Of a stretch of DNA of 64,000 nucleotides, positions 1 to 64,000 are shown one piece after another. Source of the DNA: Alphaproteobacteria bacterium (GTDB taxonomy: Bacteria > Pseudomonadota > Alphaproteobacteria > GM7ARS4 > G965262615). The stretch is from assembly GCA_965262615.1 (NCBI GenBank), contig OZ253545.1, positions 96,001 through 160,000 of the forward strand. Reading direction: 5' to 3'. The number at the start of each line of letters is the position of its first letter. Position 1 is the stretch's first letter. The notes below the pieces were generated by a model. That model saw only the letters and a list, made by a program, of their open reading frames with translations, was not told the origin of the DNA and searched no databases. Made by a program: the position numbers and the translations under genes.

Positions 1-2026
1 CGTGTCCCTCAGCAAGGGGTAAATAATCATGCCCGCGCCAGTAGCGATACAAAAAGCGCGCCATTTCAATCACCATCACCCACATCAGAGCGGCAAAAAA
101 CAGCGTGATGGCGGCATTGAGATAGTTATTAAAAATGCGCCGTGAGACATCACCCACAGCGGCGGCGGCAATCAGACCGCTATCCAGTTGTGCTTGCAGA
201 TGGGAGGCTTGGGCGAGAAAGCCGATGCGAATATCCTCATGGGCGATTTTATGCCATGCGGCGGTGGTGGTGACAATCAGCATCCACACAAGAGGAAGGG
301 CGGTCGTCCAGACATAGCGTCCCTTGCCAGATTTGACGATGACGCTCGTGCCCACGCACAAGGCAATCACACCCAACATTTGATTGGATATGCCAAACAG
401 CGGCCATAGGCTGTTGATTCCTCCCAAAGGATCAATTGTTCCCATATAGAGAAAATACCCCCACGCCGCACAAAAGACGGCACTGGCAATGATGGTGCTT
501 TGGACGGAACTGGTTTTGCGCAAAGCAGGCACGAAGGGACCCAAGGCATCTTGGAGGAGAAATCGTCCCACGCGCGTGCCGGCATCCAATGCGGTGAGAA
601 TGAACAAAGCTTCAAACATGATGGCAAAATGATACCACATGGCAATCCACTGCTCGGATGTGGCTTTGGAGAACAAACTTGCCATGCCCACCGCCAAGGA
701 TGGTGCGCCGCCCGTGCGTGCCAACAAAGTCCCTTCACCCATTTGGCTTGCAAGATTCTGCATCTGTTCAGGGGTCACCACAAATCCCCATGAAGAGATG
801 GTGGCGGTGGCTTCCTGCAAAGAAGCTCCCACGATTCCTGCGGGGCTATTGATGGCAAAAAAGACCCCCGGCTCCAGCACACACGCGGCAATCATTGCCA
901 TGATGGCAACGCCCATTTCCACCGTCATGGCACCATAGCCGATGAAGCGCGCGTCCTTTTCATCGGCAAGCAATTTGGATGTGGTGCCCGAACACACCAA
1001 TGCGTGAAAGCCCGATATCGCTCCACACGCAATGGTGATAAAAACAAAAGGAAACACCGCACCCGCAAAGATGGGCCCCGTGCCATCAATGAAGGATGTG
1101 AGTGCGGGCATTTTCATGTCAGGGCGAATGATGACAATGGCGATGGCGAGCAGAAACACAGTGCCTAATTTCATAAAGCTGGAGAGATAGTCTCGCGGCG
1201 CAAGAAGCATCCACACGGGGATGGCGGATGCGGCAAAGCCGTAAAGAATAAGCAAGAGGGCAAGGCTCTCGCCACCGAAATCAAACCACTGCCGCCACAC
1301 AGGATGGGCATCCACCATGCCGCCCGCCGCCACCGATAGCATCAACAACGACACGCCAATGAGAGTGCCCTCCAGAATACGCCCCGGGCGAATGGAGCGC
1401 ATATAAAACCCAATGAGAATGGCGATGGGAATGGTGGCAAAGACGGTGGCAGTCGCCCATGGGCTATGCTTCATGGCATTGACCACCACCAATCCCAACA
1501 CGGCGATGAGAATCACCATGATGGCAAGCACCCCCACCATGGCGGCACTGCCGGCGGTGCGTCCCAATTCGTCGCGCGCCATCGTCCCAAGACTGCGACC
1601 ATTGCGTCTCAAAGAACATGTGAGAATGACCAAGTCCTGCACGCATCCGCCCAATACCGCGCCCACCAAAATCCATAATGTCCCCGGCAGATAGCCAAAT
1701 TGTGCCGCAAGGGTGGGACCAATGAGAGGACCTGGGCCCGCAATGGCGGCAAAGTGATGTCCAAACACAATCCAGCGATTGGTGGGAACAAAGTCACGCC
1801 CATTGTTCAAACGCACGGCGGGCGTGGTGCGAGATGAATCCAGTGCCAGAACGCGCGCCGCCAAAAATGCACTGTAAAAACGATACGCCAGCAATCCCAC
1901 ACACAAAGCGGCGGTCAAAAACCACACGCTGTTGATGGTCTCGCCGCGATGAAGGGCAATGGTCGCCACCGATGTCGCTCCCACCACCGCCACCAGTCCC
2001 CATGAAATCATGCGGGCAAGGGTCAT
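1..2026 (-). CDS. cstA: Carbon starvation protein A family transporter (runs off the window edge, 3' part missing)
   Basis: Manual minus-strand translation from ATG at 2026: MTLARMISWGLVAVV...TPAVRLNNGRDFVPTNRWIVFGHHFAAIAGPGPLIGPTLAAQFGYLPG, which contains the CstA signature. Missing from the ORF track, presumably because its stop lies outside the window. Confidence 0.92.
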   Translation of the reverse strand, partial: MTLARMISWGLVAVVGATSVATIALHRGETINSVWFLTAALCVGLLAYRFYSAFLAARVLALDSSRTTPAVRLNNGRDFVPTNRWIVFGHHFAAIAGPGPLIGPTLAAQFGYLPGTLWILVGAVLGGCVQDLVILTCSLRRNGRSLGTMARDELGRTAGSAAMVGVLAIMVILIAVLGLVVVNAMKHSPWATATVFATIPIAILIGFYMRSIRPGRILEGTLIGVSLLMLSVAAGGMVDAHPVWRQWFDFGGESLALLLILYGFAASAIPVWMLLAPRDYLSSFMKLGTVFLLAIAIVIIRPDMKMPALTSFIDGTGPIFAGAVFPFVFITIACGAISGFHALVCSGTTSKLLADEKDARFIGYGAMTVEMGVAIMAMIAACVLEPGVFFAINSPAGIVGASLQEATATISSWGFVVTPEQMQNLASQMGEGTLLARTGGAPSLAVGMASLFSKATSEQWIAMWYHFAIMFEALFILTALDAGTRVGRFLLQDALGPFVPALRKTSSVQSTIIASAVFCAAWGYFLYMGTIDPLGGINSLWPLFGISNQMLGVIALCVGTSVIVKSGKGRYVWTTALPLVWMLIVTTTAAWHKIAHEDIRIGFLAQASHLQAQLDSGLIAAAAVGDVSRRIFNNYLNAAITLFFAALMWVMVIEMARFLYRYWRGHDYLPLAEGH

Positions 2027-2220
2027 GACTAAAAAATGTCTCCCGAGTCACGAAAACGGCGCGCAGCGCGCACACGATACAAGCGAGAACGCCGCACATT
2101 ATTGCCCGTTATATCCTCGCCAAAAACGCCCTTGACAAAGAGTCGCCAAATCTGTGCTATTGTGATGATCGCGCGAAGCATACCATCATCATGCCGCACG
2201 CTCATTGGAAAATCAATCTC

Positions 2221-2973
2221 ATGAATTCAGGCAAATTATCACTGGCGGGCAAAAAAGCTTTGATTACGGGGGCGAGTGGCGGCATCGGCTCGGCTATGAG
2301 CGATGCTTTTGTGGCGGCAGGGGCGGTGGTCACCTTGCACGGCAGACGCACCGACGCATTGCAAAAACTCAAAGACAATTATGGCGACAAGTGTCATACC
2401 ATTGCCTGTGAGCTGACCGACAGTGACAGTGCCACATCACTGGTGACGCAAAGTATCTCTCACTGGGATGGCTTGGATATTGTGGTGAGCAATGCCGGCG
2501 TGACGCGCGATCAATTGCTGCTGCGTCTGAAGGATGAGGCATGGCTTGAGGTTCTTGCGGTGAATTTGACGGTGGCGATGGCACTCACGCGCGCGGCACT
2601 GCCGGTCATGACCAAACAACGCTGGGGACGCGTCATCATGATGAGTTCTGTGGTGGCGGCAATGGGCAATGGCGGACAGAGTGCGTATGCCTCTGCCAAA
2701 GCGGGCATGGGCGGCTTGGTGCGGTCGGTGGCACAAGAGGTGGGCAAGCGCGGCGTCACCGTCAATGCCATCGCCCCCGGATTCATTGACACCCCCATGA
2801 CCCAGTCATTGCCCGATGCCGTCAAAGAGACCTACAAAAACGCCATTCCTTTAGGATGCTTTGGCGAACCTGATGATGTCGCCGCCGCTGCGCTCTATCT
2901 GGCTGGCGACAGCGGACGCTACATCACGGGACAAACGCTTCACATCAATGGCGGCTTGTGGATGGGTTCATAA
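2221..2973 (+). CDS. fabG: 3-oxoacyl-ACP reductase
   Basis: SDR motifs TGASGGIG, SNAGVTRD, YASAK; lies upstream of acpP and fabF. Confidence 0.95.
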   Translation: MNSGKLSLAGKKALITGASGGIGSAMSDAFVAAGAVVTLHGRRTDALQKLKDNYGDKCHTIACELTDSDSATSLVTQSISHWDGLDIVVSNAGVTRDQLLLRLKDEAWLEVLAVNLTVAMALTRAALPVMTKQRWGRVIMMSSVVAAMGNGGQSAYASAKAGMGGLVRSVAQEVGKRGVTVNAIAPGFIDTPMTQSLPDAVKETYKNAIPLGCFGEPDDVAAAALYLAGDSGRYITGQTLHINGGLWMGS

Positions 2974-3038
2974 AGCTCTTGAGTTAGACTCGCTTATGTA
3001 TTATGGCATAGTCATCAATCAATTCTGAATGGAGACGA

Positions 3039-3278
3039 ATGATGAGCAAAAATGCTGAACGAGTGAAAAAAATCATTGCCGACCATCTGAGCATAGAGGA
3101 GAGCAAGGTGACGGACGCTGCCAATTTCATTGATGATTTGGGCGCAGACAGTTTGGATACGGTGGAGCTGGTGATGGCTTTTGAAGAAGAATTCGGCTGC
3201 GAAATTCCTGATGATGCCGCCGAGAAGATTTTGACCGTCAAAGATGCGATTGCTTACATTGATAAGCACGGCTCTTGA
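3039..3278 (+). CDS. acpP: Acyl carrier protein
   Basis: [20 protein letters not shown] phosphopantetheine motif. Confidence 0.97.
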
Positions 3279-3287
3279 TGGTTTTTA

Positions 3288-4577
3288 ATGGAACGGGTTG
3301 TCGTCACGGGACTGGGAATGCTGACGCCACTGGGCTGTGGCGTGGCTTCGTCATGGCGCTGTCTTATTGAGGGCAAGTCTGGCATTGGCAAGGTCACGCT
3401 TTTTGATGCCAGCGATCATCTCTCCAAAGTGGCGGGCGAGATTCCCCGTTCTGATGGTCAGATGGTGGGGGGGGAGGACGATGTTCTTGTCATGGATGAT
3501 CATCTCACGCCGCGCGAACAAAGGCGTGTTGACGAATTCATCGCCTATGCCATGATCGCCGCCCGCCAAGCTCTGCAAGACAGTGGATGGGATGGTGTCT
3601 TGCAAAAAGATGAGGTGGCACAAAAACGCACAGGCGTGCTGATTGGCTCCGGCATCGGCGGACTGGACACCATTGCCCGCAACGCGCTCATTCTTGACAA
3701 ACAAGGAACAAGACGCATATCGCCGCTTTTTATTCCCTCGTGCTTGATTAATTTGGCATCCGGCAATGTGGCAATTGAGCATAACATTCGCGGCCCCAAT
3801 CACTCGGTGGTGACGGCGTGCTCTACCGGCGCCCATGCCATTGGCGATGCCATGCAGATGATTCGGCTCGGCAAGGCGGATGTGATGGTCGCGGGAGGCG
3901 CAGAAAATGCCATTTGTTCTCTGAGCTTTGCCGGCTTTGATGCCTTGCGAGCATTGTCATCCAAATTTAATGACACCCCCACCCAAGCATCCCGTCCGTG
4001 GGATGAACGGCGCGATGGCTTTGTCATGGGCGAAGGGGCGGGAGTCATGGTGCTTGAATCCCTTGACCACGCCCGCAAGAGAGGCGCGCCCATCCATGGA
4101 GAGGTGGTGGGATATGGAATGTCAGGGGACGCTCATCATGTCACCGCGCCTCTTGAAGATGGCGGCGGCGCACACGATGCCATGCGTGCCGCTCTTGATG
4201 ATGCCGAGCTCAATGCCGATGATATTGATTACATCAATGCCCATGGCACATCCACCCCTTTGGGGGATGAGGCGGAAATTCATGCGGTCAAACAATTGTT
4301 TGGCAACCATGCGTCTCGGCTTGCCATGTCATCCACAAAGTCTGCCATCGGACATTTGTTGGGCGCGGCGGGCAGTGTGGAGGCAATCTTTTCGTTGCTT
4401 GCCATGCGCGATCAAACAATCCCGCCCACTCTCAATTTAGACACACCCTCTGCCTGCTGTGACGGCATTGAGCTTGTGCCGCATGAATCTCAGCGGCGCA
4501 AGTGTCGCACTGTGCTGTCCAATTCCTTTGGGTTTGGCGGCACCAACGCCTCTTTGATTTTTGCCCATGCGCCATAG
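3288..4577 (+). CDS. fabF: Beta-ketoacyl-ACP synthase II
   Basis: TACSTG, NAHGTST, GHLLGAAG and SNSFGFGGTN motifs. Confidence 0.97.
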   Translation: MERVVVTGLGMLTPLGCGVASSWRCLIEGKSGIGKVTLFDASDHLSKVAGEIPRSDGQMVGGEDDVLVMDDHLTPREQRRVDEFIAYAMIAARQALQDSGWDGVLQKDEVAQKRTGVLIGSGIGGLDTIARNALILDKQGTRRISPLFIPSCLINLASGNVAIEHNIRGPNHSVVTACSTGAHAIGDAMQMIRLGKADVMVAGGAENAICSLSFAGFDALRALSSKFNDTPTQASRPWDERRDGFVMGEGAGVMVLESLDHARKRGAPIHGEVVGYGMSGDAHHVTAPLEDGGGAHDAMRAALDDAELNADDIDYINAHGTSTPLGDEAEIHAVKQLFGNHASRLAMSSTKSAIGHLLGAAGSVEAIFSLLAMRDQTIPPTLNLDTPSACCDGIELVPHESQRRKCRTVLSNSFGFGGTNASLIFAHAP

Positions 4578-5676
4578 TGGTGCACAAGCCGCCATCAGTG
4601 TTACTCTCGTTTTATGGGTGGTTGCCACCGCCCATGTCACCCATTATGTCATGACTTTTTTGCAAGCCAGCTCGCACACGCAATCTGTGTTGGTCACCAT
4701 TGAAAAAGGCTATGGCGCAAACAAAACCGCGTGGACTCTCAAGCGAGCCGGCGTGATTGATGACGCTATTTTATTTCGCACCATGGTGGTGGCACTGAGA
4801 GCAACGGGATCATTGAAGGCGGGACGCTACACCATCCCCGCTCATGCCAGCCCACTGATGATTTTGCAACAAATCATCAAAGGCAAAGCGGAACTGCTCC
4901 GAGTCACCATTCCCGAAGGCATCACTCTTGCCGAGGCTCTTGCCATCATTCGTGCCGCCCCTGCGCTGACGGGGGAAATTACAATTCCTCTCGCGGAGGG
5001 AATGTTGCTACCCGAGACTTATTTCTACAGTGAAGGCAAAAGCCGCAATGCCCTCATCACCCACATGGGAGACGAAGCGAGCCGCATCCTGCAAGAGGCA
5101 TGGCAAAACCGAGCCCCCAACCTGCCGTTGCGTAATCCGCAAGAGGTGATGGTGCTGGCTTCCATCGTGGAAAAAGAGACATCCCTTGACTATGAAAGAC
5201 GCCTGGTCGCGGGCGTGTTTATTCATCGCTTGCGGAAAAAAATGAAGCTGCAGTCCGATCCCACCGTGATCTATGGCATCACACTGGGCAGAAGTTCATC
5301 GTTGAATCGTCCCATTCGCATGAGCGATCTCAAGAAAAAAACGGCGTGGAACACCTATGTGATTGACAGCCTGCCTCCAACGCCCATTTGTTTGCCGGGG
5401 CGCGCCTCCATTGAGGCGGTGACGCAACCCGAGGAAACCGATTTGTTGTATTTTGTCGCCGATGGACGCGGCGGTCATATTTTTGCCGCCACCCTTGAAG
5501 AGCATGAACGCAATGTCAAAAAATGGCGCAGTGTGGAACAACGGCGCAAAGAGGAAAAACGAATCGCCACCATCAAAAGCGACCTCAAAGGACTTCTCAA
5601 ACCGCGCCCGTGGCGACCGCAAAAAAAACAGCCACCACAGCCCTCATCACCCAGCCTTAATCTTTTCGCCCCATGA
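4567..5676 (+). CDS. mltG: Endolytic transglycosylase MltG
   Basis: LASIVEKET, LQSDPTVIYG, WNTYVIDSLPPTPI, LYFVADG; conserved position after fabF. Confidence 0.93.
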   Translation: MRHSGAQAAISVTLVLWVVATAHVTHYVMTFLQASSHTQSVLVTIEKGYGANKTAWTLKRAGVIDDAILFRTMVVALRATGSLKAGRYTIPAHASPLMILQQIIKGKAELLRVTIPEGITLAEALAIIRAAPALTGEITIPLAEGMLLPETYFYSEGKSRNALITHMGDEASRILQEAWQNRAPNLPLRNPQEVMVLASIVEKETSLDYERRLVAGVFIHRLRKKMKLQSDPTVIYGITLGRSSSLNRPIRMSDLKKKTAWNTYVIDSLPPTPICLPGRASIEAVTQPEETDLLYFVADGRGGHIFAATLEEHERNVKKWRSVEQRRKEEKRIATIKSDLKGLLKPRPWRPQKKQPPQPSSPSLNLFAP

Positions 5677-6308
5677 CCATTCCTGCGATACAGAAAAAAA
5701 ATGGTTTTCTGTTGGTGGTCTCGTCTCCATCGGGTGCCGGCAAAACATCCTTGACGCGCGCCCTGACTGAACGCAATTCCGCTCTGCGCCTCTCCATTTC
5801 GGTCACCACGCGCCCGCCGCGCCCCGATGAACGCGATGGACGGGACTATCACTTTGTCTCATCAAAACAGATGCAACAGCTGCACCATGACAATGCCCTG
5901 CTGGAGCATGCGAAAGTGTTCGGTTATCACTACGGCACGCTCAAAGAACCCATCATGCAAGCCATTGAAAAAGGAGATATTATGGTATGCGACATTGATT
6001 GGCAGGGGGCGCAGTCACTACGGCGCGCTCTTGGACAGCAACAGGTGAGCGTCTTCATTATGCCGCCCTCTCTTGATGTTCTCAAACAGCGACTCCACAC
6101 TCGCGCCCAAGATGAAGAAAAAGTTCTCAAAGAACGCTTCGCCGCCGCCCAACAAGACATCGCTCACTGGCACAACTACGATTACACACTCATCAATGAT
6201 GATTTTGCTCGCGCTCTGGAACAGCTGCAGGCAATTATTCAGGCAGAATTTCTCAAGACGGCACGGATTCCGCCATTACCCGCACCAAGCGACACAAAGT
6301 CTCTATAG
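5673..6308 (+). CDS. gmk: Guanylate kinase
   Basis: SPSGAGKT P-loop, SVTTRPPR, DIDWQG. Confidence 0.96.
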   Translation: MTIPAIQKKNGFLLVVSSPSGAGKTSLTRALTERNSALRLSISVTTRPPRPDERDGRDYHFVSSKQMQQLHHDNALLEHAKVFGYHYGTLKEPIMQAIEKGDIMVCDIDWQGAQSLRRALGQQQVSVFIMPPSLDVLKQRLHTRAQDEEKVLKERFAAAQQDIAHWHNYDYTLINDDFARALEQLQAIIQAEFLKTARIPPLPAPSDTKSL

Positions 6309-7059
6309 ACAGCTGTTCGGGGCGACAATGTCCGTCAATGTCGGCTTGTGCCAGCACATCATGGATGTTCATGTCACCATCAAAGTCCTTGAGACTATTG
6401 TGCACCATCTTGCGCCTTTGACTGAACAAATGACGCAAAACATCACCCAACAAGGCATCCTCGTCTGATGAGAGAGAAGCGGCGCGCGGTGTCATGGTGA
6501 GCAGGCGAGACTTCACCTGAGGCGGCGGATGAAACGCGGCGCGTCCGATGGAACGCAACAACACAATATGCCACGCCAGCTGTGCCATCACGGAAACTCG
6601 TCCATAGTGTTTATTGCCTTCGCGCGCCACCAAACGCTGAGCGATTTCCTCTTGCACCACAAAAGTCAAACGCGCACACCCATAATGACGAAAGCGCATC
6701 ATGAGCGGCACCGCAATGTGATAGGGCAGATTGCCCACCACCGCCACAGGACGATGGCATGTCACATCATCCAAAGGAATTGTCAGGGCATCCTCAATCA
6801 TGACCGTCAAACGCTCATCTCTCAACGCCATAAGCACACTCTTCATGCGTTTGTCATATTCAATGGCAATCAATTGTCTCAGCGGATGCGCGAGCAGAGC
6901 CTTGGTGAGAGCTCCAGACCCCGCGCCCAGTTCAATCACGGATGGTTCGTTCAAGCCCTCCAGTGCGTGGCGAGCAATCAATTGATTAAGGCGCGGCTCT
7001 AACAAAAAATGCTGCCCGTATGATTTTTTAGCAGCGGGAAATGTCATGCCAGCCCTCAT
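6253..7059 (-). CDS. rsmA: 16S rRNA adenine dimethyltransferase RsmA/KsgA
   Basis: KKSYGQHFL, ELGAGSG, GNLPY; follows pdxA. Confidence 0.94.
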   Translation of the reverse strand: MRAGMTFPAAKKSYGQHFLLEPRLNQLIARHALEGLNEPSVIELGAGSGALTKALLAHPLRQLIAIEYDKRMKSVLMALRDERLTVMIEDALTIPLDDVTCHRPVAVVGNLPYHIAVPLMMRFRHYGCARLTFVVQEEIAQRLVAREGNKHYGRVSVMAQLAWHIVLLRSIGRAAFHPPPQVKSRLLTMTPRAASLSSDEDALLGDVLRHLFSQRRKMVHNSLKDFDGDMNIHDVLAQADIDGHCRPEQLSIETLCRLVRVMAESVPS

Positions 7060-7196
7060 GCCAGCCCTCTACTCTGTGCCAACCGATACCCCATGCCCAT
7101 AGCGGCACACAAACTGGCATCACGAAATGTCATGCCAGCCCTCTGCTCTGTGCCAGCCGATGTCCCATGCCCATGGCGGCACACAAACTGGAATCG
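7038..7196. repeat. Tandem duplication of the pdxA 3' end / rsmA start junction
   Basis: GAAATGTCATGCCAGCCCTC...CCCATGCCCAT(A/G)GCGGCACACAAACTGG occurs at about 7038-7120 and 7124-7196 with a few mismatches; the left copy also has an extra 12-bp duplication. Confidence 0.9.
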
Positions 7197-8131
7197 CTCA
7201 CCATTCCCTCTCGCACCAGTGAAAACGCCGTGCCGTGAGCAGGCGAACAGCGCACGATGGGCAAGCCCAAAGTCACATTGACACCATCATCAAAAGACAA
7301 TGCCTTGAACGGAATCAAAGCCTGATCATGATACATGCAAACAATTCCATCATACTTTTGTAATGAAGACGGACGAAAAAAACTATCGGCAGAAAACACA
7401 CCCTCACAATCAATCCCCGCCTCCTGCACTCGGTGCAATGCTGGCTCAATGATGTCAATCTCTTCACTGCCCAGCAGGCCGTCTTCACCGGCATGAGGAT
7501 TAAGCCCTGTCATGGCAAGGCGCGGTGACTCTATGGCAAAATCATCCCGCAATGACCGATGAACCGTCGCGACACAATTCACAATTGATTCGGTTGTCAG
7601 TGAATCAATGGCATGACGCAATGAGCAATGGGTGGTCACCGTCACCACCCGCAACACATCAGAGGCGAGCATCATCACCTCGCCGCCCGCGCAATTGAGG
7701 GAGCGCGCAAGATAGTCGGTGTGTCCCATCGCTCCCCACTGGGTGCTGTGCAGTGCCTGTTTGTCAATGGGCAGTGTGATCAATGCCGCCGCTTGTTTGC
7801 CACGCACAAAATCCAATGCCATATCAATGCTGCACCGCACCGCCTCTTGTTGCGATGGGTGAGGTTTTCCCATCGCATCCACATGAGGCAGTGGGCGCGG
7901 CAGACAAATCACGGGCAGCCCATCAGGAATGCAAGATGCCGCCTCACGCGGCGAGGCTATGGATATGATGGGAACGGAGATATCATAATAGGCTGCGCGC
8001 TGGCGGTAGAGCTCCTCGTCCCCCACCACGCAAAAAACGGGAAGTGTCTCTCGCCGTTGCCATGCTCGCAGTGTCAGCAACGGAGACACACTGGCGGGGT
8101 CTCCCATGCTCAAAACCAGAGGCAAACTCAC
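7130..8131 (-). CDS. pdxA: 4-hydroxythreonine-4-phosphate dehydrogenase
   Basis: MGDPA, GHTDYL, GLNPHAGE, MYHDQALIP, SPAHGTAF. Confidence 0.95.
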   Translation of the reverse strand: MSLPLVLSMGDPASVSPLLTLRAWQRRETLPVFCVVGDEELYRQRAAYYDISVPIISIASPREAASCIPDGLPVICLPRPLPHVDAMGKPHPSQQEAVRCSIDMALDFVRGKQAAALITLPIDKQALHSTQWGAMGHTDYLARSLNCAGGEVMMLASDVLRVVTVTTHCSLRHAIDSLTTESIVNCVATVHRSLRDDFAIESPRLAMTGLNPHAGEDGLLGSEEIDIIEPALHRVQEAGIDCEGVFSADSFFRPSSLQKYDGIVCMYHDQALIPFKALSFDDGVNVTLGLPIVRCSPAHGTAFSLVREGMVSDSSLCAAMGMGHRLAQSRGLA

Positions 8132-9480
8132 AAGCCCAGCGACTCATCTTTGATGTCAATATAGGCACTGCTCCACAAATCCTGACTGTAACGGTCTGCC
8201 AACTGCTGCAAGCGTTGCTGAAAAAGACCGTTGCGGATGAACTCCCTGCTGGGAAATTCCACATAATTCACGCCTCGCTGACACACCTGAATGAAAAATG
8301 TCCCGTCGTCATCGCGCAGCGCAGGCGTCACCTCACCCGTCATCGTCTGCAGCAAAATCCCCTGCAAGCCTTGAACAATATCCCCCTCATTGAATGAACC
8401 AAAATCCTCCACCATCAAAGGAACAGCTTCTTCGGTAAAAAATGATGTGACCTCAGACGCCTTCTTGTCACAAAATCGGTCGGTCAGGAGCAATTTCTGC
8501 AAGACCGCCACCGCCTCAGCGTATTCATCATCATCCAACATGCGTTCCTGCTCATTCACGACAAATCGCCGTAACGCAATGGTGCGTTTGGTTTCCTCGC
8601 TAAACATCCGCTTATCACGCAAGTAATACAGATGCACCCCATCGGTGGTGACGATGGGTTCAGAGATTTCCCCAATCTTCAATTGGGCAATTTGATAGCG
8701 CGCCTCATGAGGCAATGACTCAATCAATGTCCATCCCAAATGCCCGCCCACCGAGCCAGACGGCAGGTTAGAATGACGAATCACTCCATTGACAAAATTG
8801 CCAAAAATCTGCGGCGTGGAGAGCATCTCTGCCCGTAACCTGCGCATCCGCTGATAGGCCTCATTGTGATCCCTGCCCTCATGAGGCAAAAACAATTCAT
8901 GCAAGGCGTAGTTGTGTTTATCTCGCAAATATTCAAATCGTTCCAGTTCGTCATCCACATCCTGCTCTGAAATGAACACATCCCGTGCCAGTTTATAACG
9001 GACGAGATTGTCCCAATACAAATCGGCACGGATGCGACTGAGCACGGATTCCACCGGCATTCCCTTGTCACTCATAAATTCTCTAAATCCGCCTTCGGCG
9101 ACTCCATTTTGCCTTTCAATATTGCGCAACGCCTCCTCAATGCTGGATTGGGTTGGATGCAATCGCTGCCGCGCTCCCTCTTGTTCCTTGAGGACATCCA
9201 AAATGAGTTGATTCAACACCCGCGCGCGTGCCTGACGGCGTTGCGTGTCGTCATCGGTGCCGCCTTCCGATAGCAGCGTCATGGTGATGGCACTCTCCAG
9301 CTGACGGGCGGTGATGGGCGTTCCATCGACAATCGCGACGATGCTATCGTGCTGCCGCTCTTGGGCGCGCCCAACGGATGTCTGCCACAGACACAGCATC
9401 ACCAATGCGACCAAAATTCGCCTCATGCTGAGAGATAGAGCCTCGCCCATCACAAAACAACCACTAGAATTCATCCCCAC
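8128..9480 (-). CDS. surA: SurA-like periplasmic chaperone / PPIase
   Basis: Signal peptide, IVAIVDG..IT SurA N-domain, GGHLGW and GEISEPI rotamase motifs; lies between lptD and pdxA. Confidence 0.85.
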   Translation of the reverse strand: MGMNSSGCFVMGEALSLSMRRILVALVMLCLWQTSVGRAQERQHDSIVAIVDGTPITARQLESAITMTLLSEGGTDDDTQRRQARARVLNQLILDVLKEQEGARQRLHPTQSSIEEALRNIERQNGVAEGGFREFMSDKGMPVESVLSRIRADLYWDNLVRYKLARDVFISEQDVDDELERFEYLRDKHNYALHELFLPHEGRDHNEAYQRMRRLRAEMLSTPQIFGNFVNGVIRHSNLPSGSVGGHLGWTLIESLPHEARYQIAQLKIGEISEPIVTTDGVHLYYLRDKRMFSEETKRTIALRRFVVNEQERMLDDDEYAEAVAVLQKLLLTDRFCDKKASEVTSFFTEEAVPLMVEDFGSFNEGDIVQGLQGILLQTMTGEVTPALRDDDGTFFIQVCQRGVNYVEFPSREFIRNGLFQQRLQQLADRYSQDLWSSAYIDIKDESLGL

Positions 9481-11662
9481 CCAATCCGATAAAGTTGATT
9501 TTCACGCTGACAGTATCATGAGAAGCGGCATCTCCATCCCTCACGAATTCTCTCTCAAAAGCGACCGCAACATTAATGCAGTCACGCTGATAGCGCACGA
9601 ATGCACCGTAACGCACACTCTGTCCTTTGGCAACATTATACCGCCCATGACCACCCCATTGCCAATCCTCAAACAACGCCAGAGAAAGATGACCATTCAA
9701 TTCATGAGCGCGCTGTTGTTCGGTGTACTGATATTGTGTCATGAACGAAAAGTCGTCTTCTCGCCAAAAGGTGGAGAGGCTCTGATAAGGAAATGCATGC
9801 CCCCCCCTTGCTATATCTTTGATGTTGAATTGATAGTGAATTCCCTGCTCCTTGCGCCATCGCCATGTGATGCCTCCTGCGATATCGGTTCTGCGATTGC
9901 CAAGTGGGTGCGGCAAGGAATTGTCTTTATGCACCCGCATACTCTGTCCGAGCCGAAAGAAAAGACTCTCCCCATCATCTCGTCCAAAATGAGCATCAAA
10001 CCCATAGTCAACACGCCCGCCCCCTTCCACAATATCATCCCCCGCAAGGCGATGAATCCTGAATAGCCGACTGCTATCAAAAGAAAAAAGCCCGTTGTCT
10101 CGAGGCGTGACAATATTATTGCGCACATTGTTCGGAGCAAGGGTGAACAACAAACGCGGCTCAAGAACAAACCAATCAATACCGCCATCCTCATACAGAG
10201 GATAGCGTGCTGTGAGCGAGGCGCGCGGAATAAATCGCACACTGCGATCACTGGGCGAGATCTGAGGATGATGCTCATAGTGATAAAAATCGGCTCTGGT
10301 CTCCAGTTGGGTTGTCACCCTCAATCCTTGCCAGAACATCACCGCCTCCCAGTTCATATTGCCAATGATGCGCTGCGATAGAGACTCACCACCATAGAGT
10401 AAATTTCTCACATCCAGCGCGCCCTGCCAGCGTTGGTCATCATCATTGTAAGGCGAGAGTGCCGTCACGCGAAAGTGCGGGAGCACGGAAGGATTGGTAC
10501 GAGAATGAACGGGACGCAAATCTTGAAAATAAGAGGCGTTCAGACGAGTGTGAATGTGAGAATCATCATAATTGATGAAGGCTTGAGAGTGCACATCCTG
10601 CCTGTCCCTGTCATCGGTGATCAGACTGTATCGTTTCAGATAGGTTCGCTGAGAGATCCATTGTCCGTCCCAGCCCATGTGCCATCCGTGACTGCCGCCG
10701 AATTGGGCTTTTGAGTTCACATGTCCGAGCCACTGCCCTGCCACATCGCCATCTCGGTCGTCATAGGACAGACTGCTCGCAAACTGGACGGTGCTATGGG
10801 TGAAATTATGCCGTCCCGATGCCATAAACAACGCCCCTTCTCGCGACACATAGCCGGGCGTGATGGTCACATCGCCATAAGGCGAATAGGCCACATAAAT
10901 GGGCACAGCCACCACACTGCCCAACAATGATGAATAGTCCAACAGGGGACGCAACAAGCCACTGCGTCTTTTGACGGTGGGATCGGGCGTGATGTAATAG
11001 GGCAGATAAAAAACGGGCACATCATAAATCTCCAGCACCGCATGATGATAAATCATATCCTGAGCCTGCTCATCGTGAATGATGGTGTCGGCTTTGATTT
11101 TCCATGGCAGAACGGAGCTCTCATCACAGGGGCGACAACTGCTATAGACCGCCTGACTGAGATGATTTTCATTGCCATTGATGCGAATGGCACTGCGTGC
11201 GGCAAATCGTCCATCCTTGAGAATCATGCGCAGCTGACTGATGATGCCATTTTCCAGCTGGTCATCCAACACCGCATGGCGACCGTAGATGATGGTGTCG
11301 TTGGGGGTGAGCAGGCGCACATTGCCCTCCACGCGCGCACGCTCCTCGTCTTCGGAAAACAGCACCCTATCGGCGGTGAGAACATAATCACCATACACCA
11401 TTTCCACATTGCCGATGGCGTAAAAGAGTTTCTCCTTTTCGTCATGAGTCAGGGAATCGGCAGTGATATAAAGCTGCTGGTTTTGTTCATCATTGGCATG
11501 GGCGGTGTGTATCATGATGATTGCCCATAAGATTGTCCATGGGATTGCCCGCATCATTTTAGGCATCTTCTTCTCGCAAAATGAGCAAAAAGGACAACGA
11601 TATTGCCAGCAACGGCGGAATGGCGGCGGCGGCAAAGAGAGGCATGCGTCCAAGAATGGCAA
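9464..11662 (-). CDS. lptD: LPS assembly protein LptD (true start probably near 11557)
   Basis: OstA N-domain (ITADSL, GNVE), YSSCRPC, VPVFYLPY, PDPTVKRRSGLL. Confidence 0.92.
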   Translation of the reverse strand: MPFLDACLSLPPPPFRRCWQYRCPFCSFCEKKMPKMMRAIPWTILWAIIMIHTAHANDEQNQQLYITADSLTHDEKEKLFYAIGNVEMVYGDYVLTADRVLFSEDEERARVEGNVRLLTPNDTIIYGRHAVLDDQLENGIISQLRMILKDGRFAARSAIRINGNENHLSQAVYSSCRPCDESSVLPWKIKADTIIHDEQAQDMIYHHAVLEIYDVPVFYLPYYITPDPTVKRRSGLLRPLLDYSSLLGSVVAVPIYVAYSPYGDVTITPGYVSREGALFMASGRHNFTHSTVQFASSLSYDDRDGDVAGQWLGHVNSKAQFGGSHGWHMGWDGQWISQRTYLKRYSLITDDRDRQDVHSQAFINYDDSHIHTRLNASYFQDLRPVHSRTNPSVLPHFRVTALSPYNDDDQRWQGALDVRNLLYGGESLSQRIIGNMNWEAVMFWQGLRVTTQLETRADFYHYEHHPQISPSDRSVRFIPRASLTARYPLYEDGGIDWFVLEPRLLFTLAPNNVRNNIVTPRDNGLFSFDSSRLFRIHRLAGDDIVEGGGRVDYGFDAHFGRDDGESLFFRLGQSMRVHKDNSLPHPLGNRRTDIAGGITWRWRKEQGIHYQFNIKDIARGGHAFPYQSLSTFWREDDFSFMTQYQYTEQQRAHELNGHLSLALFEDWQWGGHGRYNVAKGQSVRYGAFVRYQRDCINVAVAFEREFVRDGDAASHDTVSVKINFIGLGGDEF

Positions 11663-12680
11663 TGTTCTCCAGAAGTGCCGCGCCCTGAAAGAGAAAAAAG
11701 CCAGATGCCAAACCCAGCGTCACATCACGCACACGATGCTGATTGCTATGCAAAGAAAACGCAACCCCCAGCAATGCAGTCGCCAACGCCAGCAACGGCA
11801 TCAACCATAACTGGTAATAATGAAACAGATGCTCCTGTGAGGAAAAACCAGTCTGTTCCATGATGGAGATAAATTCCAAAAAATTCCAAAAAGAAACCGA
11901 CTCAGGGGGCAGAAAATTATCCTGCAACAAGGAAAAATTGATGCGGGTGGGATAGAGAAGCACATTTTGCTTGTGCGGCATGTCATCGCCTTGGTTCAGA
12001 ATATGGACATTTTCCAGTTGCCAGACTCCGTCTTTGACGATGGCATGAGTGGCATCAATGCGCTGCCCGAGCTGATAATCACTGGTAAAGAAAAAAATGG
12101 TCACATCCCGCAATTGAGATGAATTTTCATCAATGCGCCGCACATGAATGATTTGCGGTGGCAGTGGCGAGGATGTTTCCTGCCGTTCGGTGAGCCACAA
12201 TCCCACCTCGGATATGGAGATGACGCTGTTTTGTCCTTTAATCTCGCGACTTTTGATATCTTCCGCAACCCGATAAGAAGTGGCGGCTAAGGGATTAATC
12301 ACGGTAAAGCCAATGATGCCAAGCACACATGAGGCGAGGGTGACAGGAATCATAAATTGCCACGCAGAGCACCCACAGGCGCGCGCAACAATGAGCTCAC
12401 CATGGCGATTGAGAGAAAAGAAGGTGTAGAGGCTACCCAGAAGGATGGCAAAGGGAAGAATTTTCACCAACAAGAACGGCAGACGCAACACAGTGACGAT
12501 GATGAAATTGTCCAATGGAATATCATAGCCTCCGAATCGCCGATTGAGTTCAAGAAAATCAAAGCAAAAGGCAAAAAAGACAAACACCACCAGCGACGCA
12601 CCAAAGCCCAGCAGGAAACGATTCAAAATATAGCGAGAAAGTGTCAGAGGAATCATGAGGAACGGATGCGTGTGCGCCAA
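11559..12680 (-). CDS. lptG: LPS export permease LptG
   Basis: TLSRYILNRF and LNRHGELIVARACG (YjgP/YjgQ family); adjacent to lptF. Confidence 0.88.
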   Translation of the reverse strand: MAHTHPFLMIPLTLSRYILNRFLLGFGASLVVFVFFAFCFDFLELNRRFGGYDIPLDNFIIVTVLRLPFLLVKILPFAILLGSLYTFFSLNRHGELIVARACGCSAWQFMIPVTLASCVLGIIGFTVINPLAATSYRVAEDIKSREIKGQNSVISISEVGLWLTERQETSSPLPPQIIHVRRIDENSSQLRDVTIFFFTSDYQLGQRIDATHAIVKDGVWQLENVHILNQGDDMPHKQNVLLYPTRINFSLLQDNFLPPESVSFWNFLEFISIMEQTGFSSQEHLFHYYQLWLMPLLALATALLGVAFSLHSNQHRVRDVTLGLASGFFLFQGAALLENIAILGRMPLFAAAAIPPLLAISLSFLLILREEDA

Positions 12681-13807
12681 CGCATGCGTCTGAGGCGATG
12701 GGCAAGGAAATCAAAAGGCACAGGGCGATACAAATAAGCCGCACAAGTCACTGCCAGCATGGTGAGAGTCACATAGGCAGCAATGGCGAAGAACGGAAAG
12801 GATCTGTTGAGATGGACAAAACTCACCAGCATCACATGCACCGCCAGAGCAAGGACAGAGATCATGAGGATGCTTCTGGCACTGTCGCCACGACTGACAC
12901 CTTTGGCGGAGAAAATTGCCATCGCAAGAAGCGCGTACACAATGATGGAAAACGGCAACAGAATGCGCCGATGAATCTCACTGATAAAATCCCTTCGGGT
13001 TGCTTTTGACACATCATCTTGAGGAAATTGCAATTCATGAAGATACCGCTCTTCCATGCGCCTGCTACGCGAATTTTGAGCTTGATTGGTGACATCAAGA
13101 TCAAAAGTGTAATAATCAAAGGCGAGTTCGGATAATTGTCTGTTGTCTTTGGTGAGTTCCTGTCGCGTGCCATTGACCAGTTTAAATCGCACTCCTTGTG
13201 ATATTTTTTGCAGTTGTGCTTCTTGTGCCATGAGTGTGATTTCTTTGTCTTTTTTTCTGCCATCGTAGATGAACAATCCTTTTCGGCTTTGGGCATCGCT
13301 TTGTTGGGGCAGATACAAAAGGACACTGTTTCCCAATTGGCTGAATTGTCCCGTTTTGATGGGAGACGACAACAAATTAGCTCCCACATAATGTTGAATG
13401 TCTCGGACGATTCTGTATCCGGAGGGCGTGGCATAGAAATTGATGTAGAGGGAGAACAGGCTCACAATGAGAGCCAGTGCCAAGATGGGCTTGGCGATGG
13501 CGGCGTGAGATTGTCCACTGGCGCGCATGGCAATCAATTCACTGCTGACGGTGAGATGATGCAGGGTGTAAAGGGTGGCAAAAAGGAAAGAAAGAGGCAG
13601 CAGCAATTCCAAAAAGGAAGGCATCCGATGGAGCGACAGCGTGAGAAAGGTGTGCAGCGGCACACCATGGATGAGAACAATCTCAAGCAATTGGGGCGAT
13701 TTGACAAGCCACGCCACACCCGCCACCGCCAGAGTAATGAGGAGAAAACTGGTGACAAGAATTCTAAAATTATGACGAAAAATGATGGTCATAATGTCTT
13801 TTATCAT
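12653..13807 (-). CDS. lptF: LPS export permease LptF
   Basis: SSELIAMRASG, GQFSQL, SEIHRRILLP; divergent from pepA as in the conserved locus. Confidence 0.88.
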   Translation of the reverse strand: MIKDIMTIIFRHNFRILVTSFLLITLAVAGVAWLVKSPQLLEIVLIHGVPLHTFLTLSLHRMPSFLELLLPLSFLFATLYTLHHLTVSSELIAMRASGQSHAAIAKPILALALIVSLFSLYINFYATPSGYRIVRDIQHYVGANLLSSPIKTGQFSQLGNSVLLYLPQQSDAQSRKGLFIYDGRKKDKEITLMAQEAQLQKISQGVRFKLVNGTRQELTKDNRQLSELAFDYYTFDLDVTNQAQNSRSRRMEERYLHELQFPQDDVSKATRRDFISEIHRRILLPFSIIVYALLAMAIFSAKGVSRGDSARSILMISVLALAVHVMLVSFVHLNRSFPFFAIAAYVTLTMLAVTCAAYLYRPVPFDFLAHRLRRMRWRTRIRSS

Positions 13808-13878
13808 TATGTGGATGGATTTTGAAAGGGTGATGTGTTATGGCATAAACAATCGACCACCCGCAATGGAGCACAACC

Positions 13879-15363
13879 ATGACCACAATGACCTTTAGCA
13901 AACACTCCACAATGGGCACAGATGATTGTATTTTTTCACTGGCAAGTGACGGCTCTTTGGGAGTCGTGGCACAAAAGTTAAATGACGACTGTGGGGGCTT
14001 GGTGCAAAAAGCGGTGAGCAAGGCGCGCCTTGCGCCATCGTCGGTGGTGACGGTGACCGATTCCAATTGCCGTCATTTGGTGGGGCTGGTGGCGAGCAAG
14101 CCAGATGACAAAGACAAGGAATCGTCACTGACGGAGGCTCTGATGTTTGGCGGCAAGGCGTACGAGACAGCCCATCTGTTGGGAATGGAAAAATTCGTCT
14201 GTGTGTTTGAGCCGAAGGACAAGGTGTGCAGTGCTTCAGAAGCCTCATGGGTGGCGATGGGGGCGAGCCTGAAGGCGCATCGCTTTGACCGCTACCGCAG
14301 TCAATTGAAGGATGACGAAAAGCCGTGCGTCAAACAATTGGAAATTGTCTGTGACGATGAAAAAGATGCCACATCCCTTTGGAAGCGAGAACAAAATCTT
14401 GTGGAGGGGGTGTGTCTGGCGCGTGATTTGGTGTTTGAGCCTGCCAATGTGCTGACTCCCAAACAATTTGCTCAGCAGTGTGATGAGCTGAAAAAGCTGG
14501 GTGTGACGGTGGAGATTTTTGACAAAAAGAAATTGACTCAATTGAAGATGGGCGCGCTGCTGGGCGTGGCTCAGGGAAGTGCCAATGAGCCTTATGTGGC
14601 GATTATGCAGTGGAACGGCGGTGCGCAAGAAAAGCCTTTGGCGTTTATCGGCAAGGGGGTGACTTTTGATACCGGCGGCATTTCCATCAAGCCCTCATCC
14701 GGCATGGAAGAGATGAAGATGGACATGGCGGGCGCGGCGGCGGTCACGGGACTCATGCGCTGTCTTGCGGGACGCAAAGCCAAAGTCAATGCCATCGGCA
14801 TGGTGGGGCTGGTGGAAAACATGCCATCTTCCACCGCTCAACGCCCTGGTGATATTGTGCACTCCTATTCCCAACAAACCATTGAGGTGCTCAACACCGA
14901 TGCCGAAGGGCGACTGGTGCTGGCGGATTTGCTCAGCTATTGCAATGAGAAATTTGAGCCACAACTGATGATCAATCTTGCCACTCTCACGGGGGCGATT
15001 ATTGTCGCCTTGGGCAATGACCATGCGGGATTGTTTTCAAACGATGACCAATTGGCACAGCGTCTGCAAGATGCCGCCACACGCACCGGAGAAGACTTAT
15101 GGCGACTGCCCCTTGGCAAGAATTTTGACAAAATGCTGGATAGTGCCATCGCCGATATGCAGAACATCACCAACAAACGGGGGGCGGGAAGCATCACGGC
15201 GGCGCAGTTTTTGCATCGCTTTGTGGGCAAAACGCCGTGGGCGCATCTGGATATTGCGGGCGTTGCGTGGAGCGAAAAACCCACCCCTATTTCTGCCAAA
15301 GGCGGCAGTGGCTACGGGGTGCGTCTGCTGGATGAATTCGTGAGACAAAACTATGAAGGGTGA
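13879..15363 (+). CDS. pepA: Leucyl aminopeptidase
   Basis: GKGVTFDTGG, MKMDMAG, NTDAEGRL, ATLTGA, WAHLDIAG. Confidence 0.97.
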   Translation: MTTMTFSKHSTMGTDDCIFSLASDGSLGVVAQKLNDDCGGLVQKAVSKARLAPSSVVTVTDSNCRHLVGLVASKPDDKDKESSLTEALMFGGKAYETAHLLGMEKFVCVFEPKDKVCSASEASWVAMGASLKAHRFDRYRSQLKDDEKPCVKQLEIVCDDEKDATSLWKREQNLVEGVCLARDLVFEPANVLTPKQFAQQCDELKKLGVTVEIFDKKKLTQLKMGALLGVAQGSANEPYVAIMQWNGGAQEKPLAFIGKGVTFDTGGISIKPSSGMEEMKMDMAGAAAVTGLMRCLAGRKAKVNAIGMVGLVENMPSSTAQRPGDIVHSYSQQTIEVLNTDAEGRLVLADLLSYCNEKFEPQLMINLATLTGAIIVALGNDHAGLFSNDDQLAQRLQDAATRTGEDLWRLPLGKNFDKMLDSAIADMQNITNKRGAGSITAAQFLHRFVGKTPWAHLDIAGVAWSEKPTPISAKGGSGYGVRLLDEFVRQNYEG

Positions 15364-15838
15364 GGGCTCATTCTATTATGTGCCGTCCGCATTTTATGAA
15401 CGCAGCCTCTTTGTCTTGCTGGAGAAAATACTGAGTGCCAATGAGCGCGCCCTTGTGAGAGTCAAGGATGAGACGCGCGCAAGCGAGCTGGATGATGTTT
15501 TGTGGAAAATAAAACAAGAGGCTTTTTTGCCTCACGGCGCACAGGGCGATGATGAGGCAGAAGCCGCACTGTGTCCCATTTGGATCAGCTTCCAAGATGA
15601 TAATCCCAATGACAGCACCATTCTCCTGTTGCTGGATGACACGAACGATGACCAGATTCACCTCACGCGCCACATGGCATTGGTGCGTGATGATGTCCCC
15701 GATGCCTTGCATCATGCGTTCCAATTGTGGCACAAGTGGCACAGCCGTGATTGGACGGTGAACGGATTTCATCAGGCAAGCGGACAGAAATCTTGGCAGA
15801 AGCTGAGTGAGCCTTTACGGGAGGGATGGGCATCATGA
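15353..15838 (+). CDS. holC: DNA polymerase III chi subunit
   Basis: LDDVLW...FLPHG motif; follows pepA. Confidence 0.85.
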
Positions 15839-16254
15839 CCATGCAACAAACATTGTGCATCATCAAACCAGATGCGGTGCAGCGTCAATTGGAGGATGCC
15901 ATCAATGACATGATTGTGGCGGCAGGACTCACCATTCGTGAGCAAAAGCGTCTGCGTCTCACCCAAGAACAGGCACAGAAGTTTTATGCCGTTCATAAAG
16001 AGCGTCCGTTCTTTGATGATTTATGTCGCTTCATGACCAGTGGTGATGTGGTGGTGCAATGGCTGGAAGGTGATGATGCCGTTCAGCGGTATCGCACTCT
16101 CATGGGGGCGACCAATCCCAGCGAGGCGGCGGCCGGCACGATTCGCGCCGCGCACGGACAATCTATTGAAGCCAATTCGGTGCATGGCTCTGACTCATTG
16201 GACAATGCCCAACAAGAAATCGCCTTCTTTTTTGAGTCACACCAGCAACAATGA
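15835..16254 (+). CDS. ndk: Nucleoside diphosphate kinase
   Basis: [31 protein letters not shown]. Confidence 0.97.
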
Positions 16255-16362
16255 CAAACCACACAGCAACACCACCCCGCCCATGCAGGAAAAAACCACC
16301 GCGCGGCGAAACAAGAGCCAGTTCTCCGTGTGACGCTTTAACTCTTTGGGGTCAACATTCAT
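16237..16362 (-). CDS. Putative 41-aa single-TM protein resembling aa3-type cytochrome c oxidase subunit IV
   Basis: [41 protein letters not shown] has an H-x3-W-x2-F pattern followed by a C-terminal TM helix, and it fills the ndk-hisE gap. Confidence 0.5.
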
Positions 16363-16717
16363 GATGCCATCCCTAACAAAAAATAACGACAAAAACAAGA
16401 GCCCGTCCGCCGCCATTTTAGACGAACTGAGCGACACCATCGCCGCGCGCCGCCATGCATCACCCGATTCATCATGGACGGCGCAATTGCTCGGCAAGGG
16501 CGTGCCTGCCGTCTCACAAAAATTGGGCGAAGAAGCCATTGAGACCATCATTGCCGCACAGCAATCACCGCAGCGACTGGTTGAAGAGAGTGCCGATCTT
16601 TTGTATCACTTGCTGGTGCTGTGGCAGGCGGCGGGTGTGAATCGCGATGATGTGTGGCGGTGTCTGGCATCACGGCAGGGCACATCAGGCATTGAAGAGA
16701 AAAAGAAGCGTCCATGA
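16361..16717 (+). CDS. hisE: Phosphoribosyl-ATP diphosphatase
   Basis: SWTAQLL, KLGEEAIE, ESADLLYHL; exact start uncertain. Confidence 0.93.
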   Translation: MMPSLTKNNDKNKSPSAAILDELSDTIAARRHASPDSSWTAQLLGKGVPAVSQKLGEEAIETIIAAQQSPQRLVEESADLLYHLLVLWQAAGVNRDDVWRCLASRQGTSGIEEKKKRP

Positions 16718-17091
16718 ACCCTACGAGTTATGACACCAACAATGTTTTTGCCAAGATTGTGCGCGGCGAGATTCCGTGCAAAAAAATCTTTGAAAATGAC
16801 CATGTGCTGGCTTTTGAGGACATTCAGCCGCAACGGGTCATTCATTTTTTGCTCATTCCCAAAAAACCCTTCGCCGATTTGAATGACTTTGCCGCCACCG
16901 CCGATGATGCCTTGTGCGTGGCGTTTTGGCGCGCCGCCGCCCACATCGCCAAAGAGCATCATCTGGATGAAAAAGGCTGGCGGCTTATTATCAATTGCGG
17001 AGAGCATGGACGCCAAGAAGTCCCCCATGTGCATGCTCATATCATTGGCGGCGAGGATGTGGGGGCAATGCTCACACCATCCTCATCATAG
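16714..17091 (+). CDS. HIT family (histidine triad) nucleotide-binding protein
   Basis: FAKIVRGEIP and QEVPHVHAHIIGG. Confidence 0.93.
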   Translation: MNPTSYDTNNVFAKIVRGEIPCKKIFENDHVLAFEDIQPQRVIHFLLIPKKPFADLNDFAATADDALCVAFWRAAAHIAKEHHLDEKGWRLIINCGEHGRQEVPHVHAHIIGGEDVGAMLTPSSS

Positions 17092-17099
17092 AAGTCCTC

Positions 17100-18410
17100 A
17101 TGATGCCATCTCTTTCTTTTTGGTGGGTTGTTCCCTTTGTGGGCTTGTTATTGTCCATCGCCATTATTCCCATCGTGTCGGCATCGTTTTGGCATCATCG
17201 GCATGGCTTGGTGTCGTTTGTGTGGGCATTGGTGTTTTTGCTTCCCTATTGTTTTGCCTTTGGGCTCAGTCACGCGGTGCATGACATTGCCCATGTTTTT
17301 TTTCTTGAGTATATGCCCTTTGTTATTTTGCTTGCTGCTTTGTATGTCATCTCGGGCGGCATTCATATTGGCGGACGCTTGCAGCCGTCACCTTCCCTCA
17401 ACACGGGAATTTTGGCGTTTGGCACACTGATTGCCAGTTGGACAGGCACGACAGGGGCGGCGATGCTGCTCATTCGTCCTATTTTGGATATCAATCGCGC
17501 CAGACGCTATCAGGCTCATGTGGTAATTTTTTTCATTTTTCTGGTGGCAAACATTGGCGGTGCGCTCACACCTCTGGGCGACCCTCCTTTGTTTTTAGGA
17601 TTTTTGAACGGGGTGGATTTTTTCTGGACAACCGACACATTATTTCCCCCCATGCTGCTCTTGAGCGTTGCATTGCTCGGAATTTTTTGGCTGGTGGATC
17701 GCTACTATTTCGCTCAAGAGGGCGGGGTGCAAAAAAAGCAAGCAAAAACATCGAAACGTCTGATTGACATCAGCGGTGGATTCAATGGATTGTTGCTCAT
17801 TGGCGTGGTGCTGGCGGTGCTGGCGAGTGGCAGCTTCAATTATGGCACGGTGCATTTTTTGGTGGATATTCCCGTCATGGGCTTGGTGCGTGATGGCATT
17901 TTGCTGCTGCTACTGTTTGCCTCACTGCGTTTGACTTCCGCCGCCATTCGGGAGCGCAATCAGTTTGATTGGTTTCCCATGAAGGAGGTGGCACAATTGT
18001 TTGCGGGAATTTTCGTCACCATCATTCCCGCCATTGCCATTTTGAAAGAGCTGTCGCCGATGATTCACGACATGGAGTTTTCCGTGCCGATGGCGGCGGT
18101 GGTGTTTTGGTCGACGGGTTTGCTGTCCAGCGTTTTGGATAATGCCCCCACCTACTTGGTGTTTTTCAACGCCTTTGGCGGTGATGCTCAGATTTTGATG
18201 AATGAGGATGCCCTGTTGCTGATGGCAATCTCTGCTGGAGCGGTGTTCATGGGCGCGCTCACATACATCGGCAATGCCCCCAATTTCATGGTGCGCTCCA
18301 TTGCCGTGCAGCGCAAAGTGGCAATGCCCAGCTTTTTTGGCTATATGGCGATTGCCTGTGCTGTTTTGTTTCCATTGTTCGCCATTGTCACGGTGATTTG
18401 GTTTCTGTGA
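17100..18410 (+). CDS. Ion-transporter superfamily permease (putative citrate transporter / sodium:proton antiporter)
   Basis: Many TM segments; NIGGALTPLGDPPLFLG, LDNAPTY, GALTYIGNAPNFMV. Confidence 0.8.
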   Translation: MMPSLSFWWVVPFVGLLLSIAIIPIVSASFWHHRHGLVSFVWALVFLLPYCFAFGLSHAVHDIAHVFFLEYMPFVILLAALYVISGGIHIGGRLQPSPSLNTGILAFGTLIASWTGTTGAAMLLIRPILDINRARRYQAHVVIFFIFLVANIGGALTPLGDPPLFLGFLNGVDFFWTTDTLFPPMLLLSVALLGIFWLVDRYYFAQEGGVQKKQAKTSKRLIDISGGFNGLLLIGVVLAVLASGSFNYGTVHFLVDIPVMGLVRDGILLLLLFASLRLTSAAIRERNQFDWFPMKEVAQLFAGIFVTIIPAIAILKELSPMIHDMEFSVPMAAVVFWSTGLLSSVLDNAPTYLVFFNAFGGDAQILMNEDALLLMAISAGAVFMGALTYIGNAPNFMVRSIAVQRKVAMPSFFGYMAIACAVLFPLFAIVTVIWFL

Positions 18411-18498
18411 GAAAAAACGCGAGCAATTGTTACTTGGTGCAACACAAAAAAAGATGGCATCTCTTGATTTTTTCGCGAATGATACGCATACTGGAACG

Positions 18499-19458
18499 AT
18501 GCACTATCTTGAGTTTGAAAAACCCCTGTACGACCTGGAAGCCAAACTAAGTGAACTGCAACGGCTCGGACGAAAAGAGGGCGTTGCCATCGGCAAGGAT
18601 GTCACCCGCCTGCAAGGCAAAATCGCCCACTTCCTCAAACAAACATATGCCCAACTAGACCCTTGGCAAAAGGTGCAGGTGGCGCGCCATCCCGACCGCC
18701 CTCACACCGTGGATTACATCAAGCACCTGCTGCACGATTTCACGCCACTAGCGGGAGACAAACGCTTTGGCGATGATGCCGCGCTCATTGGCGGCATGGG
18801 CAGATTCAGAGGACGCTCGGTGTGTCTGTTGGGACACGAAAAAGGCTACGATTCCGCCACCCGTGTGCATCACAATTTCGGCATGCCGCGCCCTGAGGGC
18901 TATCGCAAAGCCATTCGTCTGATGGAAATGGCGGATCGTTTTTCCCTTCCCATCGTCACCCTTGTGGATACCCCTGGGGCGTATCCCGGTGTTGATGCCG
19001 AACAGCGCGGTCAAGCCGAAGCCATTGCCGCCAGCATTGCCCATTGTCTTGAGGTGAATGTTCCCATCGTCAGCATTGTCATCGGTGAGGGCGGCTCGGG
19101 CGGAGCCATTGCCATTGCCACGGCCAATCGTGTCACCATGCTGGAGCATGCGGTGTATTCGGTCATTTCCCCCGAGGGATGCTCGTCTATTTTGTGGCGC
19201 AGCAAGGAGCGCGCTCGTGATGCCGCCCGTGCCATGAAAATGACCGCCCAAGATTTGCTCGCCATGAACCTCATTGATGACATCATTCCCGAACCCATCG
19301 GCGGCGCACACAGAGATAAGAATGAAACCATTCACAAGGTGGGCAACGCCATTGAGCAATCATTGGAGAGCCTGATTGGCTCTGACATCACATCGTTTCG
19401 GCAACATCGCCATGACAAATTCATGGCGATGGGAAACCAATTTCTGCTGACTTCATAA
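18499..19458 (+). CDS. accA: Acetyl-CoA carboxylase carboxyltransferase alpha subunit
   Basis: YLEFEKP, ARHPDRP, DTPGAYPG, GEGGSGGA, YSVISPEGC. Confidence 0.97.
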   Translation: MHYLEFEKPLYDLEAKLSELQRLGRKEGVAIGKDVTRLQGKIAHFLKQTYAQLDPWQKVQVARHPDRPHTVDYIKHLLHDFTPLAGDKRFGDDAALIGGMGRFRGRSVCLLGHEKGYDSATRVHHNFGMPRPEGYRKAIRLMEMADRFSLPIVTLVDTPGAYPGVDAEQRGQAEAIAASIAHCLEVNVPIVSIVIGEGGSGGAIAIATANRVTMLEHAVYSVISPEGCSSILWRSKERARDAARAMKMTAQDLLAMNLIDDIIPEPIGGAHRDKNETIHKVGNAIEQSLESLIGSDITSFRQHRHDKFMAMGNQFLLTS

Positions 19459-19532
19459 AGTCGCTCATTCATCATCTTTTCAGTTTTTTTTGCTAGGGGT
19501 GCTTTCATCACAACCTTGATGGGAGTTTTTTT

Positions 19533-20192
19533 ATGACTATGAATCGTTTTTTGTGTGGCGCGATCACTGTTTTTGGTCTTTTATTGTCGCCAATTGCCCA
19601 CGCGCACAAATCTGGCAATGTGTATCTGCAGGTGACTGTGGGCGCGTCGGCTTTGAGTGACAAAAGCTTCAATCGCGTGGATGACAACACCACCCCTTAT
19701 GATGCCTCGTTTGATGCAGGGCTCGCCTCATTTGCCGCACTGGGCTACTATGTGACTCGCCACTGGGCGATTGAATTCACAGGGGGCATCATCGGCAATG
19801 ACATCAAATCCGTCACGCCTCGTGACGATGACGCGAAAGTAGAAAACTTTGCCTCTGTGCCATTGATGGTGAATGGCATTTATCATTTTGCCCCCGTGAG
19901 CAAGCAATTGTTGCTGCGTCCCTATGGCGGATTCGGTGTCGGCGTGATTCAGGAACTAGACATTGACATTGATGACACGGTGGAACTGCAACGCAAAAAC
20001 AGATTCGCCTATCAATTCATCGGCGGCGTTGCCTATTCGGTTCATAGCAACATTGATCTCACCATGGACATTCGCTACATGCGGGTGGAGAAAACCACCC
20101 TGAAACAACAGGGCGGCAACCAGCGCATCACCGAAATTGATTACGACCCAGTAACAATTAATTTCGGCATCAGCTACCACTTTGAGTTGTAA
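19533..20192 (+). CDS. Outer membrane beta-barrel protein (OmpW/OmpA-like 8-stranded)
   Basis: Signal peptide, PYGGFGVG, FAYQFIGGVAY, C-terminal GISYHF barrel signature. Confidence 0.8.
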   Translation: MTMNRFLCGAITVFGLLLSPIAHAHKSGNVYLQVTVGASALSDKSFNRVDDNTTPYDASFDAGLASFAALGYYVTRHWAIEFTGGIIGNDIKSVTPRDDDAKVENFASVPLMVNGIYHFAPVSKQLLLRPYGGFGVGVIQELDIDIDDTVELQRKNRFAYQFIGGVAYSVHSNIDLTMDIRYMRVEKTTLKQQGGNQRITEIDYDPVTINFGISYHFEL

Positions 20193-20207
20193 GAGGTGCT
20201 ACTTTTT

Positions 20208-21114
20208 TTAAATCTCATGATCCCAAGCAGATGAGTTTTTAAGAATCAATTCTGACCCATCTAGCGCAATCACATTTTCCACAAAATCCAAGAAATCACG
20301 ATTTTCGAGAAGAGCAAGACGATTAATGCTCGCCAAGTCTAAATTAGACCTTTCTCTTGCTGGAATGACAACACCATTGCTATCAGAATTTGCATTTGGA
20401 TTGTATTGAATGACTCCAATGCCATGCAAGGATGACAAGGGGTTCAAATCGCTCAAAACTTCTTGTTCAAAAATCCCCACAAGGTAGCCGTAATGTGCCC
20501 AACTGGAATTAGCAACTGCCTGAAAAAACGCATCGCGCGCATCACCCCGTTCAACCTTTGTCTTAACCTCAAATGACCACAAGCGACATCTGTTGCGCGC
20601 CAAACTGCCCTCCCATTTTCTTAATTTTTTCATGCCAACCACTACTCAAGCATTCCACACCGATAATATCAGGGTGTAACCATTTGTTGACACCAGTGTC
20701 CCTCTTTTTTGATTTTTTGTCATCTATCCTTTTACAGTAGATGTCCATCTCATCTTGAAGAAATTGCATAAAGGGAACATATGTTTCCTCCTCACTTGGC
20801 TCACCTGTGGAAGAAGGGGGGACTGCATCGCCCCCTTCATCAATTTCTTCAGTGTAATAATACTTTCTTGGGCGTGATGCCTCAATTTTGATTTTGCCCT
20901 TACCTAATTTGACAATTTTCTTATGGTAGCGATAAATTCTTTTTTCGATTAACCTCTCCTTTGTTAAATCTTCATTACTTCTTTCTAAAATTTCTTCAGC
21001 TGTATCAGAAAATTTTTCAATATATTTCCGCGCCAAATCCAAAGGAGTAAATCTCACATCAGGATTTTCCTTTAAAATTTCTGCAACTCTATCCGCCAAC
21101 GATTTTCTCATCAC
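20208..21114 (-). pseudogene. HrgA-like (COG2958) putative nuclease-fold protein, split by a frameshift near 20595
   Basis: Upstream ORF carries NKWLHPDIIG; downstream frame carries LWSFEVK, FFQAVANSSWAHYGYLV and LHGIGVI. These are consecutive motifs of one family. AT-rich. Confidence 0.8.
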
Positions 21115-21144
21115 CGTTTCTCCTCCATCTCTTCACAATGTACA

Positions 21145-21849
21145 TCAATCAGGCTCATTATCCCACTTCTTTGGAGTCGCCCACATCCCTACTAAAACAA
21201 GAAAATAAAACATTGCTTTAACTAACAAAACAATCTCTTTCACAAAAGGAAGCTTGGTAAGATTATCTTGAAACCTTTGCTTCACTTGCTCTTTCGTGGG
21301 AGATGTTTTCTGCTCTGCATCTCCAATCTCCCCTTCATTGACTATGTCAGTGTAAGGGATTTCTCTTGGTGGGTGAGCCAATGTAGACAAGCGAAAATTG
21401 TCTTTAAAATAAGGTTCAGAAAACAAACCTTTCATAGCTTGCCTACGAGCCAAATCTTGCTCCTGCAAAGCTTCCGTCAGCTTCACAATTTCTGGAGAAT
21501 GGAATGCCATAGCGTCACGAAGTTTTGCAAGTCTAGCCTCTTCTGCTTTGTGCTTCTCCGCAATTTCTAGGATAGAGGAGGGTGTCATAGCATTATGAAG
21601 TTTTGCAAGTCTAGCCGCTTGTGCTGCTTCCTTCCCCATAATTTCTAGGGAAAAAGGAAGTGTCACAGCGTCATGAAGTTTTGCAAGTCTAGCCGCTTGT
21701 GCTGCTTCCTTCCCCATAATTTCTAGGGAAAAAGGAAGTGTCATAGCGTCATGAAGTTTTGCAAATTCAGCCTCTTGTGCCGTGCATCCAAGCGGATTTT
21801 TCGGTTCTATTTTCGACAATTCCATCATGTTCCAGCCAGAATAAAACAA
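21145..21849 (-). CDS. Hypothetical protein with 26-aa tandem repeats and a C-terminal TM helix
   Basis: 234-aa ORF; about 3.5 copies of AKLHDAMTLPFSLEIMGKEAAQAARL; hydrophobic IVLLVKAMFYFLVLVGMW near the C-terminus. Confidence 0.7.
   Translation of the reverse strand: MFYSGWNMMELSKIEPKNPLGCTAQEAEFAKLHDAMTLPFSLEIMGKEAAQAARLAKLHDAVTLPFSLEIMGKEAAQAARLAKLHNAMTPSSILEIAEKHKAEEARLAKLRDAMAFHSPEIVKLTEALQEQDLARRQAMKGLFSEPYFKDNFRLSTLAHPPREIPYTDIVNEGEIGDAEQKTSPTKEQVKQRFQDNLTKLPFVKEIVLLVKAMFYFLVLVGMWATPKKWDNEPD
21508..21780. repeat. 78-bp tandem repeat, about 3.5 copies
   Basis: Units start at 21511, 21589, 21667 and 21745; the middle two are almost identical. Confidence 0.93.
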
Positions 21850-21872
21850 CCGCCAACTTATTACAAGGCTTT

Positions 21873-21921
21873 TATGATTATCGCCGTTTCTTCTTCATTT
21901 TTTGCGCGGCATGGCGGCGTT
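21873..21921. repeat. Imperfect copy of the secA 3' end (partner at about 22747-22798)
   Basis: TATGATTATCGCCGTTTCTTCTTCATTTTTTGCGCGGCATGGCGGCGTT versus TATGACTATCGCCGTTTCTTCATTTTTTTGCGCGGCATGGCAAGACGGCGTT. Confidence 0.88.
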
Positions 21922-22228
21922 ACCGGTCGATGGCTGAGCCCACAATCGCACCAATAATCGTGGTGATGACATAGCCCGGCAAGGTCAGAAGAATTAAAAG
22001 CTCTGTGGATGGCACAATGCCCCACCAAATATAGGCAACGCAAAAAGACGCAAGAACAGCCAAATAAAACCCTCCCGTCCAACGAAGGGCTCTTGTGAGC
22101 TCCCAAAAACGCAGCTCCCCCAGCCGCAAATCAGACTTTTCCTCATCTTCAATACTCTCATCAGGAGGCGGCTTTTGCAGTCGGCTCGTGGATGAAGAGG
22201 TTTGCTTATTTTTTTGGTTAGCCTTCAT
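21920..22228 (-). CDS. Hypothetical two-TM protein, candidate toxin partner of the Panacea antitoxin
   Basis: 102 aa from MKANQK; start overlaps the Panacea stop; charged N-terminus followed by two hydrophobic helices. Confidence 0.65.
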   Translation of the reverse strand: MKANQKNKQTSSSTSRLQKPPPDESIEDEEKSDLRLGELRFWELTRALRWTGGFYLAVLASFCVAYIWWGIVPSTELLILLTLPGYVITTIIGAIVGSAIDR

Positions 22229-22682
22229 GACAAAATTCTTTTCTAATCTCATCATGGTCAATAACAGTGCCAGCCCCTTTCTTAAAGGCTTGAAACCATG
22301 CCCCCTCATGCTCATGAGTTAATGCCACCAGCTGATAAGCATCATACTTGCTGTATGTGGCAATCGTTTTTCTGATGGAATCATCATTCCGCAAAACAGG
22401 ATACGCCCGCCCACTCTTCATTTTATGCTCAATGACACTGGAACGGCGCGAGCCCACATCCTTGTAATGATGATACACATCAGGAATAACGGGACCATGC
22501 TTCCAAGCCTCAAATTCCAGATAGGGCAAAAAAACACCGCCATCGCGCAAATAAACCACATAATTGAGATACAGCATTTTTTGCAACTCCAAATGAGTCA
22601 GCTGCCGCCCGCGCTCGCCCGCCTCAACAAGCAACGCATTCACCCGTGCCACCAAATGCCGCCTGCGATACTCATCTGCCAT
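22218..22682 (-). CDS. Panacea-domain (DUF4065 / SocA-like) antitoxin
   Basis: LTHLELQKMLY, FEAWKHGPVIPDVY and LVALTH....W motifs; GGGAG RBS and an extended -10 (TGATATAAT) upstream. Confidence 0.88.
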   Translation of the reverse strand: MADEYRRRHLVARVNALLVEAGERGRQLTHLELQKMLYLNYVVYLRDGGVFLPYLEFEAWKHGPVIPDVYHHYKDVGSRRSSVIEHKMKSGRAYPVLRNDDSIRKTIATYSKYDAYQLVALTHEHEGAWFQAFKKGAGTVIDHDEIRKEFCHEG

Positions 22683-22751
22683 GATGTCTCTCCCTTTGCA
22701 TCATCTATTGCCTAGATATAGTGGCATTATATCACATTTCATCATGTATGA

Positions 22752-25358
22752 CTATCGCCGTTTCTTCATTTTTTTGCGCGGCATGGCAAGACGGCGTTTG
22801 GTGTCTTTCTTGCGAGGTGCGGATGTTTGTGTGCCGTGTGAAACCCGCCGCGCCGCCATTGGTGACGCTGGCATGGAAGCATCCCGCCCCTCAATCGCCA
22901 AATGACACAACGCCGCCGTCACATGATTTTTCAAACTCTCCAACATACCGCCAAACAACGAAAACGCCTCGCCGCGATACTCATTGAGAGGGTCACGCTG
23001 GGCATACGCCCGCAACGATATGCCCTGACGCACATGATCCAATGTCTGCAAATGCTCCTTCCACACGCGATCTAAAAAATACAGCAACAACCGCTTTTGC
23101 GCGAGGCGAATGGCATCCTCGCCGTAGAGCTGTTTTTTACGCAGCATCACATCATCGCCAATGGCAAGCAATCGCTCACACACAATGGCATCATCCATCG
23201 GCACTTCCTTAATCCAATCCGCAAGGGGCACCGATGCCGCGAGCAAACGCAAACAGGTGGCATGCAATGCCGTGATGTCCCACTGCTCTGGCAAGGACTC
23301 GGGCGGTGCGGTCGCCGCCACCGCATCGCGAATGGCATCCTCCCGCATACCCTCGGTGATGTCGGCGACATCATCGCTGTCCAAAATATCCCGCCTTTGT
23401 TCATAAATGACGCTGCGCTGTTCGTTCATCACATCATCAAAGCGCAAAAGATTTTTGCGTATGTCAAAATTATGAGCCTCCACCCGAGCTTGCGCCTTGG
23501 CAATCGCCTTATTGACCCACGGATGAGTGATGGCATGCTCATCGGGAACGCCAAACCGCTCCATCATGGAATCAATGCGCTCGGCGCCAAAAATACGCAT
23601 CAAATCATCCTCCAAAGACAAAAAGAACATGGAACTGCCGGCATCCCCCTGCCGCCCCGAGCGTCCCCGTAGCTGATTGTCAATGCGGCGGGATTCATGA
23701 CGCTCCGTTCCCACCACACACAAGCCGCCCGCATTTTGAGCCTTCTGCTTGAGCCGCTCCACTTCCTTTTCAATCTCGGCTTGGCGAGCGGCGCGCTTTT
23801 TCTCGTCATTGATAGCACCACACTCTTGCTGCACCCGCATATCCACATTGCCGCCCAATTGAATGTCCGTGCCGCGCCCCGCCATGTTGGTGGCAATGGT
23901 GACCGCACTGGGCATACCCGCACCGGCAATAATCTGTGCCTCCTTTTCGTGATAGCGAGCATTGAGAACATCATGAGCAATCCCCTCCTTTTTCAACAAG
24001 GACGACAACTCCTCAGACTTTTCAATGCTCACCGTTCCCACCAACACCGGCTGATGTCGCTCATGACACTCCTTAATCAATGACACAATGGCTTTCAATT
24101 TGTCGGTGCGTCGGCGGTAGATCTCATCATCATGATCCACCCGCACCATTTCTCTATGAGTGGGAATGGCAACCACCCGCACCCCATAGATGGAAGCAAA
24201 CTCCTCTTGTTCCGTCATGGCTGTGCCGGTCATGCCTCCCAGCTTGGCGTAGAGACGAAAATAATTCTGAAAGGAAATGGATGCCAGCGTCTGATTTTCC
24301 TGCTGCAAAGGCACCTGCTCTTTTGCCTCCAACGCCTGATGCAATCCGCCCGAAAAGCGTCTGCCCTCCATCATGCGCCCCGTGAATTCATCCACCAGCA
24401 TCACCTGATTTTGATGCACCATGTAATCCACATCCCTTTGAAACAAAAAATGCGCCCGCAGCGATTGATTCACATGATGCACCAAATTGACATGCGCCAT
24501 GTCATAGAGCGAGCCCTCCTGCATCAGTTTCTCACGGCGCAACGCCGCCTCCACCTTCTCCACACCCCCCTCGGTCAGAGACACCGAACGGCTTTTTTCA
24601 TCCTTCTCACAATCCTCCGCCGTCAAGGTGGAGACGAGTCCATTGATTCGCACATAGAGCTCCGATGATTCATCCGCCGCACCCGAAATCACAAGGGGCG
24701 TGCGAGATTCATCAATGAGGATGGAATCCACCTCATCCACAATGGCGTAATGCAAAGGACGCTGCACCACATCATTCTTCTCAATCACCATGTGATCGCG
24801 CAAATAGTCAAAACCGAACTCGTTGTTTGTGCCGTATGTGACATGAGCCTCATACGCCGCTCGTCTCTCTTGTGATGGCACACTGGGAATGACGCATCCC
24901 ACCGTCAGTCCCAAGGCGTTGTAAATCTGTCCCATCCACGCGGCATCTCGCTGGGCGAGATAGTCATTGACGGTCACCACATGAACGCCCTTATTGGTCA
25001 AGGCATTCAAATAAACCGCAAGGGTGGATGCCAATGTTTTGCCCTCTCCGGTTTTCATCTCGGCAATCATGCCGCGATGCAAGGCAATGCCGCCCATCAA
25101 TTGCACATCAAAATGACGCTGCCCCAAAACACGCCGTGCCATCTCGCGCACCGCCGCAAAGGCAGGCACGAGCAATTCGTCCAGCGCGCGTCCATTGTGC
25201 AGTTCTTCTTGCCATGCTCGCGTTTGCTGCACAAATTCGTCATCGCCCCGCTGACCCCACGCCCCTTCGGCATCATTGATCGCCGCCACCAATGGCTGAA
25301 AGGTCTTCACCAAACGCTCATTGGATGAGCCAAAAATCTTCTCCAACAATGATAGCAA
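22752..25358 (-). CDS. secA: Preprotein translocase subunit SecA
   Basis: EMKTGEGKT, DEVDSILIDE, ATNMAGRGTDI, RRIDNQLRGRSGRQGD. No C-terminal SEC-C zinc motif. Confidence 0.98.
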   Translation of the reverse strand: MLSLLEKIFGSSNERLVKTFQPLVAAINDAEGAWGQRGDDEFVQQTRAWQEELHNGRALDELLVPAFAAVREMARRVLGQRHFDVQLMGGIALHRGMIAEMKTGEGKTLASTLAVYLNALTNKGVHVVTVNDYLAQRDAAWMGQIYNALGLTVGCVIPSVPSQERRAAYEAHVTYGTNNEFGFDYLRDHMVIEKNDVVQRPLHYAIVDEVDSILIDESRTPLVISGAADESSELYVRINGLVSTLTAEDCEKDEKSRSVSLTEGGVEKVEAALRREKLMQEGSLYDMAHVNLVHHVNQSLRAHFLFQRDVDYMVHQNQVMLVDEFTGRMMEGRRFSGGLHQALEAKEQVPLQQENQTLASISFQNYFRLYAKLGGMTGTAMTEQEEFASIYGVRVVAIPTHREMVRVDHDDEIYRRRTDKLKAIVSLIKECHERHQPVLVGTVSIEKSEELSSLLKKEGIAHDVLNARYHEKEAQIIAGAGMPSAVTIATNMAGRGTDIQLGGNVDMRVQQECGAINDEKKRAARQAEIEKEVERLKQKAQNAGGLCVVGTERHESRRIDNQLRGRSGRQGDAGSSMFFLSLEDDLMRIFGAERIDSMMERFGVPDEHAITHPWVNKAIAKAQARVEAHNFDIRKNLLRFDDVMNEQRSVIYEQRRDILDSDDVADITEGMREDAIRDAVAATAPPESLPEQWDITALHATCLRLLAASVPLADWIKEVPMDDAIVCERLLAIGDDVMLRKKQLYGEDAIRLAQKRLLLYFLDRVWKEHLQTLDHVRQGISLRAYAQRDPLNEYRGEAFSLFGGMLESLKNHVTAALCHLAIEGRDASMPASPMAARRVSHGTQTSAPRKKDTKRRLAMPRKKMKKRR

Positions 25359-25414
25359 GACTCATCTCCCTTCATGCTTGTCTTGTGCTATAAGACACCA
25401 TACCATCTCATAGC

Positions 25415-26957
25415 ATGAAAAACAGCGTTATCATCATTGACTTTGGCTCGCAAGTCACTCAGCTGATTGCGCGGCGTGTGCGCGAGGCGGGTGTCTATGG
25501 CATCATTGTGCCGCCGCCTTGTTCCATGGAGGACATCACCCGCCATCACCCCAAAGCCATCATTCTGTCGGGAGGCCCCGCATCAGTCGCCAACAATGAT
25601 GTATCTCTGCCATCTCAGCTGTTTGAGTCTGACATTCCCATTTTGGGCATTTGTTATGGCATGCAGCTGATGGTGACCATGCTGGGCGGCACGGTCACGC
25701 CCGCCCGCCACCGAGAATATGGCGCAGCACCATTGACCGTCACCGACAGCTGCCTGCTCACCCAAGATATCTGGCACAAACATGACACCCCCACCGTCTG
25801 GATGAGTCATGGGGATTCCGTCACCACACTGCCGCACGGGTTTCGTGATATTGCCCACAGTGGCAACCATCATCATAGTCGCCATCGCCAATGACGAGAA
25901 AAAACGCTACGGCTTGCAGTTTCATCCAGAGGTCACCCACACGGAGCATGGCACACAATTGCTGCATCGCTTTATTTTTGCCATTGCTCAATGCGAGAAA
26001 AATTGGTCAATGAATGACTATCAAGACCAAGCAATTTGTGATATTCGCGATTTTGTGGGCAATCAAAAAGTTCTGGTGGCGTTATCGGGCGGGGTGGATT
26101 CCGCCGTCATGAGTCTTCTCATTCACAAGGCAATCGGCAAACAGATGATTCCCATCGCCATTGACACCGGATTGTTGCGTCATGACGATGTGACCCACAT
26201 TGAGAACTTTGCAACGCGTCATTTGGGTGTTCCCGTCACCATTCATGATGCCAGTTCTCAATTCATCCGAGCTTTACGCGGCGCGACCGATGGCGAGCAA
26301 AAAAGAAAAATCATTGGCACATGCTTCATTGATGCCTTTGAGCGTGTCACCCGCAAGGCGATGCCGCCCTTTTTGGCTCAAGGGACGCTTTATCCCGATG
26401 TGATTGAATCTCATTCGGTGCACGGTGCGCCCTCGGCAACCATCAAATCCCATCACAATGTGGGCGGGTTGCCTGACCATATGAAGTTTCAATTGATTGA
26501 ACCGTTGCGCGCCCTCTTCAAAGACGAGGTGCGCGCCCTTGGGGCAACATTGGGCATGGAGAAGCGTTTTTTGGAGCGGCATCCGTTTCCCGGCCCTGGT
26601 CTTGCCATTCGCATTGCGGGCGAGGTCACGCCTGATCGCCTCGCCGTGGTGCGTCACGCCGACCGCATTTATCGTGACCAATTGGACAAGGCTGAGCTCA
26701 CCGACAAAATCTGGCAAGCACTGGCAATCTTGTTGCCCGTCACCAGTGTGGGTGTCATGGGCGATGGACGCACCGAAGGCATGACCATCGTTCTCAGAGC
26801 CGTCACATCCCAAGACGGCATGACCGCCGACAGCTTCCCATTTTCCCATGAATTCCTCACCCAATGTGCCACCGCAATCATCAACAATGTTGCCAATGTG
26901 ACGCGCGTTCTCTATGATGTCACCTCCAAACCCCCCGCGACAATTGAATGGGAATAG
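25415..26957 (+). CDS. guaA: GMP synthase (glutamine-hydrolysing), with a frameshift near 25875
   Basis: First frame: DFGSQVTQLIARR, GICYGMQ, WMSHGD. Second frame: [38 protein letters not shown]. Confidence 0.93.
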
Positions 26958-26965
26958 TGAAAATC

Positions 26966-27799
26966 ATGCAAAACAAACTCAAAAAATGGACGCGCAAAGG
27001 TTATCTGCGCCCGCTCCATCTCATCTACCGATTGGCGCGCAGATATATCATATACTATGAAGAATTCTCTTTTACCCTTGACAAAAACGGGGAACGCTTG
27101 ATTCTGAAAAAATTGAGCCCCTTTCAGATGCAGACCTTCTTTGATGTGGGAGCTCATACTGGCGAATGGTCACTCATTGTGAGAGAATATTTTCCATCCG
27201 CCACCATTCACGCCTTTGAAATTTCAAAAGCTACTTTTGGGCGATTGAAGAAGAATGCCCATCAAAAAAATATCATCCTCAACAACTACGGGCTGGCACA
27301 CAAAAATGACACGGTGCAATACAGAGATTATGAAAAATATCCCGGTAGCAATACGGTGCTGGATGCCCCTCTTAGTCATCCTCTATTTGGCAAGGCGGAT
27401 GTCAAAAAAACAAAAATTAAAACGGGTCACCAGTATTGCCGAGACCACCACATTGACCACATTGATTTTATCAAAATTGATGTGGAAGGAGCGGAATATC
27501 TCGTTCTGCAAGGGTTGATTCCTCTGCTGAAGGAACAAAAGATTACGGTCATTCAGTTTGAATACGGCTACACCAGTGGTGACTTGCATTTTTTGATGAA
27601 AGATTTTTATGATTTTTTCGCGAGCTATGGCTATAGTGTGGGTCCCCTCAAATTCACAGGCGTTCTTTTTGGTGAATTTAACGAGTACTTGAATAGTTTC
27701 AGGTCGGGACCTAATTTTGTGGCAGTGCTTTCTCACAGACAAGACATCATGGATGCCATTCGCGGCACCCCAATTAGGAGTTATCCTAGTGGCTTGTAG
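26966..27799 (+). CDS. FkbM family methyltransferase
   Basis: FDVGAHTG, HAFE, IDFIKIDVEGAE, IQFEY; AT-rich. Confidence 0.9.
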   Translation: MQNKLKKWTRKGYLRPLHLIYRLARRYIIYYEEFSFTLDKNGERLILKKLSPFQMQTFFDVGAHTGEWSLIVREYFPSATIHAFEISKATFGRLKKNAHQKNIILNNYGLAHKNDTVQYRDYEKYPGSNTVLDAPLSHPLFGKADVKKTKIKTGHQYCRDHHIDHIDFIKIDVEGAEYLVLQGLIPLLKEQKITVIQFEYGYTSGDLHFLMKDFYDFFASYGYSVGPLKFTGVLFGEFNEYLNSFRSGPNFVAVLSHRQDIMDAIRGTPIRSYPSGL

Positions 27800-27812
27800 C
27801 ATAGAAAAAATG

Positions 27813-28008
27813 CCGAAGGCATGACCATCGTTCTCAGAGCCGTCACCTCCCAAGACGGCATGACCGCCGACAGCTTTCCATTCCCTCATGAATTCCTCGC
27901 CCAATGCGCCACCGCAATCATCAACAATGTTGCCAATGTGACGCGCGTTCTCTACGATGTCACCTCCAAACCCCCCGCGACAATTGAATGGGAATAGTGA
28001 AAATCATG
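27813..28008 (+). repeat. 196-bp direct repeat of the guaA 3' end (partner 26773-26968)
   Basis: Near-identical (about 8 mismatches by eye), offset 1040 bp; both copies end at GAATAGTGAAAATCATG. Confidence 0.97.
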
Positions 28009-28338
28009 AGAATGAAATACCTTTTATGTTTTGTGTGTCTTGTACCCTTGGCGGTTGAAGCAACGGTTTCATCGTCATGGCTGGGGACATGGCAGACGAC
28101 TGATTCCTATGGCGACCCGTTTCGCATCACCCTGCGTGAGGACGGCACAGCCTCTCACGATTACGCCGATGGCATGACAGGACGCTGGCGAGAACACGAG
28201 GGCGGCATCAGGATTGAGTGGGATAATCAAAAAAGCGACTATCTTTTTCACGGAGCGATGGGCAGTCAGCGTTTGCACAAGCCAGCCAGTCCGTTGATGA
28301 AGGGCTATAGTCGGGGAATGAAACGCATCACTCAGTAA
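28006..28338 (+). CDS. Small secreted hypothetical protein
   Basis: Signal-peptide-like MKYLLCFVCLVPLAVEA followed by a beta-rich region (LGTW...FRITLREDGTA...GRW). Confidence 0.7.
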   Translation: MRMKYLLCFVCLVPLAVEATVSSSWLGTWQTTDSYGDPFRITLREDGTASHDYADGMTGRWREHEGGIRIEWDNQKSDYLFHGAMGSQRLHKPASPLMKGYSRGMKRITQ

Positions 28339-29308
28339 CTTGCTTGCCAAAAGCCAGACACAATTCCTTCCATTCTCTTGTTGAGAGTCCGCTTTCCTCT
28401 TGGGTGATGTGCTCGCCGCGCACCCACGCTTTGACCACCGCCACCGCTTTGTGCTGCAAATGAAAGGCGTTCAATCGGTATTCCTCAAACGCCTCACTGA
28501 CATGAGGAAGCCAGCGCGGCAAAAACTCATCCTTGATTTTATCGGCATAGACTTTGATCTCGTGCTGGGCGTGAGAATCACAGCGCAGAGCGAGAAAATG
28601 CAGCAGATTGTGCAAATCAATCGTCCAATACCATTCGGTGTAGTTGCTGACCGGCAACACGAGGCGTGCCAGTTCGCGCGCCACCCCTCGTTTGAGCGCG
28701 TCATCTCCTTTTCCCAACAGACGCTGATAGGTGCGGTAGGCGCGGCTGTGCAAATCCTGCATTTTGTTGATGGCTTCGCGTATTTCGTCATGAGAGAGCA
28801 CCCCATCGCGTCCTTGTCCGTTTTCTTGGGATTGCTGGGCGGTGTCTGTGACCTGCAGGTCTTGTTGGTCAAAGAGGGTTTGCTGGTCTGATGGGATTTT
28901 TTTCATCTTGCCCTTGTTCAGCGTTTCCCCATCGGGCACATAAAATTCATCGCTCATGACAGAATAGCGCGCAGAATACTCATTGATGCTGGCAGTGCGA
29001 TGACGCACCCACTGGCGCGCCACAAAAATCGGCATCTTGACATGCAACTTGATGCTACACATCTCAAAAGGCGAGCTGTGACGGTGTTTGAGCAAATAGT
29101 GAATGAGGCGGGCATCATCTCGGAGCGTTTTTGTGCCCGCACCATAAGAGACGCGCGCCGCCTGCACGATGGCAGCATCATTGCCCATGTAATCAATGAC
29201 ACGCAAAAAACCATGATTGAGAACCCTGAACTGCCGACCCAAAATCGCATCCAGCAACGGCGCGGACGGACGAGAAAGCCGAGAGGGAGTCAAAACATCA
29301 TCCTTCAT
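28328..29308 (-). CDS. thyX: FAD-dependent thymidylate synthase
   Basis: AARVSY, HSSPFE, RHRTASINEYSARY ThyX motif, HAQHEI. Confidence 0.96.
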   Translation of the reverse strand: MKDDVLTPSRLSRPSAPLLDAILGRQFRVLNHGFLRVIDYMGNDAAIVQAARVSYGAGTKTLRDDARLIHYLLKHRHSSPFEMCSIKLHVKMPIFVARQWVRHRTASINEYSARYSVMSDEFYVPDGETLNKGKMKKIPSDQQTLFDQQDLQVTDTAQQSQENGQGRDGVLSHDEIREAINKMQDLHSRAYRTYQRLLGKGDDALKRGVARELARLVLPVSNYTEWYWTIDLHNLLHFLALRCDSHAQHEIKVYADKIKDEFLPRWLPHVSEAFEEYRLNAFHLQHKAVAVVKAWVRGEHITQEESGLSTREWKELCLAFGKQVTE

Positions 29309-29489
29309 AAGAATAACTATATCCCAATTGGTCTTTGATTACCTTCACCACTGCGATAATATTTGTTTACAACCCCACGCACAAATTTGTCTATAAGGCA
29401 GATTAATTGTGTCTTGACTGTTCACTTGCTGTTGATAAAAAATCGTTTGCTCTGGCGATGACATGGGGTGAGAGAAGTGCTATATCGTG

Positions 29490-29733
29490 TGTGTCGTAAG
29501 ACTATGGCGATAAAAGTCATGTTGTCTTTGTTTTCGGACTCGGGGGCAGTACCCGACACCTCCACCAATGGGGGTGACTCAGGATTGACGGATGCAAAAA
29601 GACATGATCTTCGCTCGGCATTGTACCGCCGTCATCGGGCTACACTGAAAAGTGCCAACGATAACCAAGTTGCACTCGCTGCTTAGTGAAAAGTAAGCGC
29701 GGCTCGGGGGGTGCCGGGCAACAGAAACCCCCT
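29490..29733 (+). ncRNA. ssrA: Circularly permuted two-piece tmRNA; tag peptide (A)ANDNQVALAA
   Basis: The tRNA-like 3' end ...CACCTCCACCA (to 29567) precedes the 5' end GGGGGTG (29570), forming an acceptor stem with a G3:U pair. Tag frame GCCAACGATAAC...GCTGCTTAG. thyX/sspB neighbourhood. Outer ends approximate. Confidence 0.93.
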
Positions 29734-29790
29734 AATTGATTTCCAACAAAAAATTTGCTACAATAAGGGCAACCTCAAGGAGTGAGAATC

Positions 29791-31566
29791 ATGGCAAGTG
29801 AAAATTTTGCAGATATATTGGAAGAAGAACTTCAAGAAATTGCTAAGCAGGAAGGCTTGTCTCTCAACACATCTAATGGCAAGGGTACAGCATTTGAGCT
29901 GTGGATATTTAACCTTTTCAATGAATTGTATTCAGATGAGAACCTAGAAAAAGACGGTCATGTTAAACACTCAAATGACCATGGTATAGACATTATCTTT
30001 CCCAGCAGTAACGGCAGTATGTATCTCATTCAAGCTAAAAATTGCGACGCTACCTCCGATGCGGCAGAAAAACTTTTTAGTAAATTAAACCTGATTGATA
30101 ATCCAGAAAATGCTAGCATGGTGGCAGGAGGAGACGATGTGCGCTTTGAGCTTTTGCAAAAGACTGCACAAAATTTCCAAAATAAAGATGGCAAGATTAA
30201 TTTGTGGCTTTTTACAACAGGGAAGGTAGATAAATCTTGTACGGAAATGCTAGAAATGTACAAAAATATTTACTCCAGCAACCAAAATGTTGACTGTAGG
30301 ATTCTTGGCTTGAAAGAAATGGAGGAGCTATATTATGGGAACGAGAGTAACGAACCTCCACCCATTATTTCCATCTCTTTGGATGAGGCAGGATTTTTTC
30401 AACTCCCGACAGAAAATAACAGCACGAGCAAAAATGTCACTCTGTGTGTACGAGGTTCTGTCTTGAGGGAATTGTTAAAAACAAAAGACTATGCAAGTCG
30501 CCTTTTTATTGAGAATATAAGAAAGCCACTAGGGGAGCGCGCGGCAACTAATCATAAAATGATTAAGACACTCATCTATGAACCCGAAAATTTCTTCTAT
30601 TACAACAATGGCGTGTCTGCAATTTGCAAAAATTATGAAATTGATGAACGCAACAAGAAGATAATAATTGAAAATCTTCAAATTATCAACGGAGCTCAAA
30701 CCAGCGGTGCTTTGAGCATCAATAGATTTACCGATAAAGAAAACAAAGACGGAAAAGGAAAGCCGCGCTTCTTTGACAAGAATTATATTGAACAACAAGC
30801 TGAAAAAACAAGAATTCTCATCAAATTAACATCTATTGAGAATGAAGATGAGGATGACGAGAATTTTAAAAGACGAATCATAATCTACAATAACACCCAA
30901 AACAAAGTGGAGCTATGGGACTTCAGAGCTAATGACCCTATCCAAGTAGGGCTTAAGGAGCAATTCGAGAAGTTCGGAATTAACTATATCATAAAAAGGG
31001 GGCATAACGCCGCAAGCAAAGATAGAAAGGTCACAAACCTTAGGATGGCTACTTTCGCCAAAATATGGCTTGCTTGGGACAAGAATGAACCTTGGGAAGC
31101 AAGCAAAACGCCTGCACAATTGGTAGACAATTTTTACGAAAAAATATTTGGTGACGAAAATCAAAAATTTTGGAAGGACGATGATGTGCGACAAGCAGTA
31201 ATAGCCGTTCGTTCTTTTACGAAGATTCGTGCTTTAATCAGCTTACACAATAAAAAAGAAAGCAGCAAAAACAGGCAGCTTGATTATCTTAAATACTTTG
31301 CCTTATGCCTTTTCAAGACTTATCTTGAAAAGCAAAAGACAGTATCAAAAAAGGATGACCAGTTTTATCAAGATTGGATTGAAAACGAGTCTCTTGCTGA
31401 AAGAGATTATAAGAGCTTTGGGGATATAATGATTGTCCCCATCAAAACAATTTATGACGATAATGAAAAAAAACATAAGGATCAAAGAGGACTTGAAAGG
31501 GACAAGGAAATTTATGAAGGCATCAAAAAATTATTTGAAAAAAATTTGAAAAGCAAACTCAAGTAG
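29791..31566 (+). CDS. AIPR family protein with an N-terminal Mrr-like endonuclease motif
   Basis: LFIENIRKPLG, EPENFFYYNNG, LQIINGAQT, NNTQNKV; N-terminal DHGIDII...LIQAK; AT-rich; AAGGAG RBS. Confidence 0.88.
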   Translation: MASENFADILEEELQEIAKQEGLSLNTSNGKGTAFELWIFNLFNELYSDENLEKDGHVKHSNDHGIDIIFPSSNGSMYLIQAKNCDATSDAAEKLFSKLNLIDNPENASMVAGGDDVRFELLQKTAQNFQNKDGKINLWLFTTGKVDKSCTEMLEMYKNIYSSNQNVDCRILGLKEMEELYYGNESNEPPPIISISLDEAGFFQLPTENNSTSKNVTLCVRGSVLRELLKTKDYASRLFIENIRKPLGERAATNHKMIKTLIYEPENFFYYNNGVSAICKNYEIDERNKKIIIENLQIINGAQTSGALSINRFTDKENKDGKGKPRFFDKNYIEQQAEKTRILIKLTSIENEDEDDENFKRRIIIYNNTQNKVELWDFRANDPIQVGLKEQFEKFGINYIIKRGHNAASKDRKVTNLRMATFAKIWLAWDKNEPWEASKTPAQLVDNFYEKIFGDENQKFWKDDDVRQAVIAVRSFTKIRALISLHNKKESSKNRQLDYLKYFALCLFKTYLEKQKTVSKKDDQFYQDWIENESLAERDYKSFGDIMIVPIKTIYDDNEKKHKDQRGLERDKEIYEGIKKLFEKNLKSKLK

Positions 31567-31620
31567 GGGACTTGCTTCACCCCACTTGAGCATTGGCGCG
31601 CCGATGGCTACAATCACCTT

Positions 31621-32109
31621 ATGAGTGGTAATCAACGGCACTATCAGATTCTTGTCAAAGATGCCTTGTTGGGGGTGATGCGGGATATTCTCGCTCAGGT
31701 GAGCCGCCATGGGCTTCGGGGCGAGCAGCATTTCTACATCACTTTTCACACCCATCATAAGAATGTGCAGTTGCCGGACCAGCTGAGGGCGCGCCATCCT
31801 GAGAGCATGACCATTGTGCTGCAGCATCAGTTTGAGAACCTCGTGAGCCACCACGACTGCTTTGATGTCACGCTTATTTTTGATGGCAAGGCGGCGCGCA
31901 TCAGCGTGCCGTTTGCCGCCATCTCACAGTTCGCCGACCCAGACGCGCCCTTCGTCCTCAACATGGAGCAAAAAGAAGCCGAAAAAACGCCAGACAAAAA
32001 AACTGACAAAAAAACCGACAAAAAAACCAAAGGCAAAAAAAGCAAAAGCAAGGATAATGTCATCGCTCTCAGCGAATTTCAAAAAGACAAAAATGAGCCC
32101 TCACCATGA
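31621..32109 (+). CDS. sspB: ClpXP adaptor SspB (alphaproteobacterial type)
   Basis: [21 protein letters not shown], and a C-terminal NVIALSEF ClpX-binding tail. Confidence 0.92.
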
Positions 32110-33509
32110 ACACTCATCGTGAGGAACGCGACTCGCTTGGCTCGGTGCGAGTTCCCAAAGACTGCTATTGGGGGGCGCAAACGCAACGCTCCGTGATGAA
32201 TTTCGCCATCGGCACGGAATCCATGCCATGGGAACTCATTGATGCCTTCGCCATTCAAAAAATAGCCGCCGCCATATGTAATTATCACTTGGGCTTGCTG
32301 GACAAAAAAATCTGTGATGCCATCGTTCGCGCCGCCAGCAAAATTCGTGAGGGTTCGGTGAGAGATCAATTTCCTCTTAAAGTCTGGCAGACGGGCTCAG
32401 GCACGCAAACCAACATGAACATGAATGAGGTCATCAGCAATCTTGCCATTGAATCACTGGGAGGGACACGGGGCAGCAAAGACCCCATTCATCCCAATGA
32501 CCATTGCAACATGAGCCAATCCTCCAATGATTCCTTTCCCACCGCCATGCACATAGCCACCGCCCGCATGGTTCATGATGTTGTGTTGCCCGCCTTTGAT
32601 TCGTTCATTGCCTCACTGGCGGCAAAGGAGCGAGAGTTTGCCTCCATCATCAAAATCGGACGCACCCACACGCAAGATGCCACACCTCTCACCTTGGGTC
32701 AGGTTTTTTCCGCGTATGGCAGTCATGTGTCGTCTCACCGCGATCACATCGCTCGCTGTCTGGACGGCGTGACAATGCTGGCACAGGGAGGCACGGCGGT
32801 GGGAACAGGACTCAACGCCCCGCAAGGATTTGATGAAATGATGGCAAAAGAAATCAGTGCTCTCACCAAAATAAAATTTCGCCCTGCTCATAATAAATTT
32901 GCGGCTCTGGCATCTCATGATGGCATCAGTCAATTGGCATCGGTGCTGAGCTCTGCCTCCGCCGTCTTGCTTAAAATAGGCAATGACATTCGTCTGTTGG
33001 CATCGGGACCTCGCAGTGGCTTGGGTGAATTGATTTTGCCGGCATTGGAGCCAGGGTCTTCCATCATGCCGGGCAAGGTCAATCCCACGCAATGCGAGGC
33101 ATTGACGCAAGTGGCGGCGCAAGTGATTGGCAACAGCACCACCATCACGGTGGCGTGCAGTCATGGACAATTTGAACTCAATGTCTTTAAGCCTGTGGTC
33201 ATCTATAATATGCTTCAATCGCTGCGCTTGATTGCCGATGCCATGAATTCATTTCGCACTCACTGTCTGGATGGCATCATCGCCAATGAACAACGCATTC
33301 ACCTGTTGATGGAACAATCGCTCATGCTGGTCACGGCTTTGAATAAACATATTGGGTATGATCGCGCCGCCGCCATTGCCAAAAAAGCTCACGAGACCGG
33401 TAGCACGCTGCGTGATGCCGCCACCGAGAGCGGATGGGTCACCTCACAGCAATTTGATGACTGGGTGAAGCCGAACGCCATGCTCGCTCCATTCTCTTTA
33501 GAAAAATGA
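32106..33509 (+). CDS. fumC: Class II fumarate hydratase
   Basis: [34 protein letters not shown]. Confidence 0.97.
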
Positions 33510-34459
33510 AAGACACCCACTCACTCATGGCAGATTTGCACGCGGCGGTGGCGCGCGTGATCAAGGGACAAGATGGGGTCATCTCATCGGTTCTGACGGC
33601 GATTTTGGCAGAGGGACATGTGTTGCTGGTGGGCGTTCCCGGCGTCGGCAAGACTCTGCTCACGCGCACACTGGCGGTGGTGATGGGACTGGACAGCAAA
33701 CGCATTCAATGCACCCCCGATTTGATGCCCAGCGATATCATCGGCAGTGATATATTGGATGAACACGATGGAACGCGTCAATTTCGCTTTGTGGAAGGAA
33801 CGGTCTTTACTCAGTTGCTGCTAGCCGATGAGATCAATCGCGCGAGCCCCAAGACGCAAAGCGCGCTGCTGGAGGCAATGGAAGAGCGCGCCATTTCCAC
33901 AGGCGGCACGAGCCATCCCCTGCCGCATCCGTTTCATGTGCTGGCGACTCATAATCCGCTGGAACAAGAGGGGACATATCCTTTGCCGGAAGCTCAGTTA
34001 GACCGTTTTATTCTGCGCTGCATGATGGACTATCCCTCTGCCAAGAGCGAAGAAGAAATCATCATCACCACCACCGCCGCCAAGCCGCCTGAGGCACAAG
34101 CTGTCATGAATGCCGACCAATTGATGCACTGCCAACACAATCTCAAACACATGCCCATTGCGAGCCATGTGAGCGGCGGCATCACCCGCCTCATTCAAGG
34201 ATTGCGTCCTCACAGTCTCTACGATGACTCTTTGAAGGATCAGATTGCGTGGGGACCTGGTCCTCGTGCGGGACAATCGCTGCTGCGTCTGGCTCGAGCG
34301 CGTGCGGCACTGGATGGCAGAGAATCACCCTCACCCGATGATGTCCATGCCCTTGCCATTGCCGCCTTGGCTCACCGCATGGCACTGTCGCCCTACGCCC
34401 AATTGGAGCATCACGACTGTCACGCCATCATTCGCGCGGCTGCCGATGCCCTTCTTTGA
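33506..34459 (+). CDS. MoxR family AAA ATPase
   Basis: [40 protein letters not shown]. Confidence 0.95.
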
Positions 34460-35333
34460 GCCCTTCTTTAAGAAAGACACGGCGGCACACTGGGTGCATG
34501 AGGCGCGCGTGCTGTTTAGCCAATTGCCCGCACGGGGGCTTGTGGGAAGCCGCAAAGCCAATGCACCCTTTCTGTCAGGACAGCACCCCAGCCAGCTGCA
34601 TGGAGAGGGCAGTGAGTTTCATCAGCTGCGTCCCTTTCAGCAGGGCGATCCTCTCACCGCCATTGATTGGCGCGCCACCGCTCGCACCGCTCGCCAGGTC
34701 ATCACCAAAGAAAAAAAACGAGAAGGACAAATCAAAACCCTCCTTGTCTGTGATGCCTCCGCCTCCATGACTCATGATGCCCTCATGGCAAAATATGAGC
34801 GCGCCGCGACGCTCAGCCTCACCCTTGCCCTTGCCATTCGCAAAAACGAACAAAGCCTCATTGTCTATCGCACGCGCCAACGCAACCAAGACATCATGGC
34901 GATGGCGCGTCATTTGTGGCAAGAAACACGCCTTGCAACCCCCGCGTCATTGGAAGAGCGATTGCACCATCACGGCAAGGGCTACCGTCTTATTTTGATG
35001 ACTGACGGATTTTTGCCGCGCGATGAGTGGCGCACAATTTTTCAAACAATCACTGGGCACGCCATGCGCGGTGCGTTGGTGCTGATTCATGCGCGCGAGG
35101 AGATGGCGTTTCCTTTCACGGGGCGTATTCTTTTCTCCGATGAACACAATGAGCGGCTCATTTATTCAGCCTCTCATCAGCAAGCGCACTACATAAAGGC
35201 GTTGCGTTTGCATCATGACTGGCTCTATGAACAGGCTCACAAATCGTCCTTGCGTTGCTTCACCCACTGCATTGATGAGGATGCGCGCGCTTTGCTTGTC
35301 TCTGTGACTCATCATTTGACGGATTTAACATGA
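34446..35333 (+). CDS. DUF58 (vWA-like) protein
   Basis: G.EFHQLRPF..GD, IDWRATAR, DASASM; follows MoxR. Confidence 0.88.
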   Translation: MPFFEPFFKKDTAAHWVHEARVLFSQLPARGLVGSRKANAPFLSGQHPSQLHGEGSEFHQLRPFQQGDPLTAIDWRATARTARQVITKEKKREGQIKTLLVCDASASMTHDALMAKYERAATLSLTLALAIRKNEQSLIVYRTRQRNQDIMAMARHLWQETRLATPASLEERLHHHGKGYRLILMTDGFLPRDEWRTIFQTITGHAMRGALVLIHAREEMAFPFTGRILFSDEHNERLIYSASHQQAHYIKALRLHHDWLYEQAHKSSLRCFTHCIDEDARALLVSVTHHLTDLT

Positions 35334-35334
35334 G

Positions 35335-37932
35335 ATGTCATCGGTTCAATTGACCTATCCCCTGTTTTTGATTCTTTTGGTATTGTTGCCTTTTTTGTGG
35401 CGTTTCTTGCGTCACATGCCGCCTGCTCCTCGCCGTGTTTTTTTCGGCGGCACGATGTTACTGCAGCAAAAAGCCATGCGCTCTGAGAAAAAAAAGCACA
35501 ATGTGTGGCTGTTGCTTCTGCGTTTGCTGGCGGTGGCACTGATGATTGTGGCGGCATCGCAGCCACGCCTTTTTGATGACACCGCACCGCTATCCACCAC
35601 TAGCGACACCCCTCCTTTGCTCATCATGGATTTAGATTGGGCAAGCGGTCAGAATTTCGCCGCCATGCAGGAACAAGCCGTGACATGGCTGGATGGTCAT
35701 GGTGCGCCGGTGCTGCTGTTCAGCACCACCCCAACGACACGCGGCTCTGTGTTGCCGCCTCAATTGATGAGTGAGCGTGCCGCGCGGCGATGGGTGCAAC
35801 AACAGGTGCCGCGCGCATGGTTCAATGACTACGAGGAAGCGCAATCCCTGCTTGCCTCTGTTCGTGCCTCTCGCGTGATGTGGGTCACGCACGACATGAC
35901 ACAACAGGATAAAAAAGAATTTGCCGATTTTCTCGCCGCCAAAGGCGACCTCACCATTGCACTGACACCTCTTCCCTCTCTTGCCATTGTCGGGCAACCT
36001 CGCGATGGCGCGCCTGCCACCGCCATTGCCGATGTTAAAAGCCGTGATGACTCCCTTGCGCGCGCCTTATCATTCGCCAATCACAAAGGACGCAATCAAA
36101 CCACCGTGACGATTTCTGGCTCTGCTGCGATTGATATGCCTCCCCTGCTGAAGACGCGCGAACCCACCGCTGAGCTCATTGTCTCTGACCAACGCCATGC
36201 GGCGGCTCGTTTATTATTTGCGCGGGCTCTGCCTTCGTGGCGTTTGGGAATCATTGCAGGACGACAAGTCTCGCCGCTGTTGGAGGAATCTCACTACATC
36301 ACGCAAGCATCGGTGAGATTTTCCTCGCCTCTGACTGGCACGGTGCAATCATTGCAACAACAAAGCCGCGTCATCATTCGCACCGACAATGTCACCCTCA
36401 CGCCTGAACAAGAAGAATCCCTCACCCAATGGGTGGCGGATGGGGGTCATCTCATTCGCTTTGCTGGCTCGCGTCTTTATCATCTGGCTGACAATCAGCC
36501 TTATGCACACTTTGCCTTGACTCCCCTGCAACAAGGTGAGCTCTCCGAGCGCGCCGCTCTGCCTTTGCTGCCTTTTGCGCAAACGAGTCCCTTGTTTGAT
36601 GTGTCCATTCCCTCTGACCTCACCCTCACGCCACATCTGTTGCTGCGCGAGCAGCCTGATTCTCCCATTGAAATCTGGGCACAATTGGAGGGAGGCATTC
36701 CGTGGATTGTCAGCCGTCCCCACCATAAGGGGCGAGAGACTCTTGTTCTCACCACCGCCAACACCGAGTGGAGCGATTTGGTGCTGTCGCCGCTTTTTCC
36801 ACCTCTGCTGGAACGCCTCACCGCCGTGCAAACCTCGTTTGTCGCCGACAACACCGCCGCCAGCAGTGGCGAGTGGCAGGCTCTTGTCACCCTCAACGGC
36901 TATGGCGAACGCACGCCTCATGATGATTCGTTTTTTGCCTCATTTGACACCACCGATGCTCCCAGTGCGGCTCATCCCCCCGGCTTGTATCGCCATCGCC
37001 TCAATGGCATCACGGTGGCGCACAATCTTGGCGACCACATTGATGACCTCACGCCCTTTGCCGATTTCCCCGCTTCTGCCCGCTTTGCTCATGATGGCAA
37101 TTCCACGCAACCCATCATTGATCTGGCACCCTATCTGGCATTGGTTGCCTTGTTGTTATGGCTGATGGATTTATGGCTGCTGCGATTTTTATCCTATCTC
37201 ATCTTGGTGTTGATTGTTCTTCCCAGCCCGTCATGGGGGGATATCAGCGATGACGGTTGGCGGGCGGCGAGTCATCCCACCATTGGCATCATTTCGCAAA
37301 GCACCGTGCCTTCGTGGCTGCACCAAGCTCTCAAAGGCATCAGTGATACCACCAGCCAGCGCACCACCACCGACATGGCAACCCCACGCATCGTTGACCT
37401 GCAAAGCGACACCCTGCCTCTGTATCCCATGCTCTATTGGCGTTTTGCCGATGGCATGAAGCCTCTGGACAAAAATCAGGCAGCTCGTCTCAATCGCTAC
37501 ATGGAACAAGGAGGCATCCTGCTCTTGGATGTCAGTGACTGGGAGGGCGATGTCACCACCATGACGCGCCATCTGGTCATTCCGCCCCTTGTCCCTATGC
37601 CTTATGACCATGCTCTCACGCGCGCTTTTTATCTGTTGGAGCGCGCTCCCAATTTCAATAGCCAAGATGTCTGGCTGAGTCGTCAGCCTCATCCTCTTCA
37701 TGACCATGTGAGTCCTGTCATTGTTCTGAATCATGATTATGCTCGTATGTGGCTGGCGTATCATGTGAGTCGTCATTCGTCTTCGCCTTTTGCTGCGCCG
37801 CCCGCTGCCAGTGTGGATGGCGCGGTGCGCTTTGGCGTCAATCTCATCCTTTATGGATTGACCGGACAATACAAAAAAGACCAGGTGCATCTGGATATCA
37901 TCCTCAAGCGTCTGAAAAACAGAGCCCGCTGA
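35335..37932 (+). CDS. BatA-N / DUF4159 domain membrane protein
   Basis: N-terminal BatA-like TM pair (LLLLRLLAVAL...QP); C-terminal YPMLYW, HALTRAFYLL, FGVNLILYGLTGQYKKDQVH. Confidence 0.8.
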   Translation: MSSVQLTYPLFLILLVLLPFLWRFLRHMPPAPRRVFFGGTMLLQQKAMRSEKKKHNVWLLLLRLLAVALMIVAASQPRLFDDTAPLSTTSDTPPLLIMDLDWASGQNFAAMQEQAVTWLDGHGAPVLLFSTTPTTRGSVLPPQLMSERAARRWVQQQVPRAWFNDYEEAQSLLASVRASRVMWVTHDMTQQDKKEFADFLAAKGDLTIALTPLPSLAIVGQPRDGAPATAIADVKSRDDSLARALSFANHKGRNQTTVTISGSAAIDMPPLLKTREPTAELIVSDQRHAAARLLFARALPSWRLGIIAGRQVSPLLEESHYITQASVRFSSPLTGTVQSLQQQSRVIIRTDNVTLTPEQEESLTQWVADGGHLIRFAGSRLYHLADNQPYAHFALTPLQQGELSERAALPLLPFAQTSPLFDVSIPSDLTLTPHLLLREQPDSPIEIWAQLEGGIPWIVSRPHHKGRETLVLTTANTEWSDLVLSPLFPPLLERLTAVQTSFVADNTAASSGEWQALVTLNGYGERTPHDDSFFASFDTTDAPSAAHPPGLYRHRLNGITVAHNLGDHIDDLTPFADFPASARFAHDGNSTQPIIDLAPYLALVALLLWLMDLWLLRFLSYLILVLIVLPSPSWGDISDDGWRAASHPTIGIISQSTVPSWLHQALKGISDTTSQRTTTDMATPRIVDLQSDTLPLYPMLYWRFADGMKPLDKNQAARLNRYMEQGGILLLDVSDWEGDVTTMTRHLVIPPLVPMPYDHALTRAFYLLERAPNFNSQDVWLSRQPHPLHDHVSPVIVLNHDYARMWLAYHVSRHSSSPFAAPPAASVDGAVRFGVNLILYGLTGQYKKDQVHLDIILKRLKNRAR

Positions 37933-39953
37933 TGCACACCATCATCCTTGAGCCCCTGATTCCTGTGTCTGTGCTCATCCCCCTGCTCACGGTGATGCTG
38001 GTGACACTCCTCACGGCGCGCCGCCGTATTGCTTTGGTGTGGCGACTCATCTCACTGGTGCTGTTTGCTTGGGTGCTTGCCAATCCCACCATTGAGACCA
38101 CCCAAGGAGCTGCCGTGCCACCATCGGTGCTCATCCTTATTGATGAGTCCGCCAGCATGGAACTCAATAACGGCATTTTCAAAGCCGAAGAAAAAGCACA
38201 GCAACTCAGCGACATCATCAAGCAGCAAAAACCAAACGCGCGGGTGATTGTCAAACGCATGAGCCATCATGAGAGTGAAGAGACCCACCTCTTCGCCGCT
38301 CTCAAAGATGCCCTTGCCTCTGTGACCGTCACCCACTGGAGTGCCATCGTGCTGGTGAGTGACGGCATTGTCCATGACGCGCCCTCATCCACAGAGGCAA
38401 GCCGCCTGTTGCAACAAATCAATGCACCCATTCACCTCATCCATGTGGGAGACCCACCACATCATGACCGCCGTCTCATCGTGGACAATCACCCCACCTT
38501 TGCCCTCAAGGGCAGCTCCGTCCAAGTGCGCCTCACCGCCACCAGCACCCATTCCCAAGACCGACTCATTCCCCTCACCATCTTTTATGATGACCGCGAG
38601 TGGAAAAATATGACCCTCACGCCAGGAGAAACACGCACCATCACCCTGCCCATCACTCATATTGGCAAAAATCGCTATCATTTCTCTGTCCCCGCCGCTC
38701 TGGAAGAAAATTACACCCTCAATAATGATGACTTTCTCACCATAGAAGCTTTGCACGATTCGGTGCGGGTGCTGTTGCTGTCTGGCGCGCCATCTCTGGA
38801 GGGACGTCCTCTGCGAGATTTTCTCAAAGCCGATGGTTCGGTCAATTTGGTGCATTTGACCATTTTGCGCAGTGGTCCCATCATGGACAATGTCTCCGAG
38901 CGCGAGCGGGCGTTGATTGACTTTCCCGAACGAGAGGTGTTCTCAGAACAAATTGGCGAATTTGATGTGATTATTTTCAATAACTATCGCCACAACAGCA
39001 TCATTCGCCCTGCTTATGCTCACGCCATTGAGCGGCATGTGCGAGCGGGGGCAGGCTTGATGATGATTGAAGGAGACCCGCCGCGCAATGCTCAAGCCAC
39101 CACGCACCATGCCCTTCATGCACTGCTGCCACTGCTGCCGTCTGCGCCACCGCGGCTGAAATCGTATGAAGTGCGGCACAGTGACATCGGCACAAAGCAT
39201 CCCATCACGCGCGATCTGCCTCTTGATGACAGTGCGCCGTGGCTCATCATCACGCCCACGCGCCTTAAAAAGAATAACGGCACTGTCTTGCTGGAAGACT
39301 CCATTGACAAGCACACCATCCTCGCCATCCGAGAAGAGGAAAAAGGACGCATCGCCCAATTCGCCACCAACAATAATTGGCTATGGGCACGGGGGTTTCA
39401 AGGAGGCGGACCGCATGCTCAGTTGCTCAAAAAAACCATCCATTGGCTGCTCAAAGACCCCACATTGGAAGAGGAGCGTCTGATTGCCGCGATTGATCAC
39501 AATCAGCTCACCATCACACGCCACAGCGCGCGCCAACTGCCGCCACAGCTCACCGTCACCGACCCCGCCGGTGACACCACCACACTGCCTCTCGCTGCCA
39601 GCAATGATTTCACCGCCACCGCCGCCATGACCATCGCTCATAAAGGACTCTACCGCATTGACGATGGCACGCTGGCGACCACCGCACGCACCCCATTTGG
39701 CAAAGAATACCATTCCATCACGCCCACCGCCGAGCCTTTGTCGGCACTGCTGGCGAACGGAACAATCATCACCAATGCCATACTACAACCCCAATGGGAC
39801 ACATCTCTTGATGCCGGCACATTCACCTTTCTTGAACACGAAGAGCTCGTGCCTCATCGCCTGACGCAGCAGCCTCTTGTGCCTGAGTGGCTGTTGGTGA
39901 TGCTGCTGGCGTTGTCGGTCGTTGCCAGCTGGTATCGCGAAAGTCGTTTTTAG
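37932..39953 (+). CDS. Membrane protein with vWA-like and glutamine amidotransferase-like domains (MoxR operon)
   Basis: LIDESASM, LVSDG, RVLLLSG, LVHLTILR, WLWARG; terminal TM helices. Confidence 0.75.
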   Translation: MHTIILEPLIPVSVLIPLLTVMLVTLLTARRRIALVWRLISLVLFAWVLANPTIETTQGAAVPPSVLILIDESASMELNNGIFKAEEKAQQLSDIIKQQKPNARVIVKRMSHHESEETHLFAALKDALASVTVTHWSAIVLVSDGIVHDAPSSTEASRLLQQINAPIHLIHVGDPPHHDRRLIVDNHPTFALKGSSVQVRLTATSTHSQDRLIPLTIFYDDREWKNMTLTPGETRTITLPITHIGKNRYHFSVPAALEENYTLNNDDFLTIEALHDSVRVLLLSGAPSLEGRPLRDFLKADGSVNLVHLTILRSGPIMDNVSERERALIDFPEREVFSEQIGEFDVIIFNNYRHNSIIRPAYAHAIERHVRAGAGLMMIEGDPPRNAQATTHHALHALLPLLPSAPPRLKSYEVRHSDIGTKHPITRDLPLDDSAPWLIITPTRLKKNNGTVLLEDSIDKHTILAIREEEKGRIAQFATNNNWLWARGFQGGGPHAQLLKKTIHWLLKDPTLEEERLIAAIDHNQLTITRHSARQLPPQLTVTDPAGDTTTLPLAASNDFTATAAMTIAHKGLYRIDDGTLATTARTPFGKEYHSITPTAEPLSALLANGTIITNAILQPQWDTSLDAGTFTFLEHEELVPHRLTQQPLVPEWLLVMLLALSVVASWYRESRF

Positions 39954-41209
39954 AGGCGATGATGCGCCGCCATGCATGAGGCAAACTCCTCAAACAAGTG
40001 CGCCGCATCATGAGGACCTGGGGAGGCTTCGGGATGATGCTGCACCGAAAAAAATGGCTTTCCCCGAATTTCAATGCCCTCAACCGTGCCATCAAACAAT
40101 GACCGATGCGTCACCGTGACATCGGCGGGCAGGCTGTCCTCCACCACCACAAAGCCATGATTTTGCGCGGTAATCTCCACCCGCCCACTGCGCTCATCTC
40201 GCACGGGATGATTGCCACCCCTGTGTCCAAGCGTCATTTTTTTGGTTTTTGCTCCCAGAGCCAATGCCAACAACTGATGCCCCAAACACACACCAAACAA
40301 AGGAACGCCCGCCGCCATCAATTCCCTAATAACGCCATTGCTGGTGCGTGATGTGGCATGGGGGTCACCCGGTCCATTGGAGAGAAACACGCCGTGCGGC
40401 TCGTGAGCCAAAATCTCCTGTGCCGAGGCGCAAGGGGGCACAACGGTGATGCTCGCCCCAATGGCACTCAATTGACGCAGCAACGCTTCCTTGATGCCGT
40501 AATCAATCGCCACCACCCGAAAGCGTCCCTTTGTGTGATGAGGCTCATAGCCACTGCCATGATGCCACACGCCGCCATCTTGCCACACACGCGCCTCTGC
40601 ACTCGCCACGCGGCTTGCCCAATCCTCACCCTTGAGAGACGATACATCGCGCGCCTGTTGCAATAATGCTTCCTTGTCAAATTGCCCCTTCTCATCATGA
40701 CACAGCAGTGCACCCACCGCCCCGCGTTCACGAATATCCTGCGTGATGGCGCGCGTATCAACGCCATAGATTCCCACAATCCCGTGCCTAACAAGCCAGT
40801 CATGCAAAGAAGAAACCGACCTGTAGTTGGAAGGAGCGGTGGGACGATTCGCCATCACCACCCCCCGTGCCTGAGGATGACGCGCCTCATGATCCTCCTC
40901 ATTGACCCCCACATTGCCAATATGAGGCGCAGTGAAATTAATAATCTGTCCCGCATAGGAAGGGTCGGTGATGATTTCCTGATAGCCCGTCATGGAGGTA
41001 TTGAAGCACATCTCGCCCGTGACCATCCCTGTCGCGCCACATCCATAACCACCATAAATTGTGCCGTGCGAAAGCACCAATAATGCTGTGCAAACAGAAT
41101 CATCGTGCGGTGATGGTTTCATATGCGAATCATCTCGCAATGGCTGCTCGGTCGCACCAAGATGATCATCTTGCCGAATTGACTTATGCCCACCAAAATC
41201 AAAGTCCAT
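39950..41209 (-). CDS. carA: Carbamoyl-phosphate synthase small subunit (start may be 41122)
   Basis: FNTSMTGYQE, DPSYAGQI, SNGPGDP, GVCLGHQ, QHHPEASPGP. Confidence 0.97.
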   Translation of the reverse strand: MDFDFGGHKSIRQDDHLGATEQPLRDDSHMKPSPHDDSVCTALLVLSHGTIYGGYGCGATGMVTGEMCFNTSMTGYQEIITDPSYAGQIINFTAPHIGNVGVNEEDHEARHPQARGVVMANRPTAPSNYRSVSSLHDWLVRHGIVGIYGVDTRAITQDIRERGAVGALLCHDEKGQFDKEALLQQARDVSSLKGEDWASRVASAEARVWQDGGVWHHGSGYEPHHTKGRFRVVAIDYGIKEALLRQLSAIGASITVVPPCASAQEILAHEPHGVFLSNGPGDPHATSRTSNGVIRELMAAGVPLFGVCLGHQLLALALGAKTKKMTLGHRGGNHPVRDERSGRVEITAQNHGFVVVEDSLPADVTVTHRSLFDGTVEGIEIRGKPFFSVQHHPEASPGPHDAAHLFEEFASCMAAHHRL

Positions 41210-41259
41210 AAGACCTTATACCTCTTTCGTCACAAAACTGCAAATACTTAAAAACGGTG

Positions 41260-41336
41260 ATTGTTCCTTTTATCACAACACCCTTCATGATATAACGATT
41301 ATTGTTCCTTTTATCACGACACCCTTCATGATATAA
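41260..41336 (+). repeat. 41-bp-period tandem duplication in the carA/yqeY divergent promoter region
   Basis: ATTGTTCCTTTTATCAC(A/G)ACACCCTTCATGATATAA at 41260 and 41301. Confidence 0.9.
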
Positions 41337-41343
41337 TGTCTTC

Positions 41344-41808
41344 ATGAGCCTACAAGAGACCATCACCCAGCATTTGCATCAAGCGATGAAGGATAAAGAC
41401 ACGCTGAAAACCAATCTCCTGCGCCTCATCAATGCAGCGATTTTGGATGCTCAAGTCAAAGCCACCACCGATGGCACACGAAAAAATTTGAGCGATGAAG
41501 ATGTTATCACCATTTTAGATGGCTTGGTCAAACGGGGACAAGAATCGCTGCGGCTGTATCGTGAGGCGGGCGACACGGCGCGCGCCCAAGCCGAAGAAAA
41601 AGAAATCGCCATTCTAAAAGAATTTCTACCCCAGCGTCTTGATGAACACGCAACCCACAAAGCCGCAACTGAAATCATTGCATCTCTCGGTGCCACCTCA
41701 ATGCGCGACATGGGCAAAGTCATGGGACAATTGCAAAAACAATATGGCGCGTCATTGGATAAATCCCTCACCGCCCAAGTGGTCAAAAATTTGTTGAGTG
41801 GTGGATGA
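41344..41808 (+). CDS. GatB/YqeY domain protein
   Basis: AMKDKD..LRLI, EIAILKEFLPQ, MRDMGKVM; upstream of dnaG. Confidence 0.9.
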   Translation: MSLQETITQHLHQAMKDKDTLKTNLLRLINAAILDAQVKATTDGTRKNLSDEDVITILDGLVKRGQESLRLYREAGDTARAQAEEKEIAILKEFLPQRLDEHATHKAATEIIASLGATSMRDMGKVMGQLQKQYGASLDKSLTAQVVKNLLSGG

Positions 41809-43543
41809 AGTGAACGACTCCTTTTCCGCTTTTCTCAAGCAACTCCAACATCGCACCAACATTGTGACGCTGATAGGACGTTATGTCTCTTTGACAAAAA
41901 AGGGAAAAAATTACTGGGGATTGTGTCCCTTTCATAAGGAAAAAACGCCATCCTTTTCGGTCAAAGAAGATGGTGGCTTCTATTACTGTTTTGGCTGTGG
42001 TGCGAAAGGCAATGCCATCAAATTTTTACAAGAAAAAGAGGGCTTGGATTTCATGGCGGCGGTGCAGCGATTAGCACATGACGCGGGAATGACCGTTCCC
42101 ACCGAGCGCAAAAAAGCCCCATCCCCCGAACACAAACAACTCTTAGACCTCATGAACGAGGCTTCTGCTTGGTATCGTGTCCAATTGACACAACCTGACG
42201 CATCTCACGCGCAAAAATGGCTCGCACAACGCCAGATCTCTGATGACACCCAAAAGCTTTTTCAATTGGGCTATGCCCCGAAAGATGGCAAACGGCTATT
42301 GGCTCATCTCAAAGGCAAGGGATTTAGCGATGACCTCATCGCCAAGGCGGGAATCACCGCCACTGGTGACAATACCGCTCCTTATCATCGCTATCACAAC
42401 CGCATCATCTTTCCCATTCATGATGATAGCGGGAACATCATCGCCTTTGGCGGACGCGACCTGGGCAATGCTCCCGCCAAATACATCAATTCCCCCAGCA
42501 CCGTTCTTTTTAACAAAAAACAAACCCTCTACGGCTTGCACCATGCACTGGATGCCATCAAAGAAAAACGCGCGGTGATTGTCACGGAAGGCTACATGGA
42601 CAGCATTGCCTTACGACAGGCGGGCATTCATCACACGGTCGCCACTTTGGGAACAAGCATCAACAAAGACCACATCCTCACCTTATGGCGTTGGTGCGAT
42701 TGTCCTTTGCTGTGCTTTGATGGTGACATGGCGGGTGAAGCGGCTGCCATGCGCGCCATCACACAAGCACTGCCCTTTGTCACAACTCGCAAACAACTGG
42801 CAGTGGTCATGCTACCCGCCAAGGAAGACCCCGATTCGTTCATTCGTCATCACGGAGCGGATGCTTTTCACCAATTATGCCGTGAGGCGCGCCCACTGTT
42901 TGATTGCCTTGTCACCATGCTCATTCATCATGACAGTTTTGCAACGCCCGAACGGGAAGCCGATGCTGATGCCGCCATTGATCGTTTCCTTGAGCCGATG
43001 AAAGACCGTAAGCTGAAACATTCCTATCTCCGTCATGTGCGCGACGCTTTTCGAGATCTGCGTTCAGGCAAACTCGCCTTTAAACCCCTCATCGCTCGCC
43101 CTCCCATGCAGAGCTCCCAACAACAAATCAAACAAACCGAAGCTGCCATCTTGTCGCTGCTGCTCGCCCATCCACGCCTCATTGAGCAATGGCATGGTGC
43201 TCTCATCAATTATGATGACCATAATTCCTCCCTCGCTTCATTAAAAAATCATATTCTTACCTCCCCTCATGAGCATAGAAGCTCCGCCGCTCAGCTGAAA
43301 CAGTATCTCACTGAGCAACGCCACATGACGCAACAAATCGCCGATTTGCCTGACGTCCATGACGACAACCCCGATAAACGCATGGAGCTGTTGATGAAAC
43401 AGCTGGAAAAAGACGCTATCAATCGTCAAAAAAACGAATCCCTTCCTAATGAGCAACTGTTTATCACCTTAAAAAGGGAAGAAGTCGCCCATAATCAGCA
43501 GACGCGTCAATTGCTTGCACAAAACGGTGAAAAAAAACTCTAA
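41798..43543 (+). CDS. dnaG: DNA primase
   Basis: CPFHKEKTPSF...CFGC zinc finger, AFGGR, KYINSP, EGYMD, FDGD, DPD. Confidence 0.96.
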   Translation: MVDEVNDSFSAFLKQLQHRTNIVTLIGRYVSLTKKGKNYWGLCPFHKEKTPSFSVKEDGGFYYCFGCGAKGNAIKFLQEKEGLDFMAAVQRLAHDAGMTVPTERKKAPSPEHKQLLDLMNEASAWYRVQLTQPDASHAQKWLAQRQISDDTQKLFQLGYAPKDGKRLLAHLKGKGFSDDLIAKAGITATGDNTAPYHRYHNRIIFPIHDDSGNIIAFGGRDLGNAPAKYINSPSTVLFNKKQTLYGLHHALDAIKEKRAVIVTEGYMDSIALRQAGIHHTVATLGTSINKDHILTLWRWCDCPLLCFDGDMAGEAAAMRAITQALPFVTTRKQLAVVMLPAKEDPDSFIRHHGADAFHQLCREARPLFDCLVTMLIHHDSFATPEREADADAAIDRFLEPMKDRKLKHSYLRHVRDAFRDLRSGKLAFKPLIARPPMQSSQQQIKQTEAAILSLLLAHPRLIEQWHGALINYDDHNSSLASLKNHILTSPHEHRSSAAQLKQYLTEQRHMTQQIADLPDVHDDNPDKRMELLMKQLEKDAINRQKNESLPNEQLFITLKREEVAHNQQTRQLLAQNGEKKL

Positions 43544-43739
43544 GACATCTTGTCTTTGCTCATTTTTTTGCTATGTGAGAGAGAAGTCTTCGCTTTGATG
43601 AATGGTTCATGAACCCTTGACGCTCCATCCGTGATGTGGCATGGATGGACAGCCAATTTCACCGATACGGTCACAGTCGTCACGCGGCAGGCGATGCAAC
43701 CCAACAACAGCCAAAAATGGCAGCAAAAGGAAGAGAGCG

Positions 43740-45623
43740 ATGGAGAACAAACAATTATCTCATGACAATGCGTCTGCCCACAAGAACACGCGCGGTTCTT
43801 TGGAGAGTCTGATTCATCAGGGACAAATTGATGGTCAAGTGGATTTGCAGCAACTCAAAAAAGCGGCATCCCATAGCTCCAGTAAGAATTTTCAACGCAC
43901 GGTGAAAATGCTGCAAGCCGATGGTGTCAAGATTGTCAATGGAGAGGGCAAGGACAGCTCCAGTCAAGCCACTTCTGACGACATGGAGCAAATTCTGTCC
44001 GACAGTGGCGAGGAAGAAGAAGAGTCCATTGTCGTTCCCAATCGCATGGATGATCCGGTGCGCATGTATCTCAAAGAAATGGGCTCTGTGGGACTGTTGT
44101 CCCGAGACGATGAAATCGCCATCGCCAAACGCATTGAAGAAGGACGCCATCGCATGGTGCGCGCCTTGTATGAAAATCCCTTTGCCATCAAATCCATCGT
44201 GATATGGAGCGAGGAGCTGGCGGCAGAAAAGCGCAATCTGCGGGAAATCATTGACCTGGATGCCATGTACGGACCTCAACATCGCGATCTCTCCTCCATA
44301 GAAAACAATGATGACGACACGAATGAGAACGACAACAGCAGCGACTCCTACGAACAAATTCCCGTCACTGAAATTGAAGAGGCGTTGAGTCCGCAAACGC
44401 TGAAGATTTTTGCCAATTTGCGAACCGCATACAAAGCCATGGAACGCACACAACGCAATCGCTTCAAGGCTTTTGATGAGGGCAAACAACCCTCTAAAGT
44501 CACCCAAAAGAATTTTGAGGCAAGTCAAAAGAAACTGGCAGACATCGCCCTTGACATCACCCTCAACAACAATCGCTTGGAATGGATTTTAGAAGAACTG
44601 CACAAGCTCAATCGGGATCGAATGAGCTATGAAGAAAAACTCAGCAAGTTGGCGGAGCGTTGCCGTATTCAGCGCGTGGAATTTCTTCAAGCCTATCATC
44701 AGTACGGCATCAATCGGCAGTGGCGGTCGCCAGAGGAACTCAACAAAAGCAAGGCTTGGCAACGATTTTTAGGAACTCACGGCGCAAAGGTTGATGAGTA
44801 TTGTCTTGGTCTTAGGAATGTGAGCACTGACAGTGGCTTGTCGCTGACGGAATTTCAGCAAAATCTGCGCGCCATTCAAGAGGGACTGCGGGATGCCGAA
44901 GATGCCAAAAAAGAAATGATTGAAGCCAATTTGCGTCTGGTCATTTCCATAGCCAAGAAATACACCAATCGCGGCTTGCAGTTTCTTGATCTCATTCAGG
45001 AGGGCAACATCGGCTTGATGAAGGCTGTGGATAAGTTTGAGTATCGTCGTGGCTATAAGTTTTCCACTTATGCCACTTGGTGGATTCGTCAGGCGATTAC
45101 TCGTTCCATTGCGGATCAGGCTCGCACCATTCGTATTCCTGTGCATATGATTGAGACCATCAGCAAGATTATGCGTGCGTCTCGGCAGTTCATCCATGAG
45201 CACGGACGCGAGCCGCAACCCGAAGAAATCTCATCGCGTTTGAGCATGCCGTTGGATAAGGTGCGCAAGATTATGAAGATTGCCAAAGATCCCATCAGTT
45301 TGGAGTCTCCCATTGGCGAGGAGGAGGATAGTCCTCTGGGTGATTTCATTGAGGACAAGAATGCGGTGCTACCCGATGATGCCGCCTCAATGGACAACAT
45401 GAGCAAGATTGCCAACACGGTGCTGGCGACTCTGACGGCGCGTGAAGAGCGGGTGTTGCGGATGCGCTTTGGCATCGGCATGAGCTCTGACCACACTCTG
45501 GAGGAGGTGGGCAAGCAGTTTTCTGTGACGCGAGAGCGGATTCGGCAGATTGAAGCCAAGGCGTTGCGGAAGTTGAAGCATCCCACGCGGTCGCGCAAGC
45601 TGCGAACATTTTTAGAGAATTGA
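43740..45623 (+). CDS. rpoD: RNA polymerase sigma-70 factor
   Basis: [53 protein letters not shown]. Confidence 0.98.
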
Positions 45624-45659
45624 ATCGGCTCTGTGTTTGGGCTAGTGTGGCAGCGCGAG

Positions 45660-45733
45660 GGGCTCGTAGTTCAATTGGTTAGAGCGGACCGCTCATAACG
45701 GTTAAGTTGCAGGTTCGAGTCCTGCCGGGCCCA
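45660..45733 (+). tRNA. tRNA with CAT anticodon, probably tRNA-Ile2 (lysidine); CCA not encoded
   Basis: GGGCTCG/CGGGCCC acceptor stem, CTCATAA anticodon loop, GGTTCGAGTCC T-arm; position after rpoD is typical of Ile2. Confidence 0.92.
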
Positions 45734-45768
45734 CTCGCAAAACATTAAAAATATATTGCAAATATATC

Positions 45769-45798
45769 TTGACATTTGGATTTATTCCGTGTTATAAG
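45769..45798 (+). promoter_or_regulatory. Sigma-70-like promoter of the accessory two-gene operon
   Basis: TTGACA-18 nt-TATAAG with a TGn extension; imperfect palindrome ATATATTGCAAATATAT just upstream (45751-45767). Confidence 0.6.
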
Positions 45799-45833
45799 GG
45801 TTATATCATGGAATATCCAAATGGAGATGTGTT

Positions 45834-46058
45834 ATGCGTGATGTGAATAAAAGAAGGGATGCTTTTCGGCGTATTGTGCCTAAACGCGTGGATAGTGTCC
45901 TCAATAGTCTGCGTATTTTGGGTAATTGCGGCAACAGAGGCAATTATGACTACGATGAGGCGGACATCAAAAAAATATTTGCCGAGATTGATAAGGCGGT
46001 GAAAGCCGCCAAAAGTCAGTTTTCGGCACAAGACACCAGCAAAGGGTTTGAATTGTGA
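45834..46058 (+). CDS. Small helical hypothetical protein coupled to the GHKL ATPase
   Basis: GGAG RBS; 74 aa (KRRDAFRR...LRILGNCGNRGNYDY....KKIF); its stop overlaps the next start (GTGA). Confidence 0.82.
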   Translation: MRDVNKRRDAFRRIVPKRVDSVLNSLRILGNCGNRGNYDYDEADIKKIFAEIDKAVKAAKSQFSAQDTSKGFEL

Positions 46059-48553
46059 AAGACAATCGCACAATCACCAATGATGAGATTAAGGAGCTCG
46101 CCCTATCACTCGCCTACGCTAACAAAGAAGCCGATGTTGTAAAAATATTGGAAAAAGCGGGTTTATGGAATAATGAAGCCGCTTGGGGGAAATTGTGTGA
46201 TGAAAGCACTGTGGGCAACCAAAGCAGTCCCGCCAATGCCCTCATGGAAAAGATTATCAATTCGGTGGATGCTGTTCTTATCAGAGAGTGCTGGAAAAAA
46301 GGCATTGATCCCGAGAGCAAAGACGCTCCCCAAAGTATGAAAGAGGCACAAGAAAAATTGTTAGGAATCCGTGATGGCAACCTCTTTAATGACCGCTGGT
46401 CAAAACATGATAGAAGTAAATTTGCAAAAGATAATATCTCTTTTGTTGCAACAGGTCGTAAAACGGAACCTTGCTTCACTATTATTGATACAGGCGAGGG
46501 GCAGCTTCCGTCTAACTTTAAAAATTCGTTTCTGAAAGACAGAAATTCAAACAAAGTTAAAATTCCATTCGTGCAAGGAAAATTTGGCATGGGTAGCACA
46601 GGTGCAATCGCTTATTCCAGCGAAAAACACAACCTACAACTGATTATTTCAAAGAGATGTAAATTCGAGGAGTCAGACCCCGATTCTCAGTGGGGCTTCA
46701 CCATCACCAGAATCGCTGAAGGAAGTGAAAACAACAAGGTTGCCATCTATCAATATCTTTTAAATCCTTCTAGCAAAGAGCAGGGCGTTTTCTCTTTTGA
46801 TGCCGATACTTTGCCCCTTTTGCCAAAGGAGCAAGGCTATGGCAAGGATTGGAAGTATGGTAAAAGCATGACCCACGGCTCTTTCGTCAAGCTGTATGAT
46901 TACAGAATAAATGGGAAAAGACATTTATCAAGTCATGGGCTTACGGCACTATGGCAAAGATTTGAATTATTAGCACCTGATATTGCTGTTCCCGTCAACA
47001 TGGTTGAAGGCAGAATGTTGATTAAAAAGTTCAACACGAGAACTCTTGCGGGTTTCATAGACAAAATCCTTGCCCAAAAAGAAACATTTTTGGAAAAAAA
47101 TATTTCTTTTAGCGGGAAGTTTGATGTTGAAGGACAAAAGATAGATTATCAAATCTTTCTTCTTGGTGAAGATGAAAGTGAGGGCAAGAAAAAAACTAAA
47201 CGGAAAAGGGATAGGGGTGAAGATGAAAGTGAGGGCAAGAAAAAAACTAAACGGAAAAGGGATAGGGATGTTGATGGTGTCATTTTTACACTCAATGGGC
47301 AATATCACGGAGCTTTGCCTCGCCGTTTTTTCAAATCAAAAAAAGTGAATCTCCAATTGTTATCTGAAGACATTATTGTGTTTTTAGAAACAAAGGACAT
47401 GGCTAAAAAGAAGCGGCGCGAAATATTGAAAGCCGACCGCGAAGGGCTCAAAGACACGAAATTTTTAGAAAAAATAAAACAAGAATTGGCAGACTTCCTG
47501 CGTAACCATGCTGCTCTCAGAGAAGCTGAGGACGAACGATTTCGGGAAAAATTCGGAAACACGCAAGGAAATAAATCAAAATCTCTTGAAGATTTTATAG
47601 AAAATAATGCTGACCTTATGGAGTTCATCAACAGCCCATCATCTATCCTCAATATCCCTGGCGCGTTTTTTGGGGGCAAAGAATCTTATAGAGGCAAGCG
47701 TTATCCCACCTTTTTTCGCCTTAAAGGCGATAAAAAAGGTAATAAATTCACCAGTAAAAAGCCGAAAGAGCAACCGTTCAATAGAGATAAGCTCGTCTTA
47801 AAATATGAGACAGATGCTGACAATGACTATTTTGAAGACAAAATAGGGAAGTACGAGATTGAAATTAATGGCGAAAAAACAGAAAACGATTCTATAGATT
47901 ATCTATGGAACGGCGAAGCAACCCTCACGCTGAACTTGCAGAAACAATTTAAAATCGGTGAAAAAATCACGGTGACATTAAAAGTCACTGATGATAATCG
48001 CATTGAACCATTCGTCATCCCCGCGTGTATCATCATAACAGAAAGAGTGCTACCCCCTGTGCCACCAATTCCCCCTGTTCCACCTGTTCCACCAGAAGAG
48101 AAAGGCTTCAAAGGAAATTTTCCACCTGTCGTAGAGGTGAGAAAAAAGCAAAGCGAACAGTGGGATGGTGAAACTTGGAGTGACCATGGCATGGATGGTC
48201 GCAGTGCCTTGAAATGCACAGTATCTCGCGACAATATAGCGTATCATATCAATATGGATAACCAACATCTCATAAAAGAGATTTTGCGTGACAAGAATAA
48301 CTCAAAAGAACTTTTGGAAGCTCAATTCAAAACCTGCATAGTGTTCATGGGGCATACCATGCTGTGCAAGCTTATGAATGAAAAAGAAAAAGCTGAATCT
48401 AGCGAAACAGACATAGAACCTATAGAACCTGAAGATAAGGTGGAGGAATCTACCAAACACGCAGCTCCTGTTATTCTTCGTTTGATTAACCACAAATGGA
48501 AGAAACCCAAAGATGATGTTGCGGACAATGACGAGGACGATGACGAAGAGTAA
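46055..48553 (+). CDS. Large GHKL (HATPase_c / MORC-like) ATPase, putative defence protein
   Basis: N-box EKIINSVDA, G1 box IIDTGEG, G2 box GKFGMGS; AT-rich; acidic tail. Confidence 0.8.
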   Translation: MKDNRTITNDEIKELALSLAYANKEADVVKILEKAGLWNNEAAWGKLCDESTVGNQSSPANALMEKIINSVDAVLIRECWKKGIDPESKDAPQSMKEAQEKLLGIRDGNLFNDRWSKHDRSKFAKDNISFVATGRKTEPCFTIIDTGEGQLPSNFKNSFLKDRNSNKVKIPFVQGKFGMGSTGAIAYSSEKHNLQLIISKRCKFEESDPDSQWGFTITRIAEGSENNKVAIYQYLLNPSSKEQGVFSFDADTLPLLPKEQGYGKDWKYGKSMTHGSFVKLYDYRINGKRHLSSHGLTALWQRFELLAPDIAVPVNMVEGRMLIKKFNTRTLAGFIDKILAQKETFLEKNISFSGKFDVEGQKIDYQIFLLGEDESEGKKKTKRKRDRGEDESEGKKKTKRKRDRDVDGVIFTLNGQYHGALPRRFFKSKKVNLQLLSEDIIVFLETKDMAKKKRREILKADREGLKDTKFLEKIKQELADFLRNHAALREAEDERFREKFGNTQGNKSKSLEDFIENNADLMEFINSPSSILNIPGAFFGGKESYRGKRYPTFFRLKGDKKGNKFTSKKPKEQPFNRDKLVLKYETDADNDYFEDKIGKYEIEINGEKTENDSIDYLWNGEATLTLNLQKQFKIGEKITVTLKVTDDNRIEPFVIPACIIITERVLPPVPPIPPVPPVPPEEKGFKGNFPPVVEVRKKQSEQWDGETWSDHGMDGRSALKCTVSRDNIAYHINMDNQHLIKEILRDKNNSKELLEAQFKTCIVFMGHTMLCKLMNEKEKAESSETDIEPIEPEDKVEESTKHAAPVILRLINHKWKKPKDDVADNDEDDDEE
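47165..47266 (+). repeat. Perfect in-frame 51-bp tandem duplication (GEDESEGKKKTKRKRDR x2)
   Basis: Copies start at 47165 and 47216. Confidence 0.95.
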
Positions 48554-48558
48554 TCTTT

Positions 48559-49209
48559 TTACATTCTTTGATTGATTTCGGCGACTTTGTCTCTGAGCAC
48601 TTTCAGCATGCCATCAATTCCGCCTTCGTTTTTGATGAGGGAGCCCACTTCAGAGCGCAAGGTGATGGCGAGGGAGACGCCGGCGATGGTCATATCGTAG
48701 ATTTTGTAGTGCTGCTGCGTGCGAACCCACCCCACACGCCAGCCCACCGTGATGAATTCATCCGCTCCGTCTTGGCGAAACCGCGAATCCACGATAAAAA
48801 TATTCGCTCCTTCGGTGCGATAGGTCTCCAAAATGACAATCTCACCTCCGTATTGACGAAACCGCAACGCGTAGTTAGCCACCAAAAACTCACGAAACAA
48901 CCGCATAAACTCATCCACCTGTTCTTTGGTGGCGGTGCGATTATAGCGTCCCAATGAAAAGCGCGCGACTTGCATGTGGTCAAACGCCTCATCATACAGG
49001 TCACCAAAATCGGCGCGCAATTGGGCATCGGTGAGCTCGTCTTTGGTCAAGTTCTCCAGCGACCGCTTGCTAAAATCAATGATGAAATCCACCGCGCCCG
49101 CGCCGAGCTGGGCATCTTGATCTTGTGCGCGCGCGCCATCAGACGGCACAAAGCTCATCGCCGCCAGAGCCACAAAAAATATGAGAAAATAATAAGCCCG
49201 CATCATCAT
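48559..49209 (-). CDS. mlaC: MlaC/Ttg2D phospholipid-binding protein
   Basis: Signal peptide, FD...ARFSLGRY, KIYDMTIAGVSL; adjacent to vacJ/mlaA. Confidence 0.88.
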   Translation of the reverse strand: MMMRAYYFLIFFVALAAMSFVPSDGARAQDQDAQLGAGAVDFIIDFSKRSLENLTKDELTDAQLRADFGDLYDEAFDHMQVARFSLGRYNRTATKEQVDEFMRLFREFLVANYALRFRQYGGEIVILETYRTEGANIFIVDSRFRQDGADEFITVGWRVGWVRTQQHYKIYDMTIAGVSLAITLRSEVGSLIKNEGGIDGMLKVLRDKVAEINQRM

Positions 49210-50054
49210 TCTGGTGGTCCTAGCATGTCATAATCTTCCTGCGGAGACAAGGCGGGTGCGAGGTCATCATAGCCATCATCAAAAGAGCTCTCCTCTTGCA
49301 ACGGTGCGCCCACGAGCCCTCGCCGATATTGACGATAAAAACTTCGCGTTGAGGCATAATAATCAAGCGAATCCCGCTTCAGAGAATCCAATTGGTCGCC
49401 CAAATTATAGCGAAAATTGACACCGCTCATGATGGCTGTGGACATTCCCGCCTCAAAATCAACACCGTAATGCTCGTAGATCAATCCATCGGGAGAGGTG
49501 TAAGGCATGGGCGAGAAGGCATAAGGAATATATTCCACTCCTCTGCCCACGACAGAACGCAGCGTGTTGGGCCCCAAAATGGGCAGGATGATATAAGGAC
49601 CCTCCCCAACACCCCACACGCCCAATGTGATGCCAAAGTCGGTGCTCTGACGCGGCACACCAACGGCGGTGGCAACATCAAACAATCCGCCCAAGCCCAC
49701 AACGCCGTTGAGCAATATGCGCCCCAGTGCATTGCCCGCTTCGGTGCGCCGTCCCTGCAGCACATAATTGACAAACTCCAAAGGCGTGCCGAAAAAATCC
49801 AAAAGATTGTCAATACGATTGCGAACGAAGGAGGGAATGTAACCGTAAACATCCGATAGCGGCTTCATGACATTGTCATCCAACCATTCATTGGTGGCAA
49901 AGGCGGCGCGATTGTAGGGCTCTAGGGGATCATTGGTGCGATAATACTCGGCGCGCTCAATGGGATCGGTGGGAACTGTCGCACACGAGACAACACCAAG
50001 CGAAAGCATCAACGCCAAAAAAGGGGATAAAACGCAAATTTTCATCAAATTCAA
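49206..50054 (-). CDS. mlaA: VacJ/MlaA lipoprotein
   Basis: Lipobox VVSC, DPLEPYNR, GLGGLFDVA, DFGITLG, GPYIILPILGP. Confidence 0.93.
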   Translation of the reverse strand: MNLMKICVLSPFLALMLSLGVVSCATVPTDPIERAEYYRTNDPLEPYNRAAFATNEWLDDNVMKPLSDVYGYIPSFVRNRIDNLLDFFGTPLEFVNYVLQGRRTEAGNALGRILLNGVVGLGGLFDVATAVGVPRQSTDFGITLGVWGVGEGPYIILPILGPNTLRSVVGRGVEYIPYAFSPMPYTSPDGLIYEHYGVDFEAGMSTAIMSGVNFRYNLGDQLDSLKRDSLDYYASTRSFYRQYRRGLVGAPLQEESSFDDGYDDLAPALSPQEDYDMLGPPE

Positions 50055-50126
50055 TCGCAGGAACTATTGGCACAAAGACGACACTCTGTGATAGTATGGA
50101 TTTTTCTATGACGATAATCAATATCT

Positions 50127-50990
50127 GTGATAACAATGGCTGTGCCTTTTGTGTCTTTTGAGTTTTTTCCGCCCAAGACACAGGCAATGGAGGAGCAAGT
50201 GTGGCAATCTTTGGCACGCTTGGAGCCTCTTGCGCCGTCATTTGTGTCGGTGACCTATGGGGCAGGCGGCAGCACGCGCGATCGCACCCATACATTGGTG
50301 GAGCGCATTCATCAAGAGACATCTTTGACCCCTGCGGCACACCTGACATGCATCGCCTCCAGCAAACAAGACATTGATGCCATCGCTCAGCGTTACTGGA
50401 ACGGCGGCATTCGCCACATCGTGGCACTGCGCGGCGACATGCCGCAAGAAGATAGGTCGGCAACAAAAAACGGCGACTACCGCTACGCCAGTGAATTGGT
50501 GACCGCGCTCAAAAAAATTGCCGACTTTGAAATATCGGTGGCGGCGTATCCAGAGGTGCATCCCGAAGCCTTGAGTCCTCAAGATGATTTGGATAATCTC
50601 AAACGCAAGTATGAGGCGGGAGCGACGCGTGCAATCAGTCAGTTTTTTTTTGAGACGGATCATTTTTTGCGCTTTCGCGATTGTGTCGCGCGCCAAAAAA
50701 TTGATATGGATTTAGTGGCAGGAATTCTACCAGTGACCAATGTGCAGAAAATTCTCAGTTTTGCCCGCAAAAGCGGCACGCACATTCCTCCATGGTTGCC
50801 GGTGATGTTTGAGGGACTGGATGATGACCCCGCCACGCGCCGCTTGGTGGCGGCGCACTTGGCGGCGACTCAGTGCGATCGCCTGCAACAAGAGGGTGTG
50901 AGTCATTTTCATTTCTACACCCTCAATCGTTCGGAATTGAGTTTTGCCATTTGTCATTTGTTGGGTTTGCGAGCACACCGTCATGACTGA
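50127..50990 (+). CDS. metF: 5,10-methylenetetrahydrofolate reductase
   Basis: SFEFFPPK, SVTYGAGG, HLTC, ALRGD, HFYTLN. Confidence 0.96.
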   Translation: MITMAVPFVSFEFFPPKTQAMEEQVWQSLARLEPLAPSFVSVTYGAGGSTRDRTHTLVERIHQETSLTPAAHLTCIASSKQDIDAIAQRYWNGGIRHIVALRGDMPQEDRSATKNGDYRYASELVTALKKIADFEISVAAYPEVHPEALSPQDDLDNLKRKYEAGATRAISQFFFETDHFLRFRDCVARQKIDMDLVAGILPVTNVQKILSFARKSGTHIPPWLPVMFEGLDDDPATRRLVAAHLAATQCDRLQQEGVSHFHFYTLNRSELSFAICHLLGLRAHRHD

Positions 50991-53900
50991 TTTTCAAACA
51001 TTTACCGACACCCATGTTTTGCTGGCGGACGGCGCAATGGGAACAAAGGTGCAGCAGCATGACTTGTCCGAAGAGGATTATTGGAACTGCGAAAATTGCA
51101 CCGATGTGTTGAGCCTGTCACGCCCCGATGTGATTGAAGAGATTCACGCCACCTACTTTGCCGCGGGAGCAGATGCGGTGGAAACCAACAGTTTTGGCGG
51201 CAGTGCCCTGACATTGCAAGAATTTGATTTGGGAGCGCGTTGCTTTGAGCTCAATGAAGCTTCCGCGCGCATTGCTCGGCGGGCGTGTGATCGTTTTGAT
51301 GACAATCGTTCTCGCTTTGTGTTGGGTTCTGTGGGCCCTGGCACTCGCCTGCCCTCACTGGGGCATGTGGATTACCGCACGCTGCATCAATCTTTTCTTG
51401 AGCAATGCAACGGTTTGATTGCGGGCGGCGTGGATGCCATGTTGATTGAAACCTGCCAAGATCCTCTGCAAGCCAAAGCCGCCATCAATGCCGCCAAAGA
51501 TGCCATGACGCAGCAATCACGCACCGTGCCTCTCATCTGTCAGGTGACCATAGAGACCAATGGTGCGATGCTGGTGGGCTCGGATATCAGTGCGGCGCTC
51601 AGTATTTTGTCGTCATTGGATGTGGCGATGATTGGACTCAATTGCGCCACAGGACCTCAAGAAATGCATGAGCACATTCAATTTCTTGCGGCGCACTGGC
51701 ACGGCAAAATATCGGCTCTGCCCAATGCCGGACTGCCCGAAGTGGTGGATGGCAAACCTCACTATCCTCTCACGCCCGATGGTTTGAGTCATTGGCTGAA
51801 GCGATTCGTCAGTGAATATGGCGTGGGCATGATTGGCGGCTGTTGCGGCACCGATGAGACGCACATTCAGGAACTTGACCAGATGTTGCGCCGCCTTGCT
51901 CCTGCCAATGGCTTGCGCCCCACGCCAAAAAAACGAGAGACCCAAGCTCATGAGGCGGCGGCATCGCTGTATCACGGTGTTCCCTATCGTCAGGAAAATG
52001 CTTTTTTCAATATAGGTGAACGCTGTAACGCCAATGGCAGTCGTTTGTTCAAACAGCTGCAAGAACAAGAGGATTGGGATGGCTGTGTGGAATTGGCGCG
52101 TGAACAAATCACAGACGGCGCACACGCCATTGATTTATGCACCGCCTTCGTGGGACGCAATGAGAAAAAAGAAATGAATGAGCTGGTCGCCCGCATGCGC
52201 GGCAGCGTCTCTGTTCCCCTCGTGATTGATTCCACCGAATACGATGTTCTGGAACAAGCCCTTGAGCTCTACGGCGGCAAAGCGGTGATTAATTCATTTA
52301 ATTTTGAAGACGGCATAGAGACAGCACGCAAACGCGTCTTGCTGGCACGACGCTTTGGCTGTGGCATCATCGGACTCACCATTGACGAGAACGGCATGGC
52401 AAAAGAGGTGGATGATAAAATCAAAGTCGCGCACCGCCTTTATCAGTTCGCCTGTGAAGAGCATGGCTTGCCACCCCACGATCTCTTCATTGATCCCCTC
52501 ACCTTTACCATCTGCACTGGCAATGCCGAAGACAGAGGGCATGGCATCAATACACTGCAGGCATTGAAGCGACTGCGCGATGAATTGCCACGAATTCAGC
52601 TGGTGCTGGGTTTATCCAACATTTCGTTTGGACTCAATGCGGCGGCTCGTCATTTGTTGAATTCCGTTTTTTTGCACGAGGCTCTGAAGGCGGGCATGAC
52701 AGCCGCCATCATTCATGTGAGTCGCATCATGCCACTGCACCAAATCAGCGATGATGACAAGCAGCTGGCAATGGATGTCATTTATGACAAGCGCACCGAG
52801 ACGCACGATCCTCTGCAACGGCTGATGGCGCGCTTTGCCGACCAAAAAGCCATGCAGAAAAAAAAGAAGGAGCGTCCCAAAGATGTCAAAGAACGCCTCA
52901 AGCTTCGCATCATTGACGGCGACCGCAAAGGATTGCACGAAGACCTTGACCAAGCCCGCCAAACCATCGCTCCCCTTGTCATCATCAATGAGATTTTGCT
53001 GGACGGCATGAAGGTGGTGGGTGACCTCTTCGGCAAAGGCGACATGCAACTGCCGTTCGTGTTGCAATCGGCGGAAACCATGAAACAGGCGGTGAGCCAT
53101 TTAGAGCCTCATCTGGATAAAGAAGACGGACAAAACAAAGGCGTGATGGTGCTTGCCACCGTCAAGGGGGATGTTCATGACATCGGCAAGAACTTGGTGG
53201 ATATCATTCTCAGCAATAACGGCTATCGGGTGATTAATTTGGGCATCAAGCAGCCTTTGGATTCTATTGTGCAGGCGGCGCGTGAACACAATGCCGATGC
53301 CATTGGCATGTCTGGCTTGTTGGTGAAATCCACCGTGATTATGCGGGATAATCTCAGGGAGATGAGTCAGATGGACATGTCCGTTCCTGTGATTTTGGGG
53401 GGTGCGGCACTCAATCGCCGTTATGTGGTGGAGGAATGTGCGCCCATCTATGAAAGCGGCGAGGTGGCCTATGCTCAAGATGCCTTTGACGGCTTGCGTC
53501 TGATGGATGCCATCAGCAACAACAGCTTTGCCGATGCCATCAGCGACCAAGTCAAGCGGGCAGAGCGGGTGATGAAGCGGGACAAAAAACCACCAGTCGC
53601 CACAGAACTGCGTCCCATCACCATGGTGAAAGGCAAGAAAATCAAGCCTGTCGCCGCCATTCCCGATGCTCCTTTTTTGGGTTCAAAGGTCATTTCGCAC
53701 ATTCCCATTGCCACCCTGATGCCCTATGTCAATCGCACGATGCTGTATCGTTTTCATTGGGGCTACAAGAAGGGCGGCAAAAGTCATAAGGATTTCACCG
53801 CATGGAGCAAAAAAGAACTAGACCCTCTGTTGCATCGTCTTGCCAAACAAAGCAAGCAAGAAGAAATTATGCATCCCCAAGCCTGTTATGGCTACTGGCG

Positions 53901-54447
53901 ATGCGCCAAAGAGGGCAACGCCCTTGTTCTTTTTGACGGCGATTTCAAAACCGAGTGTGCCCGTTTTGATTTGCCGCGCTCCACGCAAGGAAACTGCTTG
54001 TGCATCAGTGATTTCTTTCGCACTCGCGATGAGGGCGGTGACATCATCGCCCTGCAATTGGTGACCGTGGGCAGCAATGCCAGCGTGGTGGCGCAACAGT
54101 GGTTTGCCGATGACCGCTATGAGGACTATCTCTATCTGCACGGTTTTGGCGTGGAGTTGGCGGAGGCGGCGGCGGAATACATCCATCGCCGTATTCGTCA
54201 TGAGTGGGGCTTTGCTCAGAAGGATGCCGATGACCCGCAGTTGTTGCTCAAGCAACGCTATCGGGGCGCGCGCTATAGCTTTGGCTATCCCGCCTGTCCT
54301 CATTTGGGTGACCAGAAAAAACTGATTGAATTGCTGCAGGCGGAAAAAATCGGTGTCACCCTCACCGAAGAAGACCAATTAGACCCCGAACAATCCACCT
54401 CTGCCATTGTGGTGCATCATCCTGATGCCCATTATTTTATTGTATGA
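50983..54447 (+). CDS. metH: B12-dependent methionine synthase
   Basis: DGAMGT, GGCCGT, IGERCN, GDVHDIGKN cobalamin motif, RYSFGYPACP. Confidence 0.97.
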   Translation: MTDFQTFTDTHVLLADGAMGTKVQQHDLSEEDYWNCENCTDVLSLSRPDVIEEIHATYFAAGADAVETNSFGGSALTLQEFDLGARCFELNEASARIARRACDRFDDNRSRFVLGSVGPGTRLPSLGHVDYRTLHQSFLEQCNGLIAGGVDAMLIETCQDPLQAKAAINAAKDAMTQQSRTVPLICQVTIETNGAMLVGSDISAALSILSSLDVAMIGLNCATGPQEMHEHIQFLAAHWHGKISALPNAGLPEVVDGKPHYPLTPDGLSHWLKRFVSEYGVGMIGGCCGTDETHIQELDQMLRRLAPANGLRPTPKKRETQAHEAAASLYHGVPYRQENAFFNIGERCNANGSRLFKQLQEQEDWDGCVELAREQITDGAHAIDLCTAFVGRNEKKEMNELVARMRGSVSVPLVIDSTEYDVLEQALELYGGKAVINSFNFEDGIETARKRVLLARRFGCGIIGLTIDENGMAKEVDDKIKVAHRLYQFACEEHGLPPHDLFIDPLTFTICTGNAEDRGHGINTLQALKRLRDELPRIQLVLGLSNISFGLNAAARHLLNSVFLHEALKAGMTAAIIHVSRIMPLHQISDDDKQLAMDVIYDKRTETHDPLQRLMARFADQKAMQKKKKERPKDVKERLKLRIIDGDRKGLHEDLDQARQTIAPLVIINEILLDGMKVVGDLFGKGDMQLPFVLQSAETMKQAVSHLEPHLDKEDGQNKGVMVLATVKGDVHDIGKNLVDIILSNNGYRVINLGIKQPLDSIVQAAREHNADAIGMSGLLVKSTVIMRDNLREMSQMDMSVPVILGGAALNRRYVVEECAPIYESGEVAYAQDAFDGLRLMDAISNNSFADAISDQVKRAERVMKRDKKPPVATELRPITMVKGKKIKPVAAIPDAPFLGSKVISHIPIATLMPYVNRTMLYRFHWGYKKGGKSHKDFTAWSKKELDPLLHRLAKQSKQEEIMHPQACYGYWRCAKEGNALVLFDGDFKTECARFDLPRSTQGNCLCISDFFRTRDEGGDIIALQLVTVGSNASVVAQQWFADDRYEDYLYLHGFGVELAEAAAEYIHRRIRHEWGFAQKDADDPQLLLKQRYRGARYSFGYPACPHLGDQKKLIELLQAEKIGVTLTEEDQLDPEQSTSAIVVHHPDAHYFIV

Positions 54448-54459
54448 ACTGTGGGATGA

Positions 54460-56175
54460 CTATGTGATACGCCATACCGCTGTCGCTTGCCTAGCAAGCC
54501 ACTGTTGATGTTGATTGAGGCTTTCAATATCCCAAGTATCAGCTTCAGCTATTTTATTGTTAATGGCTAAACCAACCTTTTTTAATACCTTTCGCTTTTC
54601 CTCAAAAGGCTCTTGACCCAATTGGGTGCTTTTGGGAAGCAACGCGATGTTGCCGAGACGCTCTCTCGCTTCGTAGTAGGTATCCAAACCAAAACTTTCC
54701 TGCCAGTGATTTTCAGGTGAGTACGGCAATACATGCTCCACAGTCAAGTCGTCGGTGGAGGGGGGGGATGGAGCTTTATTGCAATGCCTTTCTATTTCGC
54801 TCAGAATATGTAGAATTTTCTTATTGTGTTTTTTAAGCATGCTTTTTCGAGAAAAAGCATGCTTAAATTCCTCGTCATTCGGATATATAGATAATAGTCT
54901 TTCTTTTGTGCTGGTGATTATTTGTTTATCACCAGCATTATTAGGTTTTTTTTCTTCTGTGATTTTATTAACCAGCTCATTATATCTCCTTTCTTGTTCT
55001 TTGGAGTCTTTTCCGCAAATCACATTATAGCGAATGGATACGACAACTATCCATTGCAGAACTTTGGCAAAATCTTCTGCAGAAAAATTTGCGTAGACTG
55101 CCATCAATAGACTTAAGGGTGCTTTTATATTGAAGAGCCTTAAAGTCCGCAGGCTATCAACAATCTTGTAGCTAACCTCTTTCCAAAAATCATCATCTGG
55201 ATTTTGTAAAGCGGCGTAAATAGGCGCGTACTTTTTTATCCCTTGTAAATAGGGAGGCACTTGATTAGGAGATGTAATTTTATCTCTCAATTCGCGATAG
55301 AGCGATTTTTTAGCTATCAAAGTGTCAAACATACCGTGATAACTACGCAAGAATGAAGTAAAATTAGTAACCTCAAGTTGGTCAAGCACATGAAACCAGT
55401 CCTCGCTCAAATCCTCAAGATATTCTTGACTTAGACCATCCTTTTCATCTACTAATGAAAAAAGATAATTTTTGAGCAAATCAGGTGCAGATAAATGCAT
55501 GCCCCGTGCATTAAGCGTTTCAAAAATGACAAAGGCATCCGAAGCGTTCGGGACCGTTATGGTGGTGAATAGAAATCCCTGACGAACATTATCAAGAAAA
55601 TTAATCAACTCATCATCACTGTACTCTTTCATCTTTTCTTGAAAAAATTTAAGAGCCTTGCTTAATTTTCTATTACTTGCACGAATTTTTCGTACTTCAG
55701 GCACTTCATAGATATTCATTGTAGCCATTTCCTTCAAATGATCCTTGTTATTTCTATTGAGGATTAATTTGAGCGAAGTTTTGAGGTTTGTCGGATTAAA
55801 AACACCAAGATAGGTGTTATGATAATATTTAACCCTTTCTTCGTTGTCTTCCACAGAGATGTTATCATTGATGAGTTGCTGAAATCGGTGCAAGGCAGCG
55901 ATGATCATCAAGGTAATGGTGGTCAGGCGTTGTTGTCCGTCTATAACCGTAAAGGCTTCTCTATCCTTGGTCTGCAAAACCAAATATCCCATAAAGTGTT
56001 GAGTTCCCCCTTGACTCATATTTTCGTAGTCCTCCCACAATTCATCAATCTGTTCTTGTTCCCATGAGTAGTCCCTTTGAAACGAAGGAACTTTATAGCT
56101 TTTGCTATTACTCATGATGTCAGAAAAGGTTTTGTTTTCTGGCTCAAGGTATATTTTTGTAAATTGCTTGCTCAT
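54460..56175 (-). CDS. DUF262 + DUF1524 protein (GmrSD-like type IV restriction family)
   Basis: VPSFQRDYSW, IDGQQRLTT, FETLNARG; C-terminal VEHVLP and RLGNIALL; AAGGAG RBS before ATG 56175; AT-rich. Confidence 0.9.
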   Translation of the reverse strand: MSKQFTKIYLEPENKTFSDIMSNSKSYKVPSFQRDYSWEQEQIDELWEDYENMSQGGTQHFMGYLVLQTKDREAFTVIDGQQRLTTITLMIIAALHRFQQLINDNISVEDNEERVKYYHNTYLGVFNPTNLKTSLKLILNRNNKDHLKEMATMNIYEVPEVRKIRASNRKLSKALKFFQEKMKEYSDDELINFLDNVRQGFLFTTITVPNASDAFVIFETLNARGMHLSAPDLLKNYLFSLVDEKDGLSQEYLEDLSEDWFHVLDQLEVTNFTSFLRSYHGMFDTLIAKKSLYRELRDKITSPNQVPPYLQGIKKYAPIYAALQNPDDDFWKEVSYKIVDSLRTLRLFNIKAPLSLLMAVYANFSAEDFAKVLQWIVVVSIRYNVICGKDSKEQERRYNELVNKITEEKKPNNAGDKQIITSTKERLLSIYPNDEEFKHAFSRKSMLKKHNKKILHILSEIERHCNKAPSPPSTDDLTVEHVLPYSPENHWQESFGLDTYYEARERLGNIALLPKSTQLGQEPFEEKRKVLKKVGLAINNKIAEADTWDIESLNQHQQWLARQATAVWRIT

Positions 56176-56395
56176 TGTTGTTACTCCTTGACTCATGGCA
56201 TCACAAAGACGACTCCATATTACTTTTACACATTGTTTTCAATTGAAATCAACACCAACGATTTTGAAAATTTCCACCGCAAAAGTTTATGGTGCGAGCG
56301 ATCACCCTTTCATATTTTTTTATCATATTCAGGTTTTATTAAGACAAAAATTCTATAACAAAGGCATCAGTCAACCACAACGATGGAGAAAGATC

Positions 56396-56470
56396 ATGTG
56401 GAACACGCCCAAAGTGACCGAAGTGTCTGTCGGACTTGAAATCAACAGCTATGCCTGTGCCGAAGTCTAA
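56396..56470 (+). CDS. pqqA: PQQ precursor peptide PqqA, copy 1
   Basis: MWNTPKVTEVSVGLEINSYACAEV: W..P...E..VG.E-x3-Y motif; GGAG RBS. Confidence 0.92.
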   Translation: MWNTPKVTEVSVGLEINSYACAEV

Positions 56471-56488
56471 GTGACGACACACACATTC

Positions 56489-56529
56489 TTAAGAAAAGCG
56501 GATGCCTCATTGGTGTCCGCTTTTCTTAA
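56489..56529. terminator. Intrinsic terminator hairpin after pqqA copy 1
   Basis: TTAAGAAAAGCGGATGCC-TCATT-GGTGTCCGCTTTTCTTAA inverted repeat. Confidence 0.8.
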
Positions 56530-56649
56530 TTCAGAGTCAGCCCGCCCGTGACGGCTTGACGCACAAAATTTTTCTTTCATATTCAGGTTTTATTAAGACA
56601 AAAATTCTATAACAAAAGCATCAGTCAACCACAGCAACGGAGAAAGACC

Positions 56650-56724
56650 ATGTGGAACACACCCAAAGTGACCGAAGTGTCTGTCGGACTTGAAATCAAC
56701 AGCTATGCCTGTGCAGAAGTCTAA
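56650..56724 (+). CDS. pqqA: PQQ precursor peptide PqqA, copy 2 (identical peptide)
   Basis: Same 24-aa peptide; two synonymous changes (ACG/ACA, GCC/GCA). Confidence 0.92.
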   Translation: MWNTPKVTEVSVGLEINSYACAEV

Positions 56725-56746
56725 GTGATGACACACACATTCTTGT

Positions 56747-56779
56747 GAAAAGCGGATGCCCCATGGGTGTCCGCTTTTC
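56747..56779. terminator. Bidirectional terminator between pqqA copy 2 and anmK
   Basis: GAAAAGCGGATGCCC...GGGTGTCCGCTTTTC inverted repeat. Confidence 0.8.
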
Positions 56780-56783
56780 TGAT

Positions 56784-57908
56784 TCAGGGTTGCCACACCA
56801 GCCCGCCCGTGACGGCTTGACGCACCCCCGTTGTGCTGGGAAGGGTGAGTGGCAAGCCCCGCATCGCCCGCACCGCGAGCCACGCAAAAGCCTGTGCCTC
56901 CACCCCATCGCCCTGCCAGCCGCGCGCATCACAATCAATGAGCTGTCCATCCCACTTCTCCTGCAACAAAGACATCAACTGCTTTTGATGGCGTCCGCCG
57001 CCACACACCACCACATCGCAATGCACGCCCATCACCTTTGCCAATTGATGCAGAGCCACCATCACCCCCACTGCCGTGCAATGAATCCAAGTGGCACAGC
57101 CATCCGCCAGTGACAAGGAAGCGAATGCCTCTTGCATCACCTCGTGAAAATCCTGACGATGCAACGCACGCGGCTTGTGCCAAAATTCCCCTGCAAAAAA
57201 AGAATGTCCCCCATAGCGCGCCACCGTTTCTTCATGAGGCTGTCCGTGCACCGCCAGCTCATCGCGCTGCACCCAATCATGCAATCCGTGATTGAGACAA
57301 AAATCATTGAGCAACGCCATGCCCACGCCCACATCACTGGCGCGCACATCATCGGGGGCAATGAGTGCCGTCACATTGGCAATGCCGCCAATGTTCATGA
57401 TGGCAAGGGGCGGATGCCATCCATCGGCACGCGCCAACGCCTGATGAAACAACGGCACAAGCGGCGCGCCCTGCCCGCCATGTGCCAGATCGCCATCACG
57501 AAAACGATTCACCACCCGCGTTTTCATCTGCACCGCCATCTGTTGTCCATCACCCAACTGCCAGCACCACCGTGCCTGTGGCGCATGACGCAAGGTCTGA
57601 CCATGAAATCCAATCACATCACAATGAGACACCCCATGACGATTCATAAAGTCAGCAAGAATGTCACAGTGATGCTGAGTCAAACGCCGTTCTATGTCAT
57701 TGAAAAAATCATTATGCACGGGGGCATCATAGTCATGACTGCGCGCCACCGCCTGATGCAGCTGCTCGCGCCACGAGGCATCATAAGCATGAGTCTCACA
57801 CGCACCGCGATCAATGACATTGTCCCCATCGGTGTCAATGACGGCAACATCCACGCCATCCATGGATGTGCCACTCATCAACCCAATGGCGGTGAAGCGG
57901 TCAGTCAT
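56784..57908 (-). CDS. anmK: Anhydro-N-acetylmuramic acid kinase
   Basis: GLMSGTSMDGVD, GFHGQT, GGQGAPLVP, NIGGIAN, CGGG, EAQAFAWLA. Confidence 0.95.
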   Translation of the reverse strand: MTDRFTAIGLMSGTSMDGVDVAVIDTDGDNVIDRGACETHAYDASWREQLHQAVARSHDYDAPVHNDFFNDIERRLTQHHCDILADFMNRHGVSHCDVIGFHGQTLRHAPQARWCWQLGDGQQMAVQMKTRVVNRFRDGDLAHGGQGAPLVPLFHQALARADGWHPPLAIMNIGGIANVTALIAPDDVRASDVGVGMALLNDFCLNHGLHDWVQRDELAVHGQPHEETVARYGGHSFFAGEFWHKPRALHRQDFHEVMQEAFASLSLADGCATWIHCTAVGVMVALHQLAKVMGVHCDVVVCGGGRHQKQLMSLLQEKWDGQLIDCDARGWQGDGVEAQAFAWLAVRAMRGLPLTLPSTTGVRQAVTGGLVWQP

Positions 57909-58614
57909 GCCACCCCAGATCCGATACGATTTTTTTTACAATGGGCAAAGTGATGGGTGTGCGATTCTGCGTCACATAATGCTCCAGACGACTGGCAAAG
58001 GATTTCATCTCATGGGGCGCGTTGGGCAACCTCGTCATCAGCCAATTGACAACGGGATGAGGAAGCGTCAAGCCTCGCTCGTGCAGAATTTTAAGCAGCA
58101 TGCCCAGCAGCACATCGTCATCCATCTGTAATTGCAAGAGAGCCAGTGCGGTCAAACGAGACAGCAAGTCTGGCATCATCGTGCCTTTCCACACCTGTGG
58201 CGGCACGGCACTGGCAAACAACAACGGACGACCACACAGATACGCCTCATTCATCAAATGAAACAACGCCTCCTCATAGCGGGCATTGAACTGAAGCTGA
58301 TGCACATCATCAATGATGAGGGGCAGGGACACATCACGCGCCCGCCGTGACTCCAATTGATGAATGGTGAGCACATCCGCCCCAGCCGCCGACGCAACCA
58401 TGTGAAGACAATGGGTCTTACCGGCTTGCGCCGCCGCCACCAACAAAAAAGAAGGCGATGCTCCCCACAAGGGCCACTGAGGAAATTTCTCAAGCCATTC
58501 AAAGGCGTGACGATTGGCATCGGTCACGAGAAAGTTCTCATGAGCAAAGGAGACACGAGGAGCAAAATGAAAAAATCCCTGTGCGTATGTCATGGTGTGC
58601 CTGTCATGGTGCAT
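57901..58614 (-). CDS. hdaA: HdaA / DnaA-like regulatory inactivator
   Basis: ENFLVTDAN..A, GKTH, IIDDV, EEALFHLMN, PDLLSRL; follows the perM-like gene. Confidence 0.82.
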   Translation of the reverse strand: MHHDRHTMTYAQGFFHFAPRVSFAHENFLVTDANRHAFEWLEKFPQWPLWGASPSFLLVAAAQAGKTHCLHMVASAAGADVLTIHQLESRRARDVSLPLIIDDVHQLQFNARYEEALFHLMNEAYLCGRPLLFASAVPPQVWKGTMMPDLLSRLTALALLQLQMDDDVLLGMLLKILHERGLTLPHPVVNWLMTRLPNAPHEMKSFASRLEHYVTQNRTPITLPIVKKIVSDLGWHD

Positions 58615-58617
58615 ATG

Positions 58618-59709
58618 TCATGAGGATTTTTTGCGCCCATAAAAATCGGAGCTGTGCCAGAATTGCTGTGCCATGCGCCCAAAGACCACCAGCACGGCAG
58701 CCACAGGAGCGGCAATAATTGCGCCCACCAAGCCCGCCTGTGCGCCGCCAAAAAACACCATGAACAAAAACAACAACGGATGCACACCGCTCGCCAATCC
58801 CACATAGCGCGGCGTCAGATAAAAACTCTCCACCATATTGCCCGCAACACACAGTGGCAGAAGCCACATGACAATATTCATCTCAAAAGACACCGCCAGT
58901 GATGCCACCAAAACTCCTGCCACAAAACCCAAATAAGGAATCAAAATCAGCACCCCATTGAGAAATGCCAAAGCCAAAGCAAACGGCACGCCCAGTAAGG
59001 AAAAAATCAGGCTGTAATAAAGGCTCATGATTAAGATCACCGTTCCATATCCTCGCACGGTGGTGGCAAGGGCATCATCCAGCATGGTGGCGGCATGACC
59101 AAGGGACTGCTGCAGGCGTGGCGGAATCATCTTATGTACCCATGCCACGATTGCCTCCCGATCCTGCAGCATCATAAAAGCAATAATGGGCGTGATCAAA
59201 ATGAAGCCAAACAAATTGAGCACCGCCATGCCGCCCGTGAGCAGTGATTGAAAGAGAAAAGACCCGCCATCCCATAGCGAGTTCCACGGAATGGCTTTGA
59301 GCCACACCAGACCCTGTTGAGCCGAAAAAAGATTGTCATGAATCACGCCTTGCTGCTTGCCATAGATGACCCACCGAGCAATAATCTGCCGCACCTGCTC
59401 CAATTGGTCAGGGACACTGGCGATGAATTGGGCAAGTTCTGCCAGCACGAGTGGCAACCATCCCAGCATCAGCACATAGGTGACAATAAAAAACACCGTC
59501 ACCGCCATCAATGCCGCCGCCACCGCCGACATGGAGCGGCACAGCCGCAAAAATAACGGTGTCATTACATACGCCACAAACGCCCCCAGCACAAAGGGCA
59601 TCACGACCGCACGGGTGATGTACATCACCACCATCACACACACCGAAGCGATGCCGATGAACAACAGAGATTCTTTTTGCACCTGCGAGGAAATTGGTTT
59701 GCTGGTCAT
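58618..59709 (-). CDS. AI-2E family (PerM) transporter
   Basis: PF....AYVM.P, LIPYLG, ESFYLTPRYVG, GVHPL, G.IIAAP. Confidence 0.88.
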   Translation of the reverse strand: MTSKPISSQVQKESLLFIGIASVCVMVVMYITRAVVMPFVLGAFVAYVMTPLFLRLCRSMSAVAAALMAVTVFFIVTYVLMLGWLPLVLAELAQFIASVPDQLEQVRQIIARWVIYGKQQGVIHDNLFSAQQGLVWLKAIPWNSLWDGGSFLFQSLLTGGMAVLNLFGFILITPIIAFMMLQDREAIVAWVHKMIPPRLQQSLGHAATMLDDALATTVRGYGTVILIMSLYYSLIFSLLGVPFALALAFLNGVLILIPYLGFVAGVLVASLAVSFEMNIVMWLLPLCVAGNMVESFYLTPRYVGLASGVHPLLFLFMVFFGGAQAGLVGAIIAAPVAAVLVVFGRMAQQFWHSSDFYGRKKSS

Positions 59710-59751
59710 GATGAATGCCCTTAATCAGATGAACAACAGAGATTCTTTTTT

Positions 59752-59826
59752 TGGTGGGCGCGATAGGGATTGAACCTATGACCTCTCCCGTGTGAGGGGA
59801 GCGCTCTCCCGCTGAGCTACGCGCCC
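59752..59826 (-). tRNA. tRNA-Val (CAC)
   Basis: Reverse complement GGGCGCGTAGCTCAGCGGGAGAGCGCTCCCCTCACACGGGAGAGGTCATAGGTTCAATCCCTATCGCGCCCACCA. Confidence 0.95.
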
Positions 59827-59838
59827 AAAAAACGCGTT

Positions 59839-59962
59839 TATATCACATCACTTCAAAACATTCCATTGTCATTAAAACATGCCATTGTCATTTTGACTAG
59901 CGGTGGAAATCGACTGAATGACATCCCAGTGTTCCAAAATGATGCGTTTGAAAGTCACCTTT
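59839..59962 (-). pseudogene. Deleted remnant copy of the SnoaL-like gene 3' part
   Basis: Encodes KVTFKRI joined to ILEHWDVIQSISTASQNDNGMF*, matching two separate segments of 59982-60365, plus the downstream TATATCACATCA. Confidence 0.8.
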
Positions 59963-59981
59963 TAGTCTATATCACATCATC

Positions 59982-60365
59982 CTAAAACATTCCGTTGTCA
60001 TTTTGACTGGCAATGGGCATAGACTGGATGACATCCCAATGCTCCACAATTTTTCCTGCCTCATCAAGGCGAAAAATATCCATGCACGCATAATTTTCAC
60101 CGCCGCCCCATTCTTGATGGCAATGCAGCACCACATAATTGCCATCGGCAAAGACGCGTTTGAAAGTCACCTTTTTATGAGGATACGCCGCCGCCATGCG
60201 TTCGAAATAATCAACAAATCCCTGTTTTCCTGTGGCAACATGAGGATTGTGTTGAATGTAATCATCGCCGCCATAGCGTTGCATGGCGGCTTGAGGCTTG
60301 GCTTGATTAAACATCACATCATAAAATGCGACCACATTTTTTTTGTTTCTGTCCTGCGGTGTCAT
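59982..60365 (-). CDS. SnoaL-like / NTF2 family protein
   Basis: YIQHNPHV..GK.GF, DGNYVVLH, DIFRLD..GKIVEHWDV. Confidence 0.88.
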   Translation of the reverse strand: MTPQDRNKKNVVAFYDVMFNQAKPQAAMQRYGGDDYIQHNPHVATGKQGFVDYFERMAAAYPHKKVTFKRVFADGNYVVLHCHQEWGGGENYACMDIFRLDEAGKIVEHWDVIQSMPIASQNDNGMF

Positions 60366-60411
60366 CAAGGACACGATTGCACATTGCGCGATAAAAAGCG
60401 ATACTAAAAAA

Positions 60412-62253
60412 ATGAGCCCAACAGATGCACCGTCCGTTCTCACGATGCCTCGCAGGGGCAGAGAGATTATTCAGCAAGCCATGCGGCGCGCCCCTCACGC
60501 GCCCGGTATCTATCGCATGTGGAGCGATGATGACCGACTGCTCTATGTGGGCAAGGCATCATCTCTTAAAAAACGATTGGCACAGTATTGTCAGCGTAGC
60601 AAAAGTCACCACAACCGCACACTGCGTTTGATTAGTGAGACGGCGCGCTGTGATATTCTGCTCACGCACAATGAAGCCGAGGCATTGTTGCTGGAGAGCA
60701 ATGTCATCAAGGCTCATCAGCCGCGTTTTAATGTGTTGTTGCGAGATGACAAGAGCTATCCCTTTATTCATTTGGATCAATCATCAAATTTCGCGCGTCT
60801 GCGTTTGCATCGCGGCGCGCGCAAGGGACGGGGGCGATTTTTTGGTCCCTTTGCCACATCGCACGGCGTGCGACAGACACTGGAATTGTTGGAGCGAGCA
60901 TTTTTATTGCGTTCGTGTCCCGACAGTGTGTTTAACAATCGCAGCCGTCCGTGTCTGCTGTATCAGATTAAACGCTGCACCGCGCCGTGTGTGGGCAAAA
61001 TCAATGACCTTGATTATCAGCATCTGGTGCAGGAAGCCAGTTCGTTTTTGAGCGGTGACAGCAAAGACATGCGAAAAAAATTGACCACCGCCATGAATGA
61101 TGCCAGCAAGCACCAACACTATGAAACCGCCGCCTTGTTGCGGGATCGCATCAAGGCTTTGAGTCGCTTGGAGTCGCATCAGGCGGTGCATGTTCCTCAA
61201 TTGAAGGATGCCGATGTGTTTGCTCTCCATCGTGATGAGCAACGCAGCTGCATTGAGGTGTTTTTCTTTCGCGGCGGACGCCACAATGGCAATCAATCGC
61301 TGTTTCCCCGTCATGACCGCCATGTCAGTGACGAGGCTCTGCTCGCCGCCGCCATCACGCAGTTTTATGATGATACACCCGCGCCCCCTCTGTTGCTGGT
61401 GAGTCATGACATCAGTGACCAGCAATTGATTGAACAGGCTCATGGCACGCATGTGCGCAGACCTCGGCGCGGGGCATTGCGCTCGGTGATGGATCATGCT
61501 CTGACCAATGCGCGCGCGCATATGATTCGCCATGCCCATCGCTTGCATGACCATGATTATCACCATCGGTTGGCGCGTCTTTTGTCATTGCCTCAAGTGC
61601 CAGACCGCATTGAAATTTATGATAATTCTCACTGGCGTGGCAGCAATGCGGTGGGGGTGATGGTGGTTGCCGATGGGATTGGTTTTGTCACCAGCGACTA
61701 CCGCCGCTTTACCATGCGCCATGCCAAAGGAGACGATGACATTGGCATGATGCGGGAAATGCTCTCCCGACGCTGCCGCCGTCTGATGCTTGTCCAAGAA
61801 AAAATGCCCGCCATCATGATGGTGGACGGCGGCAAGGCACAGCTGCATGTGGCGGATCAATGCCTGGCAGACCACGGACTCAGTGAGACCATCACCCTGC
61901 TGGCGATTGCCAAAGGCAAGGAGAAGAGAGACGGAGACGAAACCCTCCATAGCCTCAGTCATCCACCCATCCCCATGAATGAACACAATGAACTGTTTGC
62001 TTATCTGCGGCGTTTGCGTGACGAAGCCCATCGCTATGCCATTGGCAGTCATCGCCGCCGCCAAAGCAAGGAGGTGCATAAGTCGCAACTGGATGCCATT
62101 CCTCATATTGGACACAAACGCAAAAAAGCCCTCTTGCATCATTTTGGTGATGTGGCTCATATTGCTCGGGCGGGCGTGGAAGATTTGCGCCAAGTGGAGG
62201 GTATTTCTCATGTCCATGCCCGCACCATTTTTGAATGGTTTCATCAATCATAG
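60412..62253 (+). CDS. uvrC: Excinuclease ABC subunit C
   Basis: GIY-YIG (PGIYRM...YVGKA), LRDDKSYP, RIEIYDNSH, VDGGKAQ, RDEAHRYA, C-terminal HhH. Confidence 0.96.
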   Translation: MSPTDAPSVLTMPRRGREIIQQAMRRAPHAPGIYRMWSDDDRLLYVGKASSLKKRLAQYCQRSKSHHNRTLRLISETARCDILLTHNEAEALLLESNVIKAHQPRFNVLLRDDKSYPFIHLDQSSNFARLRLHRGARKGRGRFFGPFATSHGVRQTLELLERAFLLRSCPDSVFNNRSRPCLLYQIKRCTAPCVGKINDLDYQHLVQEASSFLSGDSKDMRKKLTTAMNDASKHQHYETAALLRDRIKALSRLESHQAVHVPQLKDADVFALHRDEQRSCIEVFFFRGGRHNGNQSLFPRHDRHVSDEALLAAAITQFYDDTPAPPLLLVSHDISDQQLIEQAHGTHVRRPRRGALRSVMDHALTNARAHMIRHAHRLHDHDYHHRLARLLSLPQVPDRIEIYDNSHWRGSNAVGVMVVADGIGFVTSDYRRFTMRHAKGDDDIGMMREMLSRRCRRLMLVQEKMPAIMMVDGGKAQLHVADQCLADHGLSETITLLAIAKGKEKRDGDETLHSLSHPPIPMNEHNELFAYLRRLRDEAHRYAIGSHRRRQSKEVHKSQLDAIPHIGHKRKKALLHHFGDVAHIARAGVEDLRQVEGISHVHARTIFEWFHQS

Positions 62254-62265
62254 AGGCGAAAAATC

Positions 62266-62787
62266 ATGACATCGCTCACTATCCCCACCATCATCACCAT
62301 CACGCGCATTTTGCTGACATTTCCCGTCACATATTTGATTTTTGTGGGGGAAATGGAGATGGCGTTCATTGTGTATGTGATCGCGGCGGCGAGTGATTTT
62401 CTTGATGGCTTTGTGGCGCGCCGTCTCAATCAAAAAAGCAATTTGGGGGCGATGTTGGACCATGTGGCGGATAAAATTCTCGTCATCAGTGTTTTATTCA
62501 TGCTGGCAGCCACCAATTATTTAAGTGCCTCTGCCTTGATTGCGTCACTGCTGATTATTGTGCGTGAATTGTTGATTTTAGGCTTGCGCGAATATGTCTC
62601 CATGCACTCGCAAAAACCCGTTGTGGTGCTGAGCAGTGCCAAATGGAAGACGGCTCTCACCATGATGGCTCTGGCATTTTTAATGCTTCAGGTGGAGCGC
62701 ATCGGCGAATTATTTTTGTGGCTCTCGGTCATGATGAGTCTGGTGAGCAGTTGGAACTACATTCGCCAGAGGATTCCCCTCTCATGA
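62266..62787 (+). CDS. pgsA: CDP-diacylglycerol--glycerol-3-phosphate phosphatidyltransferase
   Basis: SDFLDGFVARR...GAMLDHVADK motif; follows uvrC. Confidence 0.9.
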   Translation: MTSLTIPTIITITRILLTFPVTYLIFVGEMEMAFIVYVIAAASDFLDGFVARRLNQKSNLGAMLDHVADKILVISVLFMLAATNYLSASALIASLLIIVRELLILGLREYVSMHSQKPVVVLSSAKWKTALTMMALAFLMLQVERIGELFLWLSVMMSLVSSWNYIRQRIPLS

Positions 62788-63290
62788 GTGTGACCTCTCC
62801 CTTGTTTGGCATCACGGGCTGGAGCGGTAGCGGCAAGACCACTTTGCTGACGACATTGCTTCCCCATTTGTTGCGTCATTGTGCCACCATTCATACCATC
62901 AAGCACGCTCGCCATGATGCCACCATTGACCATGACGGCAGCGATAGCCAACGCCATCAAGCATCAGGAGCTCATGAGGTGATGCTGGCAACACCACATG
63001 GATGGGGATTGATGCACCGCAGTCAAACTGAGTGGTCATTGCCTCAATTGCTGGAGCGCATGAGTCCTGCGGAACTCATTCTCATTGAGGGATTCAAACA
63101 CGAGCCTCATCCCAAGCTGGAGGTGCATCGCCTTGCCAATGGCAAGGATTTTGTCTATCCCACAATTGGCAATGTGCTGGCACTTGCCAGTGATGGCGCG
63201 CCTCCCGATGATTTTTCTGGCTCATTTTTTGCCTTGCATGATTATGAAGCCATGAGTTCATTCATCATGACCCACAAACGCAAATTATGA
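62784..63290 (+). CDS. mobB: Molybdopterin-guanine dinucleotide biosynthesis protein B
   Basis: GWSGSGKTT, IKHARH, DS.RH..SGA, IEGFK. Confidence 0.92.
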   Translation: MSVTSPLFGITGWSGSGKTTLLTTLLPHLLRHCATIHTIKHARHDATIDHDGSDSQRHQASGAHEVMLATPHGWGLMHRSQTEWSLPQLLERMSPAELILIEGFKHEPHPKLEVHRLANGKDFVYPTIGNVLALASDGAPPDDFSGSFFALHDYEAMSSFIMTHKRKL

Positions 63291-64000
63291 CACAAAGTTC
63301 CGCTTCTCCTCCTTTGACCAATTTATTGCCGCTTGAAGAAGCGCGCGCGGCAATGGACGAACACCTTGTACCCATCAGTCAATTGGAGTTCTTGCCGTTG
63401 CTGCCCGGCATGGGGCGGGTGTGTGCTGACGATGTTCGCACCCCCATTTCTCTTCCGCCCTTTGCCAATGCGGCGGTGGATGGGGTGGCGGTGGCACACG
63501 CAACGCTGCAGAGCCATCAGTCACCCGTGCCTCTGTATAAGGATGGTCATGTTCATTGTGCGGGGGATGCCTCGTTCACACTGCCCGCAGGACAAGGCGT
63601 GCGTGTCATGACGGGAGCAGCCCTGCCGCACCAAGCGGACACGGTGCTGCCGCAAGAACTGTGTGATATCCGTGGCACTCATGTGACGCTGCCTCTCGCG
63701 AACAAAGGTGTCAATTGCCGTGATGCAGGTGAGGATGTGGCGGCGCACTCGGTCATCATCAAAAAAGGGACGCGCCTGCGCCCGCAAGACATCGCCCTTG
63801 CCGCCGCCGCAGGACACGACACGCTGCCCGTCTATCACAAACAACCTGTGGCGATTTTCTCCAGTGGCAACGAATTGCGCGAGCCTGCCGCCACGCCCCT
63901 CACAGATTCACACATTCATGATGCCAATCGCTACGGCTTGGCATCCTTGTTGAACGCATGGGGAGCGCAGCTGCACGACATGGGAATTCTGCCCGATGAC
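63287..64000 (+). CDS. moeA: Molybdopterin molybdenumtransferase MoeA (partial)
   Basis: Manual translation: PPFANAAVDGVAV, VMTGAALP, FSSGNEL, DANRYGL, DMGILPDD; runs off the window. Confidence 0.92.
   Translation, partial: MTQSSASPPLTNLLPLEEARAAMDEHLVPISQLEFLPLLPGMGRVCADDVRTPISLPPFANAAVDGVAVAHATLQSHQSPVPLYKDGHVHCAGDASFTLPAGQGVRVMTGAALPHQADTVLPQELCDIRGTHVTLPLANKGVNCRDAGEDVAAHSVIIKKGTRLRPQDIALAAAAGHDTLPVYHKQPVAIFSSGNELREPAATPLTDSHIHDANRYGLASLLNAWGAQLHDMGILPDD

Follow-up and report, generated by a model that had tools for sequence, protein, structure and literature searches.

The idea of gene-end displacement is not new; the same kind of process has been proposed for rhs and T6SS loci. For rhs genes, Jackson et al. 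2009 (PMC2935791) proposed homologous recombination of a circle bearing a piece of the upstream gene together with a new end. Vibrio cholerae T6SS effector-immunity modules show sequential displacement with retained 3′ remnants, a pattern that Kirchberger et al. 2017 (PMC5361080) ascribed to homology-facilitated illegitimate recombination. The latter process was described for three competent species (PMC2884548, citing the laboratory measurements of de Vries and Wackernagel 2002, Prudhomme et al. 2002 and Meier and Wackernagel 2003), and there is an E. coli conjugation study of it (PMC3240628). The element e14 in icd has a C-terminal fragment, icdC, at its far side, with differences that are synonymous or conservative (PMC13626634); CIMEs are elements that have kept attL and attR and lost the integration genes (PMC5704250).

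In the window (the whole stretch of 64,000 nucleotides that was analysed) the first-pass annotation had claimed that terminal codons and downstream bases are duplicated at five loci: pdxA, secA, guaA, anmK/pqqA and a SnoaL-like gene. Self-BLAST of the window confirmed the repeats at 5/5 loci (E-values from 2.5e-8 to 6.7e-98). The order of parts is the same in all five: an intact gene, its stop codon, a spacer and, behind it, the final 40-195 nt of that gene once more in slightly diverged form. From stop to second copy the spacer measures 8 nt (pdxA), 836 nt (secA), 855 nt (guaA), 219 nt (anmK) and 18 nt (SnoaL). At pdxA/ksgA, at SnoaL with the tRNA-Val promoter, and at anmK with the whole pqqA, the sequence between the copies (8, 18 and 219 nt, respectively) recurs after the second copy, so that these loci resemble a tandem duplication. 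At the other two loci the spacer is low-GC cargo, a PanA-toxin pair 3′ of secA and an FkbM gene 3′ of guaA.

The five repeats are real and non-random. Stop codons were covered by five of the nine local direct-repeat families in the window, with a mean of 1.24 expected (P=0.0025; 20,000 random placements, stop codons of genes of at least 100 aa counted). Selection alone would leave such an enrichment in this genome, 93% of which is coding, since a duplication or out-of-register join survives only with one intact gene copy. When the 3′-ends of 57 features were scanned specifically, no other 3′-end remnant appeared at E<1e-3, the sole additional match being a 23-nt repeat adjoining tRNA-Val, and no repeats flank the window's three remaining single-gene islands of low GC; both results speak against the earlier suggestion that many gene ends serve as slots.

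Our tentative reading of the sequence, to which we give slightly less than an even chance, is that each of the five repeats is the displaced 3′-end of a gene, left as a scar by one-sided homologous recombination with DNA of diverged relatives, with no dedicated cassette system. The shared order of parts, the substitutions, the pdxA patch, the decay of remnants and the lack of recombinase genes and common motifs in the window are observations; we infer which way the DNA was transferred, that the route was one-sided (homology-facilitated illegitimate recombination) and that selection played a part. A donor fragment would begin in the conserved gene, cross the stop codon and extend into the donor's downstream DNA; one side of it would be exchanged through homology inside the gene, and the far end would be joined out of register (illegitimately or by short homology) 40-195 nt before the recipient's own stop. 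The outcome would be a whole gene with a donor-type end, the old recipient end being shunted downstream, silent, and later shrinking by deletion. The same downstream sequence in donor and recipient would give a tandem look (pdxA/ksgA with 74 nt, SnoaL with the tRNA-Val promoter, anmK with an extra pqqA); different downstream genes in the donor would become cargo (the PanA-toxin pair after secA, FkbM after guaA). Neither a dedicated recombinase nor a cassette signal would be involved. As survival needs an intact gene in a genome with so little non-coding sequence, surviving events would sit at gene ends; a remnant would tend to be retained for the start signals that it provides to the following gene.

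The pdxA locus is made up as follows:

7130..7195, minus strand: working pdxA 3′-end, last 21 codons and stop (7130-7132) (Pfam PdxA; repeat match)
7056..7121, minus strand: putatively displaced pdxA 3′-end, frame and stop intact (91% identity to 7130-7195)
7044..7055, minus strand: extra perfect 12-nt copy of the displaced pdxA end, including the stop/start overlap (TRF)

The two copies match over 66 nt (E 3.5e-19; longest perfect stretch 16 nt) with a tandem period of 74 nt, and the 8 nt after the working stop (7122-7129) resemble the ksgA start. The stop of the second copy overlaps an ATG upstream of ksgA. Inside the extra 12-nt copy (TRF at 7044-7069: period 12, 2.2 copies, 100%) lies the ATG at 7047-7045, likely the true ksgA start. 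Six differences separate the two pdxA ends, in four synonymous and two non-synonymous codons.

The SnoaL locus has these parts:

59965..60175, minus strand: working SnoaL-like 3′ part (stop 59982-59984) and 17 nt downstream, re-represented further downstream (Pfam SnoaL_2/SnoaL)
59873..59963, minus strand: putatively displaced 3′ fragment of the SnoaL-like gene, made up of 19 nt (59945-59963) and the 22 final codons plus stop (59873-59940) (alignment)
59838..59873, minus strand: 19-nt stretch in which the final SnoaL codons appear for the third time, its stop codon differing from the other two (TRF; sequence)
59752-59826, minus strand: tRNA-Val (tRNA detection)

Here 59983-60050 matches 59873-59940 at 82% (E 3.9e-12; longest perfect stretch 14 nt); 12 differences in 69 nt amount to eight synonymous (including the stop codon) and four non-synonymous codons. 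A perfect 19-nt match (59945-59963 to 60157-60175) indicates that the remnant once spanned ∼194 nt of the gene and lost ∼102 nt internally. The first-pass annotation was right that a remnant is present, but it underestimated the size and there is also the third copy, of the last 19 nt (59855-59873; TRF at 59855-59892, period 19, 94%), after which the 17 nt lying ahead of tRNA-Val appear for the second time. The last SnoaL codons thus exist as three alleles with identical encoded residues and three different stop codons. These alleles and the deletions in remnants point to serial events and decay, which we count in favor of displacement.

At anmK the duplicated segment includes a whole gene:

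56568..56825: unit 2, with promoter region, pqqA copy 2, hairpin and working anmK 3′-end (Pfam AnmK, PqqA; repeat, TRF)
56650-56724, plus strand: pqqA copy 2 (Pfam PqqA)
56784-56786, minus strand: anmK stop (Pfam AnmK)
56314..56564: unit 1, with pqqA copy 1, hairpin and putatively displaced anmK 3′-end (alignment to unit 2)
56396-56470, plus strand: pqqA copy 1 (alignment to unit 2)

The 254-nt unit is present twice (56314-56564 and 56568-56825) at 90% identity (E 6.7e-98). Within it, the anmK 3′-end recurs as 27 perfect nt (56538-56564 and 56799-56825, E 4.3e-11), and a 7-nt gap removes the last codons of the remnant; between the pqqA copies there are 2 mismatches in 75 nt, both synonymous by our reading of the alignment.

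One could suppose that small tandem duplications arose in place (by slippage or unequal exchange) and that the working gene was later replaced, by homology, with a diverged allele, the cargo at secA and guaA being separate insertions. This takes two steps instead of one, and we consider it unlikely. Three loci are indeed arranged head-to-tail (TRF periods of 74 nt, 254 nt and roughly 110-129 nt), and the window has other perfect tandem repeats that are evidently recent (51 nt ×2 at 47165-47267, and the 12-nt repeat near ksgA). However, the ‘a-cargo-a’ layout at secA and guaA is left unexplained without extra events.

The substitutions bear on this point. In the three remnants with an intact frame, differences from the working end fall at the first, second and third codon positions 7, 1 and 19 times (n=27), making 17 synonymous versus 8 non-synonymous codons, with no stop and no frameshift; transitions account for 20 of the 26 mismatches between copies. 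Were all changes neutral, the probability that no more than 1 of 27 falls at the second position would be 0.0003; it is 0.024 if duplication in place with a freely decaying remnant is assumed, and 0.61 with both copies under constraint until recently. Against a more realistic in-place model the codon-position test gave P=0.024 and 0.066, with small numbers; the counts fit poorly with a freely decaying remnant, but replacement of the allele at a later time would also yield the synonymous pattern. Decay of the remnants proceeds via deletion (the ∼102-nt loss at SnoaL, indels at secA, the 7-nt gap at anmK). The substitution pattern fits a working gene end that arrived with its downstream sequence. 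Integrase-borne replacement ends (e14, icd/icdC) share the mostly synonymous signature, which counts against displacement.

Remnant-specific residues are present in functional relatives in 7 of 8 cases. For pdxA the comparison is with its 98% relative P0243: 3/21 residues of the working gene differ inside the repeat and 2/311 outside (Fisher p=0.002); four of the five real differences fall at residues 310-324, and the repeat begins at 313. The residues that distinguish the displaced end, A and Y, agree with P0243. The working pdxA end is, then, a divergent patch relative to P0243, and the remnant keeps the P0243 residues. For duplication in place, the imported tract would have to coincide with the duplicated segment; on the other hand, residue 320, which is M in both copies in the window and I in both relatives, fits a common origin or conversion between the copies. 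In the SnoaL-like gene, 6/7 differences from P0121 lie within the last 64 residues (p=0.065); among remnant residues, L and T occur in P0121 and I in others, S alone being unseen in the 10 examined.

We turn to the loci with cargo. At secA, these features were found:

22747..22787, minus strand: working secA 3′-end (stop 22752-22754) and 5 nt downstream (Pfam SecA domains; repeat match)
21873..21915, minus strand: putatively displaced 3′-end of secA, in decayed form (43 aligned nt, 91% identity)
21916..22746, minus strand: cargo, with promoter-like site, PanA/SocA-type antitoxin and 102-aa ORF (Pfam, GC)
22218-22682, minus strand: Panacea/SocA-type antitoxin (Pfam SocA_Panacea E 3.5e-14; NCBIfam SocA_antitoxin E 2.9e-23, below its cutoff)
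21920-22228, minus strand: 102-aa membrane ORF overlapping the antitoxin gene, with a membrane-helix-like tail (translation)
22754-22726, minus strand: promoter-like TAGTCA-17-TATAAT with TG (promoter-motif match)

The repeat alignment has E 2.5e-8; compared by eye, the remnant differs from the working copy by three indels (about -5, -1 and +3 nt), and the longest perfect stretch, read from the printed strings, is ∼18 nt. GC content is 0.477 in the cargo versus 0.539 in secA. Searches of Pfam and NCBIfam gave no family for the 102-aa ORF.

At guaA the repeats are longer:

26773..26968, plus strand: working guaA 3′-end, comprising the final 61 codons with the stop at 26955-26957, a further 8 nt and the ATG used by the following gene (Pfam GMP_synt_C; repeat match)
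26966..27799, plus strand: FkbM-family methyltransferase, guaA cargo, alternative start 26948 (Pfam Methyltransf_21 E 6.7e-19; TIGR01444 E 7.4e-23, above its cutoff)
27813..28008, plus strand: putatively displaced guaA 3′-end, frame and stop intact (96% over 196 nt)

The two copies (E 4.8e-87; ungapped, 205 nt at 94%) hold perfect blocks of 53 and 47 nt and have eight differences, in five synonymous and two non-synonymous codons. GC content of the cargo (26969-27812) is 0.424 versus 0.537 in guaA. The second copy ends with the ATG of ORF 28006-28338, the gene that follows, which has a signal-peptide-like N-terminus, and a promoter-like site inside the working end (26890-26918) is kept in the remnant (27930-27958). 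Of the residues distinguishing the remnant, P is found in 7/7 and A in 4/7 other GuaA examined. Compared with its ∼98.6% relative P0001, working guaA differs at 0/61 residues in the repeat and 5/292 outside; thus, its end is no visible patch relative to the P0001 lineage, which counts against displacement.

Both cargo loci could be scars of site-specific integrative elements that brought a replacement 3′-end, with the integrase lost or encoded elsewhere and attL/attR-like repeats left around stripped (CIME-like) cargo, perhaps at other loci as well. The low GC (0.477 and 0.424 versus 0.54 in flanking genes) and a type of cargo frequent on mobile elements (toxin-antitoxin pair, methyltransferase) are what one would expect, and e14 gives an equal picture, with icd running into the prophage and the icdC fragment at the far end (PMC13626634). 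The gene guaA is also a known integration site. Still, we find such an origin quite unlikely. The first-pass annotation had seen neither an integrase nor a common att core, and our searches of the window bear this out. Among 56 scanned ORFs, 49 had a Pfam family, none of them a recombinase, transposase or reverse transcriptase family, and at 93% coding there is no room for an integrase in the window. Comparison of the five loci gave no common motif above shuffled controls in 10/10 locus pairs (at the lowest count, the observed score was reached in 3/60 shuffles); with no common core, up to five different integrases would be required. Spacers of 8, 18 and 219 nt homologous to native downstream sequence leave no element, and three tRNA/tmRNA-adjacent or low-GC single-gene islands, classic integrase targets, are the ones noted above as lacking flanking repeats.

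The annotation's strong form was that a gene end and cargo form circles via direct-repeat recombination, which pass from cell to cell and enter the genome through one homologous crossover, many gene ends being reusable slots. A single crossover of a circle yields exactly ‘end-cargo-end’, a model already proposed for rhs tips (PMC2935791), and the perfect blocks at guaA could support RecA-dependent loop-out of FkbM. We hold this version to be highly doubtful: circles of 74-130 nt cannot explain the pdxA and SnoaL loci, and the signature is absent from the other features among the 57 scanned and from the three other small islands. Small modules travelling with an upstream gene end agree with the low-GC cargo at secA and guaA, but three of the five loci have no foreign cargo. 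The repeats at secA (with indels besides), pdxA and SnoaL are too short and too diverged for efficient RecA-dependent excision, and only guaA has a perfect 53-nt block. On the whole, the ‘cassette system’ reading is partly supported, the notions of a system and of an excisable cassette being the unsupported part.

Relative to the intact relative P0001, guaA has a one-base frameshift; so either the sequence is not error-free or the gene is broken. This observation suits an assembly artefact, in which pieces of two co-occurring strains were joined end to end with their diverged overlapping contig ends doubled, as does the fact that the copies differ like alleles of two strains, mainly by synonymous transitions. 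We regard an artefact as extremely improbable: the remnants are not simply intact ends (the SnoaL deletion and third copy, the three secA indels, the anmK gap), working pdxA is itself a mosaic relative to P0243, the sequence contains no Ns, and in the pdxA, guaA and SnoaL sequences read no long shared word was seen at the joints that would enable an out-of-register assembler jump.

Against displacement of gene ends by one-sided recombination, two more points must be set. Microhomology was demonstrable at no joint. Homology-facilitated illegitimate recombination is also orders of magnitude rarer than ordinary recombination (PMC5361080), so that five scars in 64 kb need a high rate or long retention.

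How do the five loci compare with the systems described? CIMEs derive from decayed ICEs/IMEs and need the cognate integrase of an incoming element acting on conserved att sites (PMC5704250); here no such integrase or conserved core was seen in the window, and three loci are without cargo. The likeness to e14 is that a working gene runs into inserted DNA with its own C-terminal fragment beyond (PMC13626634); however, e14 is ∼15 kb long, encodes the site-specific recombination system that it uses and leaves the chromosome upon SOS induction, whereas inserts here are 0.8 kb or nil, with no recombinase found in the window. The laboratory route resembles our loci in that one end is made by homology and the other by illegitimate joining, foreign DNA being added beside a conserved gene, but joint microhomology was shown at none of the five loci.

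Closer are the V. cholerae T6SS modules, with an upstream homologous anchor, a downstream illegitimate join, a retained 3′-end of the old effector, arrays growing by repeated events and no integrase found (PMC5361080). That is a specialised toxin locus selected for retention of immunity genes, while the present cases involve five unrelated housekeeping or ordinary genes, three of them without a new gene. In the rhs case, an incoming piece with a conserved part and a new end likewise replaces the working end, the old end lies silent downstream, and no integrase is invoked (PMC2935791). Circular intermediates, on which the rhs model relies, cannot explain our 74-130-nt cases, and rhs tips are non-homologous toxin domains with immunity genes, diversity being the point; here old and new ends are allelic forms of one housekeeping sequence, and the protein stays essentially as it was. 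Nonetheless, repeated rhs events lead to strings of dissociated ends (PMC2935791), to which the three copies of the SnoaL end may be compared.

Self-BLAST of the window returned ten non-trivial matches, and five of these were the loci at which the first-pass annotation had seen the last codons of a gene occur again downstream; the duplicated gene 3′-ends at pdxA, secA, guaA, anmK/pqqA and the SnoaL-like gene were thus borne out.

Repeats at the five gene 3′-ends (self-BLAST: aligned length, match, E-value)
pdxA repeat: 66 nt, 91%, E 3.5e-19
secA repeat: 43 nt, 91%, E 2.5e-8
guaA repeat: 196 nt, 96%, E 4.8e-87
pqqA/anmK unit: 259 aligned nt, 90%, E 6.7e-98
SnoaL repeat: 68 nt, 82%, E 3.9e-12

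Of the other five matches, three fall in a single 78-nt array of one ORF, one is a 36-nt palindrome, and one is a perfect 23-nt repeat next to tRNA-Val. Two further tandem repeats from TRF brought the local repeat families to nine. Five of the nine cover a stop codon, compared with 1.24 expected (P=0.0025; genes of at least 100 aa, null of random placement), and just one covers a start codon. A more sensitive gene-by-gene scan with the 3′-ends of 57 features gave no further remnants (displaced second copies) at E<1e-3, its sole extra match being the 23-nt repeat adjoining tRNA-Val.

Repeats elsewhere in the window
21487-21780: 78-nt unit in 3.8 copies (85% matches), inside a 234-aa ORF without family behind the displaced secA end
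41253-41336: 41-nt unit in two copies (93%), in the intergenic region separating carA from a divergent YqeY-like gene
47165-47267: perfect 51-nt tandem duplication (17 codons), inside an 832-aa ORF
54832-54867: 36-nt near-perfect palindrome (94%), inside a GmrSD-type gene
59656-59678 and 59728-59750: perfect 23-nt direct repeat, the 49 nt between its copies holding the present start codon of an AI-2E-family transporter gene

One copy of the 23-nt repeat lies directly past tRNA-Val, the other within the opening codons of the transporter gene; it may be a 5′-end counterpart of the displaced 3′-ends. The 51-nt duplication looks like a very recent, in-frame event. The region 20208-21872 has a GC content of 0.408 and three ORFs without family.

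Read in gene direction, all five loci have one layout: intact gene, stop, a segment, a second copy of the last 40-195 nt, and the native downstream gene. From stop to remnant the segment measures 8 nt at pdxA, 836 nt at secA, 855 nt at guaA, 219 nt at anmK and 18 nt at SnoaL. At pdxA, SnoaL and anmK it is homologous to the sequence behind the second copy, which gives these loci the look of a tandem duplication: the segment consists of the first 8 nt of ksgA, of the 17 nt preceding tRNA-Val, and of a hairpin, a complete pqqA and the pqqA upstream region, respectively. Because a complete pqqA sits in the anmK segment, pqqA is duplicated; the two copies (56396-56470 and 56650-56724, a 24-aa peptide each) have a defence nuclease gene on one side and anmK, convergent, on the other, and pqqBCDE are absent from the window. 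Homology ends 5 nt past the stop at secA and 11 nt past it at guaA, in the latter case coinciding exactly with the ATG of the next gene, and low-GC cargo follows. After secA it comprises a PanA/SocA-type antitoxin, a 102-aa ORF that overlaps it and a promoter-like site of its own, and after guaA an FkbM methyltransferase. PADLOC assigned neither cargo to a defence system. The secA cassette had no plasmid match, and when the guaA-FkbM stretch was compared with plasmids only the guaA genes of 11 replicons matched (70-71%). These matches covered the remnant copy in all 10 listed records and the working copy (the 3′-end of the intact gene) also in one, which weakly suggests that of the two copies the remnant is the more canonical.

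In the three frame-intact remnants (guaA, pdxA and SnoaL) we counted 27 differences from the working ends, distributed 7, 1 and 19 over the three codon positions, with 17 synonymous versus 8 non-synonymous codons and the stop kept in each; working and displaced residues differ at 2 of 61 positions in guaA, 2 of 21 in pdxA and 4 of 22 in SnoaL. With all changes neutral, one second-position change or fewer would have a probability of 0.0003; the figure becomes 0.024 for in-place duplication with half the changes on a free remnant, and 0.61 with both copies protein-constrained until recently, the proportions in the latter two models being assumed. Of the eight residues peculiar to the remnants, seven occur in functional relatives. 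Judging from these patterns, the second copies are most probably alleles and not decayed duplicates.

These counts bear on the possibility that the repeats arose by duplication in place, with allele replacement afterwards. The head-to-tail layout at three of the five loci speaks for it; the codon-position pattern fits poorly, though not decisively so, with a simple tandem duplication leaving one constrained and one free copy (P=0.024 and 0.066). We regard duplication in place with later allele replacement as unlikely.

Remnants decay and events recur. The SnoaL remnant extends beyond its 68 nt: positions 59945-59963 match 60157-60175 perfectly over 19 nt, where none is expected by chance, which shows that the duplication originally took in ∼194 nt of the gene and that ∼102 nt went missing later. 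A third copy of the last SnoaL codons (19 nt) lies further downstream, and the three end copies have the same final residues and three different stop codons. TRF found an additional perfect 12-nt copy at pdxA, three indels mark the secA remnant, and that of anmK is broken by a 7-nt gap. Had contigs of two strains simply been joined in error, both copies should be intact, whereas these remnants are decayed or accompanied by extra copies; we consider an assembly artefact highly improbable.

Which of the two ends is the newcomer can be asked at three loci. The window PdxA has five real differences from its 98% relative P0243, four of them at residues 310, 314, 320 and 324; at the protein level, 3 of 21 residues differ inside the repeat versus 2 of 311 outside (Fisher p=0.002), and the remnant carries the P0243 residue at both positions where the window copies disagree. 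From these residues the working pdxA end looks like the newcomer. For SnoaL, six of seven differences from its relative P0121 fall within the last 64 residues, a trend only (p=0.065, protein level). At guaA, the remnant's P is found in all seven other GuaA proteins and its A in four of the seven, while the S and T of the working copy are found in none of the seven; the last 61 GuaA residues of the working copy are identical to the ∼98.6% relative P0001 (0/61 differ), no patch being seen against that protein. Either the P0001 lineage would share the event, or guaA would stand outside the newcomer-end argument.

A separate observation concerns the guaA reading frame: the gene is split over two frames in the glutamine amidotransferase domain (25809-25894, about 25870-25880), with one apparent extra base directly past a CATCATCAT run in comparison with the intact 513-aa P0001. 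Either the sequence contains an error here or the gene was broken recently.

Our leading, though still tentative, reading is that the five repeats result from one-sided recombination displacing gene 3′-ends, which we infer to be the simplest single process. A fragment from a relative 6-18% diverged would pair by homology inside the gene, and its other end would join illegitimately to the recipient slightly further along the gene, before the recipient stop. Between these two points, a short piece of the recipient would give way to a longer one from the donor, and the recipient's own end would stay behind it. This geometry suits a linear fragment, because the homologous exchange is upstream of the joint. 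Whether a locus appears as a ‘tandem duplication’ or as a ‘cargo insertion’ would then depend solely on whether the parents agreed downstream of the gene. Survivors would be expected at gene ends: joins beyond the stop would leave no repeat, long repeats would be unstable, and events breaking a gene or leaving an expressed 5′ fragment would be purged. Remnants may also persist because they contain start signals of the next gene; the pdxA stop overlaps the start region of ksgA, a promoter-like site within the guaA end is retained in the remnant, and tRNA-Val, with the 17 nt in front of it, directly follows the SnoaL copies. By eye, the window sequence gave nothing convincing in the way of microhomology at the joints.

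The first-pass annotation had proposed an integrase-free system of cassette capture and exchange at gene 3′-ends. Its view that gene ends travel with what follows them stands, and so does the lack of a visible integrase, which supports the proposal in part. The evidence favours general recombination, with these repeats as a by-product that selection has filtered, over a dedicated system. Recombinase, transposase and reverse-transcriptase families were absent from the 56 ORFs scanned in the window, 49 of which had a Pfam family; the seven ORFs without Pfam match (96-832 aa) yielded no recombinase where re-scanned. The coding density (93% of the 64-kb window; GC 50.6%, zero N) leaves no room for a recombinase gene. 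A shared att core was likewise not to be seen: for all 10 locus pairs the best local match was within the range of 60 shuffles.

Two other origins of the repeats have to be weighed here. Scars of an integrase would account for direct repeats formed with the target gene's 3′-end and enclosing an insert, as observed at secA (43 nt) and guaA (196-205 nt); at pdxA, SnoaL and anmK just 8, 18 and 219 nt lie between the copies, all resembling native sequence, and with the integrase families absent from the window we consider such scars quite unlikely. Cassettes mediated by circles could be proposed for the same two cargo-bearing loci; with the same three loci enclosing native-like sequence, we rate them as very unlikely. 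Two candidates were rejected. An integron or a common att core was dismissed as no motif is common to the loci; for integron cassettes, there was neither an integrase in the window nor a motif common to the cargo boundaries. A diversity-generating retroelement was dismissed as there is no reverse transcriptase and the mismatches are not at template adenines (A in the downstream copy at 0 of 6 mismatches in pdxA, 0 of 8 in guaA and 1 of 12 in SnoaL).

Three single-gene islands of low GC (0.37-0.41) also occur in the window, free of mobility genes and of flanking repeats (best matches 8-19 nt, E at least 0.05).

Low-GC single-gene islands
29782-31566: AIPR/AbiU-like gene, beginning 5 nt past the tmRNA gene
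46055-48553: 832-aa ORF without family, 320 nt past tRNA-Met
54460-56196: GmrSD/HEC-06-type nuclease gene, between metH and pqqA

The window is alphaproteobacterial: its tmRNA (29454-29777) is of the permuted alpha type, and its genes run surA-pdxA-ksgA, lptD, lptFG and pepA-holC-ndk. Pfam upheld every gene name of the first reading (PdxA, SecA, GMP synthase, FkbM, Panacea/SocA, AnmK, PqqA and SnoaL). Among the best 80 of 598 matching stretches obtained with secA as query in species-representative genomes, the nearest SecA is 62% identical, and only 3 of these 80 loci have a second gene in common with the window, none informative. PdxA relatives are found at 98% and 89% and then drop straight to 51%; the protein clusters of P0001, P0243 and P0244 have 14, 8 and 6 members. 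By these comparisons the lineage appears isolated within the collections reached.

What is known of gene gain by one-sided recombination comes mainly from laboratory crosses and toxin loci. If the displacement reading is true, displaced gene ends would be a readable natural scar of it, and five scars per 64 kb would give it a noticeable part in how this lineage gains genes on a small scale; the acquisitions, made without mobile-element genes, would include a toxin-antitoxin pair, a methyltransferase and a second pqqA. As each scar has two alleles of the same codons, it would record donor-recipient divergence (6-18% here), and scars could gauge the reach of recombination in uncultured populations. 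A bolder possibility, to which we give little credence, is that integrase-independent 3′-end displacement, linear one-sided or circle-mediated, is unusually active genome-wide on housekeeping genes of this uncultured lineage and is a main route by which the lineage acquires accessory genes of small size (toxin-antitoxin pairs, methyltransferases, extra pqqA), the displaced ends recording who recombined with whom. A new class of mobile element is not established. For annotation, short ‘pseudogene’ fragments behind intact genes need not be borders of prophages or islands.

Several known systems resemble parts of this picture. In rhs C-terminal displacement, as outlined in a part of PMC2935791, old ends are shunted downstream in series with no integrase, as here, where displaced ends lie downstream of the intact gene at all five loci and are serial at SnoaL (three copies) and pdxA (extra 12 nt); however, the new rhs end is a different, polymorphic C-terminal domain, whereas working and displaced ends here differ at few residues. 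Homology-facilitated illegitimate recombination is described for three competent species in a passage of PMC2884548, and a passage of PMC5361080 offers it as an explanation for Vibrio T6SS clusters. By protein-level comparison, a donor-type tract running into added DNA, as in that process, fits pdxA (p=0.002), is a trend at SnoaL (p=0.065) and has no counterpart at guaA, where the working end forms no patch against P0001. The e14 element in icd, with its icdC fragment, has an integrase-borne replacement end, likewise with mostly synonymous differences (a section of PMC13626634), and CIMEs are characterized in part of PMC5704250 as stripped elements retaining att sites alone. The repeats over the target 3′-end at secA and guaA are like those of an integrative element or CIME; an integrase and a common core were not found in the window. 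Unlike in the known systems, three of the five events here brought in no new gene, and the setting differs from theirs as well: the genes are ordinary housekeeping genes, and each pair of ends, new and old, consists of alleles of one sequence.
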